Shown here piece after piece: positions 1 to 53,315 of a DNA stretch of 53,315 nt (the first letter of the stretch is position 1; the number at the start of each line of letters is the position of its first letter). The notes beneath the pieces are model-generated. The model did not search any database and was not told the origin of the DNA. It worked only from the letters and a program-made list of their open reading frames with translations. Source of the DNA: a virus (lineage: Duplodnaviria > Caudoviricetes); IMG/VR virus record IMGVR_UViG_3300002855_000250, positions 1-53,315 of that record; one strand, written 5' to 3'. A program made the position numbers and the translations under genes.

Positions 1-1569
1 TCATAGCTCTGTTGTTAGCCTCACCCGACCTTCGGAGTTGACTTCGATCCTCTTCACCATTCGAGACAGTAGTAACCTCGTCTTCTCCACATCATCATAA
101 GATTCTAATGCAGAAAATGCGTCGAGTGCGCTTTTCATCTGTTCATGTATTGCCGAAGCTTCCAGTCTTTGTCTCTGTTTCGCCGCCACAACTGATAGTC
201 TCTTGGTGGATTCATCGATCTCCTTTTCGTATATATTTCTCTCGTAGTTATACTGATCATTATCGACTTCACCGTTCATATTCTGTCGTCTGATCTCGAA
301 TAACAACTTCCGATTATCTTCGATTTTCTTTTCGAGTTTTTTGGACTCTTTCTCGTGATCGTTTATTTCTGAGTTGAACCCGTAATCGTCTATATCGGCT
401 CTGTATTTAGCCATTCTATCTCGAACTTCATCCAAGATAGATTTAATTAGATCCCCTCTAAGCTCAATGTACGGTAGCCATTTGCTATTACTGCACCCAG
501 ATTCACCTATTCGCCTGCGGCGGGAACACATCAAGTAGCGGTATTCTTTACCCTTTGAATTTGCGGTCTTACTTGCCATTGTCACCATTGCCGATCCACA
601 TTCTTCGCAAAATATTAATTTAGCAAACACATTTACATACGCCCTATTCCCACCCCTTACACCGCCACCTCTGATCAAGCGGACGTCCTGTGCTTTCTCG
701 AACATGTCGCTGCTTATGATTTCGGGATGCGTCGGGTTTTCTGATCGTTTCCATTCGCTTTTTGGCTTCTGGACAAGCACCTTTCCGCGATCCATTATGT
801 TTTTAAGGTCGTTGTATTTCGTCTCGACTGTGTGCCGGCCGTAAACGTTGTAACCAGTATATATTTCATTTTGTAAAATCCTCTGAATTGACGTTATGCC
901 CCATGAACCGCCCTTGTATGATGGTATAGGCTCTCGATTTCCGTTGTCACCATTCAGATAATTTACGATCATCTTCTCGCCCATACTTTGATTGATATAT
1001 AGGTCGAATATCAGCTTAATTATTTCAGCCTGCTCAGGGATTACTTCCAGCGTTTTTCGCTTTCCGTCCATAACCTTCTTATAACCGTATGGAGGTATCG
1101 AACCGATGTAATTACCTTTTTCAGCAGATTCACGGATACCACGCCTAGATGCAACGCTTGTCCCACTACTAGACTCCTGATTGACGGCAGATCGTATGCC
1201 AAACATTAGTTCATCATCCTTGATCGCGGAGTCATATCCGTCCTCAATCGAAATAAGGCGAATCTTCAAAGCGTTAACGAGTATCCGCTTTAGGGTTACC
1301 GCATCGACTTGGTCTCTGCTAAAACGAGATAAAGAAGGGAAGAAGATCGTCCTGATCTCGCCCTTCTTCGCATCCTCGATCAATTGCAGCACATCTTCCC
1401 TCTCCATAATGCTCGTAGCTGTTCCCTTGTCCATATAAACGTTATCTAGTTCCATGCCCATCATATTGGCGTGCCTACGAATGAATGATTCCTGATGTTC
1501 AGGGCTGTCCTTCTGGGAGTCCTTAAGAGTTGATACCCGAACATAGCCCCTATCTTTTTTTGTGCTCAT
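1..1569 (-). CDS. Large serine recombinase (integrase)
   Basis: Resolvase motif GYVRVST, SRFSR, recombinase domain (PPYGY, ILQNEIYTG), Zn ribbon CEECG...CSRRR...C, coiled coil; ATG at 1569 (the track uses TTG 1575). Confidence 0.95.
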   Translation of the reverse strand: MSTKKDRGYVRVSTLKDSQKDSPEHQESFIRRHANMMGMELDNVYMDKGTATSIMEREDVLQLIEDAKKGEIRTIFFPSLSRFSRDQVDAVTLKRILVNALKIRLISIEDGYDSAIKDDELMFGIRSAVNQESSSGTSVASRRGIRESAEKGNYIGSIPPYGYKKVMDGKRKTLEVIPEQAEIIKLIFDLYINQSMGEKMIVNYLNGDNGNREPIPSYKGGSWGITSIQRILQNEIYTGYNVYGRHTVETKYNDLKNIMDRGKVLVQKPKSEWKRSENPTHPEIISSDMFEKAQDVRLIRGGGVRGGNRAYVNVFAKLIFCEECGSAMVTMASKTANSKGKEYRYLMCSRRRRIGESGCSNSKWLPYIELRGDLIKSILDEVRDRMAKYRADIDDYGFNSEINDHEKESKKLEKKIEDNRKLLFEIRRQNMNGEVDNDQYNYERNIYEKEIDESTKRLSVVAAKQRQRLEASAIHEQMKSALDAFSALESYDDVEKTRLLLSRMVKRIEVNSEGRVRLTTEL

Positions 1570-1741
1570 TACCAATTACCCCCGAAGTGTGTTTATCTAA
1601 AACGTCAGATAGATTGTACGATGTAACTTGGTTTTTAGCCATCACTTTTTTTACTTCTGCTTCCACCAAGCTCCGTATTAATCCTTCTGGGTCTTCTCCG
1701 GCGTGGATAATCTCAATGTAATATGGCTTTTTCTTTTCCAT
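1550..1741 (-). CDS. Small protein overlapping the integrase start; candidate recombination directionality factor
   Basis: 63 aa from ATG 1741 with GGGTGA RBS; function inferred from position only. Confidence 0.5.
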   Translation of the reverse strand: MEKKKPYYIEIIHAGEDPEGLIRSLVEAEVKKVMAKNQVTSYNLSDVLDKHTSGVIGNEHKKR

Positions 1742-1778
1742 TTTATCACCCATCATTAACGTATGCGCAGGGGCTTGG

Positions 1779-2252
1779 TCAAATTGCCCCTGCATCTCCT
1801 TCCATCACTTTCTCAACAGCAATATCAAGAGACAACGCCAGCTTATAAAGAGCCTTCCACCTGACCTTTGTATAAGTGCCCTCACTGATTGGTGGTTGGA
1901 ATTTTTGTGTATAAACGTTATAGTCGGTCAAGTAATCGGAATCCTCACACATGTAGCGTTCCTGCAGTAAAAAGCGTTCCATACGTGGCAAACGGTTAAC
2001 AGCTCGCTCCATGCGATCGCAATACTGTTTGCGTTTTGATGCCCTGTCTACGTTACTTATTGCAATGCTAGCCGTTTGATCACTCGTAACATTTGTTTGA
2101 CTAGGAGGAATGATTGAATATCCTGGCGTAATGCTTGCCTCTCGCTCATCAGCGTCTAGGTATTTGGATAGCCTATACCTCTCTAGAGCGGCTTCTACAG
2201 CTTTCTGAGTGGAACGTCTATCTAGTTCGGGAAGTTCGAAGGCTAGTTGCAT
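1779..2252 (-). CDS. ArpU-family phage transcriptional (late) activator
   Basis: TQKAVEAALERYR...ITPGY...RAVNRL...ERY...KALYKLALSL signature; located at the end of the replication module. Confidence 0.9.
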   Translation of the reverse strand: MQLAFELPELDRRSTQKAVEAALERYRLSKYLDADEREASITPGYSIIPPSQTNVTSDQTASIAISNVDRASKRKQYCDRMERAVNRLPRMERFLLQERYMCEDSDYLTDYNVYTQKFQPPISEGTYTKVRWKALYKLALSLDIAVEKVMEGDAGAI

Positions 2253-2309
2253 ACCATCACCTCGCTTTGATTTACTGGAGCGGACACCGTAGCCCCCGCC
2301 CCTCTTGCT

Positions 2310-2762
2310 TTAGCCGATTGGTGGACCATCGTTTTCTTTATCCTGAACATCTTCAATGCTCATCTGGTTCTCGTCCACTTCGACCGTTCCATCTTTATTG
2401 ATCTTGCCGCGTACGCCCTCACGGTACGCCTCTTGCTGCTCACGGAACTCATCTATATCCATTTGCGATTCTGTTATGGTCAGCTCTACATCCGTTCCAG
2501 CCAAGCGGTAGAACTCGTATGAATGTCGATTTGAAGCGCCACCGTTAACGATGAAATCCAATACGGTTTTCTTCGCATCCTGACTCTTCTTTACGAATTC
2601 CGCAGTTAGAGGATCGATGCCTTCGATTGTTAGCTCTACTACTTCGCGTACAAGGTCGTTCAACTCCGGTAAATGTTCGCCTTCGCCCTTTACGTAAAAC
2701 TGTACAAGTTCCTTACGGGAATCTTTCGTTTGCTTATTGAAATGCGCTTTAATAGTTATCAT
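2310..2762 (-). CDS. Hypothetical phage protein, acidic tail with QMSIED
   Basis: 150-aa ORF with GAGGAG RBS. Confidence 0.7.
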   Translation of the reverse strand: MITIKAHFNKQTKDSRKELVQFYVKGEGEHLPELNDLVREVVELTIEGIDPLTAEFVKKSQDAKKTVLDFIVNGGASNRHSYEFYRLAGTDVELTITESQMDIDEFREQQEAYREGVRGKINKDGTVEVDENQMSIEDVQDKENDGPPIG

Positions 2763-2782
2763 GGATAATTGCTCCTCTCAAT

Positions 2783-2989
2783 TTATAATCCGAATTGTTT
2801 TGCTGCTGAATGAACGGCGAGTGAGATGGCTTCGATTCCTTCATGACCTAATTTCTTGAATTCCTTGTGCAGTTCACTTGTTAGTTTTGCGAATGAAGGG
2901 GCTGCCATAACCCAGACAGGAAGAGCCTTTTCAATCACATCATTCATCATCTCAAGCTCGATTTGTGTCATTCCGTTAAACTTGCTCAC
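2783..2989 (-). CDS. Hypothetical protein
   Basis: Probable GTG start (VSKFNG) behind a purine-rich RBS, overlapping the previous gene end. Confidence 0.55.
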   Translation of the reverse strand: MSKFNGMTQIELEMMNDVIEKALPVWVMAAPSFAKLTSELHKEFKKLGHEGIEAISLAVHSAAKQFGL

Positions 2990-3173
2990 TTGCCCTCTTC
3001 CTCCCCTCCACAATCTCCATAGCCTGTACCACGGTGACGGTGACCATGACCTTCCAGCCGTCCTTGAGCTCATATACGGCTCCGGGATATTGTTTTTCGA
3101 CATATGCCCTCCAGTCGATTGGAAGGGAGCCCACGTATTTACCATTGATGAATAATTTAGGATCTGCGCTCAT
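2976..3173 (-). CDS. Hypothetical protein
   Basis: 65 aa, ATGA overlap with the upstream gene, GAGGT RBS. Confidence 0.6.
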   Translation of the reverse strand: MSADPKLFINGKYVGSLPIDWRAYVEKQYPGAVYELKDGWKVMVTVTVVQAMEIVEGRKRASEQV

Positions 3174-3760
3174 GACTTTACCTCATAATGGGATAGGATG
3201 GGCGTGAAAGTGTAGTACGGATCGCCGGGTTCAAAATCCCAGTTTTCTTCATGTTTCTCTGGATCGTAAGCTGTTTGTTCCAGCAGTCCGTATTTAACAC
3301 CCATTTCTTGAATGTCTCCGCCATCTAATGATCCGCCTTCAAACGCAACATGTAGCACACTCTTGGCGAAGTCCAGCACCTTATCCTTTGCTGATAGTTC
3401 GGTACGGAGGGATTCGGCCTCTTCTTTCCATTCTAGAGATACGATCAGGGCGTTATTGGATGAAGCCTTCCATTCGTCTCTTTCCGCCTTAACCTGTTCA
3501 ATTTCATCAAGATACCTATTAGCCATTGTGTGCATGCTATGGCTTATTTCCTTTTGTATCTCCAGTTCTTCCCTTGTCTGTTGGAGTTGGGATTCAGCCT
3601 CTTCACATAAGAGTTTCCAACCGTCTCGGCTCATTAGGAGTTCTTGTCGCTCTTCCAGTAGGGCGCGAAGCCATTCAGGGGCGCTAAGGTGCCAATGTAC
3701 CGGAATTTCCGCATTCAACGCCTTCTCTATCGTCTCTATCAACTGCTCATTAGGTTTCAT
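3170..3760 (-). CDS. Coiled-coil hypothetical protein
   Basis: Start MKPNEQ with GGAGG RBS; heptad-rich central part. Confidence 0.65.
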   Translation of the reverse strand: MKPNEQLIETIEKALNAEIPVHWHLSAPEWLRALLEERQELLMSRDGWKLLCEEAESQLQQTREELEIQKEISHSMHTMANRYLDEIEQVKAERDEWKASSNNALIVSLEWKEEAESLRTELSAKDKVLDFAKSVLHVAFEGGSLDGGDIQEMGVKYGLLEQTAYDPEKHEENWDFEPGDPYYTFTPILSHYEVKS

Positions 3761-3959
3761 GGGATACCTCCAGACTGTGTTTAATGCACTTGAATTGATA
3801 CTGAGGCAATTCAGCGTTGAAATAATGTACTGCCGGTTGACCACAGGCGCACCATAGACGTGAGAGATTATCTCTTAGTTGGAAACTGCCATCCTCTTGC
3901 TGTATTAAGACAATCTCGCCGTGTCCCTTGCTTGGGATTGTTTGGTTATCCACTTTCAT
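3750..3959 (-). CDS. Hypothetical Cys-containing protein
   Basis: AAGGAG RBS; CACG...CIKH. Confidence 0.55.
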   Translation of the reverse strand: MKVDNQTIPSKGHGEIVLIQQEDGSFQLRDNLSRLWCACGQPAVHYFNAELPQYQFKCIKHSLEVSHET

Positions 3960-3989
3960 CGCTCCTTCGCTTTATCTTCGTTATGTGCA

Positions 3990-4166
3990 TCAGATTGGGT
4001 CAAACTTATCCCTAATGTCTTGGCATTTATTGATAGCATTCTCAAGCAAATCTCGTATTTTGTATTGCTGTTTCGTGTCAATGTAGGACGACGCTTCGCC
4101 TATGAGTCGTTCTATCTCCCCGACACTTACTACGATTTCTTTGGTCTTTCCTGTCGCCTTAGCCAA
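3990..4166 (-). CDS. Hypothetical protein
   Basis: TTG start behind AAGGAGG. Confidence 0.5.
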   Translation of the reverse strand: MAKATGKTKEIVVSVGEIERLIGEASSYIDTKQQYKIRDLLENAINKCQDIRDKFDPI

Positions 4167-4218
4167 CGGGCAACGCTCCCTCCTTCGCATAATGTGTCCT
4201 TTGCGTCAAATCTTCGAA

Positions 4219-4572
4219 CTACGCAGTGAACAAGTTCGGTTCGAGTGCCTTAAGCAAGCGTTCCGCATCTCGCGCCGTACCATCTCCGTTCAGTACGCGA
4301 TACCGCAATTTGTCGTCCACCAGAGGATCCCAAATAATTAACTTTCCGTCTTCAAAGTCATCTGCTAATCCCTCGCTGAATGCGTAAGCTAGGATACAGA
4401 AGTCTTCACCATCTGTTCCGTAACCCTCTACCATCTCTTTTGTTACGCCGACTTCCGCCAACTCAGCAAGGTTCTCTTCGTTGATTTTGACGATCATATA
4501 AGCGTCTTCCCCGCCTTGTTGGTCAACTACTTCCAGAGCGTTCAATACATTCAGTACAGCCTGCTTATTCAT
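4219..4572 (-). CDS. Acidic hypothetical protein
   Basis: 117 aa, GGAGG RBS. Confidence 0.7.
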   Translation of the reverse strand: MNKQAVLNVLNALEVVDQQGGEDAYMIVKINEENLAELAEVGVTKEMVEGYGTDGEDFCILAYAFSEGLADDFEDGKLIIWDPLVDDKLRYRVLNGDGTARDAERLLKALEPNLFTA

Positions 4573-4646
4573 TGTTCATTCCTCCAAATTTGATTTATTG
4601 TATTGCACACTTTGTGTCTACTCCGCCAGATAGATCGGCTCTATCC

Positions 4647-4946
4647 CTATTCCTCCAGACCGGCGAGTTGGCGCAGATGAGTATCTAGCATGTTCCTAAT
4701 TTGAAACTTGTCTGCCATACAGTCTTCGTTTAATGCCAATTCATAAGCGACTTTTTGTTGTTGCATAGCCAACTTATACTCTAGTATCTTGCGGGTTACT
4801 TCTTCGGGGGATTCGGTGACAAGGTCACCAACACCATCGCATACGACAACTGTAACCGATGGATTTTCATAGTCTTTTCGCACAGATGTTATTAAGTCAG
4901 GATTGAAGTAATATGCTCCGTTACTTGTATTGGTCAGTTTAATCAT
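4647..4946 (-). CDS. FlbD/SwrD-like protein
   Basis: MIKLT...YFNPDLITSV...T.V...VTESPEEVTRKILEYK matches the FlbD family pattern (MIxLTxxNG..LNPDLIExI..VxESPEEV); GGAGG RBS before ATG 4946. Confidence 0.7.
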   Translation of the reverse strand: MIKLTNTSNGAYYFNPDLITSVRKDYENPSVTVVVCDGVGDLVTESPEEVTRKILEYKLAMQQQKVAYELALNEDCMADKFQIRNMLDTHLRQLAGLEE

Positions 4947-5436
4947 GTCCTTTATCCACCTCCATACTGATGCCTGGTATGGTGATGCCGAGCATATACA
5001 ATGTATAGCGGATAGTCTTCTGTTCATCCCGAATAGCTTGCTTATCCCCGTTCCAATTAACATCATCGAGTAATCCTTGCAACCCGTCGAAATGTCTCTT
5101 TACATTGCATACCCCAACCTTTTCTACCTTCTGTATCCCTGTATCCTCTGCATGGAGATAAAGGGCTTCCTGGGCGATCTTGACTGGATTGATACGTTTA
5201 GTTGTCCAAACTTCTAAACCATTTAATTCATGTGTTCGTTCCCATTCTCCCCACTGAATACTCCCCAACGCCGCTCGCAGCCTTGCCGTTTCTCCCTGAT
5301 CGGATGGGACGTCGAATGCACCATTTTCAATTTCGTTGATCAGTTCCCATAATTCCATCGAAGGAGCTATAGGGCTTTCTGTAATTTCCTTGGCTCTGTG
5401 CAACAACTTATCCCCATCTATCAACCTCTTATTCAT
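4939..5436 (-). CDS. Hypothetical phage protein
   Basis: RLIDGDKL N-terminus typical of small phage proteins; AAGGAGG RBS. Confidence 0.65.
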   Translation of the reverse strand: MNKRLIDGDKLLHRAKEITESPIAPSMELWELINEIENGAFDVPSDQGETARLRAALGSIQWGEWERTHELNGLEVWTTKRINPVKIAQEALYLHAEDTGIQKVEKVGVCNVKRHFDGLQGLLDDVNWNGDKQAIRDEQKTIRYTLYMLGITIPGISMEVDKGHD

Positions 5437-5449
5437 GGGAGTCCTCCTT

Positions 5450-5734
5450 TCAGATGTAATGGTTCATATTCTTGTAATGCTCGATGAGGCCGCTCTTCAC
5501 CAAATCAAAATACTTGTTTTGAATAACGACTTCTGTCTTTCCGAGTGCAAACGACATCGCCCGGCGTCCGTCATGCTTGTAAAACTTCGCAAGGTAACAA
5601 AGATCATCTTCGGTGAATTTCTGGCCATGATTCTCGTGGAAATCGGGATGGTATTTGATCCTTCCGAGATTATCAAATATGAATCCATCTCTAGAGTCCT
5701 GCATGATCCGAGCTCCCATACGCTCAGCCCCCAA
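5450..5734 (-). CDS. Small Myb/HTH-like phage protein (often annotated 'DNA-entry nuclease')
   Basis: GRIKYHPDFH.NHG.KFTEDDL.YL.KFY..DG...MSFALGKTE pattern; start uncertain. Confidence 0.55.
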   Translation of the reverse strand: MGAERMGARIMQDSRDGFIFDNLGRIKYHPDFHENHGQKFTEDDLCYLAKFYKHDGRRAMSFALGKTEVVIQNKYFDLVKSGLIEHYKNMNHYI

Positions 5735-5737
5735 TGG

Positions 5738-6034
5738 TTAAAATGGCAATCTATCTAGATCCTCTAGCTCCAACACATGCCAGACTAAATCTGCGACTTT
5801 AACCGTTCCGATTGCTCGGAGGATGAAGAGGTTATCAGGGACTTTAATGTCCCATCCCGTACCAACGCACATGACTGGAAGCTTTTCCTTTTCAGCCTCT
5901 GGATGATTGATCAATGCGTATACCACGATGCAGCCATTCTGTTCGATGGTTGATATGAGTTGGGAGCCGATTTGGACTTCGATGTGCTGTACCTCAGTGC
6001 TTGGTAAGATGTAATGCTTGTGGATTGTTGGCAA
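5738..6034 (-). CDS. Hypothetical phage protein
   Basis: TIHKH...VGTGW...IGTV...LVWHV; TTG start with AGGAGG RBS. Confidence 0.65.
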   Translation of the reverse strand: MPTIHKHYILPSTEVQHIEVQIGSQLISTIEQNGCIVVYALINHPEAEKEKLPVMCVGTGWDIKVPDNLFILRAIGTVKVADLVWHVLELEDLDRLPF

Positions 6035-6045
6035 GGTAAGGCCTC

Positions 6046-7038
6046 CTAGAATAGTGTTTGTTGCCCCATTTCCTCAATTGCCATTTCGAGATTTGCGGCT
6101 GCTGTCCGGTAGTAACTTTCTTTCAGCTCGACTCCAACAAAGCGTCTGCCCATTTTTAGCGATACATATCCTTCACTTGCAATTCCAGCGAATGGTGACA
6201 AGACTACATCGCCCGGATTAGACCACAACTGCAATGCCCGCTCGATCACGTCCAACTGTAGTGGGCAGATGTGTTTTTCGTCCTTCTCATCTCGCGCAGG
6301 ATTGCGGTTAAGAGTGCGGCTTTGGTTGATGTCCATCCATACCGGACTAGCGTATCGACGCCATACCTGATGCGAGTAAACTGGATCAGTTTTAGCCATA
6401 GATATGAATCGATGTTGCCTGCTGTCCTTTAGTGTTGGTTCAACTCTTGGAGCATTTGGTTCGTCAAGCCCTACAAATTCAGTTAACCCATCAGGATGAG
6501 CAACCGGCTCTGGGTTATCCCCCTGCTTGCGCATTGTGATTAAATAATCGGGCAATCCTTGACGACTCATCGCTGAGTCTTTCACGAGCTGCTTGTGCAT
6601 TAATCCAATGGCTTTGGTTCTTGTGGCTTCGATCAGTGGGTCTTTCCAAATTGCCACCTTGGAATGGTAGATAAATCCCTCATCCTCGAACATTTGCCTT
6701 AGTTGCGCTGGGAAGTCTTTCAGTCCAATGAACCCATCTCTTGACTTCATGGCCGGGATATCCATGCAATGGAACGATAGCAGCCGACCAGGCATCATAA
6801 CCCTGTACAGTTCCTTGATAAGGAATCTAAAGTGGTGCATGAAATCCTCATCGCCCTTGCTATTTCCCATGTCGCGTTCACTGTTCGAATAGGTGTAGAG
6901 TGATGCAAACGGAGGACTGAATATCGAATAATGAACACTGTCGTCTGGGATCCCCTTTGTGACATCTACGCAATCGCCATGATATAAAGCGTATTGGTCG
7001 GTTATCACTTCATCAATCGTCTGGACTTCTAACTGCAT
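6046..7038 (-). CDS. DNA methyltransferase, N4-C/N6-A family (beta class)
   Basis: Catalytic SPPF near the N-terminus, HICP, SAM-binding SPFAGIAS, GVELKESY; C-terminal QQTLF. Confidence 0.9.
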   Translation of the reverse strand: MQLEVQTIDEVITDQYALYHGDCVDVTKGIPDDSVHYSIFSPPFASLYTYSNSERDMGNSKGDEDFMHHFRFLIKELYRVMMPGRLLSFHCMDIPAMKSRDGFIGLKDFPAQLRQMFEDEGFIYHSKVAIWKDPLIEATRTKAIGLMHKQLVKDSAMSRQGLPDYLITMRKQGDNPEPVAHPDGLTEFVGLDEPNAPRVEPTLKDSRQHRFISMAKTDPVYSHQVWRRYASPVWMDINQSRTLNRNPARDEKDEKHICPLQLDVIERALQLWSNPGDVVLSPFAGIASEGYVSLKMGRRFVGVELKESYYRTAAANLEMAIEEMGQQTLF

Positions 7039-8429
7039 TGTTTCTCACTCCTTAGCCAATGCGGGATTGTCATCCGTTTCCGTGGAACATATTCCGTTTT
7101 ATCCGCTTTTGTTGACTTGATATTTGCGCTTGTGATCTCTTTCGTATGCTTGATCATTTGAGCGACCATCTGCATAAAATCAGCTTCCTTGCGCTTGATG
7201 TTGGCAGATACCGCTCCTTCCAGTTCGGAAATGATCATATGCACGTTTACAGGCTTTGTCTGTCCGAAGCGGTAGCAACGTCTTATGGCTTGGAACACTT
7301 GCTCAAAGCTGTCTGAGAGTCCTACGAACGCCATATCAGCGCAGTGTTGCCAGTTCATTCCGAATCCGCAGATCGATGGCTTGGTGACCAACACACGTAT
7401 CCTGCCCTCTGCAAAATCAAGCATGGCTCTTTCCTTGTGTTCGGGTGAATCAGATCCCTTGACTTCGACCGCTCCTGATATTGCCTTAGTCAATAACTCC
7501 GACTCTCGATTAAGGTCACACCACACTAGGAATGGGCGATCAGTTGCATTGACGATCTCTGCACACTTGGCAACGCGTAACTCTGTGCTGTCCCTCCGCG
7601 CTCTCTGGCGCTCCTGCAGTGTCTTGGCTTCTGCCGCAAACAATCCGTCATCGAAGCTATGCTCAACGCTCACGATGTGGTCTATGACATTCAGCGGTGG
7701 TAGGTTGTAGGCTCCATCATCGAACCCGATATCAGATGGCTTAGTGACCAATGCTGCCCATGACGCTACCCACTCCCAGAACTTGTCCTCAGCGTGGCCC
7801 TTCAAACGCCATTTACTTGTATCCCCGCCATCATGAACAAAGAACATCGACAACATCTCAGTACGGCTCATCACGCCCATGAACTCACTGTGGTTACCAA
7901 GCTCCATGTAATCGTTAGGTGCTGGTGTAGCGGTACAGGCGAGCTTGTACGGCGTGGCTCTGAAACTGTCTAGGATGAGGTTTCTCATCTTTCCGTCGTA
8001 GGCTTTTATGATGGAGCTCTCATCCAGAACTACACCCTCAAATTCCTCTGGATTAAACTTGTGAAGCATCTCGTAGTTGGCAATGTTGATGCCTTGTCTA
8101 ACTTCCGACTTCGATCGGCATAGCGTGATATTGATTCCTAGCTTCATGGCTTCTCGGACTGTCTGTGAAGCTACTGCGAGAGGTGCAAGGATTAATATGT
8201 TGCCGCCTGTATGCTGCTGTACGAGTCGCGCCCATTCCGTTTGCATGAATGTCTTACCTAATCCCGTTCCCGCGAAAATGGACGCTCTGCCCTTTGCAAC
8301 TGCCCACTTGACTATTGCCCTCTGGAAGTCGAATAACATTTGGTTAATGTCGTTATCAGTGACTGAGAATCCAGATGGCTCAACGATTGACTTCTTGTTC
8401 TGCAAAAACTGTTCATAGGCCGCTTCGAT
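7029..8429 (-). CDS. SF2 (SNF2-like) helicase/ATPase
   Basis: GTGLGKT, LDESS, TATP, GFGMNWQ, QAIRRCYRFGQ; probable ATC start at 8429 behind GGAGGTG (the track uses TTG 8405). Confidence 0.9.
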   Translation of the reverse strand: MEAAYEQFLQNKKSIVEPSGFSVTDNDINQMLFDFQRAIVKWAVAKGRASIFAGTGLGKTFMQTEWARLVQQHTGGNILILAPLAVASQTVREAMKLGINITLCRSKSEVRQGINIANYEMLHKFNPEEFEGVVLDESSIIKAYDGKMRNLILDSFRATPYKLACTATPAPNDYMELGNHSEFMGVMSRTEMLSMFFVHDGGDTSKWRLKGHAEDKFWEWVASWAALVTKPSDIGFDDGAYNLPPLNVIDHIVSVEHSFDDGLFAAEAKTLQERQRARRDSTELRVAKCAEIVNATDRPFLVWCDLNRESELLTKAISGAVEVKGSDSPEHKERAMLDFAEGRIRVLVTKPSICGFGMNWQHCADMAFVGLSDSFEQVFQAIRRCYRFGQTKPVNVHMIISELEGAVSANIKRKEADFMQMVAQMIKHTKEITSANIKSTKADKTEYVPRKRMTIPHWLRSEKQCS

Positions 8430-8472
8430 CTTGTCTCACCTCCAAAAGTAAACCTATAGATTGATTTTTTGA

Positions 8473-9840
8473 TTATCTGCTTGCTAGGATTCGAGTCCCT
8501 ATCTCGAAGGCAACTACCGAAGTGACTCCGTTACCCGCCATTTTGTAAAGTTGGGAGTCGCTTATTCCCTCTTTAAGCCCGTTGTCACGAATGATTGCTA
8601 ATACCTGTTCAGTAATGTCGTTTCGGCTCATGTCTACTTGCTCGATGTACTCCGGATGCCTGAACAGTTTGAGTCTGACATACCACCAATCGGGATAGCT
8701 CTGGAGTCTGAAGCATTCGAGCGGTGTAAGCTTCCGGATGCGGTAGCCATTTAACGTCTTAGGTGTGTGCCCGACCGTCAACGCATCCGTTTTTCCCTCT
8801 GGCTTGATGATTACCGATTCCTGTACAGTTGATCGTTTGGCATCTCCTTGAAAGGCGAATATCTTATCCTCATTTTCAACCCATCCGGCTATGCGTTCAC
8901 TTGAAAATTGACGTTGAATAACGTGCATCCTTCTTCCTTTTTCCCATTTGGTGTTACTGATTCCTTTGGGATACCATGTATCAAGGTAGTAGGCAATCCC
9001 TTCACCATCAACACTGAATTGCGTTGGTTTGTGGTCGATGATTTTCGTAACCGCATTCCCATGCTGAGCGAGTTGTGTTGGTGCTATTCCTTCGGGATCA
9101 TATACCTTCCCTGTGCCTCCGCTGTCGCACTCTAACTGTCCAGCGACTAAAACCTTCGGCTCCAAACACCCGCCCTGCATAGTTTTAAGGCATGTGCTGA
9201 TTCCGTCAGGGTGCAATACCTGATTAACTTCTCTATAGCCATCAGCTAATTGGCCAACGATTCTAATAGAGTTTTTGTTTTCGCCTCCGAAAGGAAATAT
9301 TTTTCTGGTACTTCCTTCTCCAAGACTTGCGACAATGAAGATCCGCTCTCGGTTTTGAGGAACGTAGGCCGCGCTGTTAAGCACTTGCCATTCTCCCACG
9401 TACCCCAACTCATCCAGCGTATTGAGGATAATTCCGAGCGTTCTTCCTCCGTCATGGTTTCGGAGTCCGTCCACGTTTTCAAGGAGCAGAAAGTCGGGTC
9501 TGAGAATAGATGCGAACCGGATAACTTCGAAAAAGAGAGTACCTCTTGTCTGGTCTGCAAATCCTTCACGTTTGCCAGCAATGCTAAAAGTTTGGCAAGG
9601 AAATCCTGCAGCGATAAGCCGTATGCCCCCCTCGACTCGCTCTCCGAGTTCCCGAATAGATCCATCTGATACATCTCTGATGTCATATGCGCTCCATAGC
9701 CTCCTTTCTGGGTCGTGTAGGACTTCGTAAGCTTGGTGAGCGTATTTGTCCCACTCGACATATCCAACGCACTCCATGCCCGCTTGAGTAAGCCCATAAC
9801 CAATACCACTTATACCTGCAAACAGTTCAAGGAACTTCAT
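8473..9840 (-). CDS. DNA (cytosine-5) methyltransferase with a long multi-TRD variable region
   Basis: Motifs I FAGISG, IV GFPCQ, VI ENV, VIII QNRER, IX RKLTPLECFRLQ, X YKMAGNGV. Confidence 0.95.
   Translation of the reverse strand: MKFLELFAGISGIGYGLTQAGMECVGYVEWDKYAHQAYEVLHDPERRLWSAYDIRDVSDGSIRELGERVEGGIRLIAAGFPCQTFSIAGKREGFADQTRGTLFFEVIRFASILRPDFLLLENVDGLRNHDGGRTLGIILNTLDELGYVGEWQVLNSAAYVPQNRERIFIVASLGEGSTRKIFPFGGENKNSIRIVGQLADGYREVNQVLHPDGISTCLKTMQGGCLEPKVLVAGQLECDSGGTGKVYDPEGIAPTQLAQHGNAVTKIIDHKPTQFSVDGEGIAYYLDTWYPKGISNTKWEKGRRMHVIQRQFSSERIAGWVENEDKIFAFQGDAKRSTVQESVIIKPEGKTDALTVGHTPKTLNGYRIRKLTPLECFRLQSYPDWWYVRLKLFRHPEYIEQVDMSRNDITEQVLAIIRDNGLKEGISDSQLYKMAGNGVTSVVAFEIGTRILASR
9246..9686 (-). 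CDS. Overprinted +1-frame ORF within the C5 MTase (M.EcoHK31I beta-like), 146 aa
   Basis: AGAAAGGAGG and GGAG upstream of ATG 9686; QMDLF; SSIRWMSWG...SLSQVLEKEVPEKYFLS. Confidence 0.7.
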   Translation of the reverse strand: MTSEMYQMDLFGNSESESRGAYGLSLQDFLAKLLALLANVKDLQTRQEVLSFSKLSGSHLFSDPTFCSLKTWTDSETMTEEERSELSSIRWMSWGTWENGKCLTARPTFLKTESGSSLSQVLEKEVPEKYFLSEAKTKTLLESLAN

Positions 9841-9986
9841 ATCTCTTCCTCATCATCTTCATCATCCGCGAATGGTAACGGCTCATTAGCCTTTTCCCAA
9901 ATCTCGTCAGCCTTCATCGCTTCGTACTTGTCGCCTCCGGGTTGCCAGCGTTGCTTGAGCTTTTCTTCTCTGGTTTGTTCGGTCAT
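9837..9986 (-). CDS. 49-aa acidic-tailed protein (not in the ORF track)
   Basis: MTEQTREEK...LPFADDEDDEEEI; AAGGAG RBS; ATGA overlaps at both ends. Confidence 0.7.
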   Translation of the reverse strand: MTEQTREEKLKQRWQPGGDKYEAMKADEIWEKANEPLPFADDEDDEEEI

Positions 9987-10345
9987 TGTCCCAGCTCCTT
10001 TAGTACCGCTGCTTCTTGCTCAGGCTTGCCTATCTTCCATTCGGTCAAATAATGCCTTAGCGTTCCGATAGCGACGTTGTGGCGCTCAGCAATCGCATCT
10101 TTACCCATTCCAGACAGTCTCAACCGAAGATACTCTTCACGCGACACTTTGAACTTTCTTTGCTTGGCCGCCGACTTGGCAATTGATTTAACCCGATTTT
10201 CGGTTATGATCGTTGGCTTCTTACTGCCCTTTTGCATAAGTGATTCGGGCTTGAATGTCCTGACTGGATTGCCGAGATTAACGCCGATTGTTGTAGGTGA
10301 CCCGGGCGGTATCTGGTACACCGTAACATCTCCGTTGATGTTCAC
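9983..10345 (-). CDS. Hypothetical protein with a C-terminal HTH
   Basis: MGKDAIAERHNVAIGTLRHYL. Confidence 0.6.
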   Translation of the reverse strand: MNINGDVTVYQIPPGSPTTIGVNLGNPVRTFKPESLMQKGSKKPTIITENRVKSIAKSAAKQRKFKVSREEYLRLRLSGMGKDAIAERHNVAIGTLRHYLTEWKIGKPEQEAAVLKELGQ

Positions 10346-10638
10346 CTCGGCCCCTCCCCTCGGGGTTGTTCATCTCCAATGATTTCGTGGAGCCACTTCT
10401 CGATCCGTCTCAAGTCTGCGATCAACTCGCGTACATTTGTTGCAGTGGATTCTTTGATTTTCATCCGCAAAATGAAACGGAATGCGTAATGAATATTTGT
10501 GAAATATCCGAGCGTATTGTACAATTCCGTTTCTTTCCCTGTTTCTTTGTTCTCGCTGACTTTGCCCGTGTAATCTTTCAGGATGAATTGGAATGAGTCA
10601 CTTTCGAGATACAGATTGTCTTCGATTTGTACTTTCAT
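10342..10638 (-). CDS. Conserved phage hypothetical protein
   Basis: LYLESD.FQFIL...LGYF pattern; GGGGTG RBS. Confidence 0.65.
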   Translation of the reverse strand: MKVQIEDNLYLESDSFQFILKDYTGKVSENKETGKETELYNTLGYFTNIHYAFRFILRMKIKESTATNVRELIADLRRIEKWLHEIIGDEQPRGEGPR

Positions 10639-10651
10639 TTGGTTTCACCCC

Positions 10652-11497
10652 TTAATCGGATTTGTCTTGCTGTGTGAAGCACCCGCACCCGCCTATGTCA
10701 TCCATATCAATCTGCATTCCTAACCCTTTTTCCCAATCATCTCGTAACTGCCGTAATGTGTACGGCGTCTTTTTGTACTTGGGAACCTTAAGTGTTGAAC
10801 CGTCCTTTTTTTCCACAAACTCATAATGTGAGAAAACGGATTTGCTAAGAATTGAGACATCATCACGCTCAAGGTAATTTCTCATGTCCTGCTCTTTTTC
10901 TTCGTGGTAGAGGAATCGTTCCGGCATCTTTTTGAGTAGGTTGATAAAGTGTCCTTGCCCTGCCCTTACACAGAACCCGCCACAGTTATTGTGACTGAAT
11001 CCCATTTCATAAAGGCGCGGTATCCGAATTCCTTGTTCAGCCATCTTCGAGAAAATGAATTCCTTGTCGATGTATGGCGGTTCGGTCAGGAGTGCTTCAA
11101 CTCGATACGGTTTCCATCCTTCTCTTATTGCATCCATACGGTGTATCTCTGACCAATCAATTCCGACATAGACAATGCAATCGTCTGGACTATAGTTGGC
11201 AACTACTTCGTCCTTACACATCTTTTGTTTAAGCAATGTGGAACACTGTGCAACGCGACTATTTCCAATCCATCTAACGTCACGGAATACATCCCATGGC
11301 GTTCTGCCATCCGCAATACGAACTAACTTAATTCCTGACTTCTTGGTTGTTTTGTCAATGAACCGGTACGTATCTTCATCCTCAATCAGAGTATCCGCGA
11401 ATAGGTTTATGACATTTTCTTTTCCGTATCTCTCAGCCAGGAGTTCTGATGTGTACCATGATGCCCCCCCGCCACTATAGCTGCTGATGTGGATCAT
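10652..11497 (-). CDS. PP-loop / PAPS-reductase-like protein with Cys clusters
   Basis: SYSGGGAS, ADTLIEDEDTYRF, C...LK, HNNCGGFC, GGCGCF. Confidence 0.75.
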   Translation of the reverse strand: MIHISSYSGGGASWYTSELLAERYGKENVINLFADTLIEDEDTYRFIDKTTKKSGIKLVRIADGRTPWDVFRDVRWIGNSRVAQCSTLLKQKMCKDEVVANYSPDDCIVYVGIDWSEIHRMDAIREGWKPYRVEALLTEPPYIDKEFIFSKMAEQGIRIPRLYEMGFSHNNCGGFCVRAGQGHFINLLKKMPERFLYHEEKEQDMRNYLERDDVSILSKSVFSHYEFVEKKDGSTLKVPKYKKTPYTLRQLRDDWEKGLGMQIDMDDIGGCGCFTQQDKSD

Positions 11498-11513
11498 CCT
11501 GTACCCATCCCCC

Positions 11514-12647
11514 TCAATTCGTAGTGCGGTAGGGAAGTACTAGATGCAGCGCATCAGATCCACCAACCGGCTTAATGATGATAGGGCTCATATTGCCGTT
11601 AAAACCGATGAACACTTCGTCTGTATCGATTGCTTTGAGAGCATCAAGGGCGTATTTGGAATTAAAAGCGACCTTACTTGCCTCGCCCTCCATTTTGCTA
11701 ACATCCAGCTCATCTTCGAATGCACTGTTTTCAGCAGTGGAGGATACTGTAATGCCGCCCGATTCATTGCTCATTAATCGAATGATATTGGTCTTTTCTT
11801 CTTTTGAGATGAGGTATGCTCGATCAATTGAATCTTCCAAAGCCTTTCGGTTGAGCGTCACTTCCGTTTTGAAAGAAGTGGGAATGATCTTCGATGTATC
11901 GGGATATGTCCCATCTACCATTCGAACAAAGAAAGATAGGTTTTCCGCTTGGAATGAAGCTTGATTATCCACGACAGAAATCGTTACAAGTGAATTGTCA
12001 TTGGGCAAAACCTTGTACAATTCGCCCAATTCTTTGCCGCCAATCAGCACGTTAGAAAAGATTGTGTCTGTATCCACTTGCTCGTTTAGCGTCGCCATCC
12101 TGTGACGATCCGTAGCCACTAGCCTGATTTCGCTATCCGATAGATTCAGCAAGACTCCCATCAGAACCGGCGTTCCTTCATTTGTTGTGACGGCGAATTT
12201 TGTTTTATCGATTGCATCACGGAGCTTGCTTGCAGCAATAGAAAATGATTCGTCAGATTCGATTAGCGGAAGAGTTGGAAACTCATCGGGGTCAAGTCCG
12301 GTTAACTGCAATTTTGTACGGCCCGATTTAAGGTTTGTCTTGAACCCTTCTTCTATCTCAATCTCGATTTCGTCCTTGGGCATTTTCTTTATCATCTCGA
12401 CAAAGAACTTTGCGGTAAGGACAATCCTGCCCGGTCGCTCTACTGTTCCGACGACTGCAGTCTCCGATTCCAGGGGGATGCGAGACTGAATAGTGATTGT
12501 CTGGTCACTAGCCGTCAAGGTGACTGCTGTAGCGTCTGCAACTACTAGGATGCCACTTAGTATGGGAATCGTTGTACGGCTTGCTACAGCCTTGCTAACG
12601 TGCTGTATGGCGTTGTTTAGAACGTTCTTATTTATCGTGAATTTCAT
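11514..12647 (-). CDS. dnaN: DNA polymerase III beta sliding clamp
   Basis: 377 aa; RTTIPILSGI, DEFP, VATDRHR, GTYPDT, FNSKY, LVLPYR; AAGGAAGGTG RBS. Confidence 0.95.
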   Translation of the reverse strand: MKFTINKNVLNNAIQHVSKAVASRTTIPILSGILVVADATAVTLTASDQTITIQSRIPLESETAVVGTVERPGRIVLTAKFFVEMIKKMPKDEIEIEIEEGFKTNLKSGRTKLQLTGLDPDEFPTLPLIESDESFSIAASKLRDAIDKTKFAVTTNEGTPVLMGVLLNLSDSEIRLVATDRHRMATLNEQVDTDTIFSNVLIGGKELGELYKVLPNDNSLVTISVVDNQASFQAENLSFFVRMVDGTYPDTSKIIPTSFKTEVTLNRKALEDSIDRAYLISKEEKTNIIRLMSNESGGITVSSTAENSAFEDELDVSKMEGEASKVAFNSKYALDALKAIDTDEVFIGFNGNMSPIIIKPVGGSDALHLVLPYRTTN

Positions 12648-12670
12648 GTAGTCACCTTCCTTTCGTATAG

Positions 12671-12982
12671 TTAGATCCATTGATTGCACAACCGACATTC
12701 AATGTGGTCAGGCTCCATGGCTGCTTCTCCGAACATGTAACTCCAAACCTCTTCCGTCTGGCCTTCTGGATGGGTACATGATCTTACAAACTCTTTTCTT
12801 CTATTTTCACTTTCATCAAGTACGTATTTGCATCTTGCACATATAAGACTTTCAAAAGCACATATACCATCCGGTTCGTCATAGAACTTTCTGTCCTTGT
12901 AATAAACGTCACCCTTCTTAAAGGAGCAATCACATTGAGCACACTTCCTTTTCAAAGTGCGAGATGCGATAACGCGCTTCAT
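12671..12982 (-). CDS. Cys-rich (Zn-binding) hypothetical protein
   Basis: CAQC, CARC, CTHP, CRLC. Confidence 0.65.
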   Translation of the reverse strand: MKRVIASRTLKRKCAQCDCSFKKGDVYYKDRKFYDEPDGICAFESLICARCKYVLDESENRRKEFVRSCTHPEGQTEEVWSYMFGEAAMEPDHIECRLCNQWI

Positions 12983-13512
12983 CCAGCGTCTTTCCCTTCC
13001 AGAATGCTTTTAATGACCTCTAGTTGATATTGATGGTATTCATTTGTCAGCAACTCGACATCGTGGTTTTGTGAAGCCTTCACAATCTGAGCCAATACAT
13101 AAGCATCACGGACGTTGTCGCTAGGATGTTCAAAGTTCCAGAGTCGCAGGATGGGGATTGTCATGTTGTCTTTCTTGGTGTTCCCTTTGCCTGTAGCGAA
13201 CTTTTTGAGTTGACTTGGCGTAGCCTCAATGAATGGAATTCCTGCATCAAGTAAGGCGAATCGGATTGAGTATCCTACCGCATACTGTGTGCTCACCCCT
13301 TTGCCCTGTGAACCGAACGAGAACCCTTCTATTGCAACTGCGCTATTCTCCGGAACGAAATTAATGATGTTACGACCGTATTCCAGCAATTCCTTAGCAG
13401 TAGATTTGATTCCAGTTTTAAGATGAATCTCTTTTTGAAAGATAGCCTCACCTGAACTATCTAATACGACCACGCCTGTCTTTGTTGATGGATCGATCCC
13501 AACGTGATTCAT
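12979..13512 (-). CDS. RuvC-like Holliday junction resolvase
   Basis: VGIDPST, AIEG, KKFATGKGN, DNVRDA. Confidence 0.85.
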   Translation of the reverse strand: MNHVGIDPSTKTGVVVLDSSGEAIFQKEIHLKTGIKSTAKELLEYGRNIINFVPENSAVAIEGFSFGSQGKGVSTQYAVGYSIRFALLDAGIPFIEATPSQLKKFATGKGNTKKDNMTIPILRLWNFEHPSDNVRDAYVLAQIVKASQNHDVELLTNEYHQYQLEVIKSILEGKDAG

Positions 13513-13666
13513 GTTTTTGCTTCCTCTCCTTTTTTGGCTCTCTATCATGCGCCGGCTCTATATGACGGTAGTACTCGGCGATCACGCGACCTTTGTCATC
13601 GCGAAATATTTCGTATGGCGTGTCATTGATGTAAGGGTCGTTGCACTTCTCGAGCATTTCCCTCAC
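13457..13666 (-). CDS. Hypothetical protein
   Basis: GTGA overlap with the upstream gene; GAGGTG RBS. Confidence 0.5.
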   Translation of the reverse strand: MREMLEKCNDPYINDTPYEIFRDDKGRVIAEYYRHIEPAHDREPKKERKQKHESRWDRSINKDRRGRIR

Positions 13667-13917
13667 AGCACCTCATCCTTTCCGATTCGCCCTTGTTCCT
13701 CGTAAAAGGTTCTGAGATAAGGGAACTTGCGGGCGTAATCGCGTATTTTGTAGTGCTCGAACTCCTCGACGAGTGCATCGTATAGCTTTTGCATTCGCTT
13801 AAGTTCCTCCGATCCAATCGATGCCATCATCGTCGGGTCCCGCAGCTTTAGAGCTCCGTCCACGATCCGTTTTAGAACCTTTTCCGCTTCCGCTTCCGTT
13901 TTTATTTGTCCCGCCAC
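13663..13917 (-). CDS. Hypothetical protein overlapping the helicase 3' end
   Basis: GGAGGTG RBS then GTG (MAGQIKTEAE...), 84 aa. Confidence 0.6.
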   Translation of the reverse strand: MAGQIKTEAEAEKVLKRIVDGALKLRDPTMMASIGSEELKRMQKLYDALVEEFEHYKIRDYARKFPYLRTFYEEQGRIGKDEVL

Positions 13918-15247
13918 TCGGCTTTGCACCTCCACTGAAGTGAGTGCGATCCATGTCGACGAACCCGCCTGATTTAGAATTAAAGCCCATCTCAACCTTG
14001 CCTATACCGACATTCCGACCTTTTGCGAGAATGACCTCCATGATACCTTTGTGTTCCGATTGAGGATTATAGTAGTCGTCGCGGTAAAGGAAGATTACAA
14101 TGTCCGCATCAGATTCTATAGATCCCGATTCCCGTAGGTCTGACATCATAGGTCGCTTATCCGGGCGTTTTTCACAGTCACGACCGACCGCAGATATGGC
14201 AACAACTGGGCATCCTTCTTGCATTGCAATGCGCTTAAGGCTTTGGGAAACGAACTTTACTCCCTCGTCGTTCTTACTAAATCTGCGACCTGGGTCTACC
14301 AGTTGAAGGAAGTCGATGTAAATTATCAGTTTCCGATCAGGATGTTTCTTTTTCACTTGCTTCGCTTTGCGTTTTATATCTTGTACCGTCATACCAGAAG
14401 TGTCATCGATGTAGATTAGGAGTTTTTCAAACTCATCCATCGCATCACTCCATCGCATCCAATCCGAATCATCAAGATTTCCGGTACGTAATTTTGTTGA
14501 ATCAATATTCCCGATATTGCAGATGTACCGTTCAGCAATTTTTTCTTTAGGCATTTCCAGAGAGGCGAAGAATACCACATACCCTGATTTGGCGGCCTGC
14601 TTCGAATCCTCGATGACAAAGGCGGTCTTGCCGATAGATGGTCGAGCTCCGAGGATAATCAAGTCCTTGTCCTGATGCCCGCCAGTTAGTGTATCCACCT
14701 CTTTACTGGCTGTCTTAGCCCCAGTTATCCCTTTCTTAGTGCGACGCTCGCGTATGACTTCGTGATGATTTTTAAGGATGTCAGATGCCTTTATTGGACC
14801 TTGTCCCTCTTCACCTGATCCAAGCTTCTCGGAGAGCTCATCAACCGCCTTCTGAGCTTCCCCGATCAATTCCTTACCGACCATGCCGCCGTTGGCTCCG
14901 GCGTTCGTAAGCTGGCCCAAGGTCCTCACTGTCTGCCTTAGCAGCGACTCCTCTTTGACGATAGATTGGTAACTTTCAAACTGAGCAATAGAGTGGACAG
15001 AATTGAGCAATCCGACCAAGTACGTGTAACCGCCAAGCTTATCGATGTTTTTCCCCGATACTTGAGACATTGTCATGAGGTCAATTGACTTGTCGTTTTC
15101 TTCTAAGAACCGGAAGTACTCCATAGCCAATTGATGCCGTTCATCTTGGAAATCAAGGTTTTGAAGCGTACATTCGGAGATCAGATCAGGCTCAAGAAGT
15201 ATGCACCCCAGTACCGCGGCTTCCGCTTCGTAAATGTGTTCTTTCAT
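13799..15247 (-). CDS. DnaB-family replicative helicase
   Basis: EAEAAVLG, GARPSIGKT, SLEM, IDFLQL, RPMMSDLRESGSIESDAD, AKGRN. Confidence 0.95.
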   Translation of the reverse strand: MKEHIYEAEAAVLGCILLEPDLISECTLQNLDFQDERHQLAMEYFRFLEENDKSIDLMTMSQVSGKNIDKLGGYTYLVGLLNSVHSIAQFESYQSIVKEESLLRQTVRTLGQLTNAGANGGMVGKELIGEAQKAVDELSEKLGSGEEGQGPIKASDILKNHHEVIRERRTKKGITGAKTASKEVDTLTGGHQDKDLIILGARPSIGKTAFVIEDSKQAAKSGYVVFFASLEMPKEKIAERYICNIGNIDSTKLRTGNLDDSDWMRWSDAMDEFEKLLIYIDDTSGMTVQDIKRKAKQVKKKHPDRKLIIYIDFLQLVDPGRRFSKNDEGVKFVSQSLKRIAMQEGCPVVAISAVGRDCEKRPDKRPMMSDLRESGSIESDADIVIFLYRDDYYNPQSEHKGIMEVILAKGRNVGIGKVEMGFNSKSGGFVDMDRTHFSGGAKPSGGTNKNGSGSGKGSKTDRGRSSKAAGPDDDGIDWIGGT

Positions 15248-15588
15248 TCCTCAGCACCACTTTTCAGTCGCATTAGATGTGGCGGGCAATCAATCGCTTT
15301 TTGCTCCCATTCATCCATTTCAGCGAATCTATCTTCTGTATGGGCAGCCAGTAAGTTATGATCTGTGAACTGGCTAGGATCCAGACGAACAATGTCGGCA
15401 ATGTCAGGGAACCATTTTGATGAAGCCCGATGCAGCCTATAGTTTTCGAAGGCTATTATTGGGTCCATATTTTCAAGAGCCTCAACCCACTCATCAAATA
15501 TTTGAGGGTTATTCCTTAAATCAGGTGCCTTGCTCGGGTAAGCTGCCGACGCTTTCCCCAACAATAATGCGACCTCTTCTCTCGTCAT
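15244..15588 (-). CDS. Helicase loader/inhibitor (SPP1 G39P-like)
   Basis: MTREEV..LL...AYP...W...L...FPDIADI; lies between the initiator and helicase. Confidence 0.75.
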   Translation of the reverse strand: MTREEVALLLGKASAAYPSKAPDLRNNPQIFDEWVEALENMDPIIAFENYRLHRASSKWFPDIADIVRLDPSQFTDHNLLAAHTEDRFAEMDEWEQKAIDCPPHLMRLKSGAEE

Positions 15589-16426
15589 ATTCTCCACCGC
15601 CAATCTGCCCTCTTAGAAAGTCGAGGTTAGAACCGAATTTCGTTTCGCTCGCTGCCGCTAATCCTTCAGGATCTATTGTTGGATAATCTTCATAGCGTTT
15701 CTGATTAAGAAAAGTAGAAGGATGAGGAATGAAGTTCGGTTTCGTCTCGAGCAGCTCACATGTATCTGCAAAGTTCATGGTGTTAGCGATAACGATATTG
15801 GGATCGAAATATTCCTTTTTCGAATGCTCGAACCACTTCTGTTTTGCATATGCTTTTGCTACTTTCCTTGGATAGACTTTGAAGAAGAATTCAAACCGCT
15901 CATTATTTTCTTTAATACTTTTCTTTAAAAGATCTTTTTCTTTATATGGGGGAACAATGCTTCCCCTCCAAACACCATTTCGAGGGGAAGGATACTGCCC
16001 CTCCGAGGGGAACAACGCTTCCCCTCCAACATTATCTTGAGGGGAACTATACTTCCCCTCGCGTTCAGCGAATAAATCCATTTGTTCTTCCATGGCGTCA
16101 CCGCTCTTCTCAATATTCCATTGCTCGTAATTCTTGTTAAATTTCAACTTGCGAGGTCTGACGGTTGTCTCGCTCTTTGTTACAAGAAGCACCCTATTCT
16201 TTATTAGTAGGTTCACTTCTTTTTTTATTGTCCTCAGAGATAGGCCAGTGGTTGACTGAAGGAATGAGAGAGAGAACTCATAATCTTTCCTGCTGTATCC
16301 GTAAGTCAACCGCCAAACCTTGAGGATGATCCGAAGCTGAGCGCCGTTAAATGCGTAATAACAAATAGCATCGACAGTCTCATTTGCTACTGGAGTGAAT
16401 CCATTCTCCTTTTGCGGACTTGCCAT
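15521..16426 (-). CDS. Replication initiator (lambda O-like N-terminus)
   Basis: MASPQKENGFTPVANE, RLTYGY, FFKVYPRK..K..A, PHPSTFLNQ; internal iterons. Confidence 0.9.
   Translation of the reverse strand: MASPQKENGFTPVANETVDAICYYAFNGAQLRIILKVWRLTYGYSRKDYEFSLSFLQSTTGLSLRTIKKEVNLLIKNRVLLVTKSETTVRPRKLKFNKNYEQWNIEKSGDAMEEQMDLFAEREGKYSSPQDNVGGEALFPSEGQYPSPRNGVWRGSIVPPYKEKDLLKKSIKENNERFEFFFKVYPRKVAKAYAKQKWFEHSKKEYFDPNIVIANTMNFADTCELLETKPNFIPHPSTFLNQKRYEDYPTIDPEGLAAASETKFGSNLDFLRGQIGGGEYDERRGRIIVGESVGSLPEQGT
15901..16060. repeat. Replication origin: four 22-bp palindromic iterons plus an AT-rich tract
   Basis: GAGGGGAA-N6-TTCCCCTC-type units at 15947-15968, 15982-16003, 16005-16026 and 16039-16060; AT-rich 15901-15946. 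Confidence 0.9.
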
Positions 16427-16432
16427 TCCACC

Positions 16433-17068
16433 TCACCCGCTTGCTTTTTTTCCGAAGATACTTTCGTACAATTCATCTATTTTCTTTGCGAAACCGATTG
16501 GGCTTGTACCGCGTGCTGTTTTTACCGTAATGCCGTACTCCTCAAGAAGCTCTCTTACTCCATGCTGGAACTTTTCCCAAGGCGTTTCTTCGACCGTGTA
16601 GCCGTATCTGAGAGCGTCAACAAGATCAATGAATGAATGTGTGGCCGCCCTTTCCTTCAACATCTTCATATGCTCGCTGTCATAGTCGCTGCCATCCCTC
16701 GCTAGCTGCCAAGCAAGATAATCAATGTTAGCGTCATCTTTCATCGCTTTTGCCAGAGCATCAGCCACTTCCCTCGGAAGGGGAACCTTCTTTGCTGCTT
16801 TAGCTTCCTGAAGCTCCTTGTTAAGCTGGACGACATTATCCTGAAGGCGCTCGGAGCTCTCAAACATTCGCCTCTCGTCCTTTGCCTTTTCATCAACGAG
16901 CTGCCGAAGTCTTTCTATTTCCGCTCTATATTGGTTAATTTCGATATCGAGCGTTTCGATGTGACCGATAAGCACATTGACCGCGTCGATGTAGTTGATT
17001 CCATATGCTAGATTAGCTTGCTTTTCGATTTCTTTAATCTTTTCTTTCGAAAGCCTTGTTGTTATCAA
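16433..17068 (-). CDS. Coiled-coil protein with a DUF1642-like domain
   Basis: KVPLPREVADAL...ALRYGYTVEE. Confidence 0.6.
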   Translation of the reverse strand: MITTRLSKEKIKEIEKQANLAYGINYIDAVNVLIGHIETLDIEINQYRAEIERLRQLVDEKAKDERRMFESSERLQDNVVQLNKELQEAKAAKKVPLPREVADALAKAMKDDANIDYLAWQLARDGSDYDSEHMKMLKERAATHSFIDLVDALRYGYTVEETPWEKFQHGVRELLEEYGITVKTARGTSPIGFAKKIDELYESIFGKKASG

Positions 17069-17688
17069 TTTGCAACTCTCCTTTCATATTTATTGGCTGT
17101 TGGAAATACCGTTGCATATTCCGGTACCCACTCAGGAGCTGGATACTTGCTGAGATATCCTAACCGATTAACCCACTCATCAACCGGTTGCTCAGCATGT
17201 AGCGCCTTTAGTAGATCATGCGCACCGTGTACGTCATTCAGCGCCCTGTGAGCCCCGCTGAGCTCTACGCCATACTTCTCGCACATATCAATGAGCTTGT
17301 GAGGATAGGTCGTTCTATCACGGCTGATGGTCATCGTATCGATAAATGGATTATTGAAGGTCTTTCCCGCCACCCTCATCATTGACCAATGAAGGAACTG
17401 CAGATCAAATGCGGCGTTGTGAGCGACTAGCAAAGCGTTACCCATTATGATGCGTAGGATCTTGAAGGCGGTATCCTCGTTCAATCCTTTTTCAACTTGG
17501 TCCTGTGTAATCCCCGTAATCCTCGTAATCTCGGATGTGATCTCGATATCCTGTTTTACAATAGTGCTGAACTCGCTCACGACTTCGCCGTATCTGACCC
17601 TTATAGCGGCCATCTCTATGACTCTATCGTTTTTGTGATCTAGGCCGCTTGTCTCAAAGTCGAAGACGCATATATCATCTAAAAACAA
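17065..17688 (-). CDS. DEDDh 3'-5' exonuclease (Pol III epsilon-like)
   Basis: VFDFETSG, AHNAAFD, HRALND. Confidence 0.92.
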   Translation of the reverse strand: MFLDDICVFDFETSGLDHKNDRVIEMAAIRVRYGEVVSEFSTIVKQDIEITSEITRITGITQDQVEKGLNEDTAFKILRIIMGNALLVAHNAAFDLQFLHWSMMRVAGKTFNNPFIDTMTISRDRTTYPHKLIDMCEKYGVELSGAHRALNDVHGAHDLLKALHAEQPVDEWVNRLGYLSKYPAPEWVPEYATVFPTANKYERRVAN

Positions 17689-18078
17689 TTAGGTCACCTC
17701 CGGATTCTTGTAAATGTTGCCGATGACTTCTATATCTTTGTAGGTGCAAAGGTGTTCGTCCCATCCTCGTCCATCGACAACCCAATGACCCAATTCGTGC
17801 CACTTAACCGCAACGGGGTGTGTTAACCAATCCGCACCGAGCAAATCCCCCTCGTATATCTCCTTGCCGTTTCGGTCTTTTAGTCCGGTGTATTGCTGCA
17901 AGATATAGATTTTATTAGCTGGAACATGTTCTGCGGACATTTCTAAAGTTCTCCGTAGAATGTCGCCTTGCAGAGTAATGCTGATATCCTTCAGGTTGCC
18001 TAGATGTGCCTCATATGTTGGTACGAAGAAACATTGATTATCCGTGTCCCACGCCCGAAACTTAATCTCCCTGTTCAA
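17689..18078 (-). CDS. YopX-family protein
   Basis: REIKFRAWD...QYTGLKD.NGKEIYEGD...EVIGNIY.NPE. Confidence 0.9.
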   Translation of the reverse strand: MNREIKFRAWDTDNQCFFVPTYEAHLGNLKDISITLQGDILRRTLEMSAEHVPANKIYILQQYTGLKDRNGKEIYEGDLLGADWLTHPVAVKWHELGHWVVDGRGWDEHLCTYKDIEVIGNIYKNPEVT

Positions 18079-18089
18079 AAATGATCACC

Positions 18090-18464
18090 TCACTCTGTAA
18101 GTTCATTCCGCAAATTCTCAGCCCATTCCCGACCTTCACGGGTATGATCAACCCACCAATGACAGGTGCCTTTGTTCTGCTGCGGGCCGCACAGCATTGC
18201 GATATCGTCCGCTGTTGTTTCATCTAAGTGGCGCCTCCGGATGAGGTGAGCAGCTTCTAATCGCCACCTCATTCCGGTACTATCAAAGCTTCCGTCCTTC
18301 CACTTACAACGCCGACAACGACCGCCTGATCTGTCGTAAGCATCCTTATAAACTTCTGGACGGATTCGACCGCGATCCTTGAGTTTGGGCTTATTTCGGT
18401 TATGGTTGACCTTCTTCGGAACCGCGCGTACCGGCTCCACAGCAAGGTTAATTCTGTTGTTCAT
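18090..18464 (-). CDS. HNH-like nuclease-fold protein
   Basis: CRRC, LEAAHL, MLCG...CH. Confidence 0.6.
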   Translation of the reverse strand: MNNRINLAVEPVRAVPKKVNHNRNKPKLKDRGRIRPEVYKDAYDRSGGRCRRCKWKDGSFDSTGMRWRLEAAHLIRRRHLDETTADDIAMLCGPQQNKGTCHWWVDHTREGREWAENLRNELTE

Positions 18465-19365
18465 GCTGTTCGATGGCTTTTAATACTTCATCAGTATCAG
18501 AGTCATCACCCAGAATTACGGACTGATCAGTAACGTCTATAACTTCGGACATGTCATCTGCAACTTCTCGCTTAATCGTTCCATCTGACGATATTGCCCG
18601 TTGCAGCTTAACTGCTTCTTGCGTTGTGCTTTTAGGAAGCTTCTTATCGCAGAGGGCAATCAGAACTGTTTTAAGCGCCATAGAATCAAAGTCATCTTTC
18701 CACGGACCGTACAGTTCGCCATTTTTCTGCGATTTGGAGTGTTGTAATGCGTGTTTCATTACTGCATCTTTGCTCATTACCGTACAGACAAATCCGCCGC
18801 CCTTCATCACCGCATATGCATAGTAAGCGTATGGTTCTCCGCGATCCCCTCTAAAGTTGGGAGTATGCTTAAACGTTCCGTTATTGCCTTTCTCGTAAAC
18901 AACCTCGTCATTTTCGCAAATGCTATCGAATTCAAGTTCGGACACTAATCCAGAATTCCAAACCAGCTTTGCAATGCCTCGATATCCTGGCTGGAACTGT
19001 GCCTCATCCACCCATGTAACTTGACCATTGACGACACGTTTATTTTTGTAGGGGATTAAATGAGCTTCCTTAAGTGGTGTATTAGGCTCCAGCCCGAGTT
19101 GTGCCGACTGCATCAATGCAGCTACAATACTCATCCCATCGCATTGCATAAGCTTTGGATTAGTACGAACAACAGTAATTGCTATCCGTACAAACCTCTC
19201 CACGCCAACATGATCAGGAAGAGCGCGTTTGAATTCTTTCTCCATGGATTTAATAAGGTCGAATACAGTCTTGGGTTTTTCCGCTGCTTGCCCGACTTGG
19301 CTATTTGCTTTTGTAGCTAATGCGGTAGAGATACCGGACTGATCTACGTTTTTATTTGCTGCCAT
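18448..19365 (-). CDS. recT: RecT single-strand annealing recombinase
   Basis: ALP.H...RF.R, NPKL..C, QLGLEP, FQPGYRG, PW..DFDSMALKTV. Confidence 0.92.
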   Translation of the reverse strand: MAANKNVDQSGISTALATKANSQVGQAAEKPKTVFDLIKSMEKEFKRALPDHVGVERFVRIAITVVRTNPKLMQCDGMSIVAALMQSAQLGLEPNTPLKEAHLIPYKNKRVVNGQVTWVDEAQFQPGYRGIAKLVWNSGLVSELEFDSICENDEVVYEKGNNGTFKHTPNFRGDRGEPYAYYAYAVMKGGGFVCTVMSKDAVMKHALQHSKSQKNGELYGPWKDDFDSMALKTVLIALCDKKLPKSTTQEAVKLQRAISSDGTIKREVADDMSEVIDVTDQSVILGDDSDTDEVLKAIEQHEQQN

Positions 19366-20234
19366 TATTCTTCGCCTCCAAGGACTCTAAATGGTCTCGA
19401 TTTTGAATTCGTCTTCCAAGAAAATGCGGGCTCTCCTTGCCAGAAAGCACGTTCGGCCTCACCCATCATCCCTTTGATTTGATTCTTTGCCGCTTCCTCT
19501 TGCCACTCCGCTGCAGTCTTTACCTTGCGAGCCTCCCGCAAAGATTGAATGATTGGATGAGCTTTAGGCGGTAGTTCCACATCATATGAAGCGTTAGATT
19601 GCGGATAAGTGCTTTTAAGATAATCAGTATCTTGATGCGAGTAAGCGGGTGGTATTTTGGGAAGTACTTTATCGTTCCAGAATTCCTTTTCTATAGTAAT
19701 GAGATTGGAGATAAGATCCTCATCACGTTCGATGACACGCCATTGATAATCCCATCCGCCTATCATTACTGCGATGTACCAACGATCCGCACCAGTAACG
19801 GCCATGTAATGGTTACATTGCAAAACGTATTCTGGCGGGCATTGTGTTCCAGCCCAATCGTCTTTGCAATACTCTGAGGTGTTCTTACATTCCAATCCCG
19901 CATTTAGATTTGGGATCCATCGGTCGATGTTAGCTAGCATGAATTCGTGCTCTGGGTGCTGATATATCCAGTTGCGCCGTTGAACCTTCAAATTCGTATC
20001 TTCCGCAAACCAATCTGCGATAATCGGTTCGTGTCGTCGTCCAGCTGCCATCTTCGCGTTATCTTCAAGCGGCGGAAGTTCTCCTAGCTTGTCTAGGTAA
20101 ACGTTCATGGCAGATTTATAGCGGCTCATTCCACATAAGGCGGCAGCGTCCGAACCGCCAATCCCCTTGCGCCTCCAAGCGAGCCACTCATCATGCGAGA
20201 GATCCTTGGTACTTACCAGCCTCTTCGCTTTCAT
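19365..20234 (-). CDS. YqaJ-like (lambda exonuclease family) recombination nuclease
   Basis: WRRKGIGGSD, ANIDR, LECK, QCNHYMAVTG. Confidence 0.92.
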   Translation of the reverse strand: MKAKRLVSTKDLSHDEWLAWRRKGIGGSDAAALCGMSRYKSAMNVYLDKLGELPPLEDNAKMAAGRRHEPIIADWFAEDTNLKVQRRNWIYQHPEHEFMLANIDRWIPNLNAGLECKNTSEYCKDDWAGTQCPPEYVLQCNHYMAVTGADRWYIAVMIGGWDYQWRVIERDEDLISNLITIEKEFWNDKVLPKIPPAYSHQDTDYLKSTYPQSNASYDVELPPKAHPIIQSLREARKVKTAAEWQEEAAKNQIKGMMGEAERAFWQGEPAFSWKTNSKSRPFRVLGGEE

Positions 20235-20416
20235 TTGGCGCCTCCGATCGGTTCAAGGTGCTTTGCAAAATACTCGCCATCTTTCTTAATATGGTGATCC
20301 GTCTTAGCACTAGGGACGATGGTCTCCTTGTCATCCTCGTAGTAAGGGGTGACCACCTTTCCTTCTATGAGCATGTTCCCGGGGTCGGATAGCTTGACGC
20401 GGTATTTGTTAGCCAT
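20231..20416 (-). CDS. Hypothetical protein
   Basis: MANKYR start with GGAGG RBS. Confidence 0.55.
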   Translation of the reverse strand: MANKYRVKLSDPGNMLIEGKVVTPYYEDDKETIVPSAKTDHHIKKDGEYFAKHLEPIGGAK

Positions 20417-20759
20417 ATTTGTTCGCCCTCCGTCCGTAGGAGTGATTCCGCTTAGGGCCTTCACCGCTATACACCTTTTTGAACGGTGAGCCGAATAGTC
20501 GTGCTGTTTCTTTCCGCATGCGACGATTCAGGATGATGCCGTGATTTTCCTTGATTGCTTCCGATACAGCGGATAGTCCGATCTTACCGGGTTCGTAAGG
20601 TGCTTTCTTCTGGCGCGGCTCAGTTCGGATAGCTTTCTTCTTTCCACGCCCAGTAACTGAATTACCACCCTTGCGAGCTGCATAGTCGTAAGCTGCGGCT
20701 GATTGCTTAGCGATGGTTAATGCTTCAACTTTCTTGGGATCACGATTGAATAATTTCAT
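20409..20759 (-). CDS. Basic hypothetical protein
   Basis: 116 aa, K/R-rich, GGAGG RBS. Confidence 0.65.
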   Translation of the reverse strand: MKLFNRDPKKVEALTIAKQSAAAYDYAARKGGNSVTGRGKKKAIRTEPRQKKAPYEPGKIGLSAVSEAIKENHGIILNRRMRKETARLFGSPFKKVYSGEGPKRNHSYGRRANKYG

Positions 20760-20778
20760 TGATTAAAACCTCCGTTTG

Positions 20779-20925
20779 TTAGTTAATTTGAATTTCTACG
20801 ACGGTACCACGAAGCCCGAGTGAACGATTCAGATACACGATCAACTCGTCATGCTCCATTGGTGCTTGGGTTTGACTTCCGTTAATGTAGTTCCGATACA
20901 ACCGCTTGCTCATGACGTAAATCAT
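20779..20925 (-). CDS. 48-aa hypothetical protein (not in track)
   Basis: MIYVMSKRLY...VVEIQIN; GGAGG RBS. Confidence 0.55.
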   Translation of the reverse strand: MIYVMSKRLYRNYINGSQTQAPMEHDELIVYLNRSLGLRGTVVEIQIN

Positions 20926-21009
20926 TGATTTGGCCTCCAAAATGGTCATTTTTATGGAAATTTGGCGAAAAAAAATACGCCGACGATAAAACAGCGATAA
21001 ATAGGGTTG

Positions 21010-21207
21010 TTAAGGGTTTTTGAGATTGTTACCATCGCCCTCTAAATCTTTGACATACAAGTATGCTTTGTTGAGACCCCAACCAGTAACGGATCGCAAC
21101 CACTTGATTGCGGCAATCTTACTTTCTTTCGCCATGATACGGCGCACCTTTTCCTTTCTGGTTAACAGGGTTATTTGAATTTCAATGCCTGGAAGTTTTA
21201 TGAACAT
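21010..21207 (-). CDS. Ribosomal protein bL12 C-terminal-domain-like protein
   Basis: KIAAIKWLRSVTGWGLNKAYLYV resembles KIxVIKxVRxxTGLGLKEAKxLV; AGGAGG RBS. Confidence 0.65.
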   Translation of the reverse strand: MFIKLPGIEIQITLLTRKEKVRRIMAKESKIAAIKWLRSVTGWGLNKAYLYVKDLEGDGNNLKNP

Positions 21208-21218
21208 ATAGCCGCCTC

Positions 21219-21521
21219 CTACTGCATGACCTTGATTAAATCATCAAGATCCTTCATGCGCTTATCGAGTTGGGAATGAAGATACCCGATAAGAGCATCG
21301 TGCAAACCTGTGCCTTTCGGATCCCAATAATAAGAATCAATTACATATTCCGCGTTACCGCCTCTTTGAAACTTAACGGATAAATCCCCTGACGATCCAT
21401 TGGTTACGTAGTGACGCTTCATTTTCAAAAACTCAATCATGTTGTTCAGAGATACGATCTCGGCATCCAGTTTCCCAGCTTGCTTCGCGATCTCAAGTTT
21501 CTTTTTCAGTAGATCAGACAT
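21219..21521 (-). CDS. Hypothetical protein
   Basis: 100 aa, AAGGGG RBS. Confidence 0.6.
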   Translation of the reverse strand: MSDLLKKKLEIAKQAGKLDAEIVSLNNMIEFLKMKRHYVTNGSSGDLSVKFQRGGNAEYVIDSYYWDPKGTGLHDALIGYLHSQLDKRMKDLDDLIKVMQ

Positions 21522-21550
21522 TGGCTTACCCCTTTCAGGTTTTTGATTCC

Positions 21551-22210
21551 CTACCCTCGCAGATAGAGGTTGAACTTTTTGCCGATCCGCGATAAGAGTC
21601 GAGATACATGCATTTGTTTTACTCCGGTTGCCAAGCCGATATTGACTTGTGTCATCCCGCGCATTCTAAGTTCTAAAACCTTGCGTTCAAGTTCTGGAAG
21701 AGTTGAGATGAAATCATTCACGAAGATGCCGGAATAATCAGCGTGGGATGGCAATGAGTCTTTGACCGTATCAGTTTCCGCGTCAGCAGTAAGGGAAACA
21801 TCAATTGACAAAACTGCAGCAGCGTTTACGGCACACTTTGCGCGTTTGGCTACTTCTAAGCTAATGCCGAATCGATTTGCAATCTGTTGATCGCTTTCAT
21901 CTTCAACTCCCATGCGCTTAATTTTGTTGGCGTACATCTTGGGGTGTCTAGCGATTTTAACTCGGTAGCTGCAGTCTCTTAGGTGTTTCTGAATGGAGCC
22001 ATATATTAATGGGACTGCGTAGGTGGAGAAGTTAATTCCTAGCGATTGGTCATAACGATTTCTAGCAGCTACCAATCCGACATTTCCAGCCCCCACGAGA
22101 TCGTCGTAGTCTTCACCGATTCGCTTGGCAACGCCCCAGAAACGCTTTGCGACGTGGTGTACTAAAGGTAGGTGTTCTTCTAATTGGATGGTGGCAGACA
22201 ATTTATTCAC
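21551..22210 (-). CDS. Sigma-70-family factor, SigF/SigG/SigB-like
   Basis: LVHHVAKRF, YDDLVGAGNVGL, FSTYAVPLIYGSIQKHLRD, TQ..IG...GVKQMHVSRL; alternative TTG start at 22201. Confidence 0.9.
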   Translation of the reverse strand: MNKLSATIQLEEHLPLVHHVAKRFWGVAKRIGEDYDDLVGAGNVGLVAARNRYDQSLGINFSTYAVPLIYGSIQKHLRDCSYRVKIARHPKMYANKIKRMGVEDESDQQIANRFGISLEVAKRAKCAVNAAAVLSIDVSLTADAETDTVKDSLPSHADYSGIFVNDFISTLPELERKVLELRMRGMTQVNIGLATGVKQMHVSRLLSRIGKKFNLYLRG

Positions 22211-22225
22211 CTCCGTATAAGTTAA

Positions 22226-22363
22226 TTATTGCAATTGCCTCAATACCGGATGCCGCTCTTCGATGATGGCCATCTCTTTCTCAACAACTAAGCGAAGGTC
22301 AGCATCGCAAGTGTTGAGCCAGTAGCCCATCAGTTCGAAGTGGCGTTCTCCGTCAGACTTCAT
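22226..22363 (-). CDS. 45-aa hypothetical protein (not in track)
   Basis: MKSDGERHF...; ATGA overlap, GGAAGAAGGTG upstream. Confidence 0.5.
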   Translation of the reverse strand: MKSDGERHFELMGYWLNTCDADLRLVVEKEMAIIEERHPVLRQLQ

Positions 22364-22551
22364 TTGATCCCACCTTCTTCCTTCTGCCCTTTGACATCAC
22401 TATTAGGTAGATCAAGGCTGATGTTTTCCGATTCCGGCATTTTCTCCTCGATCCCAACAATGATGCCGAGGGCGTTACGCTGAACCCACATCAATTCACG
22501 TTTCCAAGGCTCCTTTTGAAAATGGCGTTGATCGATTAGAGGGTTATCCAT
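22360..22551 (-). CDS. Hypothetical protein
   Basis: 63 aa, coupled to its neighbours. Confidence 0.55.
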   Translation of the reverse strand: MDNPLIDQRHFQKEPWKRELMWVQRNALGIIVGIEEKMPESENISLDLPNSDVKGQKEEGGIK

Positions 22552-22729
22552 GTAAGGTCATTCCCTTCTCAGCCTCTAGTTCAATGCGTTCCGTCATTGG
22601 ACGGATAGTGTGCTGTGCTTTGCAATCGGCTACCATGCGAGCGGCTTCGTGACCTTTGAGTATGCCAGTTGCGTACACTGGACCGGATGACATGCCAGCA
22701 TCGGCTAGGAGTTGGGCGAATTGGCTCAT
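22544..22729 (-). CDS. Hypothetical protein
   Basis: MSQFAQ start with AAGGAG RBS. Confidence 0.55.
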   Translation of the reverse strand: MSQFAQLLADAGMSSGPVYATGILKGHEAARMVADCKAQHTIRPMTERIELEAEKGMTLHG

Positions 22730-22845
22730 TGCTCTTTCTCCTTTCGTCTTTCTTCTAACGAAAACTCTATCCATGTTACAAAGAACCAAACAATTGAAGT
22801 CACCCAGATACCGATTAAGATTGAAAGCACATGAAGCCAGACCAT
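22726..22845 (-). CDS. 39-aa single-pass membrane peptide (not in track)
   Basis: MVWLHVLSILIGIWVTSIVWFFVTWIEFSLEERRKEKEQ; AAGGAG upstream; stop overlaps the next ATG. Confidence 0.55.
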   Translation of the reverse strand: MVWLHVLSILIGIWVTSIVWFFVTWIEFSLEERRKEKEQ

Positions 22846-22905
22846 ATTAGCTTGTCCACTCCTTTTGAATGGGTTCAACGACGAAGGCTTGTCCATTGAA
22901 AATGG

Positions 22906-23169
22906 CTATTCGGTTTCAATAGTAACTGTCGATGATTCATTCAGCGGAGCATCATTCTGAATTTGTGTCGTATTAAGACACCCCGCCTCAAAAAAATTTT
23001 CAAACGGAACTTGAAACAAATGGCTAAGTTTTGCGATCTCATCTGCGTAAAATCGAGCATGTCCATTTTCTTTCTTGGAGTATCCTCCAACAGACAATTT
23101 CAACTCTTTTGCCACTTCCTTCGATTGCTTTCCAGCATTAACTCTTGCTGCCTTTACTGTTATTTTCAT
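22906..23169 (-). CDS. Cro-like XRE HTH regulator
   Basis: KAARVNAG..S.EVAKEL.LS...YSKKENG; divergent from the CI-like gene. Confidence 0.88.
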   Translation of the reverse strand: MKITVKAARVNAGKQSKEVAKELKLSVGGYSKKENGHARFYADEIAKLSHLFQVPFENFFEAGCLNTTQIQNDAPLNESSTVTIETE

Positions 23170-23302
23170 TCCCTCACCACCGTTCGTCTTAGTGTGTCTT
23201 TTGGAGACACGTTCAGACTAGCACCATTATTATCCAACGTCAACCCTAAAAAGACACGTTATAATAAAATTGTTGTGTAATGTGTCTTTTTGTGGTTATA
23301 CT
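22965..23302. promoter_or_regulatory. Lysis/lysogeny switch: operators GTGTC-N7-GACAC and divergent promoters
   Basis: Full palindromes at 22965-22981 (inside cro) and 23194-23210; mutually inverted half-sites near 23242-23257 and 23282-23297; leftward TTGACG-17-TAGTCT; rightward TTGTGT-18-TATACT. Confidence 0.75.
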
Positions 23303-23334
23303 ATATCGAAGCCATTAATGAAGGAGAATTTCAA

Positions 23335-23760
23335 ATGACTGGTGTGGGCGAAAAAAAATATTTTTATATCACAACAGGAAAAAACATAAAAAAATATCGC
23401 GATCTGCGAAATTATAGTTTACAAGTGCTTGCCGAGAAAGTCGGATTGACGAAAAAGACAATACAGCGGTATGAAAACGGGGAAATAAGGATTAATATGG
23501 ATCGTCTTAAAGATATAGCGGTCGCCCTGGATGTAGAGGTTACTCAATTAACGGAAGGCACGAATGTATTTTCCGTGCAAGAGAGTGGAAATGAATATAA
23601 CTCCGCGCCTCGTGGGCAAACGGAGTTATCAGGTGACGAAAAATTATTAGGTGAGTTGAAGCAACTTGCAAACAAGTATCAAATAGATCTAAGTGACCCC
23701 AAGACCATGGATACTTTCAAGGACGCGCTTGATCTCATCAAGAGAGTAAGAGGAGAATAA
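23335..23760 (+). CDS. CI-like XRE repressor lacking an S24 peptidase domain
   Basis: NIKKYR...SLQVLAEKVGLTKKTIQRYENG; AAGGAG RBS before ATG 23335; short helical C-terminus. Confidence 0.88.
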   Translation: MTGVGEKKYFYITTGKNIKKYRDLRNYSLQVLAEKVGLTKKTIQRYENGEIRINMDRLKDIAVALDVEVTQLTEGTNVFSVQESGNEYNSAPRGQTELSGDEKLLGELKQLANKYQIDLSDPKTMDTFKDALDLIKRVRGE

Positions 23761-23988
23761 TTCCAGCACTTCATTTCGGAAATCGGTTATTCGATCGTTC
23801 TGCAGGGTACTGTTCACGTCAACGATGTCATGAGCATTATTTTCTATTTCCAGTCAGCTCCTTGTTGTATATTGACGGTGACTGTTCTGGTTGTAATGGT
23901 GTTCTGATTATAGCACAAAAATGGGAACAGAACGCGAACACAGAAAGAAAAATTTTCCGACATCAATCGACAGTGAAAGGAGTCCCAA

Positions 23989-24225
23989 ATGGCATTCCGA
24001 CTCGGGGAATGCTTATTGCGAGATCGGCTTGAAAAGGTGAACATGACTCAAACAGAATTGGCTGACAGGCTTGGTGTTTCTAAGCAATTCGTTGGAGCAA
24101 TCATATCTGGCAGGAAAAAGATGAGCCTCGAATTAGCCATTAATGCAGCGCAATTACTGGAATGTCGTGTAACCGATCTTTACGTATTACATCATAAGCC
24201 GATTAAACGACGTAAGCGTGAGTAG
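23989..24225 (+). CDS. XRE HTH regulator
   Basis: GECLLRDRL...MTQTELADRLGVS...MSLE.A...LLEC...DLY; AAGGAG RBS. Confidence 0.85.
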   Translation: MAFRLGECLLRDRLEKVNMTQTELADRLGVSKQFVGAIISGRKKMSLELAINAAQLLECRVTDLYVLHHKPIKRRKRE

Positions 24226-24381
24226 GATTTATCTACTCTCCTCTCTGAGTAAAATGTCTACCTTGGGGTTTACTCAATCAAGTACATTGTAAATCCTAGC
24301 AATGGAAAATGCTGTCGATTTATGTAGATACTCGCGAACTATTCACCCCCACCGAAATGTTTGGATCATAGGTAAAAAGTC

Positions 24382-24714
24382 TTATTTGGATTTGTAAGGA
24401 ATTGAAATTATCGTTCCGTCAACAAACTCAATAAACGAGTTACCGCGTTCTTGATTCATATGTTTTATTCGTCTTGTATTAACAATTGATGATCGATCCG
24501 CTTGAACAAAACCGAAAATTAAGTACGCTTGTGCAACCTCTTTTATTGTTCGAAGGGGAAAATAGTCTCCGCTTGTAGTATGGAATAAAGGAAGTTGAAG
24601 TTTGTTTTTCGTTGCTCTTCTAACTGATATATAGTTTACTTCCGACAACCTGAATTCAACTATATCTGATTCGTCACCTACTCTTCCTTCGGACTTTATG
24701 CCAATCATCCTCAT
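24382..24714 (-). CDS. Stand-alone LytTR-type DNA-binding domain protein
   Basis: EVNYI...FHT....Y...TIKE...GFVQADRSSIVN..RIK resembles LytTR (F.R.HRS.IVN...I). Confidence 0.7.
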   Translation of the reverse strand: MRMIGIKSEGRVGDESDIVEFRLSEVNYISVRRATKNKLQLPLFHTTSGDYFPLRTIKEVAQAYLIFGFVQADRSSIVNTRRIKHMNQERGNSFIEFVDGTIISIPYKSK

Positions 24715-24822
24715 ATGCATACCTCTCTGAATCGTGATGTCAGTCAATCATATGGCTTATCAGCCTACTAATCAGCAAGTAAAATATGGAACTTTGATCT
24801 ACGAATGCACCTAAAACATTTT

Positions 24823-25044
24823 TCACCACAAATCCGAAGCGCTGACGTTGGGGTCTACCTGACGTAGCGCTTTTATTATTTTTGCGCGTGTTGCGGATCG
24901 TGGGTTATTGACAGTACCGTCACAAAGGTCTGATATGGCGTTCCTACTTAAGCCTGTTATTTTCACTAACCACTCCTGCGTTATCTCCTTGCGATCAATC
25001 CATTTACCTAACCTAGATCGCTCTTTCATCCACGAAGGGAACAT
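24823..25044 (-). CDS. XRE HTH regulator divergent from the FtsK operon
   Basis: RSRLGKWID...ITQEWL...TGLSRNAIS.LC...KIIKALR.VDPNV...D.W. Confidence 0.85.
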   Translation of the reverse strand: MFPSWMKERSRLGKWIDRKEITQEWLVKITGLSRNAISDLCDGTVNNPRSATRAKIIKALRQVDPNVSASDLW

Positions 25045-25179
25045 TAGGATACACTCTCCTTTTTGTTCCTATCGTGGACAACTCTACTGAAATTTATACG
25101 AGTTTGTAAACGAAACTTGTAATAACGGACAATCGGCACCTAATATCATTTACCACAAACCGCTTAGGAGGATGATTAA

Positions 25180-25464
25180 ATGTTCAGTAAAACTGTTTTG
25201 AAGAAAATGGTTCAAGAGCTTTCCGTCCCGACACTTGTGACGCTGACTCACGAATCGCTTGAAGGAATTGGAGAAGAGTTGAGCGAGGGATCACTGGACG
25301 TAATCGCTAATATCGAAATGTTTGCAACTGAAATGAAGCGTCGTATTACTCCAGATGTTCCTCAGCAAAAACAAAAACGCAGCCGGCCTAGCGAGGAAGC
25401 TCCCCCATCGCCTGCACCTGAAAAACCAGTTTTGAAGTTTGTTGTTGGAGGCGAGGATCAATGA
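25180..25464 (+). CDS. Hypothetical protein
   Basis: AGGAGG RBS; first gene of the plus-strand operon. Confidence 0.7.
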   Translation: MFSKTVLKKMVQELSVPTLVTLTHESLEGIGEELSEGSLDVIANIEMFATEMKRRITPDVPQQKQKRSRPSEEAPPSPAPEKPVLKFVVGGEDQ

Positions 25465-25571
25465 TCGAAGTGAAACCACAAGCTTGCTGTACGAAATGCG
25501 GAAAACCACAATCAACGGTGCAGATATGTTCGTCATGTCAGTCACAAATGTTTGGAGGCGGTAAGAAATGA
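25461..25571 (+). CDS. 36-aa Zn-ribbon micro-protein (not in track)
   Basis: MIEVKPQACCTKCGKPQSTVQICSSCQSQMFGGGKK; GGAGG RBS; ATGA overlaps at both ends. Confidence 0.65.
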   Translation: MIEVKPQACCTKCGKPQSTVQICSSCQSQMFGGGKK

Positions 25572-25837
25572 CCGGGATTGCAAAGGTGAAAATAAATGGG
25601 TTCGACTTCGATTCTTACACACCGGTTCAAGGCGAAGTCATCGATGCAGTTAAGCAGGAAACATTACGATCCGCATTCAACACTGTTTCGGACTTTATTC
25701 TAACTATTGATGTTTTGTTGTTTGGTGCATTTTTAATGACATGGTGGATCGACGGTGGTTTCGTATGGGGTAGCTGGTTTTTCCATAAGTTCGCTCCAGC
25801 ATTAATGCGAATGATTACGACTGGGCAGGTATATTAG
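25568..25837 (+). CDS. Small membrane protein
   Basis: Hydrophobic segment FILTIDVLLFGAFLMTWWIDGGFVWGSWFF; GGAGG RBS. Confidence 0.7.
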   Translation: MTGIAKVKINGFDFDSYTPVQGEVIDAVKQETLRSAFNTVSDFILTIDVLLFGAFLMTWWIDGGFVWGSWFFHKFAPALMRMITTGQVY

Positions 25838-25938
25838 ACAACCCACGAATGTCTAGGGTGACTTCGTCATAGCTTGTTCTCAGCGTCACTCTAGGGAAGT
25901 ACAAGGTTCCTTTTTGTCGATTCCTTAGGAGGTTTTAT

Positions 25939-27219
25939 ATGCGTGCTGAAGATGTATTGTATTTGGCGTTAAATCGCCTTGCCGAGTCTGATGTTAAGTC
26001 GCGTAAAAGCAATGGATTCAAGCTAATTCAATCCCGAAACATTGAATGTGGGTCTGAACATGCTTTCCGACTCCCCCTTGGATACAGTGCATTTGATGTC
26101 CAAAGCAAGGCAGATACCCTCGTAGCCGCTGTAGGGGCTCCTGTAGAGGTTATAGACCGGGGTGGGGCGGTTGTGCTGAGAGTAATTAAGAAAGACTTCC
26201 CTCTCGAACTTGCGGTCAGGGAGAAGGACATTCACTCTAAAGGTTTATTGATCGGCTATGACCGCTTAATGAACCCTCTATACCACCCCTTAAATACACA
26301 CATGCTTGTTGGTGGTGCTTCAGGATCCGGTAAGACTGACGCTGTTCGTTTCTGGATTTGGCAGTTATCACTTCAAGGGTACGACGTTAGAATCTGCGAC
26401 CTCAAAGGATTCTCATTCCTAGAGTTCGAGAGACTTCCGAATGTGTCCGTTGCTAAGTCCTTAGGTGAATCCTGTGATATGCTCGTAGACTCCATTTATG
26501 AATTAATGGCTCGTAAAGAAAAGATCATCCGTATGCGTTCCCGCGAAATCATTAAAACATTCAGACCAATTGTCGTTGTCATAGACGAAGCTGCTTCACT
26601 CGCTCCCAGACAGAATAACGGTAAATCTAAAAAGCTCGCTGAGGAATGCGATCACGCAATTTCGCTGTTCGGTCAGCAGGCCAGAGAACCGAAAATGTCC
26701 ATGATCTACTGCACGCAAAGACCCAGTATGGATGTCATAAATCTGCAGTTCCGAGCTAACGTTGAAGCCATGATTGCTTTCAGATGCCGAGACAAAGAAA
26801 ACTCTAAAATGATCCTTGGCAAGGAAGGGGCCGAACGAATCAGTCCTACCACACCTGGAAGATGTATCTACGCTTTCGAGCGCGATTACCATTTACAAGT
26901 TCCGTATGTAGGTAATGATTCTGCTTGGGCCAAACTGCTCACACCGAAAGTGGAGGTATTGCAGCATGGAAGTTCTCACCGCGCCGAACCAAAAAGAGCT
27001 TATCTTGAAGGCTCTTACACAAGTGCCAATAGCGACAATAGCGCAACTCTCAACACTGAACAATTCCCTCAGTCCCAAAAAGAAATCATCCAGCCTGTTA
27101 AGGGAACTCGAAGAGAATCGTTTAGTACAGTGGAGATGGCACGGCCAAGAGAAAGTATGGTCTCTAACCAAAAAGGGACGTCAGGTGCAACAGTGTACAA
27201 CGATGAGATTTCCGAATGA
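25939..27219 (+). CDS. FtsK/SpoIIIE-family ATPase (coupling-protein-like)
   Basis: GGASGSGKT, DLKG, VVVIDEA, CTQRP; AGGAGG RBS. Confidence 0.9.
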   Translation: MRAEDVLYLALNRLAESDVKSRKSNGFKLIQSRNIECGSEHAFRLPLGYSAFDVQSKADTLVAAVGAPVEVIDRGGAVVLRVIKKDFPLELAVREKDIHSKGLLIGYDRLMNPLYHPLNTHMLVGGASGSGKTDAVRFWIWQLSLQGYDVRICDLKGFSFLEFERLPNVSVAKSLGESCDMLVDSIYELMARKEKIIRMRSREIIKTFRPIVVVIDEAASLAPRQNNGKSKKLAEECDHAISLFGQQAREPKMSMIYCTQRPSMDVINLQFRANVEAMIAFRCRDKENSKMILGKEGAERISPTTPGRCIYAFERDYHLQVPYVGNDSAWAKLLTPKVEVLQHGSSHRAEPKRAYLEGSYTSANSDNSATLNTEQFPQSQKEIIQPVKGTRRESFSTVEMARPRESMVSNQKGTSGATVYNDEISE

Positions 27220-27598
27220 AATAACCCACTCTCTTTCCTTGGCAAATCTGTATTTTCAGATTAAGCCAAAGTATTGGCTATACGAGCCCATTGAACGATT
27301 TGAACATCTTGGGAATGAGTACACTTGGGCTCCTGACTGTATTTTTGTATACCAGAAGAAGGTTTATGCTTGCGAATTCCAGAGAACTAGGCTCACTCAA
27401 AAACGATGGGCGTTGAAATGGAATGCCTACAATCTTTTTTTCAATCGGGATCATTTCCACTCTGCAATATTTCAGAAATGGTCGACAAATCCTATCCTCC
27501 CTCAATTTCTAGTTATAACAAGCCAACAACCGGAAATCGTCAAAAACGGATTCGAAGTAAGTAATCGTGAGCTGATCGTATGCAGAGAGTTCAAGTAA
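26966..27598 (+). CDS. Replication-relaxation family protein (wHTH plus PD-(D/E)xK-like nuclease)
   Basis: LRELEENRLV, WSLTKKG, HSL....LY, PDCIF, ACEFQRT, KW.AY; GGAGG RBS before ATG 26966. Confidence 0.75.
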   Translation: MEVLTAPNQKELILKALTQVPIATIAQLSTLNNSLSPKKKSSSLLRELEENRLVQWRWHGQEKVWSLTKKGRQVQQCTTMRFPNEITHSLSLANLYFQIKPKYWLYEPIERFEHLGNEYTWAPDCIFVYQKKVYACEFQRTRLTQKRWALKWNAYNLFFNRDHFHSAIFQKWSTNPILPQFLVITSQQPEIVKNGFEVSNRELIVCREFK

Positions 27599-27600
27599 AA

Positions 27601-27681
27601 CCCGCCTGATGAGTGCATGACACCTTGGGGCCGATGGCTACGGTCCGAAAACCTTCCAATACGGGAGGTTAGCGGGAAGCC
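27601..27681 (+). ncRNA. Type I hammerhead ribozyme (variant with a 15-nt insertion before stem II)
   Basis: Stem I CCCGC/GCGGG, CUGAUGA 27606-27612, stem II GGGCCG/CGGUCC, GAAA 27647-27650, stem III ACCUUCC/GGGAGGU, UUA triplet ending at 27671, loop II GGCU complementary to 3' AGCC. Confidence 0.75.
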
Positions 27682-27709
27682 GCAAATTCAACTTGGAGGA
27701 TGATTATTA

Positions 27710-27982
27710 ATGATCATCGGAGAAAGAAAAGTAGTTGACGGGTTCTATGGGAAAGTGGACGTTACGGAAGTCCGAGAAGGTTCAGTCGTGTCGTACTACG
27801 ATCGCACATATGCGAACCATTACGAGGGTGTTGTTGTGGAGCAGGCAGAGGATGGGTTGACCGTCTTAGTCCTTGCTGCTGATAAACAGCCACAAACCGA
27901 TTCTTTCCGTCGCGTAATGTTTGGAAAGGCGTACTATGCAAACCTCACCGGAATTATCGAAATGCCCTCTTCCCACCGTTAA
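27710..27982 (+). CDS. Hypothetical protein downstream of the ribozyme
   Basis: 90 aa, GGAGG RBS, beta-rich. Confidence 0.7.
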   Translation: MIIGERKVVDGFYGKVDVTEVREGSVVSYYDRTYANHYEGVVVEQAEDGLTVLVLAADKQPQTDSFRRVMFGKAYYANLTGIIEMPSSHR

Positions 27983-27993
27983 CCAGCCTTGTG

Positions 27994-28022
27994 GCGACCC
28001 TCTTTATAATTGGGGGTCGCTT
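27994..28022 (+). terminator. Hairpin / probable terminator
   Basis: GCGACCCTC...GGGGGTCGC with a short T tail. Confidence 0.5.
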
Positions 28023-28030
28023 CAAGATGC

Positions 28031-28059
28031 TTGGCAAATAAGAGCTTGTAACGTACAAT
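28031..28059 (+). promoter_or_regulatory. SigA-type promoter
   Basis: TTGGCA-17-TACAAT upstream of 28124. Confidence 0.6.
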
Positions 28060-28123
28060 ATTTTCAAACAGTCCCAATAGCAAATACCCCAGCCGATGGG
28101 GACGAAAAACGAGGGTAAATGAA

Positions 28124-28801
28124 ATGAAAAAGAAATTATTATTATCATTGTTAATTGTTGTTGTGATGCTCGCATCCGCTTCAGTCGGCGCTTATGCTGC
28201 CACCAAGATGACGCTGATCGTTAATGGCAAAACCGCTTCAGTCGACCCTGTAGTCATTAAAGGCGTTACTTACGTCCCTCTCAGAGCTGCCGCCGATATG
28301 CTCGGGGCAAAAGTTAACTATGATGCATCGACCAACACCGTCACGGTAACTGGAAATCCAGAGATACCAAACACTCCAGCATCCAAGATAAAATCTTACA
28401 GCGTTGATATAACAGTCAATAGTGGCCCAATGATCATGAAGATCTCTAAGATTTCACTCGATCCAGCTTATAAACAATATTCCTTCGAATCGGCATCTCA
28501 CAAAGCGATTATACTTGAAGCCACAGTGGAGAACACTTCGGCCGATAAAATGACATGGTACGTCGATCAATCACAGCTGGTATTAAATACTAAGGAACAG
28601 ATCGAAGACTCATTAATGAGTGACAGCCGGATATCATCAGATTTTAACGGAAAGGTTATTAAAAAGGGACAGATTGCATTCGAGGTTAAAGACAGTGATC
28701 TAGAGGATATATCCAGCATTAGATTACTCTTGAAGTATGTAGTTGATGAAAAATTCAAGAGAATAGCTGAAGACAAGGAAACCGAAATAATACTTAAATA
28801 A
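28124..28801 (+). CDS. Secreted protein: signal peptide, copper-amine-oxidase N-terminal (stalk) domain and Ig-like domain (moron)
   Basis: MKKK-hydrophobic-AYA; GVTYVPLRAAADMLGAKVNYD; own promoter and terminator. Confidence 0.8.
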   Translation: MKKKLLLSLLIVVVMLASASVGAYAATKMTLIVNGKTASVDPVVIKGVTYVPLRAAADMLGAKVNYDASTNTVTVTGNPEIPNTPASKIKSYSVDITVNSGPMIMKISKISLDPAYKQYSFESASHKAIILEATVENTSADKMTWYVDQSQLVLNTKEQIEDSLMSDSRISSDFNGKVIKKGQIAFEVKDSDLEDISSIRLLLKYVVDEKFKRIAEDKETEIILK

Positions 28802-28810
28802 TCGCCATCC

Positions 28811-28881
28811 ACCGCCCGACCACAAGGTTAGGCGGTTTTTCTTTTAAAACGCAAAAAGCCCGAGAGCCGAAGCCCCCGGGC
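28811..28881. terminator. Back-to-back intrinsic terminators
   Basis: Plus strand: ACCGCC...GGCGG then T-run; minus strand: GCCCGGGGGCTTCGGCTCTCGGGC then TTTTT. Confidence 0.8.
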
Positions 28882-28887
28882 GAATGA

Positions 28888-30477
28888 TTACTTTGTTAGA
28901 GTCGCTGTCTTAGTTGCTTGATCCCATCCAACCTTTGCTCCAATAGCTTCCCCGACAGCACGAAGCGGTAGCAATGTAACCCCATCAATGACTCTCGCCC
29001 CTTCGATCTTCTTGCCAAAGACAATTGCTGTTACATCACTGGTAACAGGCTTATCCACGGTTGCTTCCTCCTTCTTCCCACTCCAGAATATTTCTTCCGT
29101 GTACGCATCGTTCAGATCAACGCTCGCACCGCCGAGTTTTGTATCGTTCTTATATTGATATAAGTTGGCTTTATCGCTCTTCTTCCCACCGCTCCAAGCA
29201 TATGTCTGCCAAAAGTATTTGCATGCTCCACGCTTTGCCATTTCCTCGATCACTCCGTAGTGACCATATACACCCACGTGATATCCTGGTATCTCTGCTT
29301 GAGCTGCCCGAAGGTATGCCTCAATAGCATCGTAATCCTTTGGTTGTGCATCGTAATCCACCGCGAAAAAGATTACGCTACCCGTCGGCTGGCTGACTAG
29401 TTTTGCCTCGGCTAATGCCTCTCGCCCATCCACTTGTCCGGCACCTTTACCACCAGTCACACGGTCCGTAGTCTTCTGATATACGGATGCAATCATTAGT
29501 CCCGCGCCATGAATAACATCAACCTCAGACCGCGTCAGACGCTTCCAAGCGTATCCGGCTGGCACGAGATAGCGCACAGCAAACTTAGCACCTTCGGCTG
29601 CTACTGACTTTGCTGTAGCCCCTGTCAGCGGCGTAGCGCAGTCAATGCCGAACAAGGTTTTTGGCTTCTGGAATAAGACGTTGGGATCGAACTGGATAGC
29701 AACAGCATGATGGATAATCCGTTGCACATGATTTTGTCCAATGTCAGCTACGTGATAATTGCGCTTTTTAACATTCTTGTCGATCTCCAGCGCATCAAGT
29801 AGTTGCCGATTATTTGTTGCGATCGTTGCGGATCCACCACCGTCCAAGTTGACTGATTCGGGGTACCCGAGACTAACTGCCATAATGCCGGATTCTTCTG
29901 TAGTAAGACCGCGATCTTTCGCTCCCCTACCATCAACTACGATAATTCCAAAAGTGCCATCTGCTTTAATACCAGTGATCATGCGCGGGTTAACTCCGGG
30001 TACATCCGATGGAGTCTTTTCCTCGGCTCTCGGTGGGTTTATAGCCTTACCTCCAGTCGACAACGTTGGAACGCCTACAACAGCCCAATCAACGCCTGCA
30101 GGATCATTCAATCGACCAATCCCAAAGCGTCCATTTTTGCGATAAAGATGAGGTCGTTGCTCCGTCTTGCCGACCACATCCGGAAATATAACCTTTCCGT
30201 TTTGAAAGGTTTTGCCGAGTAAAGCGCCCGTAGTTGAATTGAAATAAGGGGCGTTAATAACGACCCAGTTACCGCCATATTTAGCGACTAGATCGGCAAG
30301 GATCGACGACTCTGATTTGCCTTTGGCTACTTCCAACTCCGTCCGGATTACTGCAGTAGGCGGTATATCCAAGACCCTGAAGTCTGTCCAACCATCGGCC
30401 TTAGGAAAAGAGTTGTAATCTAACTTTCCCTCTTCGAACTTTTTGGATTTGACACGACCGCGAGTATGTTTAATCAC
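28888..30477 (-). CDS. Modular endolysin: phosphodiester glycosidase, DUF1906 (GH25-like) glycoside hydrolase and stalk domain
   Basis: INAPYF...PR...G...VVDGR...G...NLDGGGS; GIDC...FAVRYL...K.LT..E...FFAVDYD...GVYG...WQTYAWS; LLPLRAVGEAIGAKVGWD; follows the holins. Confidence 0.85.
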   Translation of the reverse strand: MIKHTRGRVKSKKFEEGKLDYNSFPKADGWTDFRVLDIPPTAVIRTELEVAKGKSESSILADLVAKYGGNWVVINAPYFNSTTGALLGKTFQNGKVIFPDVVGKTEQRPHLYRKNGRFGIGRLNDPAGVDWAVVGVPTLSTGGKAINPPRAEEKTPSDVPGVNPRMITGIKADGTFGIIVVDGRGAKDRGLTTEESGIMAVSLGYPESVNLDGGGSATIATNNRQLLDALEIDKNVKKRNYHVADIGQNHVQRIIHHAVAIQFDPNVLFQKPKTLFGIDCATPLTGATAKSVAAEGAKFAVRYLVPAGYAWKRLTRSEVDVIHGAGLMIASVYQKTTDRVTGGKGAGQVDGREALAEAKLVSQPTGSVIFFAVDYDAQPKDYDAIEAYLRAAQAEIPGYHVGVYGHYGVIEEMAKRGACKYFWQTYAWSGGKKSDKANLYQYKNDTKLGGASVDLNDAYTEEIFWSGKKEEATVDKPVTSDVTAIVFGKKIEGARVIDGVTLLPLRAVGEAIGAKVGWDQATKTATLTK

Positions 30478-30830
30478 CCCGCATCGCCACCTTTTACCTT
30501 GGCATTGTAATCTAACACAGCCTTTTCAATGGCGGCTGCAATGTCGGCACGGCTCAACTTAATGCCATACTTATCAGCTCGACTCTGCACAAACATAAAT
30601 GCTTCATTAAACTTTCCCGGACCTCCGGATCCTTGGTATACATTTTCAGCAAGCGCCATACCCTCTTGCGCCAAGCGATGTAATATCTCGCGTTGTTGGG
30701 CGCTTGTACGAGTCTCTAGCCACGCTGTAACCTTAACCCGCAACATTGCAACGACACCAAGGACAAACGCAACAAGGAGGCTCACAAGAGCCCCCACGAT
30801 GTTATCAATATACGGTTGTAAATGTTCCAT
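30474..30830 (-). CDS. Holin (LL-H-like)
   Basis: N-terminal TM, AE..Y...G..KF..A, IEKAV. Confidence 0.75.
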   Translation of the reverse strand: MEHLQPYIDNIVGALVSLLVAFVLGVVAMLRVKVTAWLETRTSAQQREILHRLAQEGMALAENVYQGSGGPGKFNEAFMFVQSRADKYGIKLSRADIAAAIEKAVLDYNAKVKGGDAG

Positions 30831-31147
30831 TAATTTAAGTCCTCCTTCATTCCATCAAGCCGGTTTATCCGGTGATGAGCTTGTTTGGTAGATTCCTCGA
30901 CCCTTGTAACGCGCTCAGCAAGAGCGTCAAACCTTTGCCCTTGAGCCCTTTGTTCTAACCGTACATCGTCCACCCCACGCTTGATGTATTCCATGTCAGC
31001 TTGTAACGTGGCGTTCTGGCGTACCTCCGTCGCCGTATCCTGACGAATCGTGCGGGAGCGACCTGACCATCCCAACACAATCCCGCTTATTGCTGCCAAC
31101 ACCGATAACACTGATACAATTACAGCAATCTCCAATCGCCTCACCAC
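30830..31147 (-). CDS. XhlA/BhlA-like lysis membrane protein
   Basis: N-terminal TM plus coiled coil YIKRGVDD...RVTRVEESTKQAHHRI. Confidence 0.75.
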   Translation of the reverse strand: MVRRLEIAVIVSVLSVLAAISGIVLGWSGRSRTIRQDTATEVRQNATLQADMEYIKRGVDDVRLEQRAQGQRFDALAERVTRVEESTKQAHHRINRLDGMKEDLN

Positions 31148-31150
31148 CCA

Positions 31151-32620
31151 TCAATTGATATATCCCTTCTCTATTGTCACGCTGCCCATAGTAACCGTTG
31201 ATATGTTCCCAAACGAATCCGTCACCTCAGCCTCGTGATAGTAAACACCTTTCAGATTTTCAGTATCCGCAGGATCTAGCTTGATCTTGATAATGCTCTC
31301 TTCTTCACCTGAGGTTACTGTTATGGCAGGCGTACTCTTGCTGATATACTGATTGCCCGATTTATGCAGGAGCCATTTAACCGTTGCCCCTGTGAGGTCT
31401 GTTGGATTTATAATCTCTATTTCCGTTGTGTCACCAGAGACCATTCTAAAGCTTTGATTGCGAGCAGTCACATCCACCCCTCCATTTAGTCTAATGATCA
31501 GTTGTCGAGCGCATACGAGGCGTACAGACAGCCTCCGAGCGCCTCTTAATCTCACAACCAATTGACGATCTCCACGCAACGTTACGTGTCTGATGATCTC
31601 TGGATCGTCTGGAAGATCACCTATGCGGATAAGCATTGAATAAACGTAGGCACGATCAACAAAAAACCGCTGCTTGGTAGCAAACGGAATCGATTGATTT
31701 GCGTATATGATCTGGCGCATAGCCACACTTGCGGTCTGCATTGCATATAGTTGTTGCATCGTCGGTGCGTCCGTTTGCCTCTCCGCGCTAATCACTTGGC
31801 GTAAGGCGTAATAGTAGCTAACGTCCTTGCCTTCGCTGTCCGTTATTACCTGGAGCATCGGATAGCTGTACGATCGGTCTATGCTGATACGCTGTACCGT
31901 CGGCGCGTCCATCTGTCCACCCGCATATAATCGCTGCAGTGTCGCTAGGCTTGCTGTACGGTCGCTGTAGATGCGCTCTAGCAACGGTGACTGATGCGAT
32001 AGATTAACGTATAGCCGTTGTGACGTAGGCGCTACACTCTCTTTAACCGCATATGAACGTTGGGCAGTAGCTAGCGCCGCTGTCCGGTTAGCGTATAGAG
32101 ACTGCTTAGTCGAGTAGGCGTAAGACACATCTACACCGCTAGGACCATCCTCTATCCATGTGCCACCGATAAGCGTTGCATGACGGCCATTACCAGATTG
32201 ATCTTGGACGTTGCCTAGCGTCATATCGTAGCTAGCTACAAGTGTTGCGCCGTTATAGATCTTGATGCCGTATAAGACTCCCTGCATAGCGCTACTAGTG
32301 TTATTGCTGTAGATGTATATCAAGCTTGTTTTAGCGGCACTAAACACTGATCTAACAGTAACCCGTGTATCCAATGTGATAAATGGAGTTAAGTTTGTTT
32401 GGGCGATTCCGTTAAGATAGAGCGCAGACACACCAGCTGACCATTGATCATTTTTGTCACCGCTCGCTATTTGAAAATATTCTGCACTAAATGGTAACGA
32501 CCAGTAACGGTCAAACCCTCGTTTTCGAGTACACTTAAAATCCATAACTATCTCGGTGAATGTCATGGACGGAAGGTTTAGACGATCATCCACACCGTCC
32601 ATTTTAAGGTAATACGCCAC
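31151..32620 (-). CDS. Tail/receptor-binding-associated protein (lectin-like N-terminus, 14-aa repeats, BppU-like C-terminus)
   Basis: YLKMDGVDD...DQSGNGRHATL.G.TW; repeats; GDT...DLTGATV...L.PADT...G.YYHE. Confidence 0.6.
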   Translation of the reverse strand: MAYYLKMDGVDDRLNLPSMTFTEIVMDFKCTRKRGFDRYWSLPFSAEYFQIASGDKNDQWSAGVSALYLNGIAQTNLTPFITLDTRVTVRSVFSAAKTSLIYIYSNNTSSAMQGVLYGIKIYNGATLVASYDMTLGNVQDQSGNGRHATLIGGTWIEDGPSGVDVSYAYSTKQSLYANRTAALATAQRSYAVKESVAPTSQRLYVNLSHQSPLLERIYSDRTASLATLQRLYAGGQMDAPTVQRISIDRSYSYPMLQVITDSEGKDVSYYYALRQVISAERQTDAPTMQQLYAMQTASVAMRQIIYANQSIPFATKQRFFVDRAYVYSMLIRIGDLPDDPEIIRHVTLRGDRQLVVRLRGARRLSVRLVCARQLIIRLNGGVDVTARNQSFRMVSGDTTEIEIINPTDLTGATVKWLLHKSGNQYISKSTPAITVTSGEEESIIKIKLDPADTENLKGVYYHEAEVTDSFGNISTVTMGSVTIEKGYIN

Positions 32621-32624
32621 TGTA

Positions 32625-32918
32625 TCACCCCACTCTATACTCTTCTACGATCATGCAAGGCTGTGGCCCGGGTTCATCATGCGTACATTCATGCCAATCC
32701 ACAGCACCCGTATGCTCATCTACATGCGCTTTGAGTAGCGTAAATAGCGCATCCTTATCACTCGCCGTTCTAACCCACGCTTCAAAAGTAAATGACGGAT
32801 AATCCTCGTAATCCGTGTCGTTGGCAGTCACTAAGCGCCATAAGGTAAATCGGTTGATGTCGGCAACAATTGGTGCTCCATCCGATGTCCTGATCGCTCC
32901 ACGGATGCTATACCGCAT
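32625..32918 (-). CDS. Hypothetical tail-region protein
   Basis: WHECTHDE...PC motif. Confidence 0.6.
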   Translation of the reverse strand: MRYSIRGAIRTSDGAPIVADINRFTLWRLVTANDTDYEDYPSFTFEAWVRTASDKDALFTLLKAHVDEHTGAVDWHECTHDEPGPQPCMIVEEYRVG

Positions 32919-33297
32919 ACTCTTTACCGCTTACCGTGAGCTTAATATCTGATTTATTCTGAGAGTCCGCAACAACCGGAGTAGTTACTTTAGCCCAAAA
33001 CGGCTTAGCGACGTTGCTGTCAGAGATGTCCGCCATTGTCAGCGATGCGCCTCCCGCTAGATAAGTACCCGCCGACCCTGCGTTGTCCGGAGCCAATTGT
33101 ATCCAATTGGACTCATCCGTTGCTACTACGTCCGTCGGCTTAACGGTGACCGACTTATACGTCTTAGCTGCGTTATCGTTAAAGAGCCACACGCGCAATT
33201 CGACCGCTGATCCACTGATCGGATGTTCCGTAGTAATTGGATTTGCGTCCGATACGATATCCGTCAAGCCTACGTTTTTACTAATCTTAAGCGCCAA
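32908..33297 (-). CDS. Hypothetical tail-region structural protein
   Basis: TTG start behind GGGAGG; beta-rich. Confidence 0.6.
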   Translation of the reverse strand: MALKISKNVGLTDIVSDANPITTEHPISGSAVELRVWLFNDNAAKTYKSVTVKPTDVVATDESNWIQLAPDNAGSAGTYLAGGASLTMADISDSNVAKPFWAKVTTPVVADSQNKSDIKLTVSGKEYAV

Positions 33298-33334
33298 TAT
33301 AATCGCCTCCCTCAAATAAATAAAGCCCCACTCA

Positions 33335-33478
33335 TTAAGCGGAAGCTTCGTAAACTTGACCCGTTATTTCTGCATATTGCTGCTCGGTAATTTTCCCAGC
33401 CACTACAAATACAGCGACATCTGCTTTTGTGTACCGCCCATCGTCGTAATACCGCTTAACTAATACAAACCAATTCAC
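33335..33478 (-). CDS. XkdX-family protein (not in track)
   Basis: MNWFVLVKRYYDDGRYT..DV..FV..GKIT.QQY.EITG. Confidence 0.85.
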   Translation of the reverse strand: MNWFVLVKRYYDDGRYTKADVAVFVVAGKITEQQYAEITGQVYEASA

Positions 33479-33811
33479 CTACACCACACCTTTCTCGACC
33501 AATAAAAGAAGCAGATCCGCTTGGGTCTGCTCTGTTTGGTCTAATCTAATTTGTGTATCCACGAGTTCTAATGCAATGAATGCATTTTCTGATTCCAGTT
33601 GATTGAGTCGAATCTGTTCCGGTGTAGGCGGTGGTGGAGGGGGAGTAGGTTCAAACTTTTCTGCTGACCATATGCCATTTTCGTATTTTCGCCATAGATA
33701 ATCCGTATCGCATTCATCAATCTCAATCATATTAGGTAGTTTCACAATACCTGCGAGAGAGGATACGCCAATACAAATATTTAATTCGTTAATTTGTGCG
33801 TAGTTGCGCAT
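33479..33811 (-). CDS. Tail-fibre assembly/chaperone-like protein
   Basis: YAQINE.NIC.GVS...YENG.W, Pro-rich linker, coiled coil; precedes XkdX. Confidence 0.65.
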   Translation of the reverse strand: MRNYAQINELNICIGVSSLAGIVKLPNMIEIDECDTDYLWRKYENGIWSAEKFEPTPPPPPPTPEQIRLNQLESENAFIALELVDTQIRLDQTEQTQADLLLLLVEKGVV

Positions 33812-33828
33812 AGGTACAACCTCCATTA

Positions 33829-34599
33829 TCAATAAGACTCTACGACTTCCCAAGGAACTTGTATCGTGGCGCTCCAACTACCTGTCTGCCAACTAATTCG
33901 TAAGTTTGTGCTAGACGTTAGCTCTACGCTCACCAAGTGGCTGGTGCCTGACGATCCGGCATGAGAATATGAGCCTCTGAGTCTCTCCTCAGACTTGTTC
34001 ACATCAACTGCTGATATAGGCACATCTACAGTTATTGTAGTGTTTCCTGAAGCGTTATTTGTAACAGCTGTAGTTCCTCTCAGAATCCGTTTAATACCGC
34101 CCACAGGCTTCCACGCTCCTGACGTAAAAATTTCTAAGACTCCTCCGTTGTCTCTCAAATCAGCTCTCGTCCAGACCTTAGACCCTAGTATATAGGCATC
34201 ACCAGCTACGAGGTTTATTCTTAACCCCTTAACAAAGTCCCAGTCTTCCGCATCTATTGAGTTCGAAGGGCATATATAAAAGTCCCCTGCTGCGCTAACG
34301 TGGGTAAGAACACTTCTTCTCCCCGCAACCTTAACCTTCAACGGTTGGTCGTTTGTATTTATGATACTCCCTGACATAATGCCGCCAGCTTTAGGCAAAG
34401 CCGCATCGGCTGTTATATGAGCATCCTCTATGCCCTTTTCCATCTTATTAAGGGCTGCTGCATTAACCGCCGTCCCTGCTTGCGTAACTGTACCAGGAGA
34501 CTGAACAAGCGTAACTTCTGTTGACGTTTCGCCGCTCTTTGTGTAACGGTTAGCAAACTGAACGATCCGATCAAGCCAATTCGTTTTTGTGTATGCCAC
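33829..34599 (-). CDS. Tail fibre protein
   Basis: MAYTKTNW.D...GT.VNA..LNKME.GI; ALPKAGG.M.G; IKRI.RG...ISAVD.NKS. Confidence 0.75.
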   Translation of the reverse strand: MAYTKTNWLDRIVQFANRYTKSGETSTEVTLVQSPGTVTQAGTAVNAAALNKMEKGIEDAHITADAALPKAGGIMSGSIINTNDQPLKVKVAGRRSVLTHVSAAGDFYICPSNSIDAEDWDFVKGLRINLVAGDAYILGSKVWTRADLRDNGGVLEIFTSGAWKPVGGIKRILRGTTAVTNNASGNTTITVDVPISAVDVNKSEERLRGSYSHAGSSGTSHLVSVELTSSTNLRISWQTGSWSATIQVPWEVVESY

Positions 34600-35136
34600 T
34601 TATAACCTCCCCCATCCTTCGCCGCAATAGAAAGTGCCACAATAACGAAAACTATCAACGACAAGCTGTCCATATTCAAATAGTTGCTTGATGTTTTTTT
34701 CGAGTCTCGACGCGTCCGCATCTGTGAAGCCTTTTTTGCTAACCCACGTTTTAGATCCGAGGTAACCCTCTGGATTAACAAAGTTTGTGTGGATGGATTG
34801 TAAGTTCTGTTCGATGCGATTTATATCCCTTAAGAAGTCCACGCTCAACTGTGTGCGGTTCGTTACCGTTGTCATCGCAGGCATTGCATATTGGATGCTT
34901 TCGAGAAAACTTAACACCGTCCTCGTATTTGCTTCAATGGCGTTAAAGTCCTCGGCGTTAATGCTGTCTAACGGCGTCCAATCCGTTTTAGGTGTGTACC
35001 ATGCGAGCGACAATCCGACCCAACTGTTCCAAAAAGATTCTGCGCCATTGGCATCGTTATATTGAGTGGTCGAATCATATTGAAGTGTCGAATCTGCCCC
35101 TGCTCCGTTATTCCAAAGTGCCTCGTAGTCTCTCAT
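34600..35136 (-). CDS. Minor tail protein
   Basis: W.TPKTDW...DFN.IE.N...D.NRIE.N...YCGTFYCG. Confidence 0.7.
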   Translation of the reverse strand: MRDYEALWNNGAGADSTLQYDSTTQYNDANGAESFWNSWVGLSLAWYTPKTDWTPLDSINAEDFNAIEANTRTVLSFLESIQYAMPAMTTVTNRTQLSVDFLRDINRIEQNLQSIHTNFVNPEGYLGSKTWVSKKGFTDADASRLEKNIKQLFEYGQLVVDSFRYCGTFYCGEGWGRL

Positions 35137-35149
35137 ATGCCACCTCGCA

Positions 35150-36577
35150 TTATGTCACGTTGCCCAACTTAACAACACCGACAACGCCAGTGTCTTCCAC
35201 CATGCTCCACTTCACTGTTCCAACATTACCTACAACTGCGACCTTTGTTCCACCCTTAATCTCTACACCATTTGTCTGCCCATCATCAATCATGTTCCCG
35301 CAAATGGATACATTTGTTGGATAAACCCCTGTGTCAGCCGTAATCCTGTCCAAAATAATTCCAGCATAGTTCGGACGCTTGATGATGTTATAACTGCATA
35401 CAATTCCATTAGAATTGACATTAAAGTGGATTGCGTATCTGCCGTTAGTTATCTGATTGTTTGTTATGCTCAGAGAAGAAACATTGTTGAGCACCCTTAT
35501 ACCGTCTATTGACGTATTACCAGCGGCAATTTGTATGATGTTATTTGATACAATCATATTGCTAACTACCATGCCAACTGGAGCGACGATTTCAATTCCA
35601 TTTGCATCCGCGCTTGTGATGTATATTTGGTTGTTGGAGAACGTGATGTCTGGTGCAAATATTGATACACCGGAAAATGAGTATACGTCCTTTGCCATAT
35701 CGATGATATTTCCCGTAGCCAAGCACCCGGGGGATTGTAGCTTCATGCCGCGTTTTTGACACCTGTACATATAATTGTTAGTGATACGCACATTTGCCCT
35801 TGTACTTTTGTAAGTGTCGTTCGTGTTTACATGTATGTCTTGTATAACAATTCCATCAGAATCAAATACATCCGGAACGCCAGTGTTTGAAGTGATTTCT
35901 TCTATGCGATTCCCATTGATCAAAACATCAGTAGTATCCGGTTCGGTAGAGGTGGACTTACTAATAAGTATTCCACGAGAAATACCTGTGCCGTATGACG
36001 CGCTAACATGGTGAACGTAGTTTCCTTCAACGAGTAGGTGATCAGCGCCACCATTTGCCCAAATCCCAACTGATTGACCTTGTACGCCGGCTGTCTGCGT
36101 AATGAATTTGATCTCGTTATTACGCACTGCTACATGCTTACAATTTTGATTAATTCGAATTCCGCGATTCGCCTTGCTGTTACCGTCGAATGTCAGTCCA
36201 TCGACAGTTACATTGGAAGCATTGATCACAAGTACCAAATCCATGCCGTTAGTATCACATTTAAGCACCGCACCAACTTCTGCAAATATAGATACCGTTG
36301 TTGTGAAACCAGAGAGTATACGATAGGTTCCTCTCGGAAAATACAATGGCTTACCAACGCTGAGGGCTGCGGAATGAGCTAAGTTGAGAGCGGTGATGTC
36401 GTCAGTCGTACCATTCCCTGTTGCGTAGTCCATGACGTTAATGTATCTAATCGTGCCATCTCTACCAGGTTCGCCTTTTTCGCCTTTTGGCCCTTGCGTT
36501 CCACCACCGCTAATTACAACTTCAGCCACTTTAGATTCCGTAAACTTCTTCCCTGCAGCGTAGGTAAGTATGTCCAT
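35150..36577 (-). CDS. Pectate-lyase-like parallel beta-helix protein (tailspike/depolymerase)
   Basis: INVMDY.TGNGTTDD..A...LYFPRGTY, many I.NN.I repeats, short GXY linker. Confidence 0.85.
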   Translation of the reverse strand: MDILTYAAGKKFTESKVAEVVISGGGTQGPKGEKGEPGRDGTIRYINVMDYATGNGTTDDITALNLAHSAALSVGKPLYFPRGTYRILSGFTTTVSIFAEVGAVLKCDTNGMDLVLVINASNVTVDGLTFDGNSKANRGIRINQNCKHVAVRNNEIKFITQTAGVQGQSVGIWANGGADHLLVEGNYVHHVSASYGTGISRGILISKSTSTEPDTTDVLINGNRIEEITSNTGVPDVFDSDGIVIQDIHVNTNDTYKSTRANVRITNNYMYRCQKRGMKLQSPGCLATGNIIDMAKDVYSFSGVSIFAPDITFSNNQIYITSADANGIEIVAPVGMVVSNMIVSNNIIQIAAGNTSIDGIRVLNNVSSLSITNNQITNGRYAIHFNVNSNGIVCSYNIIKRPNYAGIILDRITADTGVYPTNVSICGNMIDDGQTNGVEIKGGTKVAVVGNVGTVKWSMVEDTGVVGVVKLGNVT

Positions 36578-37002
36578 TACGACACAGCCTTTCCTTTAAC
36601 CGTGACATTCCCGCCTGATATTGCAGATATACGGGATCGAAAGGAAACTAATCCCGTTACATCAAATTGCCAAAGCTCATCTTTATTTGCGGTTTGTGAG
36701 CCCGTAGTTAAATCCTGCAGCTTAACACCTTGTATGGCATACCACGCGCCACTCGTGCTTGCTCCTTCAAAAACTATCGTCCTGCTTGTGCTTGTTCCGT
36801 ATATTTCGAGAGTTAAGGTTTTTAAATTACCAACAGAAATAGCCGTACCATTTCCCACTGCGCTTACTGCATTTTGTAAGATAGCATCTTCAACGATGCT
36901 GCCCGTTAGCACCTTTGGCTTAGATGTCGTATCCGATCCAGTGACCCAATCAGAAACCCTTTTCCACTTGTCGTACAAATCATTAAGCGTAATGAATGCC
37001 AT
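36577..37002 (-). CDS. Beta-rich tail-associated protein
   Basis: 141 aa, between the tail tip and tailspike genes. Confidence 0.6.
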   Translation of the reverse strand: MAFITLNDLYDKWKRVSDWVTGSDTTSKPKVLTGSIVEDAILQNAVSAVGNGTAISVGNLKTLTLEIYGTSTSRTIVFEGASTSGAWYAIQGVKLQDLTTGSQTANKDELWQFDVTGLVSFRSRISAISGGNVTVKGKAVS

Positions 37003-38576
37003 TAGTTAACCGCCCCCTTTGCCTCTGTGCGGGCTTGCAAGTAACCTTGGTATGTCAACTCTGTTTTAGTTATGCGGGCGCTCATGTCGCCACCATAGGT
37101 GTTCTCTATTGCTATAACATCGGATAGCTCATGCGCTGGATTACCGCGCCAGTTGACGGAATATTTCGCTCTGTATTGTTTCTGAGCAAGTATCCAATTA
37201 GCGACCGCTATAGCAACCGCTGATGTATTTATTAAAGTGTTTTCCTCAAGCTTAAGAGTGTCGCCAAGGTCAACGCCTGACGCGCTCACTGAGGCTACAA
37301 CAGACGTTTCGAGGTTTGTCCAGTACGTAACATCAACTTGCTTTACAATGCGTTCTAGCTCAATCTTGGGCTCGTTGTAGATGTTGTCGAAATCAACTCG
37401 ATCAACCGGAGAACTATATGGCAGTTGCTTGATCGTTATAATGTTTTCCCGAGTTACGTATATATTGCACCGTCCAGCTATAGCGATCATCTGCAGGAGT
37501 GTTTTGCAGTCAACCTTTTTAGCGATGCAATTAGTCGTTATTGATTTAAGAGCAATGTCAATTGCATAATTGGCGATGCCGCATCTAGTGAATACGATAA
37601 CGGCCAGATCGTATAGCGTACGAGTGATAGGCGTAAGTTGTTCGTAATCGAAATTAGCCATGAGGTCAAGGTTTGTTCTAGCTGTAAATGTGGCGGTTAA
37701 TGATCCTTCTTCGCTCATCCATTCCCAGAGTAAGTAATTCCCAAGCGGTACATATTCGATCTTACCGTTTTCAAGTTCCACGCCTAAATCTGCGATTACT
37801 TGTTGCCGCTGCTGGAGGTATTTATAAAAGCCTGTTGGATTCAAAATGTTAAATAATCTTTCCGAGTTATCGACGGTGAATCTAAACTCTGGCGAAGGGA
37901 GTTGTCCGCTTGTCATGTCCATCTCTTCGATGAGATTGCACGAAATAAGCGAATCGTCGTTGTAGGTGATAAGAAAACCAAAATCAAGTTCAAGCACCCG
38001 AGCCCGTCGATTGCCGACACTCCATTTTGTTATAGTCAATATTATTTTTTTGTACCATAAAAACTGACCGAGAAAAGCGCGTGTTGTTTCGGTGTTACCC
38101 GTGACGTTAACGCTATCGATCAGCCCTCCAGAAGCGTTGTAGGCGCTCAGGTTGAAGTCTGTAGCGTATTCGTTGTTAGATGTGTCAAAAGTAACTGTGA
38201 GGCCTGCGCTTGAGTGATTAGTACCGAAATTGACCGTTATGGTTTGTGGCACCGTGAACGTCCCTGCTGCATTACAAAGTACGGAGCTAACAAAACCAAC
38301 CTCGCCGTTATTCGCTGGAGTTACATCATCAGCAAAAGAAAAAGAACCGTCCAGCTTGAAACGGTCCTGTTCAAGTGTGGCGAGGTTGGTCTTCGCTTCC
38401 CTGACGTTATTGTTTATCTGTGCCTTTTGGCTAATAGAAGCGAGCTCAGTTGTTGTTGCGATGCTCGTTACATCATCAGCAGCGGTGACATCTGAAATGT
38501 CGAAGGTGATGCGAGCGCTAACCGTTCGGACAGGCGCATAAACCGCATCTTTATATGCTTGTGATGTTGGATACAT
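37002..38576 (-). CDS. Tail tip / baseplate hub protein
   Basis: MYPTS.AYK, WRGNPA.ELSD; follows the distal tail gene. Confidence 0.75.
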   Translation of the reverse strand: MYPTSQAYKDAVYAPVRTVSARITFDISDVTAADDVTSIATTTELASISQKAQINNNVREAKTNLATLEQDRFKLDGSFSFADDVTPANNGEVGFVSSVLCNAAGTFTVPQTITVNFGTNHSSAGLTVTFDTSNNEYATDFNLSAYNASGGLIDSVNVTGNTETTRAFLGQFLWYKKIILTITKWSVGNRRARVLELDFGFLITYNDDSLISCNLIEEMDMTSGQLPSPEFRFTVDNSERLFNILNPTGFYKYLQQRQQVIADLGVELENGKIEYVPLGNYLLWEWMSEEGSLTATFTARTNLDLMANFDYEQLTPITRTLYDLAVIVFTRCGIANYAIDIALKSITTNCIAKKVDCKTLLQMIAIAGRCNIYVTRENIITIKQLPYSSPVDRVDFDNIYNEPKIELERIVKQVDVTYWTNLETSVVASVSASGVDLGDTLKLEENTLINTSAVAIAVANWILAQKQYRAKYSVNWRGNPAHELSDVIAIENTYGGDMSARITKTELTYQGYLQARTEAKGAVN

Positions 38577-38584
38577 GCGCCCAC

Positions 38585-38941
38585 CTACCTTTCGATTATG
38601 TTGAATTTTACATCCTTGTATCTTGGAACTCCGTTACGATAATCCATAATCGGCATGCTCCTACCACCTTTATAGAACGTTGCCGTTCTAAGTGCGTTAG
38701 AGACGGGATCGATATAAGTGACATTGAAGAATTGTGGTTTTATGGCCGTTAGTAATTTTGATAATTGCGTTGCACTAAGGTATGCCCATGAAAGCTCAAT
38801 CTTGGCTTTTGTGGCTATATGTTCGCCAATCATTGTTGCTCTAGCATTCCGTTCCCACTTACCAATATCTTCTTCTCCGGGCGTCATCGCAGAGGGGCTT
38901 GGCATATCAACCCCATTAACCTTTAATAGAGGCATCGCCAC
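38585..38941 (-). CDS. Distal tail protein
   Basis: L.VNG..MPSP...RNA..TM...K.KIE.SW...FNIIER; directly after the tape measure gene. Confidence 0.7.
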   Translation of the reverse strand: MAMPLLKVNGVDMPSPSAMTPGEEDIGKWERNARATMIGEHIATKAKIELSWAYLSATQLSKLLTAIKPQFFNVTYIDPVSNALRTATFYKGGRSMPIMDYRNGVPRYKDVKFNIIER

Positions 38942-38947
38942 CCCTCC

Positions 38948-41410
38948 TTATGTCGACTTGATCAAAGAGCCACCGATGCGGTTGTTCTCTTTTGCGGTAT
39001 ATTGTTGGATCGCTCTGGCGATTGTAACGCCGTCAATTTGGATAACAGTGTCGCCTTTGTTGTTGTCGCTTTGCCCCATTTGCATAGCATTCATTACGGC
39101 CGTTCCCAGCGCTGCCGCAATCTTATCGGTGAATGATGTGTTTTCTAATGGGACCACCATTTCAGCCCCGGCTTCACCGGCAACGAAATTACCAAAGTTT
39201 GTGGCTCCGTCGACAATACCACCTCTTGCGAGACGAGGTATTTTAGGGATGTTAACGCCAAAAGACTGCCCTCCCATCCAATCAGGTAGATCGATGCTTA
39301 GGCTATTCAACCCTGAGATGACTGAATTAATTCCATCAATAATCTGATTAAGTGGGAATTTAACGATCGACCACAAGCTATCAAAAACACCTTTGAAAAT
39401 CTTCTTGACGCCTTCCCACGCTTTTTCCCAGTCTCCAGTAAATACACCAGTGATGAAGTTCATTAGGCCGATGAAGATTTCTTTTATACCGTTGATAATG
39501 CCGCCAATTGTTTTGAAAACATTATCAAACACACCAAGAAACACTTCGCCGAGATAAGTGGCAAGTGGTTTAAGAACGCTTTTCCAAAGGTATTCAATAA
39601 CCTTCACTGCGTCCTGCCATATTGGCAACATGGTACCGCTCAAGAATTTTCCGAGTGGGACAAAGACCTTCTCCCATAGGAACGTCAATACCGCCGAAAT
39701 GGCTTCGACAGCTGGACCGAACATTTCCTTGAGTGCTTTACCGAGTGGAACAAGAACATTCTCCCAAAATGACTTGGCTATTTTCGAAACAATCTCGAAG
39801 GCAACAGCTAGAACGTCTTTTAGAATTGCTGCCAGTGGAGTGATGACCGTTTTATAAAAGGTTGTTAAAAATGACCCCATTGGAACGAGCACATTTTTCC
39901 AAACCCATTCAGCGGCAACCTTTAAGGCATTCCATGCCGCTACGAATACGTCACCTAGGAATCTGCCTAGCGGGACAAGAACATCAGTCCAAAGCCATTT
40001 AGCTACATCACCAATCTTTTGCAGAATTCCATCGACAACACCACGAAATCCCTCATTCGTCCGGTAGAAATATACAAAGGCAGCAACTAAAGCGGCTATT
40101 GCTATAACAATTAAACCTATCGGCGAGAGGATCAGACCAAACACAGCCCCTAGTCCGCTAAGAGCTGTCCTTATTCCAGATATAATACCAGCCCAGTTAT
40201 TGGCGATAAACACCAAGGAAAATGCGGTTCCAATGCCAGCTAATGCAGATATGATGATGTCCTTGTTATTAACGATAAAGTCTCGCATTTCTCCGAATGC
40301 AGTTTTCACTCTTTCAGCCATTTCCTTAGCCTTATCTGCAACGCTAGTCATAGAGTCGGAGACACCGGATAGTAATCCAGAAGTGTCGCCCAGCGACGGA
40401 GCAAAGTCTGCCATTCCAGCGGAATTGTCTGCGCCAGACCCACCACTTCCGAGTGTGTTAACCTCATCAAAGCCAGCCACTGAACTTGCGGCTTTCTTGG
40501 CGGACTTTCCAGCGTCTTCGTATGCGTCGCTAAGACCGCCGACTGCGGCCACTTGGTTTGATGTGGCATCAGTACTCGCTTTTGACGACCCGAATATCGC
40601 GCTTACGAATGCTCTTGCATACTGGGCAGCTGTCAAAAAAGCATTGGCAACAGCACGTATGGTGGGGAGCAGCGCTTGTAGGATCGGGAGTATACCACGA
40701 CCTATTTCCATTTTTATGGAGTCGAAAGTATATCTCAACTGCTTCATTTGCCCCTGAGGAGTCTTACCTAACTCCTCATTCATTTTTCCGATCGAGCCCT
40801 CAACAATCTCGGCCAATAAGGATACTCGTTGTGCTTCGCTACCATACTTGAGCATCTTTTCCTCGGCCTTACTAAACGTAAAGCCATAACGCTTGAGGGC
40901 TCCGGTCTGACCATCCAATACTTTACCGAGCATTGTAGCCATTGACGTAGCTTGCTCTGCAGATGCAGACATGCCATATTGTTGCGCGATTAGATCATTA
41001 AGCGTGGGCATGATTGCCTTTAACCCCGCTGCGCTGTCTAAGTATGTGGCAAGCTCTTGTGCAGCAGAAGTCTGTGCCACTACATCGACAACTCCAATTC
41101 CCTCCTGCGCATTAATCAGATCCTTTACCGACCTAATCGCATCATCTGTGGCACCCATCCTCGACCGCATTACTGTCGCGAGCTTTGCTTCATTGACGGC
41201 CATCTGATTCGACGCTTCGTATGACGCCTTTCCAAAATCGACGATCTTTTTCACAGCAAAAGCAGCGGCGAATGCGCCAGCCATCTTTTTCAGCGAACTG
41301 CTCATCCCACTTTGGAAATTTTTCATGTCTCGGTTTGCCTTCTTCATCCCGGCATTCATTCCAGAGAAATCAGCACCTGCACGGACAATTAACTGCTTGA
41401 CTACGGCGAT
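38948..41410 (-). CDS. Tape measure protein
   Basis: Ala/Gly-rich, W/F-periodic repeats, IPRLARGGIV...AGEAG.E; probable ATC start at 41410 behind AAAGGGGG. Confidence 0.9.
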   Translation of the reverse strand: MAVVKQLIVRAGADFSGMNAGMKKANRDMKNFQSGMSSSLKKMAGAFAAAFAVKKIVDFGKASYEASNQMAVNEAKLATVMRSRMGATDDAIRSVKDLINAQEGIGVVDVVAQTSAAQELATYLDSAAGLKAIMPTLNDLIAQQYGMSASAEQATSMATMLGKVLDGQTGALKRYGFTFSKAEEKMLKYGSEAQRVSLLAEIVEGSIGKMNEELGKTPQGQMKQLRYTFDSIKMEIGRGILPILQALLPTIRAVANAFLTAAQYARAFVSAIFGSSKASTDATSNQVAAVGGLSDAYEDAGKSAKKAASSVAGFDEVNTLGSGGSGADNSAGMADFAPSLGDTSGLLSGVSDSMTSVADKAKEMAERVKTAFGEMRDFIVNNKDIIISALAGIGTAFSLVFIANNWAGIISGIRTALSGLGAVFGLILSPIGLIVIAIAALVAAFVYFYRTNEGFRGVVDGILQKIGDVAKWLWTDVLVPLGRFLGDVFVAAWNALKVAAEWVWKNVLVPMGSFLTTFYKTVITPLAAILKDVLAVAFEIVSKIAKSFWENVLVPLGKALKEMFGPAVEAISAVLTFLWEKVFVPLGKFLSGTMLPIWQDAVKVIEYLWKSVLKPLATYLGEVFLGVFDNVFKTIGGIINGIKEIFIGLMNFITGVFTGDWEKAWEGVKKIFKGVFDSLWSIVKFPLNQIIDGINSVISGLNSLSIDLPDWMGGQSFGVNIPKIPRLARGGIVDGATNFGNFVAGEAGAEMVVPLENTSFTDKIAAALGTAVMNAMQMGQSDNNKGDTVIQIDGVTIARAIQQYTAKENNRIGGSLIKST

Positions 41411-41432
41411 GACAGTCGCCCCCTTTCTCACG

Positions 41433-41461
41433 CGAAAAAGAGCGACCTTAGTCGCCCTCTA
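41433..41461 (-). terminator. Intrinsic terminator between the chaperone and tape measure genes
   Basis: AGAGGGCGAC-TAAG-GTCGCTCT-TTTT on the minus strand. Confidence 0.6.
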
Positions 41462-42123
41462 GAATGTCTCACCGCCTAAAGCGGCGTTCCATTTCTTAAT
41501 TTGTTCAAACATCTCTTCATCTGTTTGTTCTTTCTTTTCCACTTCCAATTTGACTCCGAATGCATCTTCGAAGGTTGGGAATTTTTTCAGAAGCGGAAGC
41601 TTTGCACCCATGTACGTGAGTATCATATTGAACTTTTGATCCTCGTCTTTAGCCCGATAGAACTCCTCGATATGCATATTAAGCTCGGCGGGAGTCATAT
41701 CGTCATATGCAGTCTTACTTATCCCTACGCGGGTCGCTAACCTTAGGCTTTCCTTCCAGCTCCACGGCGTTGAGCTCGATTCTGCGCCGGCTGAATTGGC
41801 GCTGGCAAGTTTCCCTCCGCCATTCCACCAAACGATGCTTCAAACGCTTCTTGCATTTTTTCGATGACGTGAACATATTTAGGTGCTTTATCTAATAAAT
41901 CCTCCATCTGTTCAAGTTCCAAGGCCTCACCATTATTTTGCGCATCAGCCAAGATACCGCAGTAGATGAACACTTCGATTTGTTCGAAGTCAACACCACC
42001 AGCCTCTAAATCTTCCAGTGATCTGCCTGTCAATGCTGATAGCTTTTTTAATGCTTTATGACCAAAGCGTATTTCACGCGGTTTATCGAGTTGAATGATT
42101 ATTACGTCGTTATCGTTGCTCAC
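41459..42123 (-). CDS. Tail assembly chaperones G and G-T (41743-42123 plus a -1 frameshift extension to 41459)
   Basis: Slippery G GGA AAC at 41809-41815; the -1 frame stays open into MTPAEL... Confidence 0.85.
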
Positions 42124-42187
42124 GAAATCCCCTCCATTGGGAATAGACCGGAGCGCATAGCCCCGGCCCTGGTTGATTGATTACTGC

Positions 42188-42895
42188 TTAGGCAGTCTTT
42201 ATAACCACAACTTCATAAACCTTCTGCGTCTTGCCGTCTTCGTTGGCTAGGATTGTCAGTTTTTTGCCGACACTTAACGCTAATGGGATAGCTGCCGAAG
42301 GACTTCCGGAAACGAGATCTTGAGAGAATGCACCATCGATGTACAGTGCGATTTTTTGCCCCGCACCTGTAGCTGTTACAGTCACGCTCGTAGCAGTCAC
42401 GCCTCCGAAAGAGTAGCTGTTATTGCTTGTGTTAAAGGCAGGTGACAACGTACCTCCTGTGCCCGTGAGCGCAAGTCCAGTTAACCCTGCGCTTGGTGTT
42501 AATGCAAGTGTTGGCTTACCGGACACTTTAATAGTGCCTTCAAAGCTGACTGCATCCTCCAAGTCGGCACCTGTCTTAAACCCCGTTACTACCCCTTTGA
42601 AAATCCAAGACGCGCCAAGAGCAGCGGGGAAGATAATACTAAAGTCCAAGGTATCTCCGCTTTCAAAAGCATCATACATCGCGGCCTGTCCTAAATTACC
42701 GGGTTCGAAAAATCCAGAAATAGGTACTTCTCCAGCATCCTTAAACCCACCGATATAATCGCGGTACCCGCCGCCGCTATCTAGTGTTGTTACATCGATC
42801 GTATCTGCGGACAACTCAAGACCGCCGATAGATTTGAGGCCTGCGATAAAGTTAGTACCGATTTTCATTTTCGTTCCGACTGAACGTTTCGCCAA
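42188..42895 (-). CDS. Major tail tube protein with a C-terminal Ig/cadherin-like domain
   Basis: IDVTTLDS..G...YIGG.KD.G; LSPAFN...Y...V.VTAT...K.Y.V. Confidence 0.88.
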   Translation of the reverse strand: MAKRSVGTKMKIGTNFIAGLKSIGGLELSADTIDVTTLDSGGGYRDYIGGFKDAGEVPISGFFEPGNLGQAAMYDAFESGDTLDFSIIFPAALGASWIFKGVVTGFKTGADLEDAVSFEGTIKVSGKPTLALTPSAGLTGLALTGTGGTLSPAFNTSNNSYSFGGVTATSVTVTATGAGQKIALYIDGAFSQDLVSGSPSAAIPLALSVGKKLTILANEDGKTQKVYEVVVIKTA

Positions 42896-42913
42896 GGATC
42901 AACGCCTCCTGTT

Positions 42914-43315
42914 CTATTCAAAATAAACACTGAAATTAATAATTTTCCGCCAAAGCTTGGGAAGTGGCTCGTACTTCTCAATAGGTTCCTCGTAAGTTAC
43001 TTCTTGGATGAACGGCCCATCTTCGCCAATTGACCGTAATTCAAAGCTGATGAGTTTATCGATGACCGCGGATTCGAGCGGTTTGAGGTTGGTATAAGTC
43101 GATGCAATGACGAACAATTCCACATCAACCTTTTTCAAACCCTGATACCCATCTAAACTTTTAACTCGTGAACCATCACTAGACGAATAAACGACATATG
43201 GCGCTTTTAGAGGCTCCTTGTTGACGTCCTTTTCGGGAGCGACAAGTGGGAAAACTTTGTTTATCAGTTGCGGAATCGTCATTAACTCAGCCGTCAACGC
43301 CGCTTCGAAATCCAT
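42914..43315 (-). CDS. Tail terminator/completion protein
   Basis: VFPL.APE...PYVVY; synteny. Confidence 0.75.
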   Translation of the reverse strand: MDFEAALTAELMTIPQLINKVFPLVAPEKDVNKEPLKAPYVVYSSSDGSRVKSLDGYQGLKKVDVELFVIASTYTNLKPLESAVIDKLISFELRSIGEDGPFIQEVTYEEPIEKYEPLPKLWRKIINFSVYFE

Positions 43316-43319
43316 GCGA

Positions 43320-43769
43320 TCACCCTCCCTTCATCACCTTGTCTATTTCTTTTCCTGCCACTCCCACGACCTTAGCTTCAATGGCTGTGGCGTTATTGAC
43401 AATTGAATCTCGCAGGAAATGGTAGCCCGGAACAAACCCGCCATCGACTGTCATAAATCCGTACTCTTGCGAGGCCGGATAGTACGAGCGTTTACCGTCA
43501 TTGGATTCGTCCGCAAAGACATCATCCATAGCTGGATCAAATGTTACATCATAGACGGCCTTTCCGGGTTTTGTCTTGCGCTCCTTTTTTAGGACGATAC
43601 CTTTTTTCAAGTTACCAAGATCCTCGGGAGCGTTGAGTTTTGCCGCTTTGCGCGCAATTGCCGCACCTGAACGGGCGGCTTTGTTGACGACCTTCTGAGG
43701 GATCTTTTCAAGGTTCTTCATCATCTTCTCGAGTTCTTTCATGCCGACAATCTCGTTGCGATTAGCCAT
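43320..43769 (-). CDS. HK97 gp10-family neck protein
   Basis: GMKEL, AP.D.GNLK..I, QEYG, FLR.S. Confidence 0.85.
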   Translation of the reverse strand: MANRNEIVGMKELEKMMKNLEKIPQKVVNKAARSGAAIARKAAKLNAPEDLGNLKKGIVLKKERKTKPGKAVYDVTFDPAMDDVFADESNDGKRSYYPASQEYGFMTVDGGFVPGYHFLRDSIVNNATAIEAKVVGVAGKEIDKVMKGG

Positions 43770-43773
43770 ACGA

Positions 43774-44082
43774 TCATCCCTTCAACGGATAACGGGAGCA
43801 GATGAGTTCTATCCTCTCTCCATTTTTCGAAAAGGTTCGAATGATGTAATAAACCGTTTCGCCGTACTTCAATTTGGGCTCATCGTTATATTCAATCGAC
43901 TGAACCTCGAAGACTATCTCAGGTTTAATCCCTACGGCTGCGGCCTGATAAAACTCCGATTGCCTCACGGATTTCTTGTTGGCAATGATCTCTCTTGGCT
44001 CGCCATCAACGTCTATAATTTCGCCGTTCTTTTCCTGTTCCTGTGTCACCGCTATAAGCCCCACAACGTCACGCCACAGCAC
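43774..44082 (-). CDS. Head closure (head-tail adaptor) protein
   Basis: KSVRQSEFYQA...G.KPE...Y.IIRT...IEL.C. Confidence 0.85.
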   Translation of the reverse strand: MLWRDVVGLIAVTQEQEKNGEIIDVDGEPREIIANKKSVRQSEFYQAAAVGIKPEIVFEVQSIEYNDEPKLKYGETVYYIIRTFSKNGERIELICSRYPLKG

Positions 44083-44369
44083 TATGCATCACCTACCGTA
44101 TACTCCTGTGATAGCGTCAGGTGAGCCTTTAGGGACTCGTAGGAGCGTTGGAACTTCTCAGCGTCCGGATTATCAAGACCAAAGTTAGCCTTTGCGTAGA
44201 CGGTTATAGCTCGCCTGATAAGCGAATCGGAATCATCCTCGACCTTAGACGCAAGAACGCCCGAGAGACGTAAGTCATCCCGGGCTGCGGCTATCAAGTC
44301 TTCAACTTCCGAATCAAAGGCAGTGGTGCTGACACTAATCCTTAGTGCTTGCTTTACGTTTTGGAGCAT
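44082..44369 (-). CDS. Head-tail connector (gp6-like)
   Basis: VKQALRI...D.E..DLI.AA..DL...YAKANFG.DN. Confidence 0.88.
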   Translation of the reverse strand: MLQNVKQALRISVSTTAFDSEVEDLIAAARDDLRLSGVLASKVEDDSDSLIRRAITVYAKANFGLDNPDAEKFQRSYESLKAHLTLSQEYTVGDA

Positions 44370-44574
44370 CTGGTTTTGTCACTCCCTCTGACGCCGCCGC
44401 TCCTCCCTGCTGATCGTCTGGAATAGAAGAAGAGACGACTTCTGTCGCCTCCTCTAAAAATCCCTTTTCTATCAGATAGTTGACGCGGTCAACATCATCA
44501 ACTGGGTACGTGCTACCCACTCGGTAATATTCACCTGTAATCCTGCAACGGAAATCTACAATGACATTGTTCAT
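44335..44574 (-). CDS. Small protein following the major capsid gene
   Basis: VI.DF....TG..Y..G..Y...R..YL..KGF. Confidence 0.65.
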   Translation of the reverse strand: MNNVIVDFRCRITGEYYRVGSTYPVDDVDRVNYLIEKGFLEEATEVVSSSIPDDQQGGAAASEGVTKPDAPKRKASTKD

Positions 44575-44575
44575 A

Positions 44576-45742
44576 TTAGACCGCCGCTACTTTCTTCACG
44601 CGTAGGAAGCCGTTTTGTGAAACGACATTTCCGCCCAAGAACACAGAACCGCGATGAGCGATCATCCCTTGCTGGAATTTGTAGTCGGTCGAACGTTGAA
44701 CGTCCATATCCGAGAAGATAGCCAGCATGTAATTAGACAGAGGACCATACGCCATGCTGTATGAATTAACAGGAGTTCCTGCGATAGAAACGGGCTTGCA
44801 CACGCTGTTGATGATAAAAGGAATGCTGTCAATTGTGCCGGTATTACCGTTCGTTACAATGTTATGGAACTTCTCGCCAGAAACTGTGCGCAGTTTGGAG
44901 AAAGCTTTCAAGTCTTTCTTGTTAAGAATGAGCACTGCAGCATCCTCAACATCCTCGTCTCCACCGAAGGAGAAAATGATCTCGTCAAGTGTTTCATTGT
45001 CGATTTTCGAAATTCCCAAATCAGTCGCAGCATCGATTGCAGTTGCAGCAGCAGTAAAGATACCAGCAAGATGGTTCGTGCTTCCGTCACCTACTAGGAT
45101 CTCACGAGTGATCTTCTTGCGCGTCGCAACAGTGATGCCTTTCATGACTTCTCCGTCATAATCAGCAGCCGGCAACTTATGAATTTCTTCGGAATCTTCT
45201 GCATACGCCGTAACCTTTGTTTTGGCGATTTGCGCTTTACCAAAAACGGGCTCAGCCGCAGCATAGTTTGCGCCTTCAGCTGTGTAGTCACCGGTCCCGT
45301 AGCCCTTAAGGTAAGGCTGTTCAAAGCTTTCTCCGCCGAGCAACGGTTTATGGGTGACTCGGTCGATAAGGCTGGACACTTCGTTGAAGGTTGGGCGAAT
45401 GTCGGAAGCTGTATGCTTCGGCATCACCACATTCGAAGATCCAACAGTAACGGAACGATTCTCTTTCAAAGCTTTACCGCGTTCTTCGGCAGCTTTCCGA
45501 GCTTCTTTGGCAGGGTCTGGAGTTACTTCTGGTGTGAAAGTGTCCACATGACGAGTTTCAACAGTTCCAGCGGTGATACCAGATGCGATAGCCTTGCGTT
45601 TCTCTCTATCAGCCAATCCCTTCTTCTCTGTTTCCAGAGCGCGCAGTTCTGTTTCCAATTCATCCAGGTTTACTTCTCCATCACCTTCAAGTAGAGCACG
45701 GATCTCTAATACTCTTGCTTCAATTTGTTGTAAACGATTCAT
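44576..45742 (-). CDS. HK97-fold major capsid protein with a delta domain
   Basis: Coiled-coil N-terminus, AEG, ILVGDG, STDYKF; GGAGG RBS. Confidence 0.92.
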   Translation of the reverse strand: MNRLQQIEARVLEIRALLEGDGEVNLDELETELRALETEKKGLADREKRKAIASGITAGTVETRHVDTFTPEVTPDPAKEARKAAEERGKALKENRSVTVGSSNVVMPKHTASDIRPTFNEVSSLIDRVTHKPLLGGESFEQPYLKGYGTGDYTAEGANYAAAEPVFGKAQIAKTKVTAYAEDSEEIHKLPAADYDGEVMKGITVATRKKITREILVGDGSTNHLAGIFTAAATAIDAATDLGISKIDNETLDEIIFSFGGDEDVEDAAVLILNKKDLKAFSKLRTVSGEKFHNIVTNGNTGTIDSIPFIINSVCKPVSIAGTPVNSYSMAYGPLSNYMLAIFSDMDVQRSTDYKFQQGMIAHRGSVFLGGNVVSQNGFLRVKKVAAV

Positions 45743-45760
45743 AGTTTTTAGTCCCTCCAA

Positions 45761-46393
45761 TTATTGAGTGAATGATTTTAAGAGCAACTTCCTACGCCGT
45801 TCAGCAGCTGCCGCCACTTCTTTCTCCTTCTCAATCTCCATCTCGAAGGCCGAACGCGCTGAAATGGAAGTAGTATCGTAAGCCGGAATATCCACGGCGG
45901 ACACATCGTAAACCTTTTTAATGCGCAGGATTGTACGAGTACGAGTCTCGGAATCGTAACTCGCTTCCTTGGTTGTGTAGGCGTAGCTCATTCGATCGAT
46001 GTAGCCGCCTCTGATTTCCTCGTACAGTTTGCGGCCTTCTTCAGTTCCATCGAGTCGTGCGCGAATAAAAAGACCCTTGGAGTCGATTTTCAACTCAAGA
46101 GTCTTGTTTCGAGTTCTGGCCATTACCTTGCCGCCGTGATTGTAATTGAATATCACGTCCGACATGTCAGCTTCAGCAAGTGCGGTAGCAGCAACTTTTT
46201 CTTTATATTGCATGTCGCTATACTCGTACAGGACGGTGGCCTCATTGAAACGAACTGCGTAACCCTCCACGTATAGAGCTTCCTCGCCATCCTCTCCATC
46301 AGTCAAGGCAGCTGCTCGAATCTCAAATTCAAATTCCCGAAACTCTCGATCCTTCCAGCGTTTCTCAGGTGTCGTCTCCATCGTCTTCGCCAT
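45761..46393 (-). CDS. HK97-family prohead protease
   Basis: VEGYA..F, YNH, D.KGL...A, MSYAY, DVSAVD.PAY..T. Confidence 0.92.
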   Translation of the reverse strand: MAKTMETTPEKRWKDREFREFEFEIRAAALTDGEDGEEALYVEGYAVRFNEATVLYEYSDMQYKEKVAATALAEADMSDVIFNYNHGGKVMARTRNKTLELKIDSKGLFIRARLDGTEEGRKLYEEIRGGYIDRMSYAYTTKEASYDSETRTRTILRIKKVYDVSAVDIPAYDTTSISARSAFEMEIEKEKEVAAAAERRRKLLLKSFTQ

Positions 46394-47609
46394 TTTCTTC
46401 ATCACCTCCCTTCACAGGCTCTTTCTTGGGTTTTTCTTTAACTGGTTTAGTGTCAACTGCCGCGGTGTCTAAACGCCTGATAAGCTCGTCACCGCCCTCA
46501 ACGGGAGCCATATTGAGTGCTTCCCGCCATTCATTTGGTGTCATTGCGCCGCGATCAACCATCTGCATTAGTTCTAGTTTTGTCTTGGCGCTTGCGTATT
46601 GCAGACGATTTGCTTCGTATACAATTTCATTTCCATGGGCTTGTTCGGTATCGGTGAACACCTTAGCGGTCAACTCTAGACCTAGCTGTAATGCGATAGG
46701 CTCGATGACCGATTCGTAAAATGAATTCCACTCATCTTCGCTGTAGTTGGACAAGACGATCTTTTCATTTGTCCCAAAATACTCATAGATGGCTTGCTTG
46801 ATTAAGGCCATTTGTTTAGCATCGATTATCTTTGGTTCACCGTTAAGGGGAGTGAAGTCTGCCTTAACGTCGGTTGCTGCCACTCCCCCGTTATTGCCGA
46901 CACCCATGTAATCACGTACAAAATCTTCCGTTTGTTTACGTCGATCATCCGGATTTAGATTCGTCGAGAATTTCAGGATCCCACGCACAAAGGCGGATGT
47001 CTTGATCGCGTTGATGATCCCTTGATTAGTTGCATGGATTAGTTCCAAAGTAGGCAATAGCGCAACTTCGTTTCCATCTCCGAACATCTCACTTGCATTA
47101 AAAAATCGACGTAGATGAACCACGTCGACATAGGGTATAGTGAGTATTTTTCCATTTCGAAGATTAAATTTTAGGTACACATCGGTTCCGTGTTCCTCTG
47201 CCTCCACTCGGCTATAATCGATCGGGTAGAAGCCTTCAACTTTCCCCGTCATCTCACTGCGGTAGATTAGGAAGAAGGAATTAGACCTCGAAAATAGCTG
47301 AGTGACTATTTTGTACATGAATGCGTAGGCATTCATCTTCGGATTCGGTCTGACGCTTAGCAGCCATTCAATTTCGCTATTCGCGTTTTGTATTTTTCCA
47401 TTCTTTCGTCGAATATGTTTAGGCTTCAGCTTGGCTGCATTTCGCGCAATTGCATCTAATGTCGAACGAACAATTGCGCTGGAATAAGCATCGTCACCAA
47501 ATGGTGTGAAAATCGGCGCATACCCATTCATGAATATGGATCGAACTGAAGAAGTTATGGCTTTTGCGAAGCGTCCAAATACCTTCTGAAATAACCCTGT
47601 TGGTTGCAA
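46365..47609 (-). CDS. HK97-family portal protein
   Basis: RPNP.M, VVHLR, MTPNEWR..LN.APV.GGD; TTG behind GGAGGTG. Confidence 0.92.
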   Translation of the reverse strand: MQPTGLFQKVFGRFAKAITSSVRSIFMNGYAPIFTPFGDDAYSSAIVRSTLDAIARNAAKLKPKHIRRKNGKIQNANSEIEWLLSVRPNPKMNAYAFMYKIVTQLFSRSNSFFLIYRSEMTGKVEGFYPIDYSRVEAEEHGTDVYLKFNLRNGKILTIPYVDVVHLRRFFNASEMFGDGNEVALLPTLELIHATNQGIINAIKTSAFVRGILKFSTNLNPDDRRKQTEDFVRDYMGVGNNGGVAATDVKADFTPLNGEPKIIDAKQMALIKQAIYEYFGTNEKIVLSNYSEDEWNSFYESVIEPIALQLGLELTAKVFTDTEQAHGNEIVYEANRLQYASAKTKLELMQMVDRGAMTPNEWREALNMAPVEGGDELIRRLDTAAVDTKPVKEKPKKEPVKGGDEENGEDDGDDT

Positions 47610-47622
47610 TGTATCACCTCCC

Positions 47623-49323
47623 TCAAATAAGCCCCATGTATTCTTCACGATGACGTTCGAGTGCTACATACGCATCCAAAAGAGCCGCAGTACCATCAAT
47701 TCTGCGGCGTTGGTTTTTACCTTTATGTGGCTGGATCGTTTGATTTTTTAAATCCAAGTCAATAGCCGTGTTTGATAAGCACCACTTATCGATCGGGTTA
47801 TTATTGTAATTGACCAACTTTGCAGAAAGGTCCGCACCTAAAAGCTTCATCGGTGCAGATAATGTTTGTTTTCCTTGTGCAACTGCCTCCATCGCATTCT
47901 TCCCAAAGTGACCTTCCATCTCTTCGACCCAATACAGAGCGGAATAGCGGTCATACCCTATCCATGGAATGTAAATACCTAATTCCGTTTGCACTTCCAC
48001 GAACCATTGTGTAACGAATTTGTGATGGACGCGATTACCTGGAGTTGTCCGCAATAAACCACGTCGATGCCATTGATCATATTTTATCTTATCCTCCTTG
48101 GTTCTCTGTTCTAGTAGATCCTCTGGAAGCCAGTACATCTGCAGGACGTAGATAGTCGGGTCGCCTTTACGCATCACTATTACTTTGGCAGCGGTGAGAT
48201 CAGTTGTATCAGATAAGTCCGTCCCGCCTATACCATAACGGAATCCCATTTCTTCAACCTTGAATGTCTTCTCGTTATTCAACTGCTCGAACGTCAACCA
48301 GGATTCTGTTGATGATTCGCGGACGTTAAAATCCTTGCAAAGTAAATTTGTTACAAGTTCCGGATTAGCCTTAGCTTTATTGACTTTCGTTTCGAGTTGA
48401 TCGGTTTTCTTAATCGTTCCTAATCCTGGATTAGCCTTAGGCCATGCAGCAGGGTCCGTCCATTCATCTCGTTTATCCAATTCGTAAATGATAGGCAGGA
48501 AGCGGTCGTCGTGGTAGCCCTCTGGATCATTAATGCCATTGAGCAGCATTTCTGCTTCATGGTATTTCATATCGTATACAGCTTCACGAACGGTGCCGGC
48601 CGTTGTGATCATGACGATCAACGGTTGCTCCCGCGAGCTCGTACCATCCACGATTACATCATAGAGGTTTTTATCCTTCCAAGCGTGTATCTCGTCCAAC
48701 AAGGCACCGCTAACGTTTAGCCCGTCTAGCGTCTCGCTGTCGGCTCCAAGCGGCTTAAATGAGCTGTCGTTCCAGTCACTCTTGAGCTCGGCCACAAGCG
48801 GCTTAATACGTTTGCGAAGCGATGGCGACTTGTTAACCATCCGTTTAGCTTCGAGCCATACGAGCTTCGCCTGATCCTTCTTCGTGGCGCATGCGTAAAC
48901 TTCGGCCCCAGGCTCACCGTCCGCGATTTGAAGGTATAAGCCAATACCAGAAGCAATAGTCGATTTACCGTTTTTTCTGGCAACAACTAAAAGGACCTCG
49001 CGATATTTGCGGGTCCCGTCAATTTTATGGATAAAGCCAAATGTAGCGGCGATGAATGCTTGTTGCCATAACTCTAAATCAATTGGCTTGCCGCCCCACT
49101 TACCTTTCGAGTGCTTGCAATAATTCTCAATAAACTCGATGGCATGATTCGCGCGGTTAGGGTCGTATTCGTATACCGACTTTTGGTTATATATATCAGC
49201 AGCAAGCTTTCGATATATTCGTCTAACCTTATCGCCAACTGTTACGTTTCCATTTTCAATCTGTGTCCAGTAAGCGAGTACTGGATTATGCGCTAATGGA
49301 TACTCCTTACGAAGCGCGCTCAT
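47623..49323 (-). CDS. terL: Terminase large subunit
   Basis: ARKNGKS, LLDEIH, ITTAG, KANP.LG, GTDLS, RIDG. Confidence 0.96.
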   Translation of the reverse strand: MSALRKEYPLAHNPVLAYWTQIENGNVTVGDKVRRIYRKLAADIYNQKSVYEYDPNRANHAIEFIENYCKHSKGKWGGKPIDLELWQQAFIAATFGFIHKIDGTRKYREVLLVVARKNGKSTIASGIGLYLQIADGEPGAEVYACATKKDQAKLVWLEAKRMVNKSPSLRKRIKPLVAELKSDWNDSSFKPLGADSETLDGLNVSGALLDEIHAWKDKNLYDVIVDGTSSREQPLIVMITTAGTVREAVYDMKYHEAEMLLNGINDPEGYHDDRFLPIIYELDKRDEWTDPAAWPKANPGLGTIKKTDQLETKVNKAKANPELVTNLLCKDFNVRESSTESWLTFEQLNNEKTFKVEEMGFRYGIGGTDLSDTTDLTAAKVIVMRKGDPTIYVLQMYWLPEDLLEQRTKEDKIKYDQWHRRGLLRTTPGNRVHHKFVTQWFVEVQTELGIYIPWIGYDRYSALYWVEEMEGHFGKNAMEAVAQGKQTLSAPMKLLGADLSAKLVNYNNNPIDKWCLSNTAIDLDLKNQTIQPHKGKNQRRRIDGTAALLDAYVALERHREEYMGLI

Positions 49324-49727
49324 CGTCTATTCACAAACTCATCGAACCCGTCATCCTTCGGTGTATTTCCACCGCCACCATCATCTCCTCTTGGAAGCAG
49401 GTCAGATAGTTGCTTGATGATCGATTGATAGTTTTTATTCAGTGTGTTGTAAAGACGGGCAACCGGTCGCTCTCGCTCGTATGCCGCCGTTTTCTCTGAT
49501 TGAGTGAACTGCTCGACATATCCATTTTCGAATAGGTCCATTTCGTACATTTCCAAAGTCACCCGCATGAATGCTGCACGGCGAATTAGACCGTCCGCAA
49601 TAACCATTTGATCTTCAGGTAACTTTCCGTATGTTTTGCGAAGTCTTTTCTCTTCGATAGTAACTTTCCGTTTAACCTCCCCTTTCTCGCGATTTTTTGC
49701 CTTCTGTTCGGCAGTCAATTTCGCCAT
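49320..49727 (-). CDS. terS: Terminase small subunit
   Basis: LI.RAAFM..TL...RP....YN...KNY..I.KQL; overlaps the terL start. Confidence 0.85.
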   Translation of the reverse strand: MAKLTAEQKAKNREKGEVKRKVTIEEKRLRKTYGKLPEDQMVIADGLIRRAAFMRVTLEMYEMDLFENGYVEQFTQSEKTAAYERERPVARLYNTLNKNYQSIIKQLSDLLPRGDDGGGGNTPKDDGFDEFVNRR

Positions 49728-49739
49728 GACATCACCTCA

Positions 49740-49860
49740 TTTCGGGTAGGGGGGTCTCGCGCGTGTCCTGTGTGTTATTTGAATGAGGCACAACGGTCTT
49801 ACCGAATGCAATTTTTTCGGTCGTAGAGGGGGGTACACTCACCCGAGCGCTTACCCCGTG
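49740..49860. other. Probable cos/packaging region
   Basis: Non-coding gap upstream of terS with C-runs (TACCCCCCTC, ACCCCCCTACCC on the minus strand); HNH plus HK97 head genes suggest cos packaging. Confidence 0.45.
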
Positions 49861-49927
49861 TTATTGCTTGTCCTGAATATATAACGCCTCTAAACTGCTC
49901 ACAGAGCGTCTGGTGATACGTTATCAA

Positions 49928-50146
49928 TCAAAGTTGATCTTCTTCTATCAGTCGATAAGATCGGCCATCTATGCGTGCAATCACATTGGCTTCTCCCTCG
50001 AATTCAACCTGATCAACCAAACGTTCCATAATCAGCACATTCGGTTCTCCAGCCTGAAGTTTTAGGGATGTAATGCCTGTTACCTTCTCACCATTAAGAA
50101 GAACTGTAGCAAAACCATGACCGTGAGATTTAATCTGCACATTCAT
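49928..50146 (-). CDS. Hypothetical protein
   Basis: 72 aa, GGAGG RBS, ATGA overlap. Confidence 0.6.
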   Translation of the reverse strand: MNVQIKSHGHGFATVLLNGEKVTGITSLKLQAGEPNVLIMERLVDQVEFEGEANVIARIDGRSYRLIEEDQL

Positions 50147-50364
50147 TGTCCGAACCCTCCACTGTAAACTGTTTTATCTGGCCCGTTAGCAAGGTCAACG
50201 CCGCCGATGTATTCTTTTCCATCAACCATAAAGAGAATCGGTTCGTCCATATTATTTCGTTTGAATTCATCCCACTGTCCTTCGTGGTTAACGGAATCTA
50301 TCATCTCCTCATTAACCCCAAATATCTTGTATACCTGTTCTTGTAATGCTGATTCGTTATTCAT
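50143..50364 (-). CDS. Hypothetical protein
   Basis: 73 aa, coupled. Confidence 0.55.
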   Translation of the reverse strand: MNNESALQEQVYKIFGVNEEMIDSVNHEGQWDEFKRNNMDEPILFMVDGKEYIGGVDLANGPDKTVYSGGFGQ

Positions 50365-50618
50365 AACTCATCACCATTCTCATCTCTCAAAGGGATTGAT
50401 ACCTTGTAAAATGGGTTTCCGCCTAGGTCTACGTTCTCCATTGAAGACTTCAACCCCAGATCCTTCTCGATGCTGTCGCATACTCTCTCTATGCGATCTT
50501 CACCAGCCTTGACGGTAATCATATTGCCATCACGCAGCTTAATGAGCCTATCTAGGTAATCCATCTTTCTTTCTACTTCCCAAGATTTTACGGTTAGTGG
50601 TTTGTTACCTGTCTCCAT
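50361..50618 (-). CDS. Hypothetical protein
   Basis: 85 aa, GGAG RBS. Confidence 0.55.
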   Translation of the reverse strand: METGNKPLTVKSWEVERKMDYLDRLIKLRDGNMITVKAGEDRIERVCDSIEKDLGLKSSMENVDLGGNPFYKVSIPLRDENGDEL

Positions 50619-50666
50619 CGTTATCTCTCCATTCGTTTGATTGTTTTAGGCATAATAAAAAGTCAC

Positions 50667-50807
50667 TCATCTGAGCAACTTTGATAATTTAACGTTAATC
50701 CAATCGACAAGCTTATTGATCCTCAATTCAGTGCAGACGATTAGAAGTAATCCTTTGACTGCCACCCCGAGTTCATGTGCTGCTTCAGAAGTGTTGGTTG
50801 GTTTCAT
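50667..50807 (-). CDS. 46-aa hypothetical protein (not in track)
   Basis: MKPTNTSEAAHELG...; AAGGAG RBS; flanked by two similar terminators. Confidence 0.5.
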   Translation of the reverse strand: MKPTNTSEAAHELGVAVKGLLLIVCTELRINKLVDWINVKLSKLLR

Positions 50808-50898
50808 TTCATTCGCTCCTTTGTTGCTTATTTTGGACAAAAGAAAAAGCCACTCATTTGAGTGACTCTTGCGTTAATGAATACTATCCTCGCAGTGC

Positions 50899-51030
50899 TT
50901 ATCTGTTGTATCTTCGATCATTGCATGCACTGTGATACATATCGCAACGAAGTGTGCCGTCGTCATCTCGAAGTTGCTCACACTCTGAACAACATGCGGC
51001 ATCTTCAACTGGCTTCTTACCGCCATCCAT
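50899..51030 (-). CDS. 43-aa Cys-rich protein (not in track)
   Basis: MDGGKKPVEDAACCSECEQ...RCDMYHSAC; AGGTGA RBS. Confidence 0.45.
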   Translation of the reverse strand: MDGGKKPVEDAACCSECEQLRDDDGTLRCDMYHSACNDRRYNR

Positions 51031-51334
51031 CAGTATCACCTACCTGAACGAGATTTCCTTCACCATCAAACATTAGTCCCTCAGCAACAACCGGTTCATG
51101 GCTGCCGTGATGCTCACCGTTGTGACAGTCTTGGCAAAGATACTCAAGTAATTCATGATTAAGCGATATGCTTGGATCGTTTATGTTCTGAGGTGTTAAA
51201 TATACTTTGTGGTGCAATATCTTACCCGGCTTTGGACATCTCTCACATAAGCCAAATACTTTCGCAATATACGATTCTCGGCACTTCTTCCATGCTACCG
51301 AGTTATACAGTCTCTTCGCAAATTCTTGAGCCAT
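51017..51334 (-). CDS. HNH endonuclease (packaging-associated)
   Basis: Y.S.AWKK.R...LCERC...HHK...LCQDCHNGEH; upstream of terS. Confidence 0.9.
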   Translation of the reverse strand: MAQEFAKRLYNSVAWKKCRESYIAKVFGLCERCPKPGKILHHKVYLTPQNINDPSISLNHELLEYLCQDCHNGEHHGSHEPVVAEGLMFDGEGNLVQVGDTDGWR

Positions 51335-51528
51335 CAGTAATTATCCGTAGCTCCACCGTTAATCTTGATCGTAATAGTCCGGGTTCCGTTCAATTTTATT
51401 TCCAACGGGTCGGTAAGGTCGCAACCATTTTCCATGTGAACCTCGTGTGAATGGCTTTCAATAATTAGCTCCCTAATATCAGACAACATATTTTCGAGTA
51501 TTCGTAAGTCAATCCCCGTTTTACTCAA
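51334..51528 (-). CDS. Hypothetical protein
   Basis: TTG behind AAGGGTGA. Confidence 0.6.
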   Translation of the reverse strand: MSKTGIDLRILENMLSDIRELIIESHSHEVHMENGCDLTDPLEIKLNGTRTITIKINGGATDNY

Positions 51529-51561
51529 AGTTTGATCACCCTTTCTAGCAAGCTCTTTGTT

Positions 51562-51888
51562 CTAATGTTCTAACTCTCGTTCTATATCCTCCATAACCAT
51601 CCTCATATGCAGATCCAAATCAGTTTGCGAAATCTCGTACTCATCACGGCGCCCGAATAGCGAATATTGATACCGTCTCTCTCCAATCGGATTATCTTGC
51701 ACACACATTTTATTTGCCCTCATGCTAGCCTTGGACTTATTTAGTTCGGCTACGATCATCCTGCCTAAAGCTTTGGCTGCCATTAGCGGGATGCCCTTTA
51801 CCCTTTCAACTTCTCTCTTCGCGTCCTCAAGTATCGTCAATAAGGCGATATGGCTTTTTAGAGAGATGATGGGATCAAAACCGTTCAT
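51562..51888 (-). CDS. Hypothetical protein under a LexA-box promoter
   Basis: ATG 51888 behind AAGGGTGA; SOS box upstream. Confidence 0.7.
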   Translation of the reverse strand: MNGFDPIISLKSHIALLTILEDAKREVERVKGIPLMAAKALGRMIVAELNKSKASMRANKMCVQDNPIGERRYQYSLFGRRDEYEISQTDLDLHMRMVMEDIERELEH

Positions 51889-51919
51889 TGAGATCACCCT
51901 TTGTTATTTTGGTGACCCT

Positions 51920-51949
51920 ATTATACACGAACGGTTGTTCTTATATCCA
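51920..51949 (-). promoter_or_regulatory. SigA promoter overlapped by a LexA/DinR SOS box
   Basis: TGGATA-18-TATAAT on the minus strand; CGAACGGTTGTTCT at 51928-51941 fits GAAC-N4-GTTC. Confidence 0.8.
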
Positions 51950-51985
51950 GTTCAACTGGTCGCAAGCCCTGCCTATAACCCCGCA

Positions 51986-52108
51986 CTAACCTCCACTCAA
52001 CTTCCTGTCAGCCCACTTCATAAACTTTTTGCACAAGCTCTCTACCTCGATAACAATTCCAGTAAGCAGAATTGCTAATCCGATTAAGTAAAAGATGACC
52101 GTATCCAC
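51986..52108 (-). CDS. Possible 40-aa membrane peptide
   Basis: GTG start, VIFYLIGLAILLTGIVI; weak RBS. Confidence 0.3.
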   Translation of the reverse strand: MDTVIFYLIGLAILLTGIVIEVESLCKKFMKWADRKLSGG

Positions 52109-52133
52109 GCCATTGGTTCCCATCCTTATCCCC

Positions 52134-53315
52134 TCACACGTAATGAATCCTCTTTACCGCATCCTTGCTATATTCAAATACCTGGAATCGTCTATGGGCT
52201 GTTGTATAGCCGTGATCGTCATGGTAATCGTCTATCTCATTTGCTGTTGGCATCCTTCTGATTACCGTTCCGCGTTTGTCTATTACTCGCTCATGGTGTA
52301 AATGTCCAGTTAGGATCTCCCTCGTCTTAGCTGTTGACCATTCAATAGGGAACTCTGTAGAGAAGTTTTCCGTCAGGTTTTCTTCCTTTTTCTTATCTCC
52401 ATGATTTACTCCAACAAAGTTAAGTCCTAGCATGTGGACTTTTCTTTCTTTGAAGCTTGTATCAAAATCTGCTTGAGGGAATTTCCCTTTTAGGTACTTA
52501 ACGAATGCCCATGACATCGATTCATCGTGGTTCCCTTTTGAGTACATGATTTTTGTTTTGCTCTTGTCTATTGCCTCTACAATGATCGGCTCGTAGAATC
52601 GCGCAGCATCTTCCCACGCCTTTTCCATGTCAATCTTGCCTATGTGTGTTCCGCTTGCTGTCTGCCCTCTAAAGTTATCTGTATGGAGGAGGTCTTGGCC
52701 TACGATTATGAGTATTTCTTTGAATCCTGTTTCGACTAGGTTTAATATCTCGGTTTGCGTGTTTTTATATGTGTCGTAGCTGCTTATACCGAAGTGCATA
52801 TCAAACAACGGTAAGTTTAGATACCTCTCCTCGCCCGTTGCTGTATGGTTTTGCTTTACGATCACACTCGGTATGTTGCTTAACTTCTCTATGAGGCTGT
52901 TCCAGTCGAAACCGTTTATTTTTGGTTTAACGGATATCTTACTAGAATAAAGTGTGCTGATGCCGTCTTGATCGCTTTTAACATTCCAGATGTTGCTTCT
53001 GGCGCTGATTAACTCCCATGATGCCGTGTCGTAGCCGTGAGCGCGTAAAAGGTAGTTGACATCCTTTGCTTGTTCGACTGACATATGCAGGAGTTTATTG
53101 GAACTATGGGAACCATCTGAATGAATCTCGACTGTTTCCTTAAACTTCTCTTCTGCAGGTTGCACTCTTTGCTTCCGTGTTTGATTCCTGACCCACAAGC
53201 GAAACTCTTCGCCGCTCTTAAACTTTCCGCTCTTTGCAGCGAGTGATTCCCAACTTTCCGAGATTTCTTTGTTTCGCTTCTTGATGCCGATATCGAGGAG
53301 CTCCTGTTGATTCAT
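52134..53315 (-). CDS. Calcineurin-like metallophosphoesterase with an N-terminal extension
   Basis: DMHFG, GQDLLH, GNHD, HGD, GHLHH. Confidence 0.85.
   Translation of the reverse strand: MNQQELLDIGIKKRNKEISESWESLAAKSGKFKSGEEFRLWVRNQTRKQRVQPAEEKFKETVEIHSDGSHSSNKLLHMSVEQAKDVNYLLRAHGYDTASWELISARSNIWNVKSDQDGISTLYSSKISVKPKINGFDWNSLIEKLSNIPSVIVKQNHTATGEERYLNLPLFDMHFGISSYDTYKNTQTEILNLVETGFKEILIIVGQDLLHTDNFRGQTASGTHIGKIDMEKAWEDAARFYEPIIVEAIDKSKTKIMYSKGNHDESMSWAFVKYLKGKFPQADFDTSFKERKVHMLGLNFVGVNHGDKKKEENLTENFSTEFPIEWSTAKTREILTGHLHHERVIDKRGTVIRRMPTANEIDDYHDDHGYTTAHRRFQVFEYSKDAVKRIHYV

Follow-up and report, generated by a model that had tools for sequence, protein, structure and literature searches.

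Three candidate clamp-binding peptides of a temperate phage, located at the C-terminus of an N4/N6 DNA methyltransferase (MTase), in the interdomain linker of a RepO-type replication initiator and at the N-terminus of an ArpU-family late-gene activator, recur in homologues far above the level expected by chance. The MTase tail and the RepO linker motif have the hallmarks of conserved short linear motifs of the clamp type, namely, invariance at positions 1, 4 and 5, variable flanks, and a location at a terminus or in a linker; this conclusion is supported by the comparison of homologues. We consider it somewhat probable that the peptides of the MTase, RepO and ArpU serve as clamp-client tags, with the host clamp as their main target. 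From these patterns we infer that the clamp is the partner, along with all the functional consequences discussed below. A similar candidate motif is found at the termini or in the linkers of four unrelated protein families of these prophages. The sliding clamp encoded by the phage itself is an optional extra of a RepO-DnaB-RuvC-DnaN replication module.

Gene content of the region

The window, i.e., the whole stretch of viral DNA that was analyzed (53,315 nucleotides), contains an early operon for replication, recombination and DNA modification, from a temperate phage (prophage) of the Paenibacillus type (Table 1). All ORFs named in a previous sequence-only reading of this DNA are present, on the minus strand, and its motif coordinates were exact on recheck. 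Its assignments of DnaN, the PP-loop enzyme, the C5 MTase, the SF2 helicase and the N4/N6 MTase agree with Pfam, the PAPS_reduct match being weak; Phage_rep_O, DnaB, RuvC and RNase_T exonuclease are further Pfam matches in the region. The same reading held that the phage encodes an epsilon-like exonuclease and neither polymerase nor clamp loader. The searches agree: the exonuclease has the RNase_T match, and no polymerase or clamp-loader domain was detected in the proteins of the region or in the 10 other ORFs of at least 250 aa of this record, which is rated 85% complete. Reading the exonuclease sequence revealed no clamp-type motif.

Table 1. Genes and peptides of the region, with the evidence for each assignment.
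Feature	Position	Strand	Evidence or location
ArpU-family late-gene activator	1779..2252	-	TIGR01637, 73.8 bits (cut-off 43.1); phrog_248, transcriptional activator
QLAFEL, hexapeptide-like N-terminal leader	2232..2249	-	ArpU residues 2-7; N-terminus comparison
MQLAF	2238-2252	-	ArpU
Beta-barrel protein, phrog_5494	2310..2762	-	two Q-M-x-I-[DE]-[DE]-[FV] peptides, 2445-2465 and 2349-2366
QMSIED	2349-2366	-	protein of 2310-2762
N4/N6 DNA methyltransferase	6046..7038	-	PF01555 over residues 36-313
QQTLF, candidate clamp-binding tail	6049..6063	-	MTase, C-terminal five residues
SF2/SNF2-like helicase	7029..8405	-	Helicase_C, ResIII, weak SNF2; phrog_62, phrog_16
C5 cytosine methyltransferase	8473..9840	-	PF00145, E 1.6e-61
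QMDLF	9654-9668	-	alternate-frame ORF
PP-loop (PAPS-reductase-like) enzyme	10652..11497	-	phrog_424, E 6e-47; weak SspD match
QIDM	10703-10714	-	PP-loop enzyme
Beta sliding clamp DnaN, full length	11514..12647	-	three DnaN Pfam domains
RuvC-like resolvase, short form	12979..13548	-	RuvC Pfam match; lacks the C-terminal tag of relatives
DnaB-type replicative helicase	13799..15247	-	DnaB_C, E 1.5e-75; DnaB N-terminal domain
RepO-type replication initiator	15521..16426	-	Phage_rep_O, residues 6-103; C-terminal replication-initiation phrog, residues 166-250
QMDLF, candidate clamp-binding motif	16070..16084	-	RepO residues 115-119, linker between the two domains
DnaQ/PolC-type 3'-5' exonuclease	17065..17688	-	RNase_T, E 3.5e-32; NCBIfam exonuclease families

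Within the window, the motifs are at the chance level. Using 85 greedy ORFs (16,805 aa) and shuffled sequences as the control, we counted 4 occurrences of Q..[LIM]F versus 3.65 in shuffles (P = 0.49), and 2 of the tighter pattern Q.[SDTE][LM]F versus 0.54 (P about 0.10). It is therefore conservation in relatives that decides.

Conservation of the methyltransferase tail

The C-terminal motif of the MTase, listed in the sequence-only reading as close to the clamp-binding consensus, is borne out by homologues. Of 120 homologue clusters (bodies 64-82% identical), 55 have Q..[LIM]F within the C-terminal 35 aa, compared to a mean of 2.07 and a maximum of 6 in 300 tail shuffles; in 18 of the 55 the motif is exactly C-terminal. 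The MTase bodies contain no Q..[LIM]F in 35,474 residues. Among species-level MTase loci from many phyla, the motif was found in 16 of 78, versus 1.0 expected (maximum 5), so that the enrichment over shuffled tails is 16- to 27-fold. The logo is dominated by Q (55/55), L (50/55) and F (55/55), with flanks variable in sequence and in length. In a tree built from the MTase body alone, the tail trait changes at least 15 times, versus 36-42 times with shuffled labels; thus, the tail is not one inherited accident.

Positions 1, 4 and 5 are those that matter most for clamp binding (bioRxiv 10.64898/2026.05.27.728225). Six clusters end in QLSLF, the PolC motif, measured at 3.1 uM in the same preprint, and three end in QPDLF, a validated C-terminal clamp motif of the phage Mu activator MuC (PMC12867686). 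Position 2 of the motif in the window is Gln, not an aliphatic residue, a type of change that weakens clamp binding in the measured peptides (bioRxiv 10.64898/2026.05.27.728225); MuC is a case in which a non-aliphatic position 2 is tolerated (PMC12867686).

The MTase start overlaps the helicase gene by 10 bases. An SF2 helicase gene lies upstream of the MTase in 77 of 80 related loci, and in 8 loci the two form a single fused ORF. Seven of these 8 fusions keep an x-x-x-L-[FL] tail, which argues against a tail that merely recruits the helicase.

The initiator linker and the ArpU leader

The initiator motif noted previously is also found in relatives: Q..[LIM]F occupies one aligned linker position in 26 of 55 full-length RepO homologues, another 10 show x-x-x-[LV]-F at that place, and the motif is absent from the remaining 19.

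The ArpU motif had been called weak, and comparison of N-termini indicates that it belongs to a widespread leader. In 20 of 33 class-wide ArpU N-termini, as counted by eye and with several start codons uncertain, Q-[LMIVQ]-x-[FL] directly precedes LPE[IL]D, and one of these leaders reads QLDLF. The TIGR01637 model begins at ArpU residue 6, and the leader is outside the family model; residues 1-10 are coil with a mean pLDDT of 51, and thus are predicted to be flexible. The leader has F-x-L or F-L where the clamp consensus has L-F, and the affinity of the B. subtilis clamp for hexapeptide motifs is at least 10-fold lower than that of the E. coli clamp (bioRxiv 10.64898/2026.05.27.728225). Given how widespread the leader is, late activation tied to replication would have a published parallel in MuC (PMC12867686).

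The phage clamp and its neighbors

The phage DnaN exceeds the TIGR00663 equivalog cut-off (312 versus 137.65 bits) and matches B. subtilis DnaN (4tr6) end to end (E 1.3e-85). Its cleft is largely kept, with the usual DnaN residue at 18 of 22 cleft positions. Conserved changes specific to the phage-type clade are found at 152 (T/S), 174 (R), 246 (K) and 364 (Y) (E. coli numbering), positions that we take to line the cleft. Phage-type clamps are rare: one relative was found in viral_contigs, and the best 150 matches among 1.84 billion sequences included four representatives at 40% identity or higher.

In the sequence-only reading, the phage supplied its own clamp as a platform, and co-occurrence of the motifs with dnaN across related prophages was set as a test. 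That association did not appear: dnaN lies within 10 kb in 2 of 80 MTase loci and in 2 of 19 full-length RepO loci, so the phage clamp is not required as a platform. Among the latter 19, 9 of 11 motif-bearing loci have no dnaN nearby, and three dnaN-bearing loci (L030, L055 and L061) encode a RepO without the linker motif. Because most relatives that keep the motifs are devoid of phage dnaN, the host clamp is the likely, usual partner. The steady neighbor of dnaN is RuvC, at most 600 bp away in 6 of 6 dnaN-bearing loci. In 10 of 23 related loci, the RuvC resolvase has a Lys-rich linker followed by Q-x-x-L-[FL] as its very C-terminus; these are 4 of 5 dnaN-bearing and 6 of 18 dnaN-less loci (Fisher P = 0.13).

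Proposed mechanism and known systems

[quoted passage not shown] The phage DnaN, presumably loaded by the host clamp loader, might add to the host clamp pool or substitute for it. The canonical bacterial clients PolC (QLSLF), Pol Y1 (QLDLF) and MutS (QLSFF) (bioRxiv 10.64898/2026.05.27.728225) share the Q-phi-x-L-F pentapeptide at termini or in linkers, with MutS showing that F is accepted at position 4; none of the putative client types here (MTase, phage initiator, transcription activator and, in relatives, resolvase) is among those in the available part of that preprint.

RepO could recruit a clamp, together with the replisome, to the origin of the phage in the manner of TrfA, the iteron-type initiator of plasmid RK2, which requires the Leu-Phe of an internal motif both to bind the clamp and to assemble the replisome at the origin (PMC4980987). 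Both are replication initiators with an internal clamp-type motif; however, RepO is of the phage lambda O type and not a relative of TrfA, and its motif, missing in some homologues, is in a disordered interdomain linker.

The MTase may travel with clamps left in the wake of the fork, methylating new DNA ahead of host restriction, as DNMT1, another DNA methyltransferase with a clamp-docking peptide, is placed on newly replicated DNA via PCNA (PMC9690074). DNMT1 is a C5 maintenance enzyme that uses a PIP box and a trimeric clamp, whereas the phage enzyme is an N4/N6 MTase with a companion SF2 helicase and would use Q-x-x-L-F and a dimeric beta clamp. The literature searched contained no methyltransferase-clamp link in bacteria or phages.

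ArpU might confine late-gene activation to replicating, clamp-loaded DNA, like MuC and T4 gp33/gp55. MuC, a late activator of the Mor/C family, carries QHDLF from residue 2 and its C-terminal motif, binds the E. coli beta clamp and thereby couples late transcription to replication, with the phage using the host clamp (PMC12867686). The position of the motif, at residue 2 of a phage late activator, is shared with the ArpU leader. Unlike MuC, ArpU belongs to the unrelated family TIGR01637, its candidate leader, Q-L-x-F-x-L or QLSFL, departs from Q-x-[DE]-[LM]-F, and its phage has a Gram-positive host, where hexapeptide-type motifs bind weakly. The clamp of T4, gp45, is likewise phage-encoded and is a mobile platform for the non-polymerase clients gp33/gp55, bound via terminal peptides (PMC9690074); T4, however, has its own polymerase, clamp loader and trimeric clamp, whereas the DnaN of this prophage is of the bacterial type and neither of the other two was found.

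Alternative explanations

The peptides could be real conserved motifs that bind a partner other than the clamp, such as a replisome protein of phage or host (DnaB, SSB or primase) or the SF2 helicase, or that serve in autoinhibition or as a degradation tag; their likeness to clamp motifs, a Gln followed by hydrophobic and acidic residues, would then be convergent. We regard this as rather unlikely. The mixture of tails within one MTase family is in its favor: 25 of the 120 clusters and 18 of the 78 loci carry heptapeptide tails of the form Q-x-x-h-[DE]-[DES]-h (QMSIEDFL, QITFDDL, QEAFDDLL), and 40 clusters and 44 loci fit neither pattern, so that the partner could be less universal than the clamp. 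QMSIE[DE]F is also invariant in the unrelated family of the 2310-2762 protein, often DDLPF-ended. In five genomes in which the MTase ends in QISIEDFL, QMSIEDFL or QMSIYDFL (loci L105, L118, L121, L131 and L143), 10 host Y-family polymerase loci had no heptapeptide, but canonical or degenerate pentapeptides only, and the near-constant pairing with the helicase likewise suits another partner. Conversely, the fixed positions coincide with those of clamp motifs, exact validated clamp pentapeptides occur at termini, the tail persists in most fusions, and all bearers are DNA-transaction proteins with precedents among clamp clients. Moreover, among close Clostridia-type relatives, one tail reads QMSIFD where others, similar in context, read QMSIEDF, suggesting a common partner.

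It is improbable that the phage keeps its clamp as a private platform dedicated to its modification enzymes, with motifs evolved to dock them there rather than on the host clamp. The four conserved changes at presumed cleft positions, the more frequent tag on RuvC in dnaN-bearing loci and the close linkage of the two genes would fit such a platform. The scarcity of dnaN at motif-bearing MTase and RepO loci, the motif-less RepO in dnaN-bearing loci, the rarity of the clamp and the missing clamp loader all argue against it. Motifs without function, i.e., chance matches or remnants conserved by descent alone, are highly improbable. Such motifs would account for the chance-level count in the window; raw counts are inflated by related sequences, and the trait clusters on the tree. 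They would leave unexplained the enrichment over shuffled tails, the repeated trait changes, the invariant positions amid variable flanks, and the recurrence in four unrelated families.

Other motifs

Two further motifs of the sequence-only reading did not hold up. Nothing favors the proposed overprinted MTase ORF with QMDLF, which is in the +1 frame within the well-supported C5 MTase gene. The ORF at 9246-9809 is not supported as a gene: the frame has 17 stops, with the 187-aa ORF as its longest open stretch, and the one comparable homologue (L077) has no such motif. The QIDM of the PP-loop enzyme was rejected as a clamp motif in this phage; it belongs to a catalytic-looking block, Q-I-D-[ML]-x-D-I-GGCGC-F, in 120 homologues, in which position 5 is the least conserved, F in merely 61 of 120, and in this phage the Phe position is Asp.

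The QMSIED peptide of the 2310-2762 protein is conserved, yet is not a canonical clamp motif. The protein has no fold match at E <= 0.001. All 11 sequences of the family share Q100, M101, E105 and F106, and the second peptide is in a disordered tail. Relatives often end in DDLPF or DELPF, the former resembling the tail of SSB.

Motif positions and chance level

Clamp-binding motifs are defined in a preprint as a Q-phi-x-L-F pentapeptide or a Q-phi-x-L-x-L hexapeptide (bioRxiv 10.64898/2026.05.27.728225). A sequence-only reading had listed motifs of this kind in several phage proteins, and all of them were found where it had placed them. QMDLF in the linker of the replication initiator RepO is a full fit to the pentapeptide; QQTLF in the tail of the N4/N6 methyltransferase fits it at positions 1, 3, 4 and 5, position 2 being Gln; and QLAFEL in the leader of the late activator ArpU fits the hexapeptide, with F replacing L at position 4. 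In the 85 non-overlapping ORFs of the window, Q..[LIM]F was observed 4 times, compared to 3.65 in shuffles, and a tighter pattern 2 times, compared to 0.54 (P about 0.10). The in-window count is at the chance level; therefore, the question is whether relatives keep the motifs. The other two in-window matches to Q..[LIM]F are QLPLF at 24583-24597 and QFQLF in the ORF 22963-23280.

The record is an IMG/VR provirus of 53,315 bases with a completeness rating of 85%, and one co-directional early operon occupies its minus strand between about 22 kb and 1.8 kb. At the window edge (1-1575), immediately downstream of ArpU, there is presumably a large serine recombinase, named from translation alone; the low-GC lysogeny region carries an FtsK/AAA-like ATPase (25939-27219) on the plus strand. 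When the whole region was compared with the phage collection by megablast, no DNA-level match to deposited phages emerged. The prophage host is probably of the Paenibacillus kind, because almost all RepO homologues come from Paenibacillus.

Genes of the early operon, in operon order, with the positions of two clamp-type motifs
Feature	Position	Strand	Remark
YqaJ-like exonuclease and RecT		-	first in operon order
DnaQ/PolC-type exonuclease	17065-17688	-	
RepO-type initiator	15521-16426	-	QMDLF at 16070..16084
DnaB	13799-15247	-	
RuvC-like resolvase	12979-13548	-	
DnaN	11514-12647	-	full-length
PAPS-reductase-like PP-loop enzyme	10652-11497	-	
C5 methyltransferase	8473-9840	-	
SF2 helicase	7029-8405	-	ten-base overlap with the N4/N6 methyltransferase gene
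N4/N6 methyltransferase	6046-7038	-	QQTLF at 6049..6063
Several small proteins		-	no assigned function; between the N4/N6 methyltransferase and the 150-residue protein
150-residue protein	2310-2762	-	
ArpU-family late activator	1779-2252	-	

The methyltransferase tail

The N4/N6 methyltransferase contains the Pfam domain PF01555 (E 7e-18), and QQTLF constitutes its last five residues, 13 residues beyond that domain. An SF2 helicase gene is found upstream of the methyltransferase in 77 of 80 related loci, and phrog_16 spans both parts. In eight loci (L030, L043, L055, L069, L078, L079, L136, L142), the two are fused as one ORF of 750-982 residues (stop-to-stop lengths), and seven of these fusions keep an x-x-x-L-[FL] ending. 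The window methyltransferase, whose gene overlaps that of the helicase, belongs to the same helicase-paired N4/N6 family (PF01555; phrog_67 / phrog_16), i.e., PF01555 with an SF2 helicase directly upstream or fused.

The homologue search yielded at least 8,000 matches at E <= 1e-10. Among the best 120 homologue clusters of the 8,000 candidates scored (64-82% identical), 55 have Q..[LIM]F within the last 35 residues, 18 of them at the very C-terminus; in 300 shuffles of the tails, the mean number of motif-bearing tails was 2.07 and the maximum 6, and the 35,474 body residues of the homologues hold no such motif. The logo anchored on the motif has Q in 55/55, F in 55/55 and L in 50/55 at the respective positions, whereas position 2 is variable (P 18, L 12, E 6), position 3 is mainly T, S or D, and the next residue after the pentapeptide is usually acidic; positions 1, 4 and 5 are thus fixed, and the flanks vary. 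In a species-level sample of 80 loci from many phyla (55-77% identity), 78 tails are complete: 16 carry the pentapeptide, compared to 1.0 expected, 18 carry a heptapeptide Q-x-x-h-[DE]-[DES]-h (QMSIEDFL, QITFDDL, QEAFDDLL), and 44 carry neither, many of them being near variants. In a phylogeny inferred from only the enzyme body, the pentapeptide trait requires at least 15 changes, compared to 36-42 in the first five label shuffles on the same tree.

Some family members end in QLSLF or QPDLF, both of which are experimentally tested pentapeptides. QLSLF is given as the PolC motif, with a measured value of 3.1 uM for the B. subtilis clamp (bioRxiv 10.64898/2026.05.27.728225), and QPDLF as the C-terminal motif of the Mu late activator MuC, demonstrated with a two-hybrid assay and L-to-A mutants (PMC12867686). 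Another MuC motif, QHDLF, is reported as functional (PMC12867686), so position 2 tolerates non-aliphatic residues, which bears on the Gln of QQTLF. Complex prediction for the phage DnaN with methyltransferase residues 301-330, a single run without controls, gave an ipSAE of 0.01 against a mark of 0.32 and is counted neither for nor against binding.

The initiator linker and the late activator leader

In 26 of 55 full-length RepO homologues (42-67% identical), Q..[LIM]F is present at one aligned place; another 10 show x-x-x-[LV]-F at this place, and in 19 the motif is lost. It follows the winged-helix domain at a distance of about 12 residues and is part of a linker, rich in indels, between domains at residues 6-103 and 166-250; the alignment shows motif positions 1, 4 and 5 conserved amid variable flanks. 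A precedent is TrfA of plasmid RK2, an initiator whose Leu-Phe motif is described as essential for both clamp binding and replisome assembly (PMC4980987). The RepO linker (15980-16070, residues about 120-150) also contains tandem E-[GV]-x-D-x-x-P peptides, two or three depending on the homologue (P0121-P0175), which may represent a second docking motif.

The window ArpU scores 73.8 bits against TIGR01637 (subfamily cut-off 43.1; residues 6-147). MQLAF, which had been listed as a weak variant, proved to be a piece of a leader, Q-[LM]-x-F-x-L-P-E-L-D, present in most related prophages. QLAFEL (residues 2-7) is outside TIGR01637, whose model starts at residue 6, and an AlphaFold model with a mean pLDDT of 74 shows coil at residues 1-10, where pLDDT is about 51. 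Among the 33 N-termini that were readable in a sample of 301 host-class genomes, 5 of these 33 being shared with the related-prophage set, Q-[LMIVQ]-x-[FL] directly precedes the conserved LPE[IL]D in 20, as counted by eye and with the start codons of some ArpU genes uncertain; one N-terminus each reads QLDLF, QLSLL and QLTLPGL. In MuC, residues 2-6 are reported to form a validated clamp motif, which is required for late transcription (PMC12867686). The N-terminal motif of ArpU is a close parallel, although the two proteins are unrelated and the ArpU motif deviates from the consensus.

A heptapeptide shared with the 150-residue protein

The 150-residue protein (phrog_5494; family members noted in L032, L046, L052 and L057) is predicted with good quality to form a beta-barrel at residues 1-98, for which no fold match was found at E <= 0.001 in PDB or BFVD; the assignment as an OB-fold SSB is unsupported. 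Residues 99-106, after the barrel, form an invariant SQM-x-[ILM]-[DE]-E-[FY], and a second copy, Q-[LMV]-x-I-[DE]-[ED], in the disordered tail corresponds to the QMSIED singled out by the sequence-only reading. In many relatives, the C-terminus is DDLPF or DELPF and resembles an SSB tail, and the window copy ends in ...DGPPIG, without an SSB-like tip.

The heptapeptide of this family also ends the methyltransferases of Lachnospiraceae-type loci, and the occurrence of the same heptapeptide in both suggests that the two have one shared partner. In five genomes whose methyltransferase tails are of the heptapeptide type (QISIEDFL, QMSIEDFL) or a near variant (QMSIYDFL), the host Y-family polymerases contained only canonical or degenerate pentapeptides and no heptapeptide, and thus lend no independent support to the heptapeptide as a clamp motif. 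The relatives' heptapeptides depart from the PIP-box (Q, hydrophobic at +3, two aromatics at +6 and +7): QMSIEDFL and QEAFDDLL have its spacing, but F-L or L-L instead of two aromatics. The window methyltransferase tail is of the pentapeptide type, not the PIP-box type.

The phage clamp and RuvC

By its sequence, the phage DnaN makes a good clamp: it contains the three beta-clamp domains PF00712, PF02767 and PF02768 over its full length, scores 312 bits compared to the TIGR00663 equivalog cut-off of 137.65, and aligns end to end (residues 1-375) with B. subtilis DnaN (4tr6). At the 22 positions (E. coli numbering) that we take to make up the peptide-binding cleft, 18 have the residue usual among 68 ordinary DnaN representatives, and the cleft is largely kept. 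The phage-clade-specific cleft positions are 152, 174, 246 and 364 (E. coli numbering): the phage-type clade, comprising the window protein, four proteins from related loci (L030, L045, L055, L061) and the homologue P0228, shares 152 T/S (usually R), 174 R and 364 Y, which are rare in ordinary DnaN. A tblastn comparison of DnaN with phages yielded 175 records, none of which reached 60% identity (the best had 36.3%); the viral collection contained one relative, at 56% identity, the genome collection none above 35% identity, and the best 150 of 1.84 billion included 4 representatives at 40% identity or more.

Among related prophages, dnaN is present in 5 of 33 RepO-type loci, and in 6/6 dnaN cases (window counted) it is located inside the replication module, at most 600 bp from RuvC. 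The RepO linker motif is found in 11 of 19 full-length RepO loci (8 strict, 3 loose), only 2 of which contain dnaN, and three dnaN loci have a RepO without the motif; a dnaN-like match within 10 kb, at 23-24% identity, accompanies the methyltransferase in 2 of 80 loci. Because dnaN is rare beside motif-bearing methyltransferases and initiators, the co-occurrence of motifs and dnaN that had been put forward as a check of the original proposal fails.

An exact Q-x-x-L-[FL] ending after a Lys-rich linker is present in 10 of 23 related RuvC proteins (L032, L034, L036, L041, L043, L045, L051, L055, L061, L062), and this arrangement is, as far as sequence goes, the textbook layout of a clamp client; the window RuvC is a short form without the tag. 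Tagged RuvC was found in 4 of 5 dnaN loci compared to 6 of 18 loci without dnaN, a difference that is not significant (P = 0.13) and gives at most a hint of a link between the two.

Candidate clamp clients and the alternative partner

The best-supported reading is that clamp-type peptides tag several DNA-transaction proteins and would direct them to whichever clamp sits on the DNA; we infer both the step from a conserved motif to binding of the clamp and the further step to function. Since in most relatives only the host clamp can be the target, the phage DnaN would be an optional addition. We assume that the host complex loads it; neither a polymerase nor a clamp-loader domain turned up in the proteins of the region or in the ten other ORFs of at least 250 residues in the window. 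The main rival explanation is that the peptides recognize a different shared partner, not the clamp, and the variety of tail classes keeps it alive.

A broader version of the clamp reading, which we consider unlikely as a whole, is that in temperate phages of Bacillota one shared peptide code couples four DNA transactions to the sliding clamp: origin firing through RepO, methylation of new DNA through the very widespread helicase-paired N4/N6 methyltransferase, Holliday-junction resolution through C-terminally tagged RuvC, and late transcription through the ArpU leader. Under this scheme, Q-M-S-I-E-[DE]-F of the methyltransferase tails and the family of the 150-residue protein would be a second, PIP-like class of clamp motif, and the rare phage DnaN (152 T/S, 174 R, 364 Y) would serve as a private clamp favouring phage clients.

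Clamp use has already been published for the phage Mu late activator (PMC12867686) and the plasmid initiator TrfA (PMC4980987); the candidate clients described here would be new families for a known docking code. A full-text literature search retrieved no paper that connects a DNA methyltransferase of bacteria or phages with the beta clamp, and the only methyltransferase case in a 2022 review of clamp partners is DNMT1-PCNA (PMC9690074). A methyltransferase family from prophages of many phyla would, if its tails bind the clamp, methylate DNA at the replication fork; it would then be a bacterial counterpart of DNMT1 on PCNA and would account for protection of phage DNA from restriction that keeps pace with its synthesis. 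If the ArpU leader binds as well, clamp-coupled late transcription would reach beyond T4 and Mu to the large family of ArpU proteins in temperate phages of Gram-positive bacteria.

Discarded motifs

Two motifs of the sequence-only reading were rejected. The ORF said to overprint the methyltransferase with an N-terminal QMDLF (9246-9809) is the +1 frame of the strongly supported C5 methyltransferase gene, and nothing was found in its favour; the only comparable homologue piece (L077), which is a weak test, has an open +1 stretch of 116 residues without the motif. QIDM in the tail of the PP-loop enzyme is rejected as a clamp motif for this phage; it has Asp at the Phe position here and is part of a conserved block, Q-I-D-[ML]-x-D-I-G-G-C-G-C-F. 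This block is fully conserved, least so at the Phe position (F in 61 of 120 homologues), and QIDMF, within the block beside GGCGC, occurs in 38 of the 120. The PP-loop enzyme family has a weak match to SspD (phosphorothioation), and the enzyme may introduce a DNA modification different from methylation.

Follow-up and report, generated by a model that had tools for sequence, protein, structure and literature searches.

A conserved and probably active hammerhead ribozyme variant with a hairpin inserted beside its catalytic core in a provirus gene row

The window, as the stretch of DNA analysed here is called, corresponds to a provirus entry of 53,315 bp in IMG/VR. On its plus strand, an operon-like row of genes leads from an FtsK/SpoIIIE-like gene via a replication-initiation-like gene of 210 aa to an ORF of 90 aa. 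The spacer between the latter two measures 111 nt and holds an element (27601–27682, plus strand) in which all hammerhead core bases, three helices and a pseudoknot between loop II and the 3′ tail can be recognized. The features of the locus are the following:

25939–27219, plus strand: FtsK/SpoIIIE-like gene (Pfam PF01580; phrog_1358, E 4e-50)
26966–27598, plus strand: upstream replication-initiation-like gene, 210 aa counted from the M at 26966, in an ORF that opens at 26915 (phrog_2190, E 3.3e-14)
27601–27605, plus strand: 5′ strand of stem I, CCCGC, pairing with GCGGG at 27672–27676
27606–27612, plus strand: catalytic core C3 to A9, CUGAUGA, also present in three relatives found without imposing the core (L004 by BLAST, L101 and L102 by covariance model)
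27613–27623, plus strand: inserted hairpin, termed hp1, with GUG (27613–27615), the loop CAUGA (27616–27620) and CAC (27621–27623)
27624–27627, plus strand: linker CUUG between hp1 and stem II, read from the sequence
27628–27646, plus strand: stem II of 6 bp, GGGCCG (27628–27633) with CGGUCC (27641–27646), and loop II (27634–27640), from sequence reading and covariation
27647–27649, plus strand: core nucleotides G12, A13 and A14, read from the sequence
27650–27670, plus strand: stem III hairpin of 8 bp (27650–27657 with 27663–27670) and its loop (27658–27662), from the sequence and the minimum free energy fold
27671, plus strand: cleavage-site nucleotide H17, an A at the position read, with predicted scission between 27671 and 27672
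27672–27676, plus strand: 3′ strand of stem I, GCGGG, the predicted 5′-OH end of the downstream RNA
27678–27682, plus strand: 3′ tail pairing with loop II (27635–27639) as a pseudoknot, from sequence and covariation
27695–27699, plus strand: Shine-Dalgarno-like GGAGG of the 90-aa ORF, read from the sequence
27710–27982, plus strand: downstream orphan ORF of 90 aa from the ORF list, closing the gene row ahead of a hairpin and a new promoter-like site

The stop codon TAA of the upstream gene occupies positions 27596–27598, and the element starts 2 nt downstream of it. The 210-aa protein encoded by this gene has homologues in Cohnella and Paenibacillus and no match in Pfam. For the 90-aa protein, neither Pfam nor PHROG returned a match, none of 401 Paenibacillaceae genomes contained one, and a search across 5.8 billion proteins retrieved the protein itself only. 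The next gene (28124–28801) has its own promoter-like site at 28031–28059, and an endolysin gene on the opposite strand converges on this region. Between 26919 and 28031 no promoter-like site was found on the plus strand, which is consistent with co-transcription. Single-protein scans detected no loci homologous to the upstream gene. Alignment-based scans revealed two loci with a homologue of this gene (L002 and L003), in which the stop codon leads directly to the next gene and the element is absent. The ribozyme is therefore not tied to the upstream gene.

Minimum free energy folding of the 84 nt from 27599 to 27682 recovers stem I, the GUG/CAC hairpin, stem II and stem III, corresponding to the hammerhead fold. 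Stem I is open, as in the type I topology, stem II is closed by the pair G10.1–C11.1 (G27628–C27646), and stem III opens with the pair A15.1–U16.1 (A27650–U27670). In the pseudoknot, GGCU (27636–27639) would pair with AGCC (27678–27681), possibly extended by a wobble between U27635 and G27682. The nucleotide at the cleavage site is A in the window, as opposed to C in the 13 other distinct type I variants. The first-pass annotation, which described an atypical type I hammerhead with a complete core, three helices and a 15-nt insert, placed 2 nt after a stop codon, is confirmed in these respects by the sequence. In known hammerhead alignments, stem II adjoins CUGAnGA with at most 1–2 extra nt (Eckert et al., 2023; PMC10085705), whereas the insert here (27613–27627) places 15 nt between A9 and stem II. 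Since this adjacency is an empirical regularity rather than a catalytic requirement, and since descent from canonical members is apparent from the comparisons below, the element is filed as a variant of the class and not as a consensus member.

With an insert of 0–20 nt permitted, a relaxed hammerhead descriptor matches the window once, at 27606, and also has matches in 4 out of 300 dinucleotide-shuffled versions of the entire window, both strands included; the motif alone is thus only moderately unlikely to occur by chance. Rfam, the database search proposed in the first-pass annotation, lent no support, with no match to the element at the gathering threshold across the whole window and no hammerhead match at E ≤ 10 within 27540–27760. 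For this lineage the search is a test of low power: among 17 related loci, many of them canonical hammerheads, a single one was scored (L122, 26.6 bits, below the gathering score). Because Rfam also misses canonical relatives, its blank result carries little weight. On variants of type III topology (see below), the Rfam model Hammerhead_3 reached 35.0, 32.8 and 28.7 bits, all below its gathering score of 48.5, and treated the middle of these RNAs as a 27-nt loop.

A BLAST search with positions 27585–27712 against 401 Paenibacillaceae genomes revealed one strong match, in Cohnella (L004; E 4.5e-11, 77% identity), which spans exactly 27600–27685, that is, the element only. This copy keeps stem I, CUGAUGA, CUUG, GAAA and the U-H, while its inserted hairpin is changed compensatorily. 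The G-U pair in stem II of the window is replaced by A-U, stem III is a different, fully paired helix of 12 bp, and the pseudoknot is changed on both sides, from GGCU:AGCC to GGGU:ACCC. Two weaker BLAST matches (L005 and L011) were unrelated and without a hammerhead core; a Hammerhead_1 match in the coding region of L004 (20.8 bits, E 0.74) was dismissed as no GAA follows its stem II. A blastn search with 27560–27990 against phage GenBank records found no match. Due to the homologous copy in Cohnella and the covariation described below, the element amounts to more than a chance match and is, on comparative evidence, a genuine and evolutionarily conserved hammerhead-type RNA. The expectation in the first-pass annotation that homologues would retain the core was borne out for the homologues of the ribozyme itself but not for the loci of upstream-gene homologues, L002 and L003.

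Taken together, the searches identified 20 distinct core modules in 31 loci. They share a common architecture consisting of CUGAUGA, a hairpin of 3–6 bp with a freely varying loop, a CUUG linker, stem II and GAAA. Copies of the module come from Paenibacillaceae, Desulfosporosinus, Gracilibacter and a Parabacteroides MAG, and, in type III permutation, from many uncultured phage contigs. A covariance model, R1, gave 74.7 bits for the window and 25–110 bits for its 34 other matches, and had matches in 18 of 151 Paenibacillaceae genomes. The 26 matches in this unbiased sample of 151 genomes include two with the hairpin and CUUG insertion, two with other insertions and two false positives; two R1 matches (L116 and L118) were rejected since the core is absent. 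R1 retrieved type I copies in two further Paenibacillaceae genomes (L101 and L102). A pattern scan added type I copies in Paenibacillus sp. P25 and the Parabacteroides MAG, with 20 of its 23 matches, and likewise a further pattern match (L047), being attributed to chance. Scanning genomes by pattern gave 79 matches, ten of which pass a structure filter (six Desulfosporosinus species, Gracilibacter, Paenibacillus typhae, a Cohnella sp. and the Parabacteroides MAG), while the remaining 69 were rejected as chance. The six Desulfosporosinus species retain the module while its loops drift. Among viral sequences, 25 of 54 pattern matches contain the module, the other 29 being chance matches; five uncultured phage contigs carry the type I module and twenty further contigs the type III module. 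Leaving the middle of the pattern free revealed type I copies in P. profundus, an uncultured Paenibacillus and Cohnella boryungensis.

The type III copies begin with one strand of stem III, the cleavage site and the stem I hairpin, continue with CUGAUGA, the inserted hairpin, CUUG and stem II, and close with GAAA and the other strand of stem III; a ribosome-binding site and ATG follow approximately 20 nt downstream. The same placement recurs at eight other loci, whose flanking genes are unrelated: relative to the stop codon of a small ORF, the start of the element lies at −3 to +17 nt, and 46–188 nt separate GAAA from the following ORF. The Parabacteroides contig also carries two Twister-P5 ribozymes on the same strand. 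Some members of the family are clearly damaged, including one with a degenerate 3′ strand of stem I (L121) and two with duplications (L122 and L276). Most variants were retrieved by patterns which impose the core, the closing bases of the hairpin and, in some scans, CUUG, so that core conservation in these variants is not independent evidence. Independent with respect to the imposed letters are L004, found by BLAST, L101 and L102, found by the model, and two scans in which the middle was left free; for the core itself, only L004, L101 and L102 are unbiased.

In addition to the variants, R1 retrieved canonical type I cousins which share stem III, the tail and the pseudoknot and differ from the variants in essence only at the insert position. 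In nine of these, A9 is followed immediately by stem II; in nine others, a single U intervenes. Stem II of one canonical cousin (L103) is letter-for-letter identical to the second hairpin of a variant (L041). Given this identity, and as its loop makes the pseudoknot, the second hairpin is the true stem II, by descent as well as by predicted function, and hp1 together with CUUG constitutes the insert separating A9 from G10.1, in line with the first-pass annotation. The reverse assignment, in which the first hairpin represents the real stem II and the second one the insert, is ruled out by the same two observations. Two other pairing schemes were considered and rejected. Pairing of the G after A9 with the C before G12, in the manner of the Rfam GCC/GGC, can form only in some type III members and neither in the window nor in most others. 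Engagement of the tail mainly in a 5′-terminal hairpin with the 3′ strand of stem I is feasible in many members, but not in L101, L187 and L192, where the pseudoknot is kept.

The linker was assessed in the scans which leave the region of stem II free. The type III scan (46 stretches, 31 of them distinct) shows CUUG in all six distinct variants, which account for 14 stretches, and one further stretch (L129) has a complete third hairpin exactly in place of CUUG. The type I scan covers 95 stretches, most of which represent chance matches under a partial classification that counts rows with a stem III of 2–3 bp as chance; its 13 rows of the hp1 type carry CUUG in 11 cases, CAUG in one (L308) and CUAUG in one. 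Fifteen cyanobacterial hammerheads, mostly from Nostoc, have one or two hairpins between A9 and G10.1, with other linkers or none, and a hammerhead from Rhizobiales carries a hairpin capped by UUCG at this junction. The insertions in the hp1 family, L129, Nostoc and Rhizobiales mark the A9/G10.1 junction as a place where additional helical arms repeatedly occur. CUUG is familiar as a tetraloop in which C and G pair, and in the module it would presumably act as a minimal capped arm or as the turn of a four-way junction. It is proposed that the insert turns the three-way junction of the hammerhead into a four-armed one. A four-way-junction variant had been raised as an option in the first-pass annotation, and this suggestion gains support from the full hairpin in place of CUUG in L129 and from the cyanobacterial hairpins at the same junction.

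Covariation is seen throughout the predicted structure, comprising the inserted hairpin, stems I to III and the pseudoknot. Among 18 distinct sequences of hp1, pairs 1–3 are standard in all 54 cells; pair 3 is C-G in five and G-C in 13 sequences, and pair 4 is G-C in six and C-G in ten. The closing pair is changed to A-U in L102. The hp1 loops, in turn, comprise 15 different sequences of 3–5 nt among the 18, including UUCG and GAAA. In the R1 alignment, whose 34 distinct sequences comprise canonical relatives as well as two false positives, pairing holds in 93.0% of cells as compared to 71.6% in shuffles; none of 500 shuffles reached as high a value, and sliding the partners against each other left 27–43% paired. 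Changes on both sides were observed in 21 of 22 pairs. Stem I covaries in relatives of the window (CCCAC/GUGGG, UGGCA/UGCCA and ACUGU/GCAGU), and stem III differs in sequence yet stays paired in L004 and others. Of 15 distinct stem II sequences, 14 are closed by G-C and the remaining one by G-U, a regularity in part imposed by the search patterns. All 14 distinct type I variants contain a duplex of loop II and tail, 4–6 bp long, and at least five different sequence pairs occur among them. These patterns corroborate what the first-pass annotation had deduced from a single sequence: the compensatory changes and conservation in relatives back the assignment to the type I hammerheads as an atypical member, the GUG/CAC mini-hairpin withstands comparison in addition to appearing in the predicted fold, and the pseudoknot gains from the paired change between the window and L004. 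The covariation check proposed there thus had a positive outcome.

These findings favor a reading in which the element is a pseudoknot-stabilized type I hammerhead with an hp1 and CUUG insert, which would cleave itself after A27671 and thereby separate the FtsK-like/replication message from a 5′-OH mRNA for the 90-aa gene (probability roughly two in three). Here, the variant itself is real and conserved, as judged from its relatives, and probably active. The RNA would fold during transcription of the operon comprising the FtsK-like, replication-like and 90-aa genes, and pairing of loop II with the tail just 3′ of stem I would align stems I and II. Following the predicted cut after A27671, the ribozyme body would remain as a structured 3′ end of the upstream message, while the downstream message would begin with a 5′-OH at G27672, with GGAGG and the ATG of the 90-aa gene lying 23 nt and 38 nt further on, respectively. 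Upstream and downstream parts of the mRNA would thereby have uncoupled fates. We infer that catalysis proceeds with the insert in place, that the genes are co-transcribed and that cleavage affects the fate of the mRNA. A9 and G10.1 of hammerheads form a divalent-metal site, and an insert at this position could slow or abolish catalysis. Counted against the self-cleaving reading are the blank Rfam result, the A at H17 and the two upstream-gene homologue loci which lack the element.

Among the competing explanations, a conditional hammerhead is unlikely. Here, hp1 and CUUG would hold the core inactive, or cleavage would need a phage or host factor or a temperature or ion condition, so that downstream expression is regulated. 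The location of the insert at the core junction is in keeping with such control, as is the linker being nearly invariant while hp1 covaries freely. Furthermore, in RNAfold predictions for the window and four type III variants, the two U of CUUG are paired with A13 and A14 of GAAA, which would unmake the core. A 2-nt core insertion in saltern hammerheads has been shown to impair cleavage under standard conditions, with rescue by high salt having been tested (Perreault et al., 2011; PMC3088659). However, 15 different loops among 18 hp1 sequences speak against a conserved loop that binds a ligand or protein, and the alternative UU:AA pairing is lost where the linker is CAUG (L308) or a hairpin takes its place (L129 and Nostoc).

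It could also be argued that the window holds a dead relic, a once-active prophage hammerhead inactivated by a core insertion, whose similarity to the other copies reflects recent shared ancestry and not function. The site of the insert is regarded as insertion-intolerant (Eckert et al., 2023; PMC10085705), the window copy combines a weak hp1 of 3 bp with the unusual A17, and the family does include damaged members (L121, L122 and L276). Yet an inactivated ribozyme is not expected to keep its core, pseudoknot and paired insert, and the 20 distinct versions of the module are distributed over Bacillota and Bacteroidota genomes and uncultured phage contigs, in type I as well as type III frames. 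Cores are intact, hp1 shows compensatory changes, and the six Desulfosporosinus species keep the module despite loop drift. This spread with intact cores and a covarying insert speaks most strongly against the relic, which is quite improbable. A hammerhead-derived RNA which does not cleave, serving instead to protect a 3′ end, to bind a protein or to direct RNase processing between genes, is very improbable: placement after a stop codon, where a terminator or stabilizer hairpin might sit, recurs in the eight other loci, but such an RNA would need neither an invariant CUGAUGA, GAAA and U-H nor a pseudoknot aligning stems I and II. A chance match to a permissive descriptor, to which the four matching shuffles and the Rfam blank might point, has a negligible probability and is refuted by the Cohnella copy (E 4.5e-11), the R1 scores and the covariation controls.

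The hammerhead is the best-studied small ribozyme. Its A9/G10.1 junction is treated as uninterruptible in motif searches and in the “block” logic by which possible permutations are enumerated (Eckert et al., 2023; PMC10085705). The conserved and covarying hairpin at this very position occurs in several bacterial phyla and in two permutations. As a consequence, searches by descriptor and covariance model systematically miss a set of natural hammerheads, and a four-way junction can apparently serve as the scaffold of the hammerhead core. The natural states with an insert, a single U or nothing at the junction constitute a ready system for studying the effects of an extra arm on folding, metal binding and rate. 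With respect to phage biology, the module adds further examples of ribozymes that directly follow stop codons and lie shortly ahead of small genes. On a rather speculative and improbable extension of these observations, hairpin insertions at A9/G10.1 would form a widespread, undescribed class of hammerheads with four- or five-armed cores, exemplified by hp1 with CUUG in Bacillota, Bacteroidota and phage contigs and by the one or two hairpins in Nostoc. The extra arm would then exert control, with self-cleavage depending on folding kinetics or on a factor from phage or host, amounting to a natural allosteric hammerhead that times the release of downstream phage mRNA.

Hammerheads with pseudoknots are known to flank genes in prophages, and such polycistronic RNAs cleave in vitro (Perreault et al., 2011; PMC3088659). 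The placement of the window element fits these published hammerheads flanking single genes in prophage transcripts. The element further resembles these pseudoknotted prophage type I hammerheads (RF00163, clan CL00010) in its core, three helices, open stem I and setting between small genes in a prophage operon, and a Watson-Crick pseudoknot likewise replaces the loop–loop contact. Canonical hammerheads of the same lineage occur in Paenibacillaceae. Unlike members of RF00163, by which it is not scored, the window element has a 15-nt hairpin-plus-linker between A9 and G10.1. Core insertions described by Perreault et al. (2011) comprise A6a, U13a and the G2a/C2b of saltern and halovirus variants, all of 1–2 nt. 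They share with the module the presence of extra nucleotides in or beside the core, and some of these hammerheads show reduced or condition-dependent activity; in contrast, the module is a conserved hairpin of 11–15 nt plus a 4-nt linker at A9/G10.1, whereas their insertions lie elsewhere. Full-text searches of the literature, including one on Nostoc, found no published description of a hairpin insertion at A9/G10.1, although alignments supplementing Perreault et al. (2011) and Eckert et al. (2023) might contain such cases, and the excerpts of a 2017 review considered here mention no such core insertion.

Eckert et al. (2023; PMC10085705) base their permutation scheme on the statement that insertions next to CUGAnGA do not exceed 1–2 nt in any known hammerhead alignment. 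The non-circularly permuted hammerheads described there (SGC and CSG) resemble the module in having a connectivity beyond the three classic types and in having been discovered by comparative analysis. In contrast, they reorder uninterrupted blocks, while the module keeps the classic order C-G-S (or S-C-G in type III) and interrupts “Block C”, which is assumed not to occur in that scheme. An analogy, and an analogy only, is offered by the four-way-junction forms of twister-sister (PMC5660989), likewise small self-cleaving ribozymes with an additional junction arm; twister-sister differs from the hammerhead module in belonging to another ribozyme class with another active site.

In the window, the ribozyme lies inside a helix predicted by RNAfold between nucleotides 27590-27596 (UUCAAGU), which span the upstream stop codon, and 27691-27697 (ACUUGGA), which overlap the GGAGG of the 90-aa gene. 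Because this predicted helix surrounds the ribozyme, cleavage could free the ribosome-binding site of the 90-aa gene; pairing of the UUCAAGU/ACUUGGA type was not seen in L004, the Cohnella copy of the element. Further upstream, the FtsK-like ORF (to 27219) and the next ORF overlap by approximately 250-300 nt in different frames (26915-27219), the latter opening at 26915 with a start at 26966 by homology. The C-terminal tail of the FtsK-like product is low-complexity in appearance, so that the predicted end of this ORF or the start of the next one may differ.

Variant and canonical hammerheads alike keep an internal loop in stem III, UA opposite GAU or GAC, which is flanked by two conserved helical parts and is common to many members of the family (L041, L056, L058, L073, L090, L101, L103 and others). 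The clearly canonical prophage hammerheads L103-L115 were not reported by RF00163, the Rfam type I model (E ≤ 0.1, 46.8 kb), and canonical prophage hammerheads of the lineage of the window element will therefore escape annotation pipelines.

One Paenibacillaceae genome, G067, holds seven hammerhead matches on short contigs (L105, L120 and L122-L126), as if the hammerhead were carried on a repeated element. Among these, L122 shows a partial duplication (10 nt) of a stem II strand and is apparently one and the same hammerhead as L238 from P. popilliae. In L276, tandem duplications affect a core-containing unit. A contig of a Parabacteroides MAG (L040) combines several ribozymes on one strand, the two Twister-P5 matches scoring 44.3 and 43.4 bits, both above the Rfam gathering score:

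7010-7071, minus strand, Twister-P5 ribozyme (Rfam)
6448-6505, minus strand, Twister-P5 ribozyme (Rfam)
approximately 4150-4249, minus strand, variant hammerhead

In L040, the hammerhead is followed by a gene for a tail-fibre homologue (phrog_1491).

The position of the hairpin insert, between A9 and G10.1, is occupied by a single U in many phage and prophage hammerheads which are canonical in other respects, both of type I (L103-L108, L110, L113, L119) and of type III (L134, L135, L137, L148). In the following type III hammerhead, a full 5-bp hairpin takes the place of the CUUG linker, giving three hairpins in total between A9 and G12:

4662-4751 of L129, minus strand, type III hammerhead

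Furthermore, in type I hammerheads of Nostoc and other cyanobacteria (L244-L246, L248, L249, L251, L257, L260, L263, L266, L267, L275, L284, L302, L305), CUGAUGA is separated from stem II by one or two additional hairpins. Several of these hairpins contain the palindrome GCGATCGC, and all of the listed cyanobacterial hammerheads possess a loop II/tail pseudoknot of 6-7 bp.
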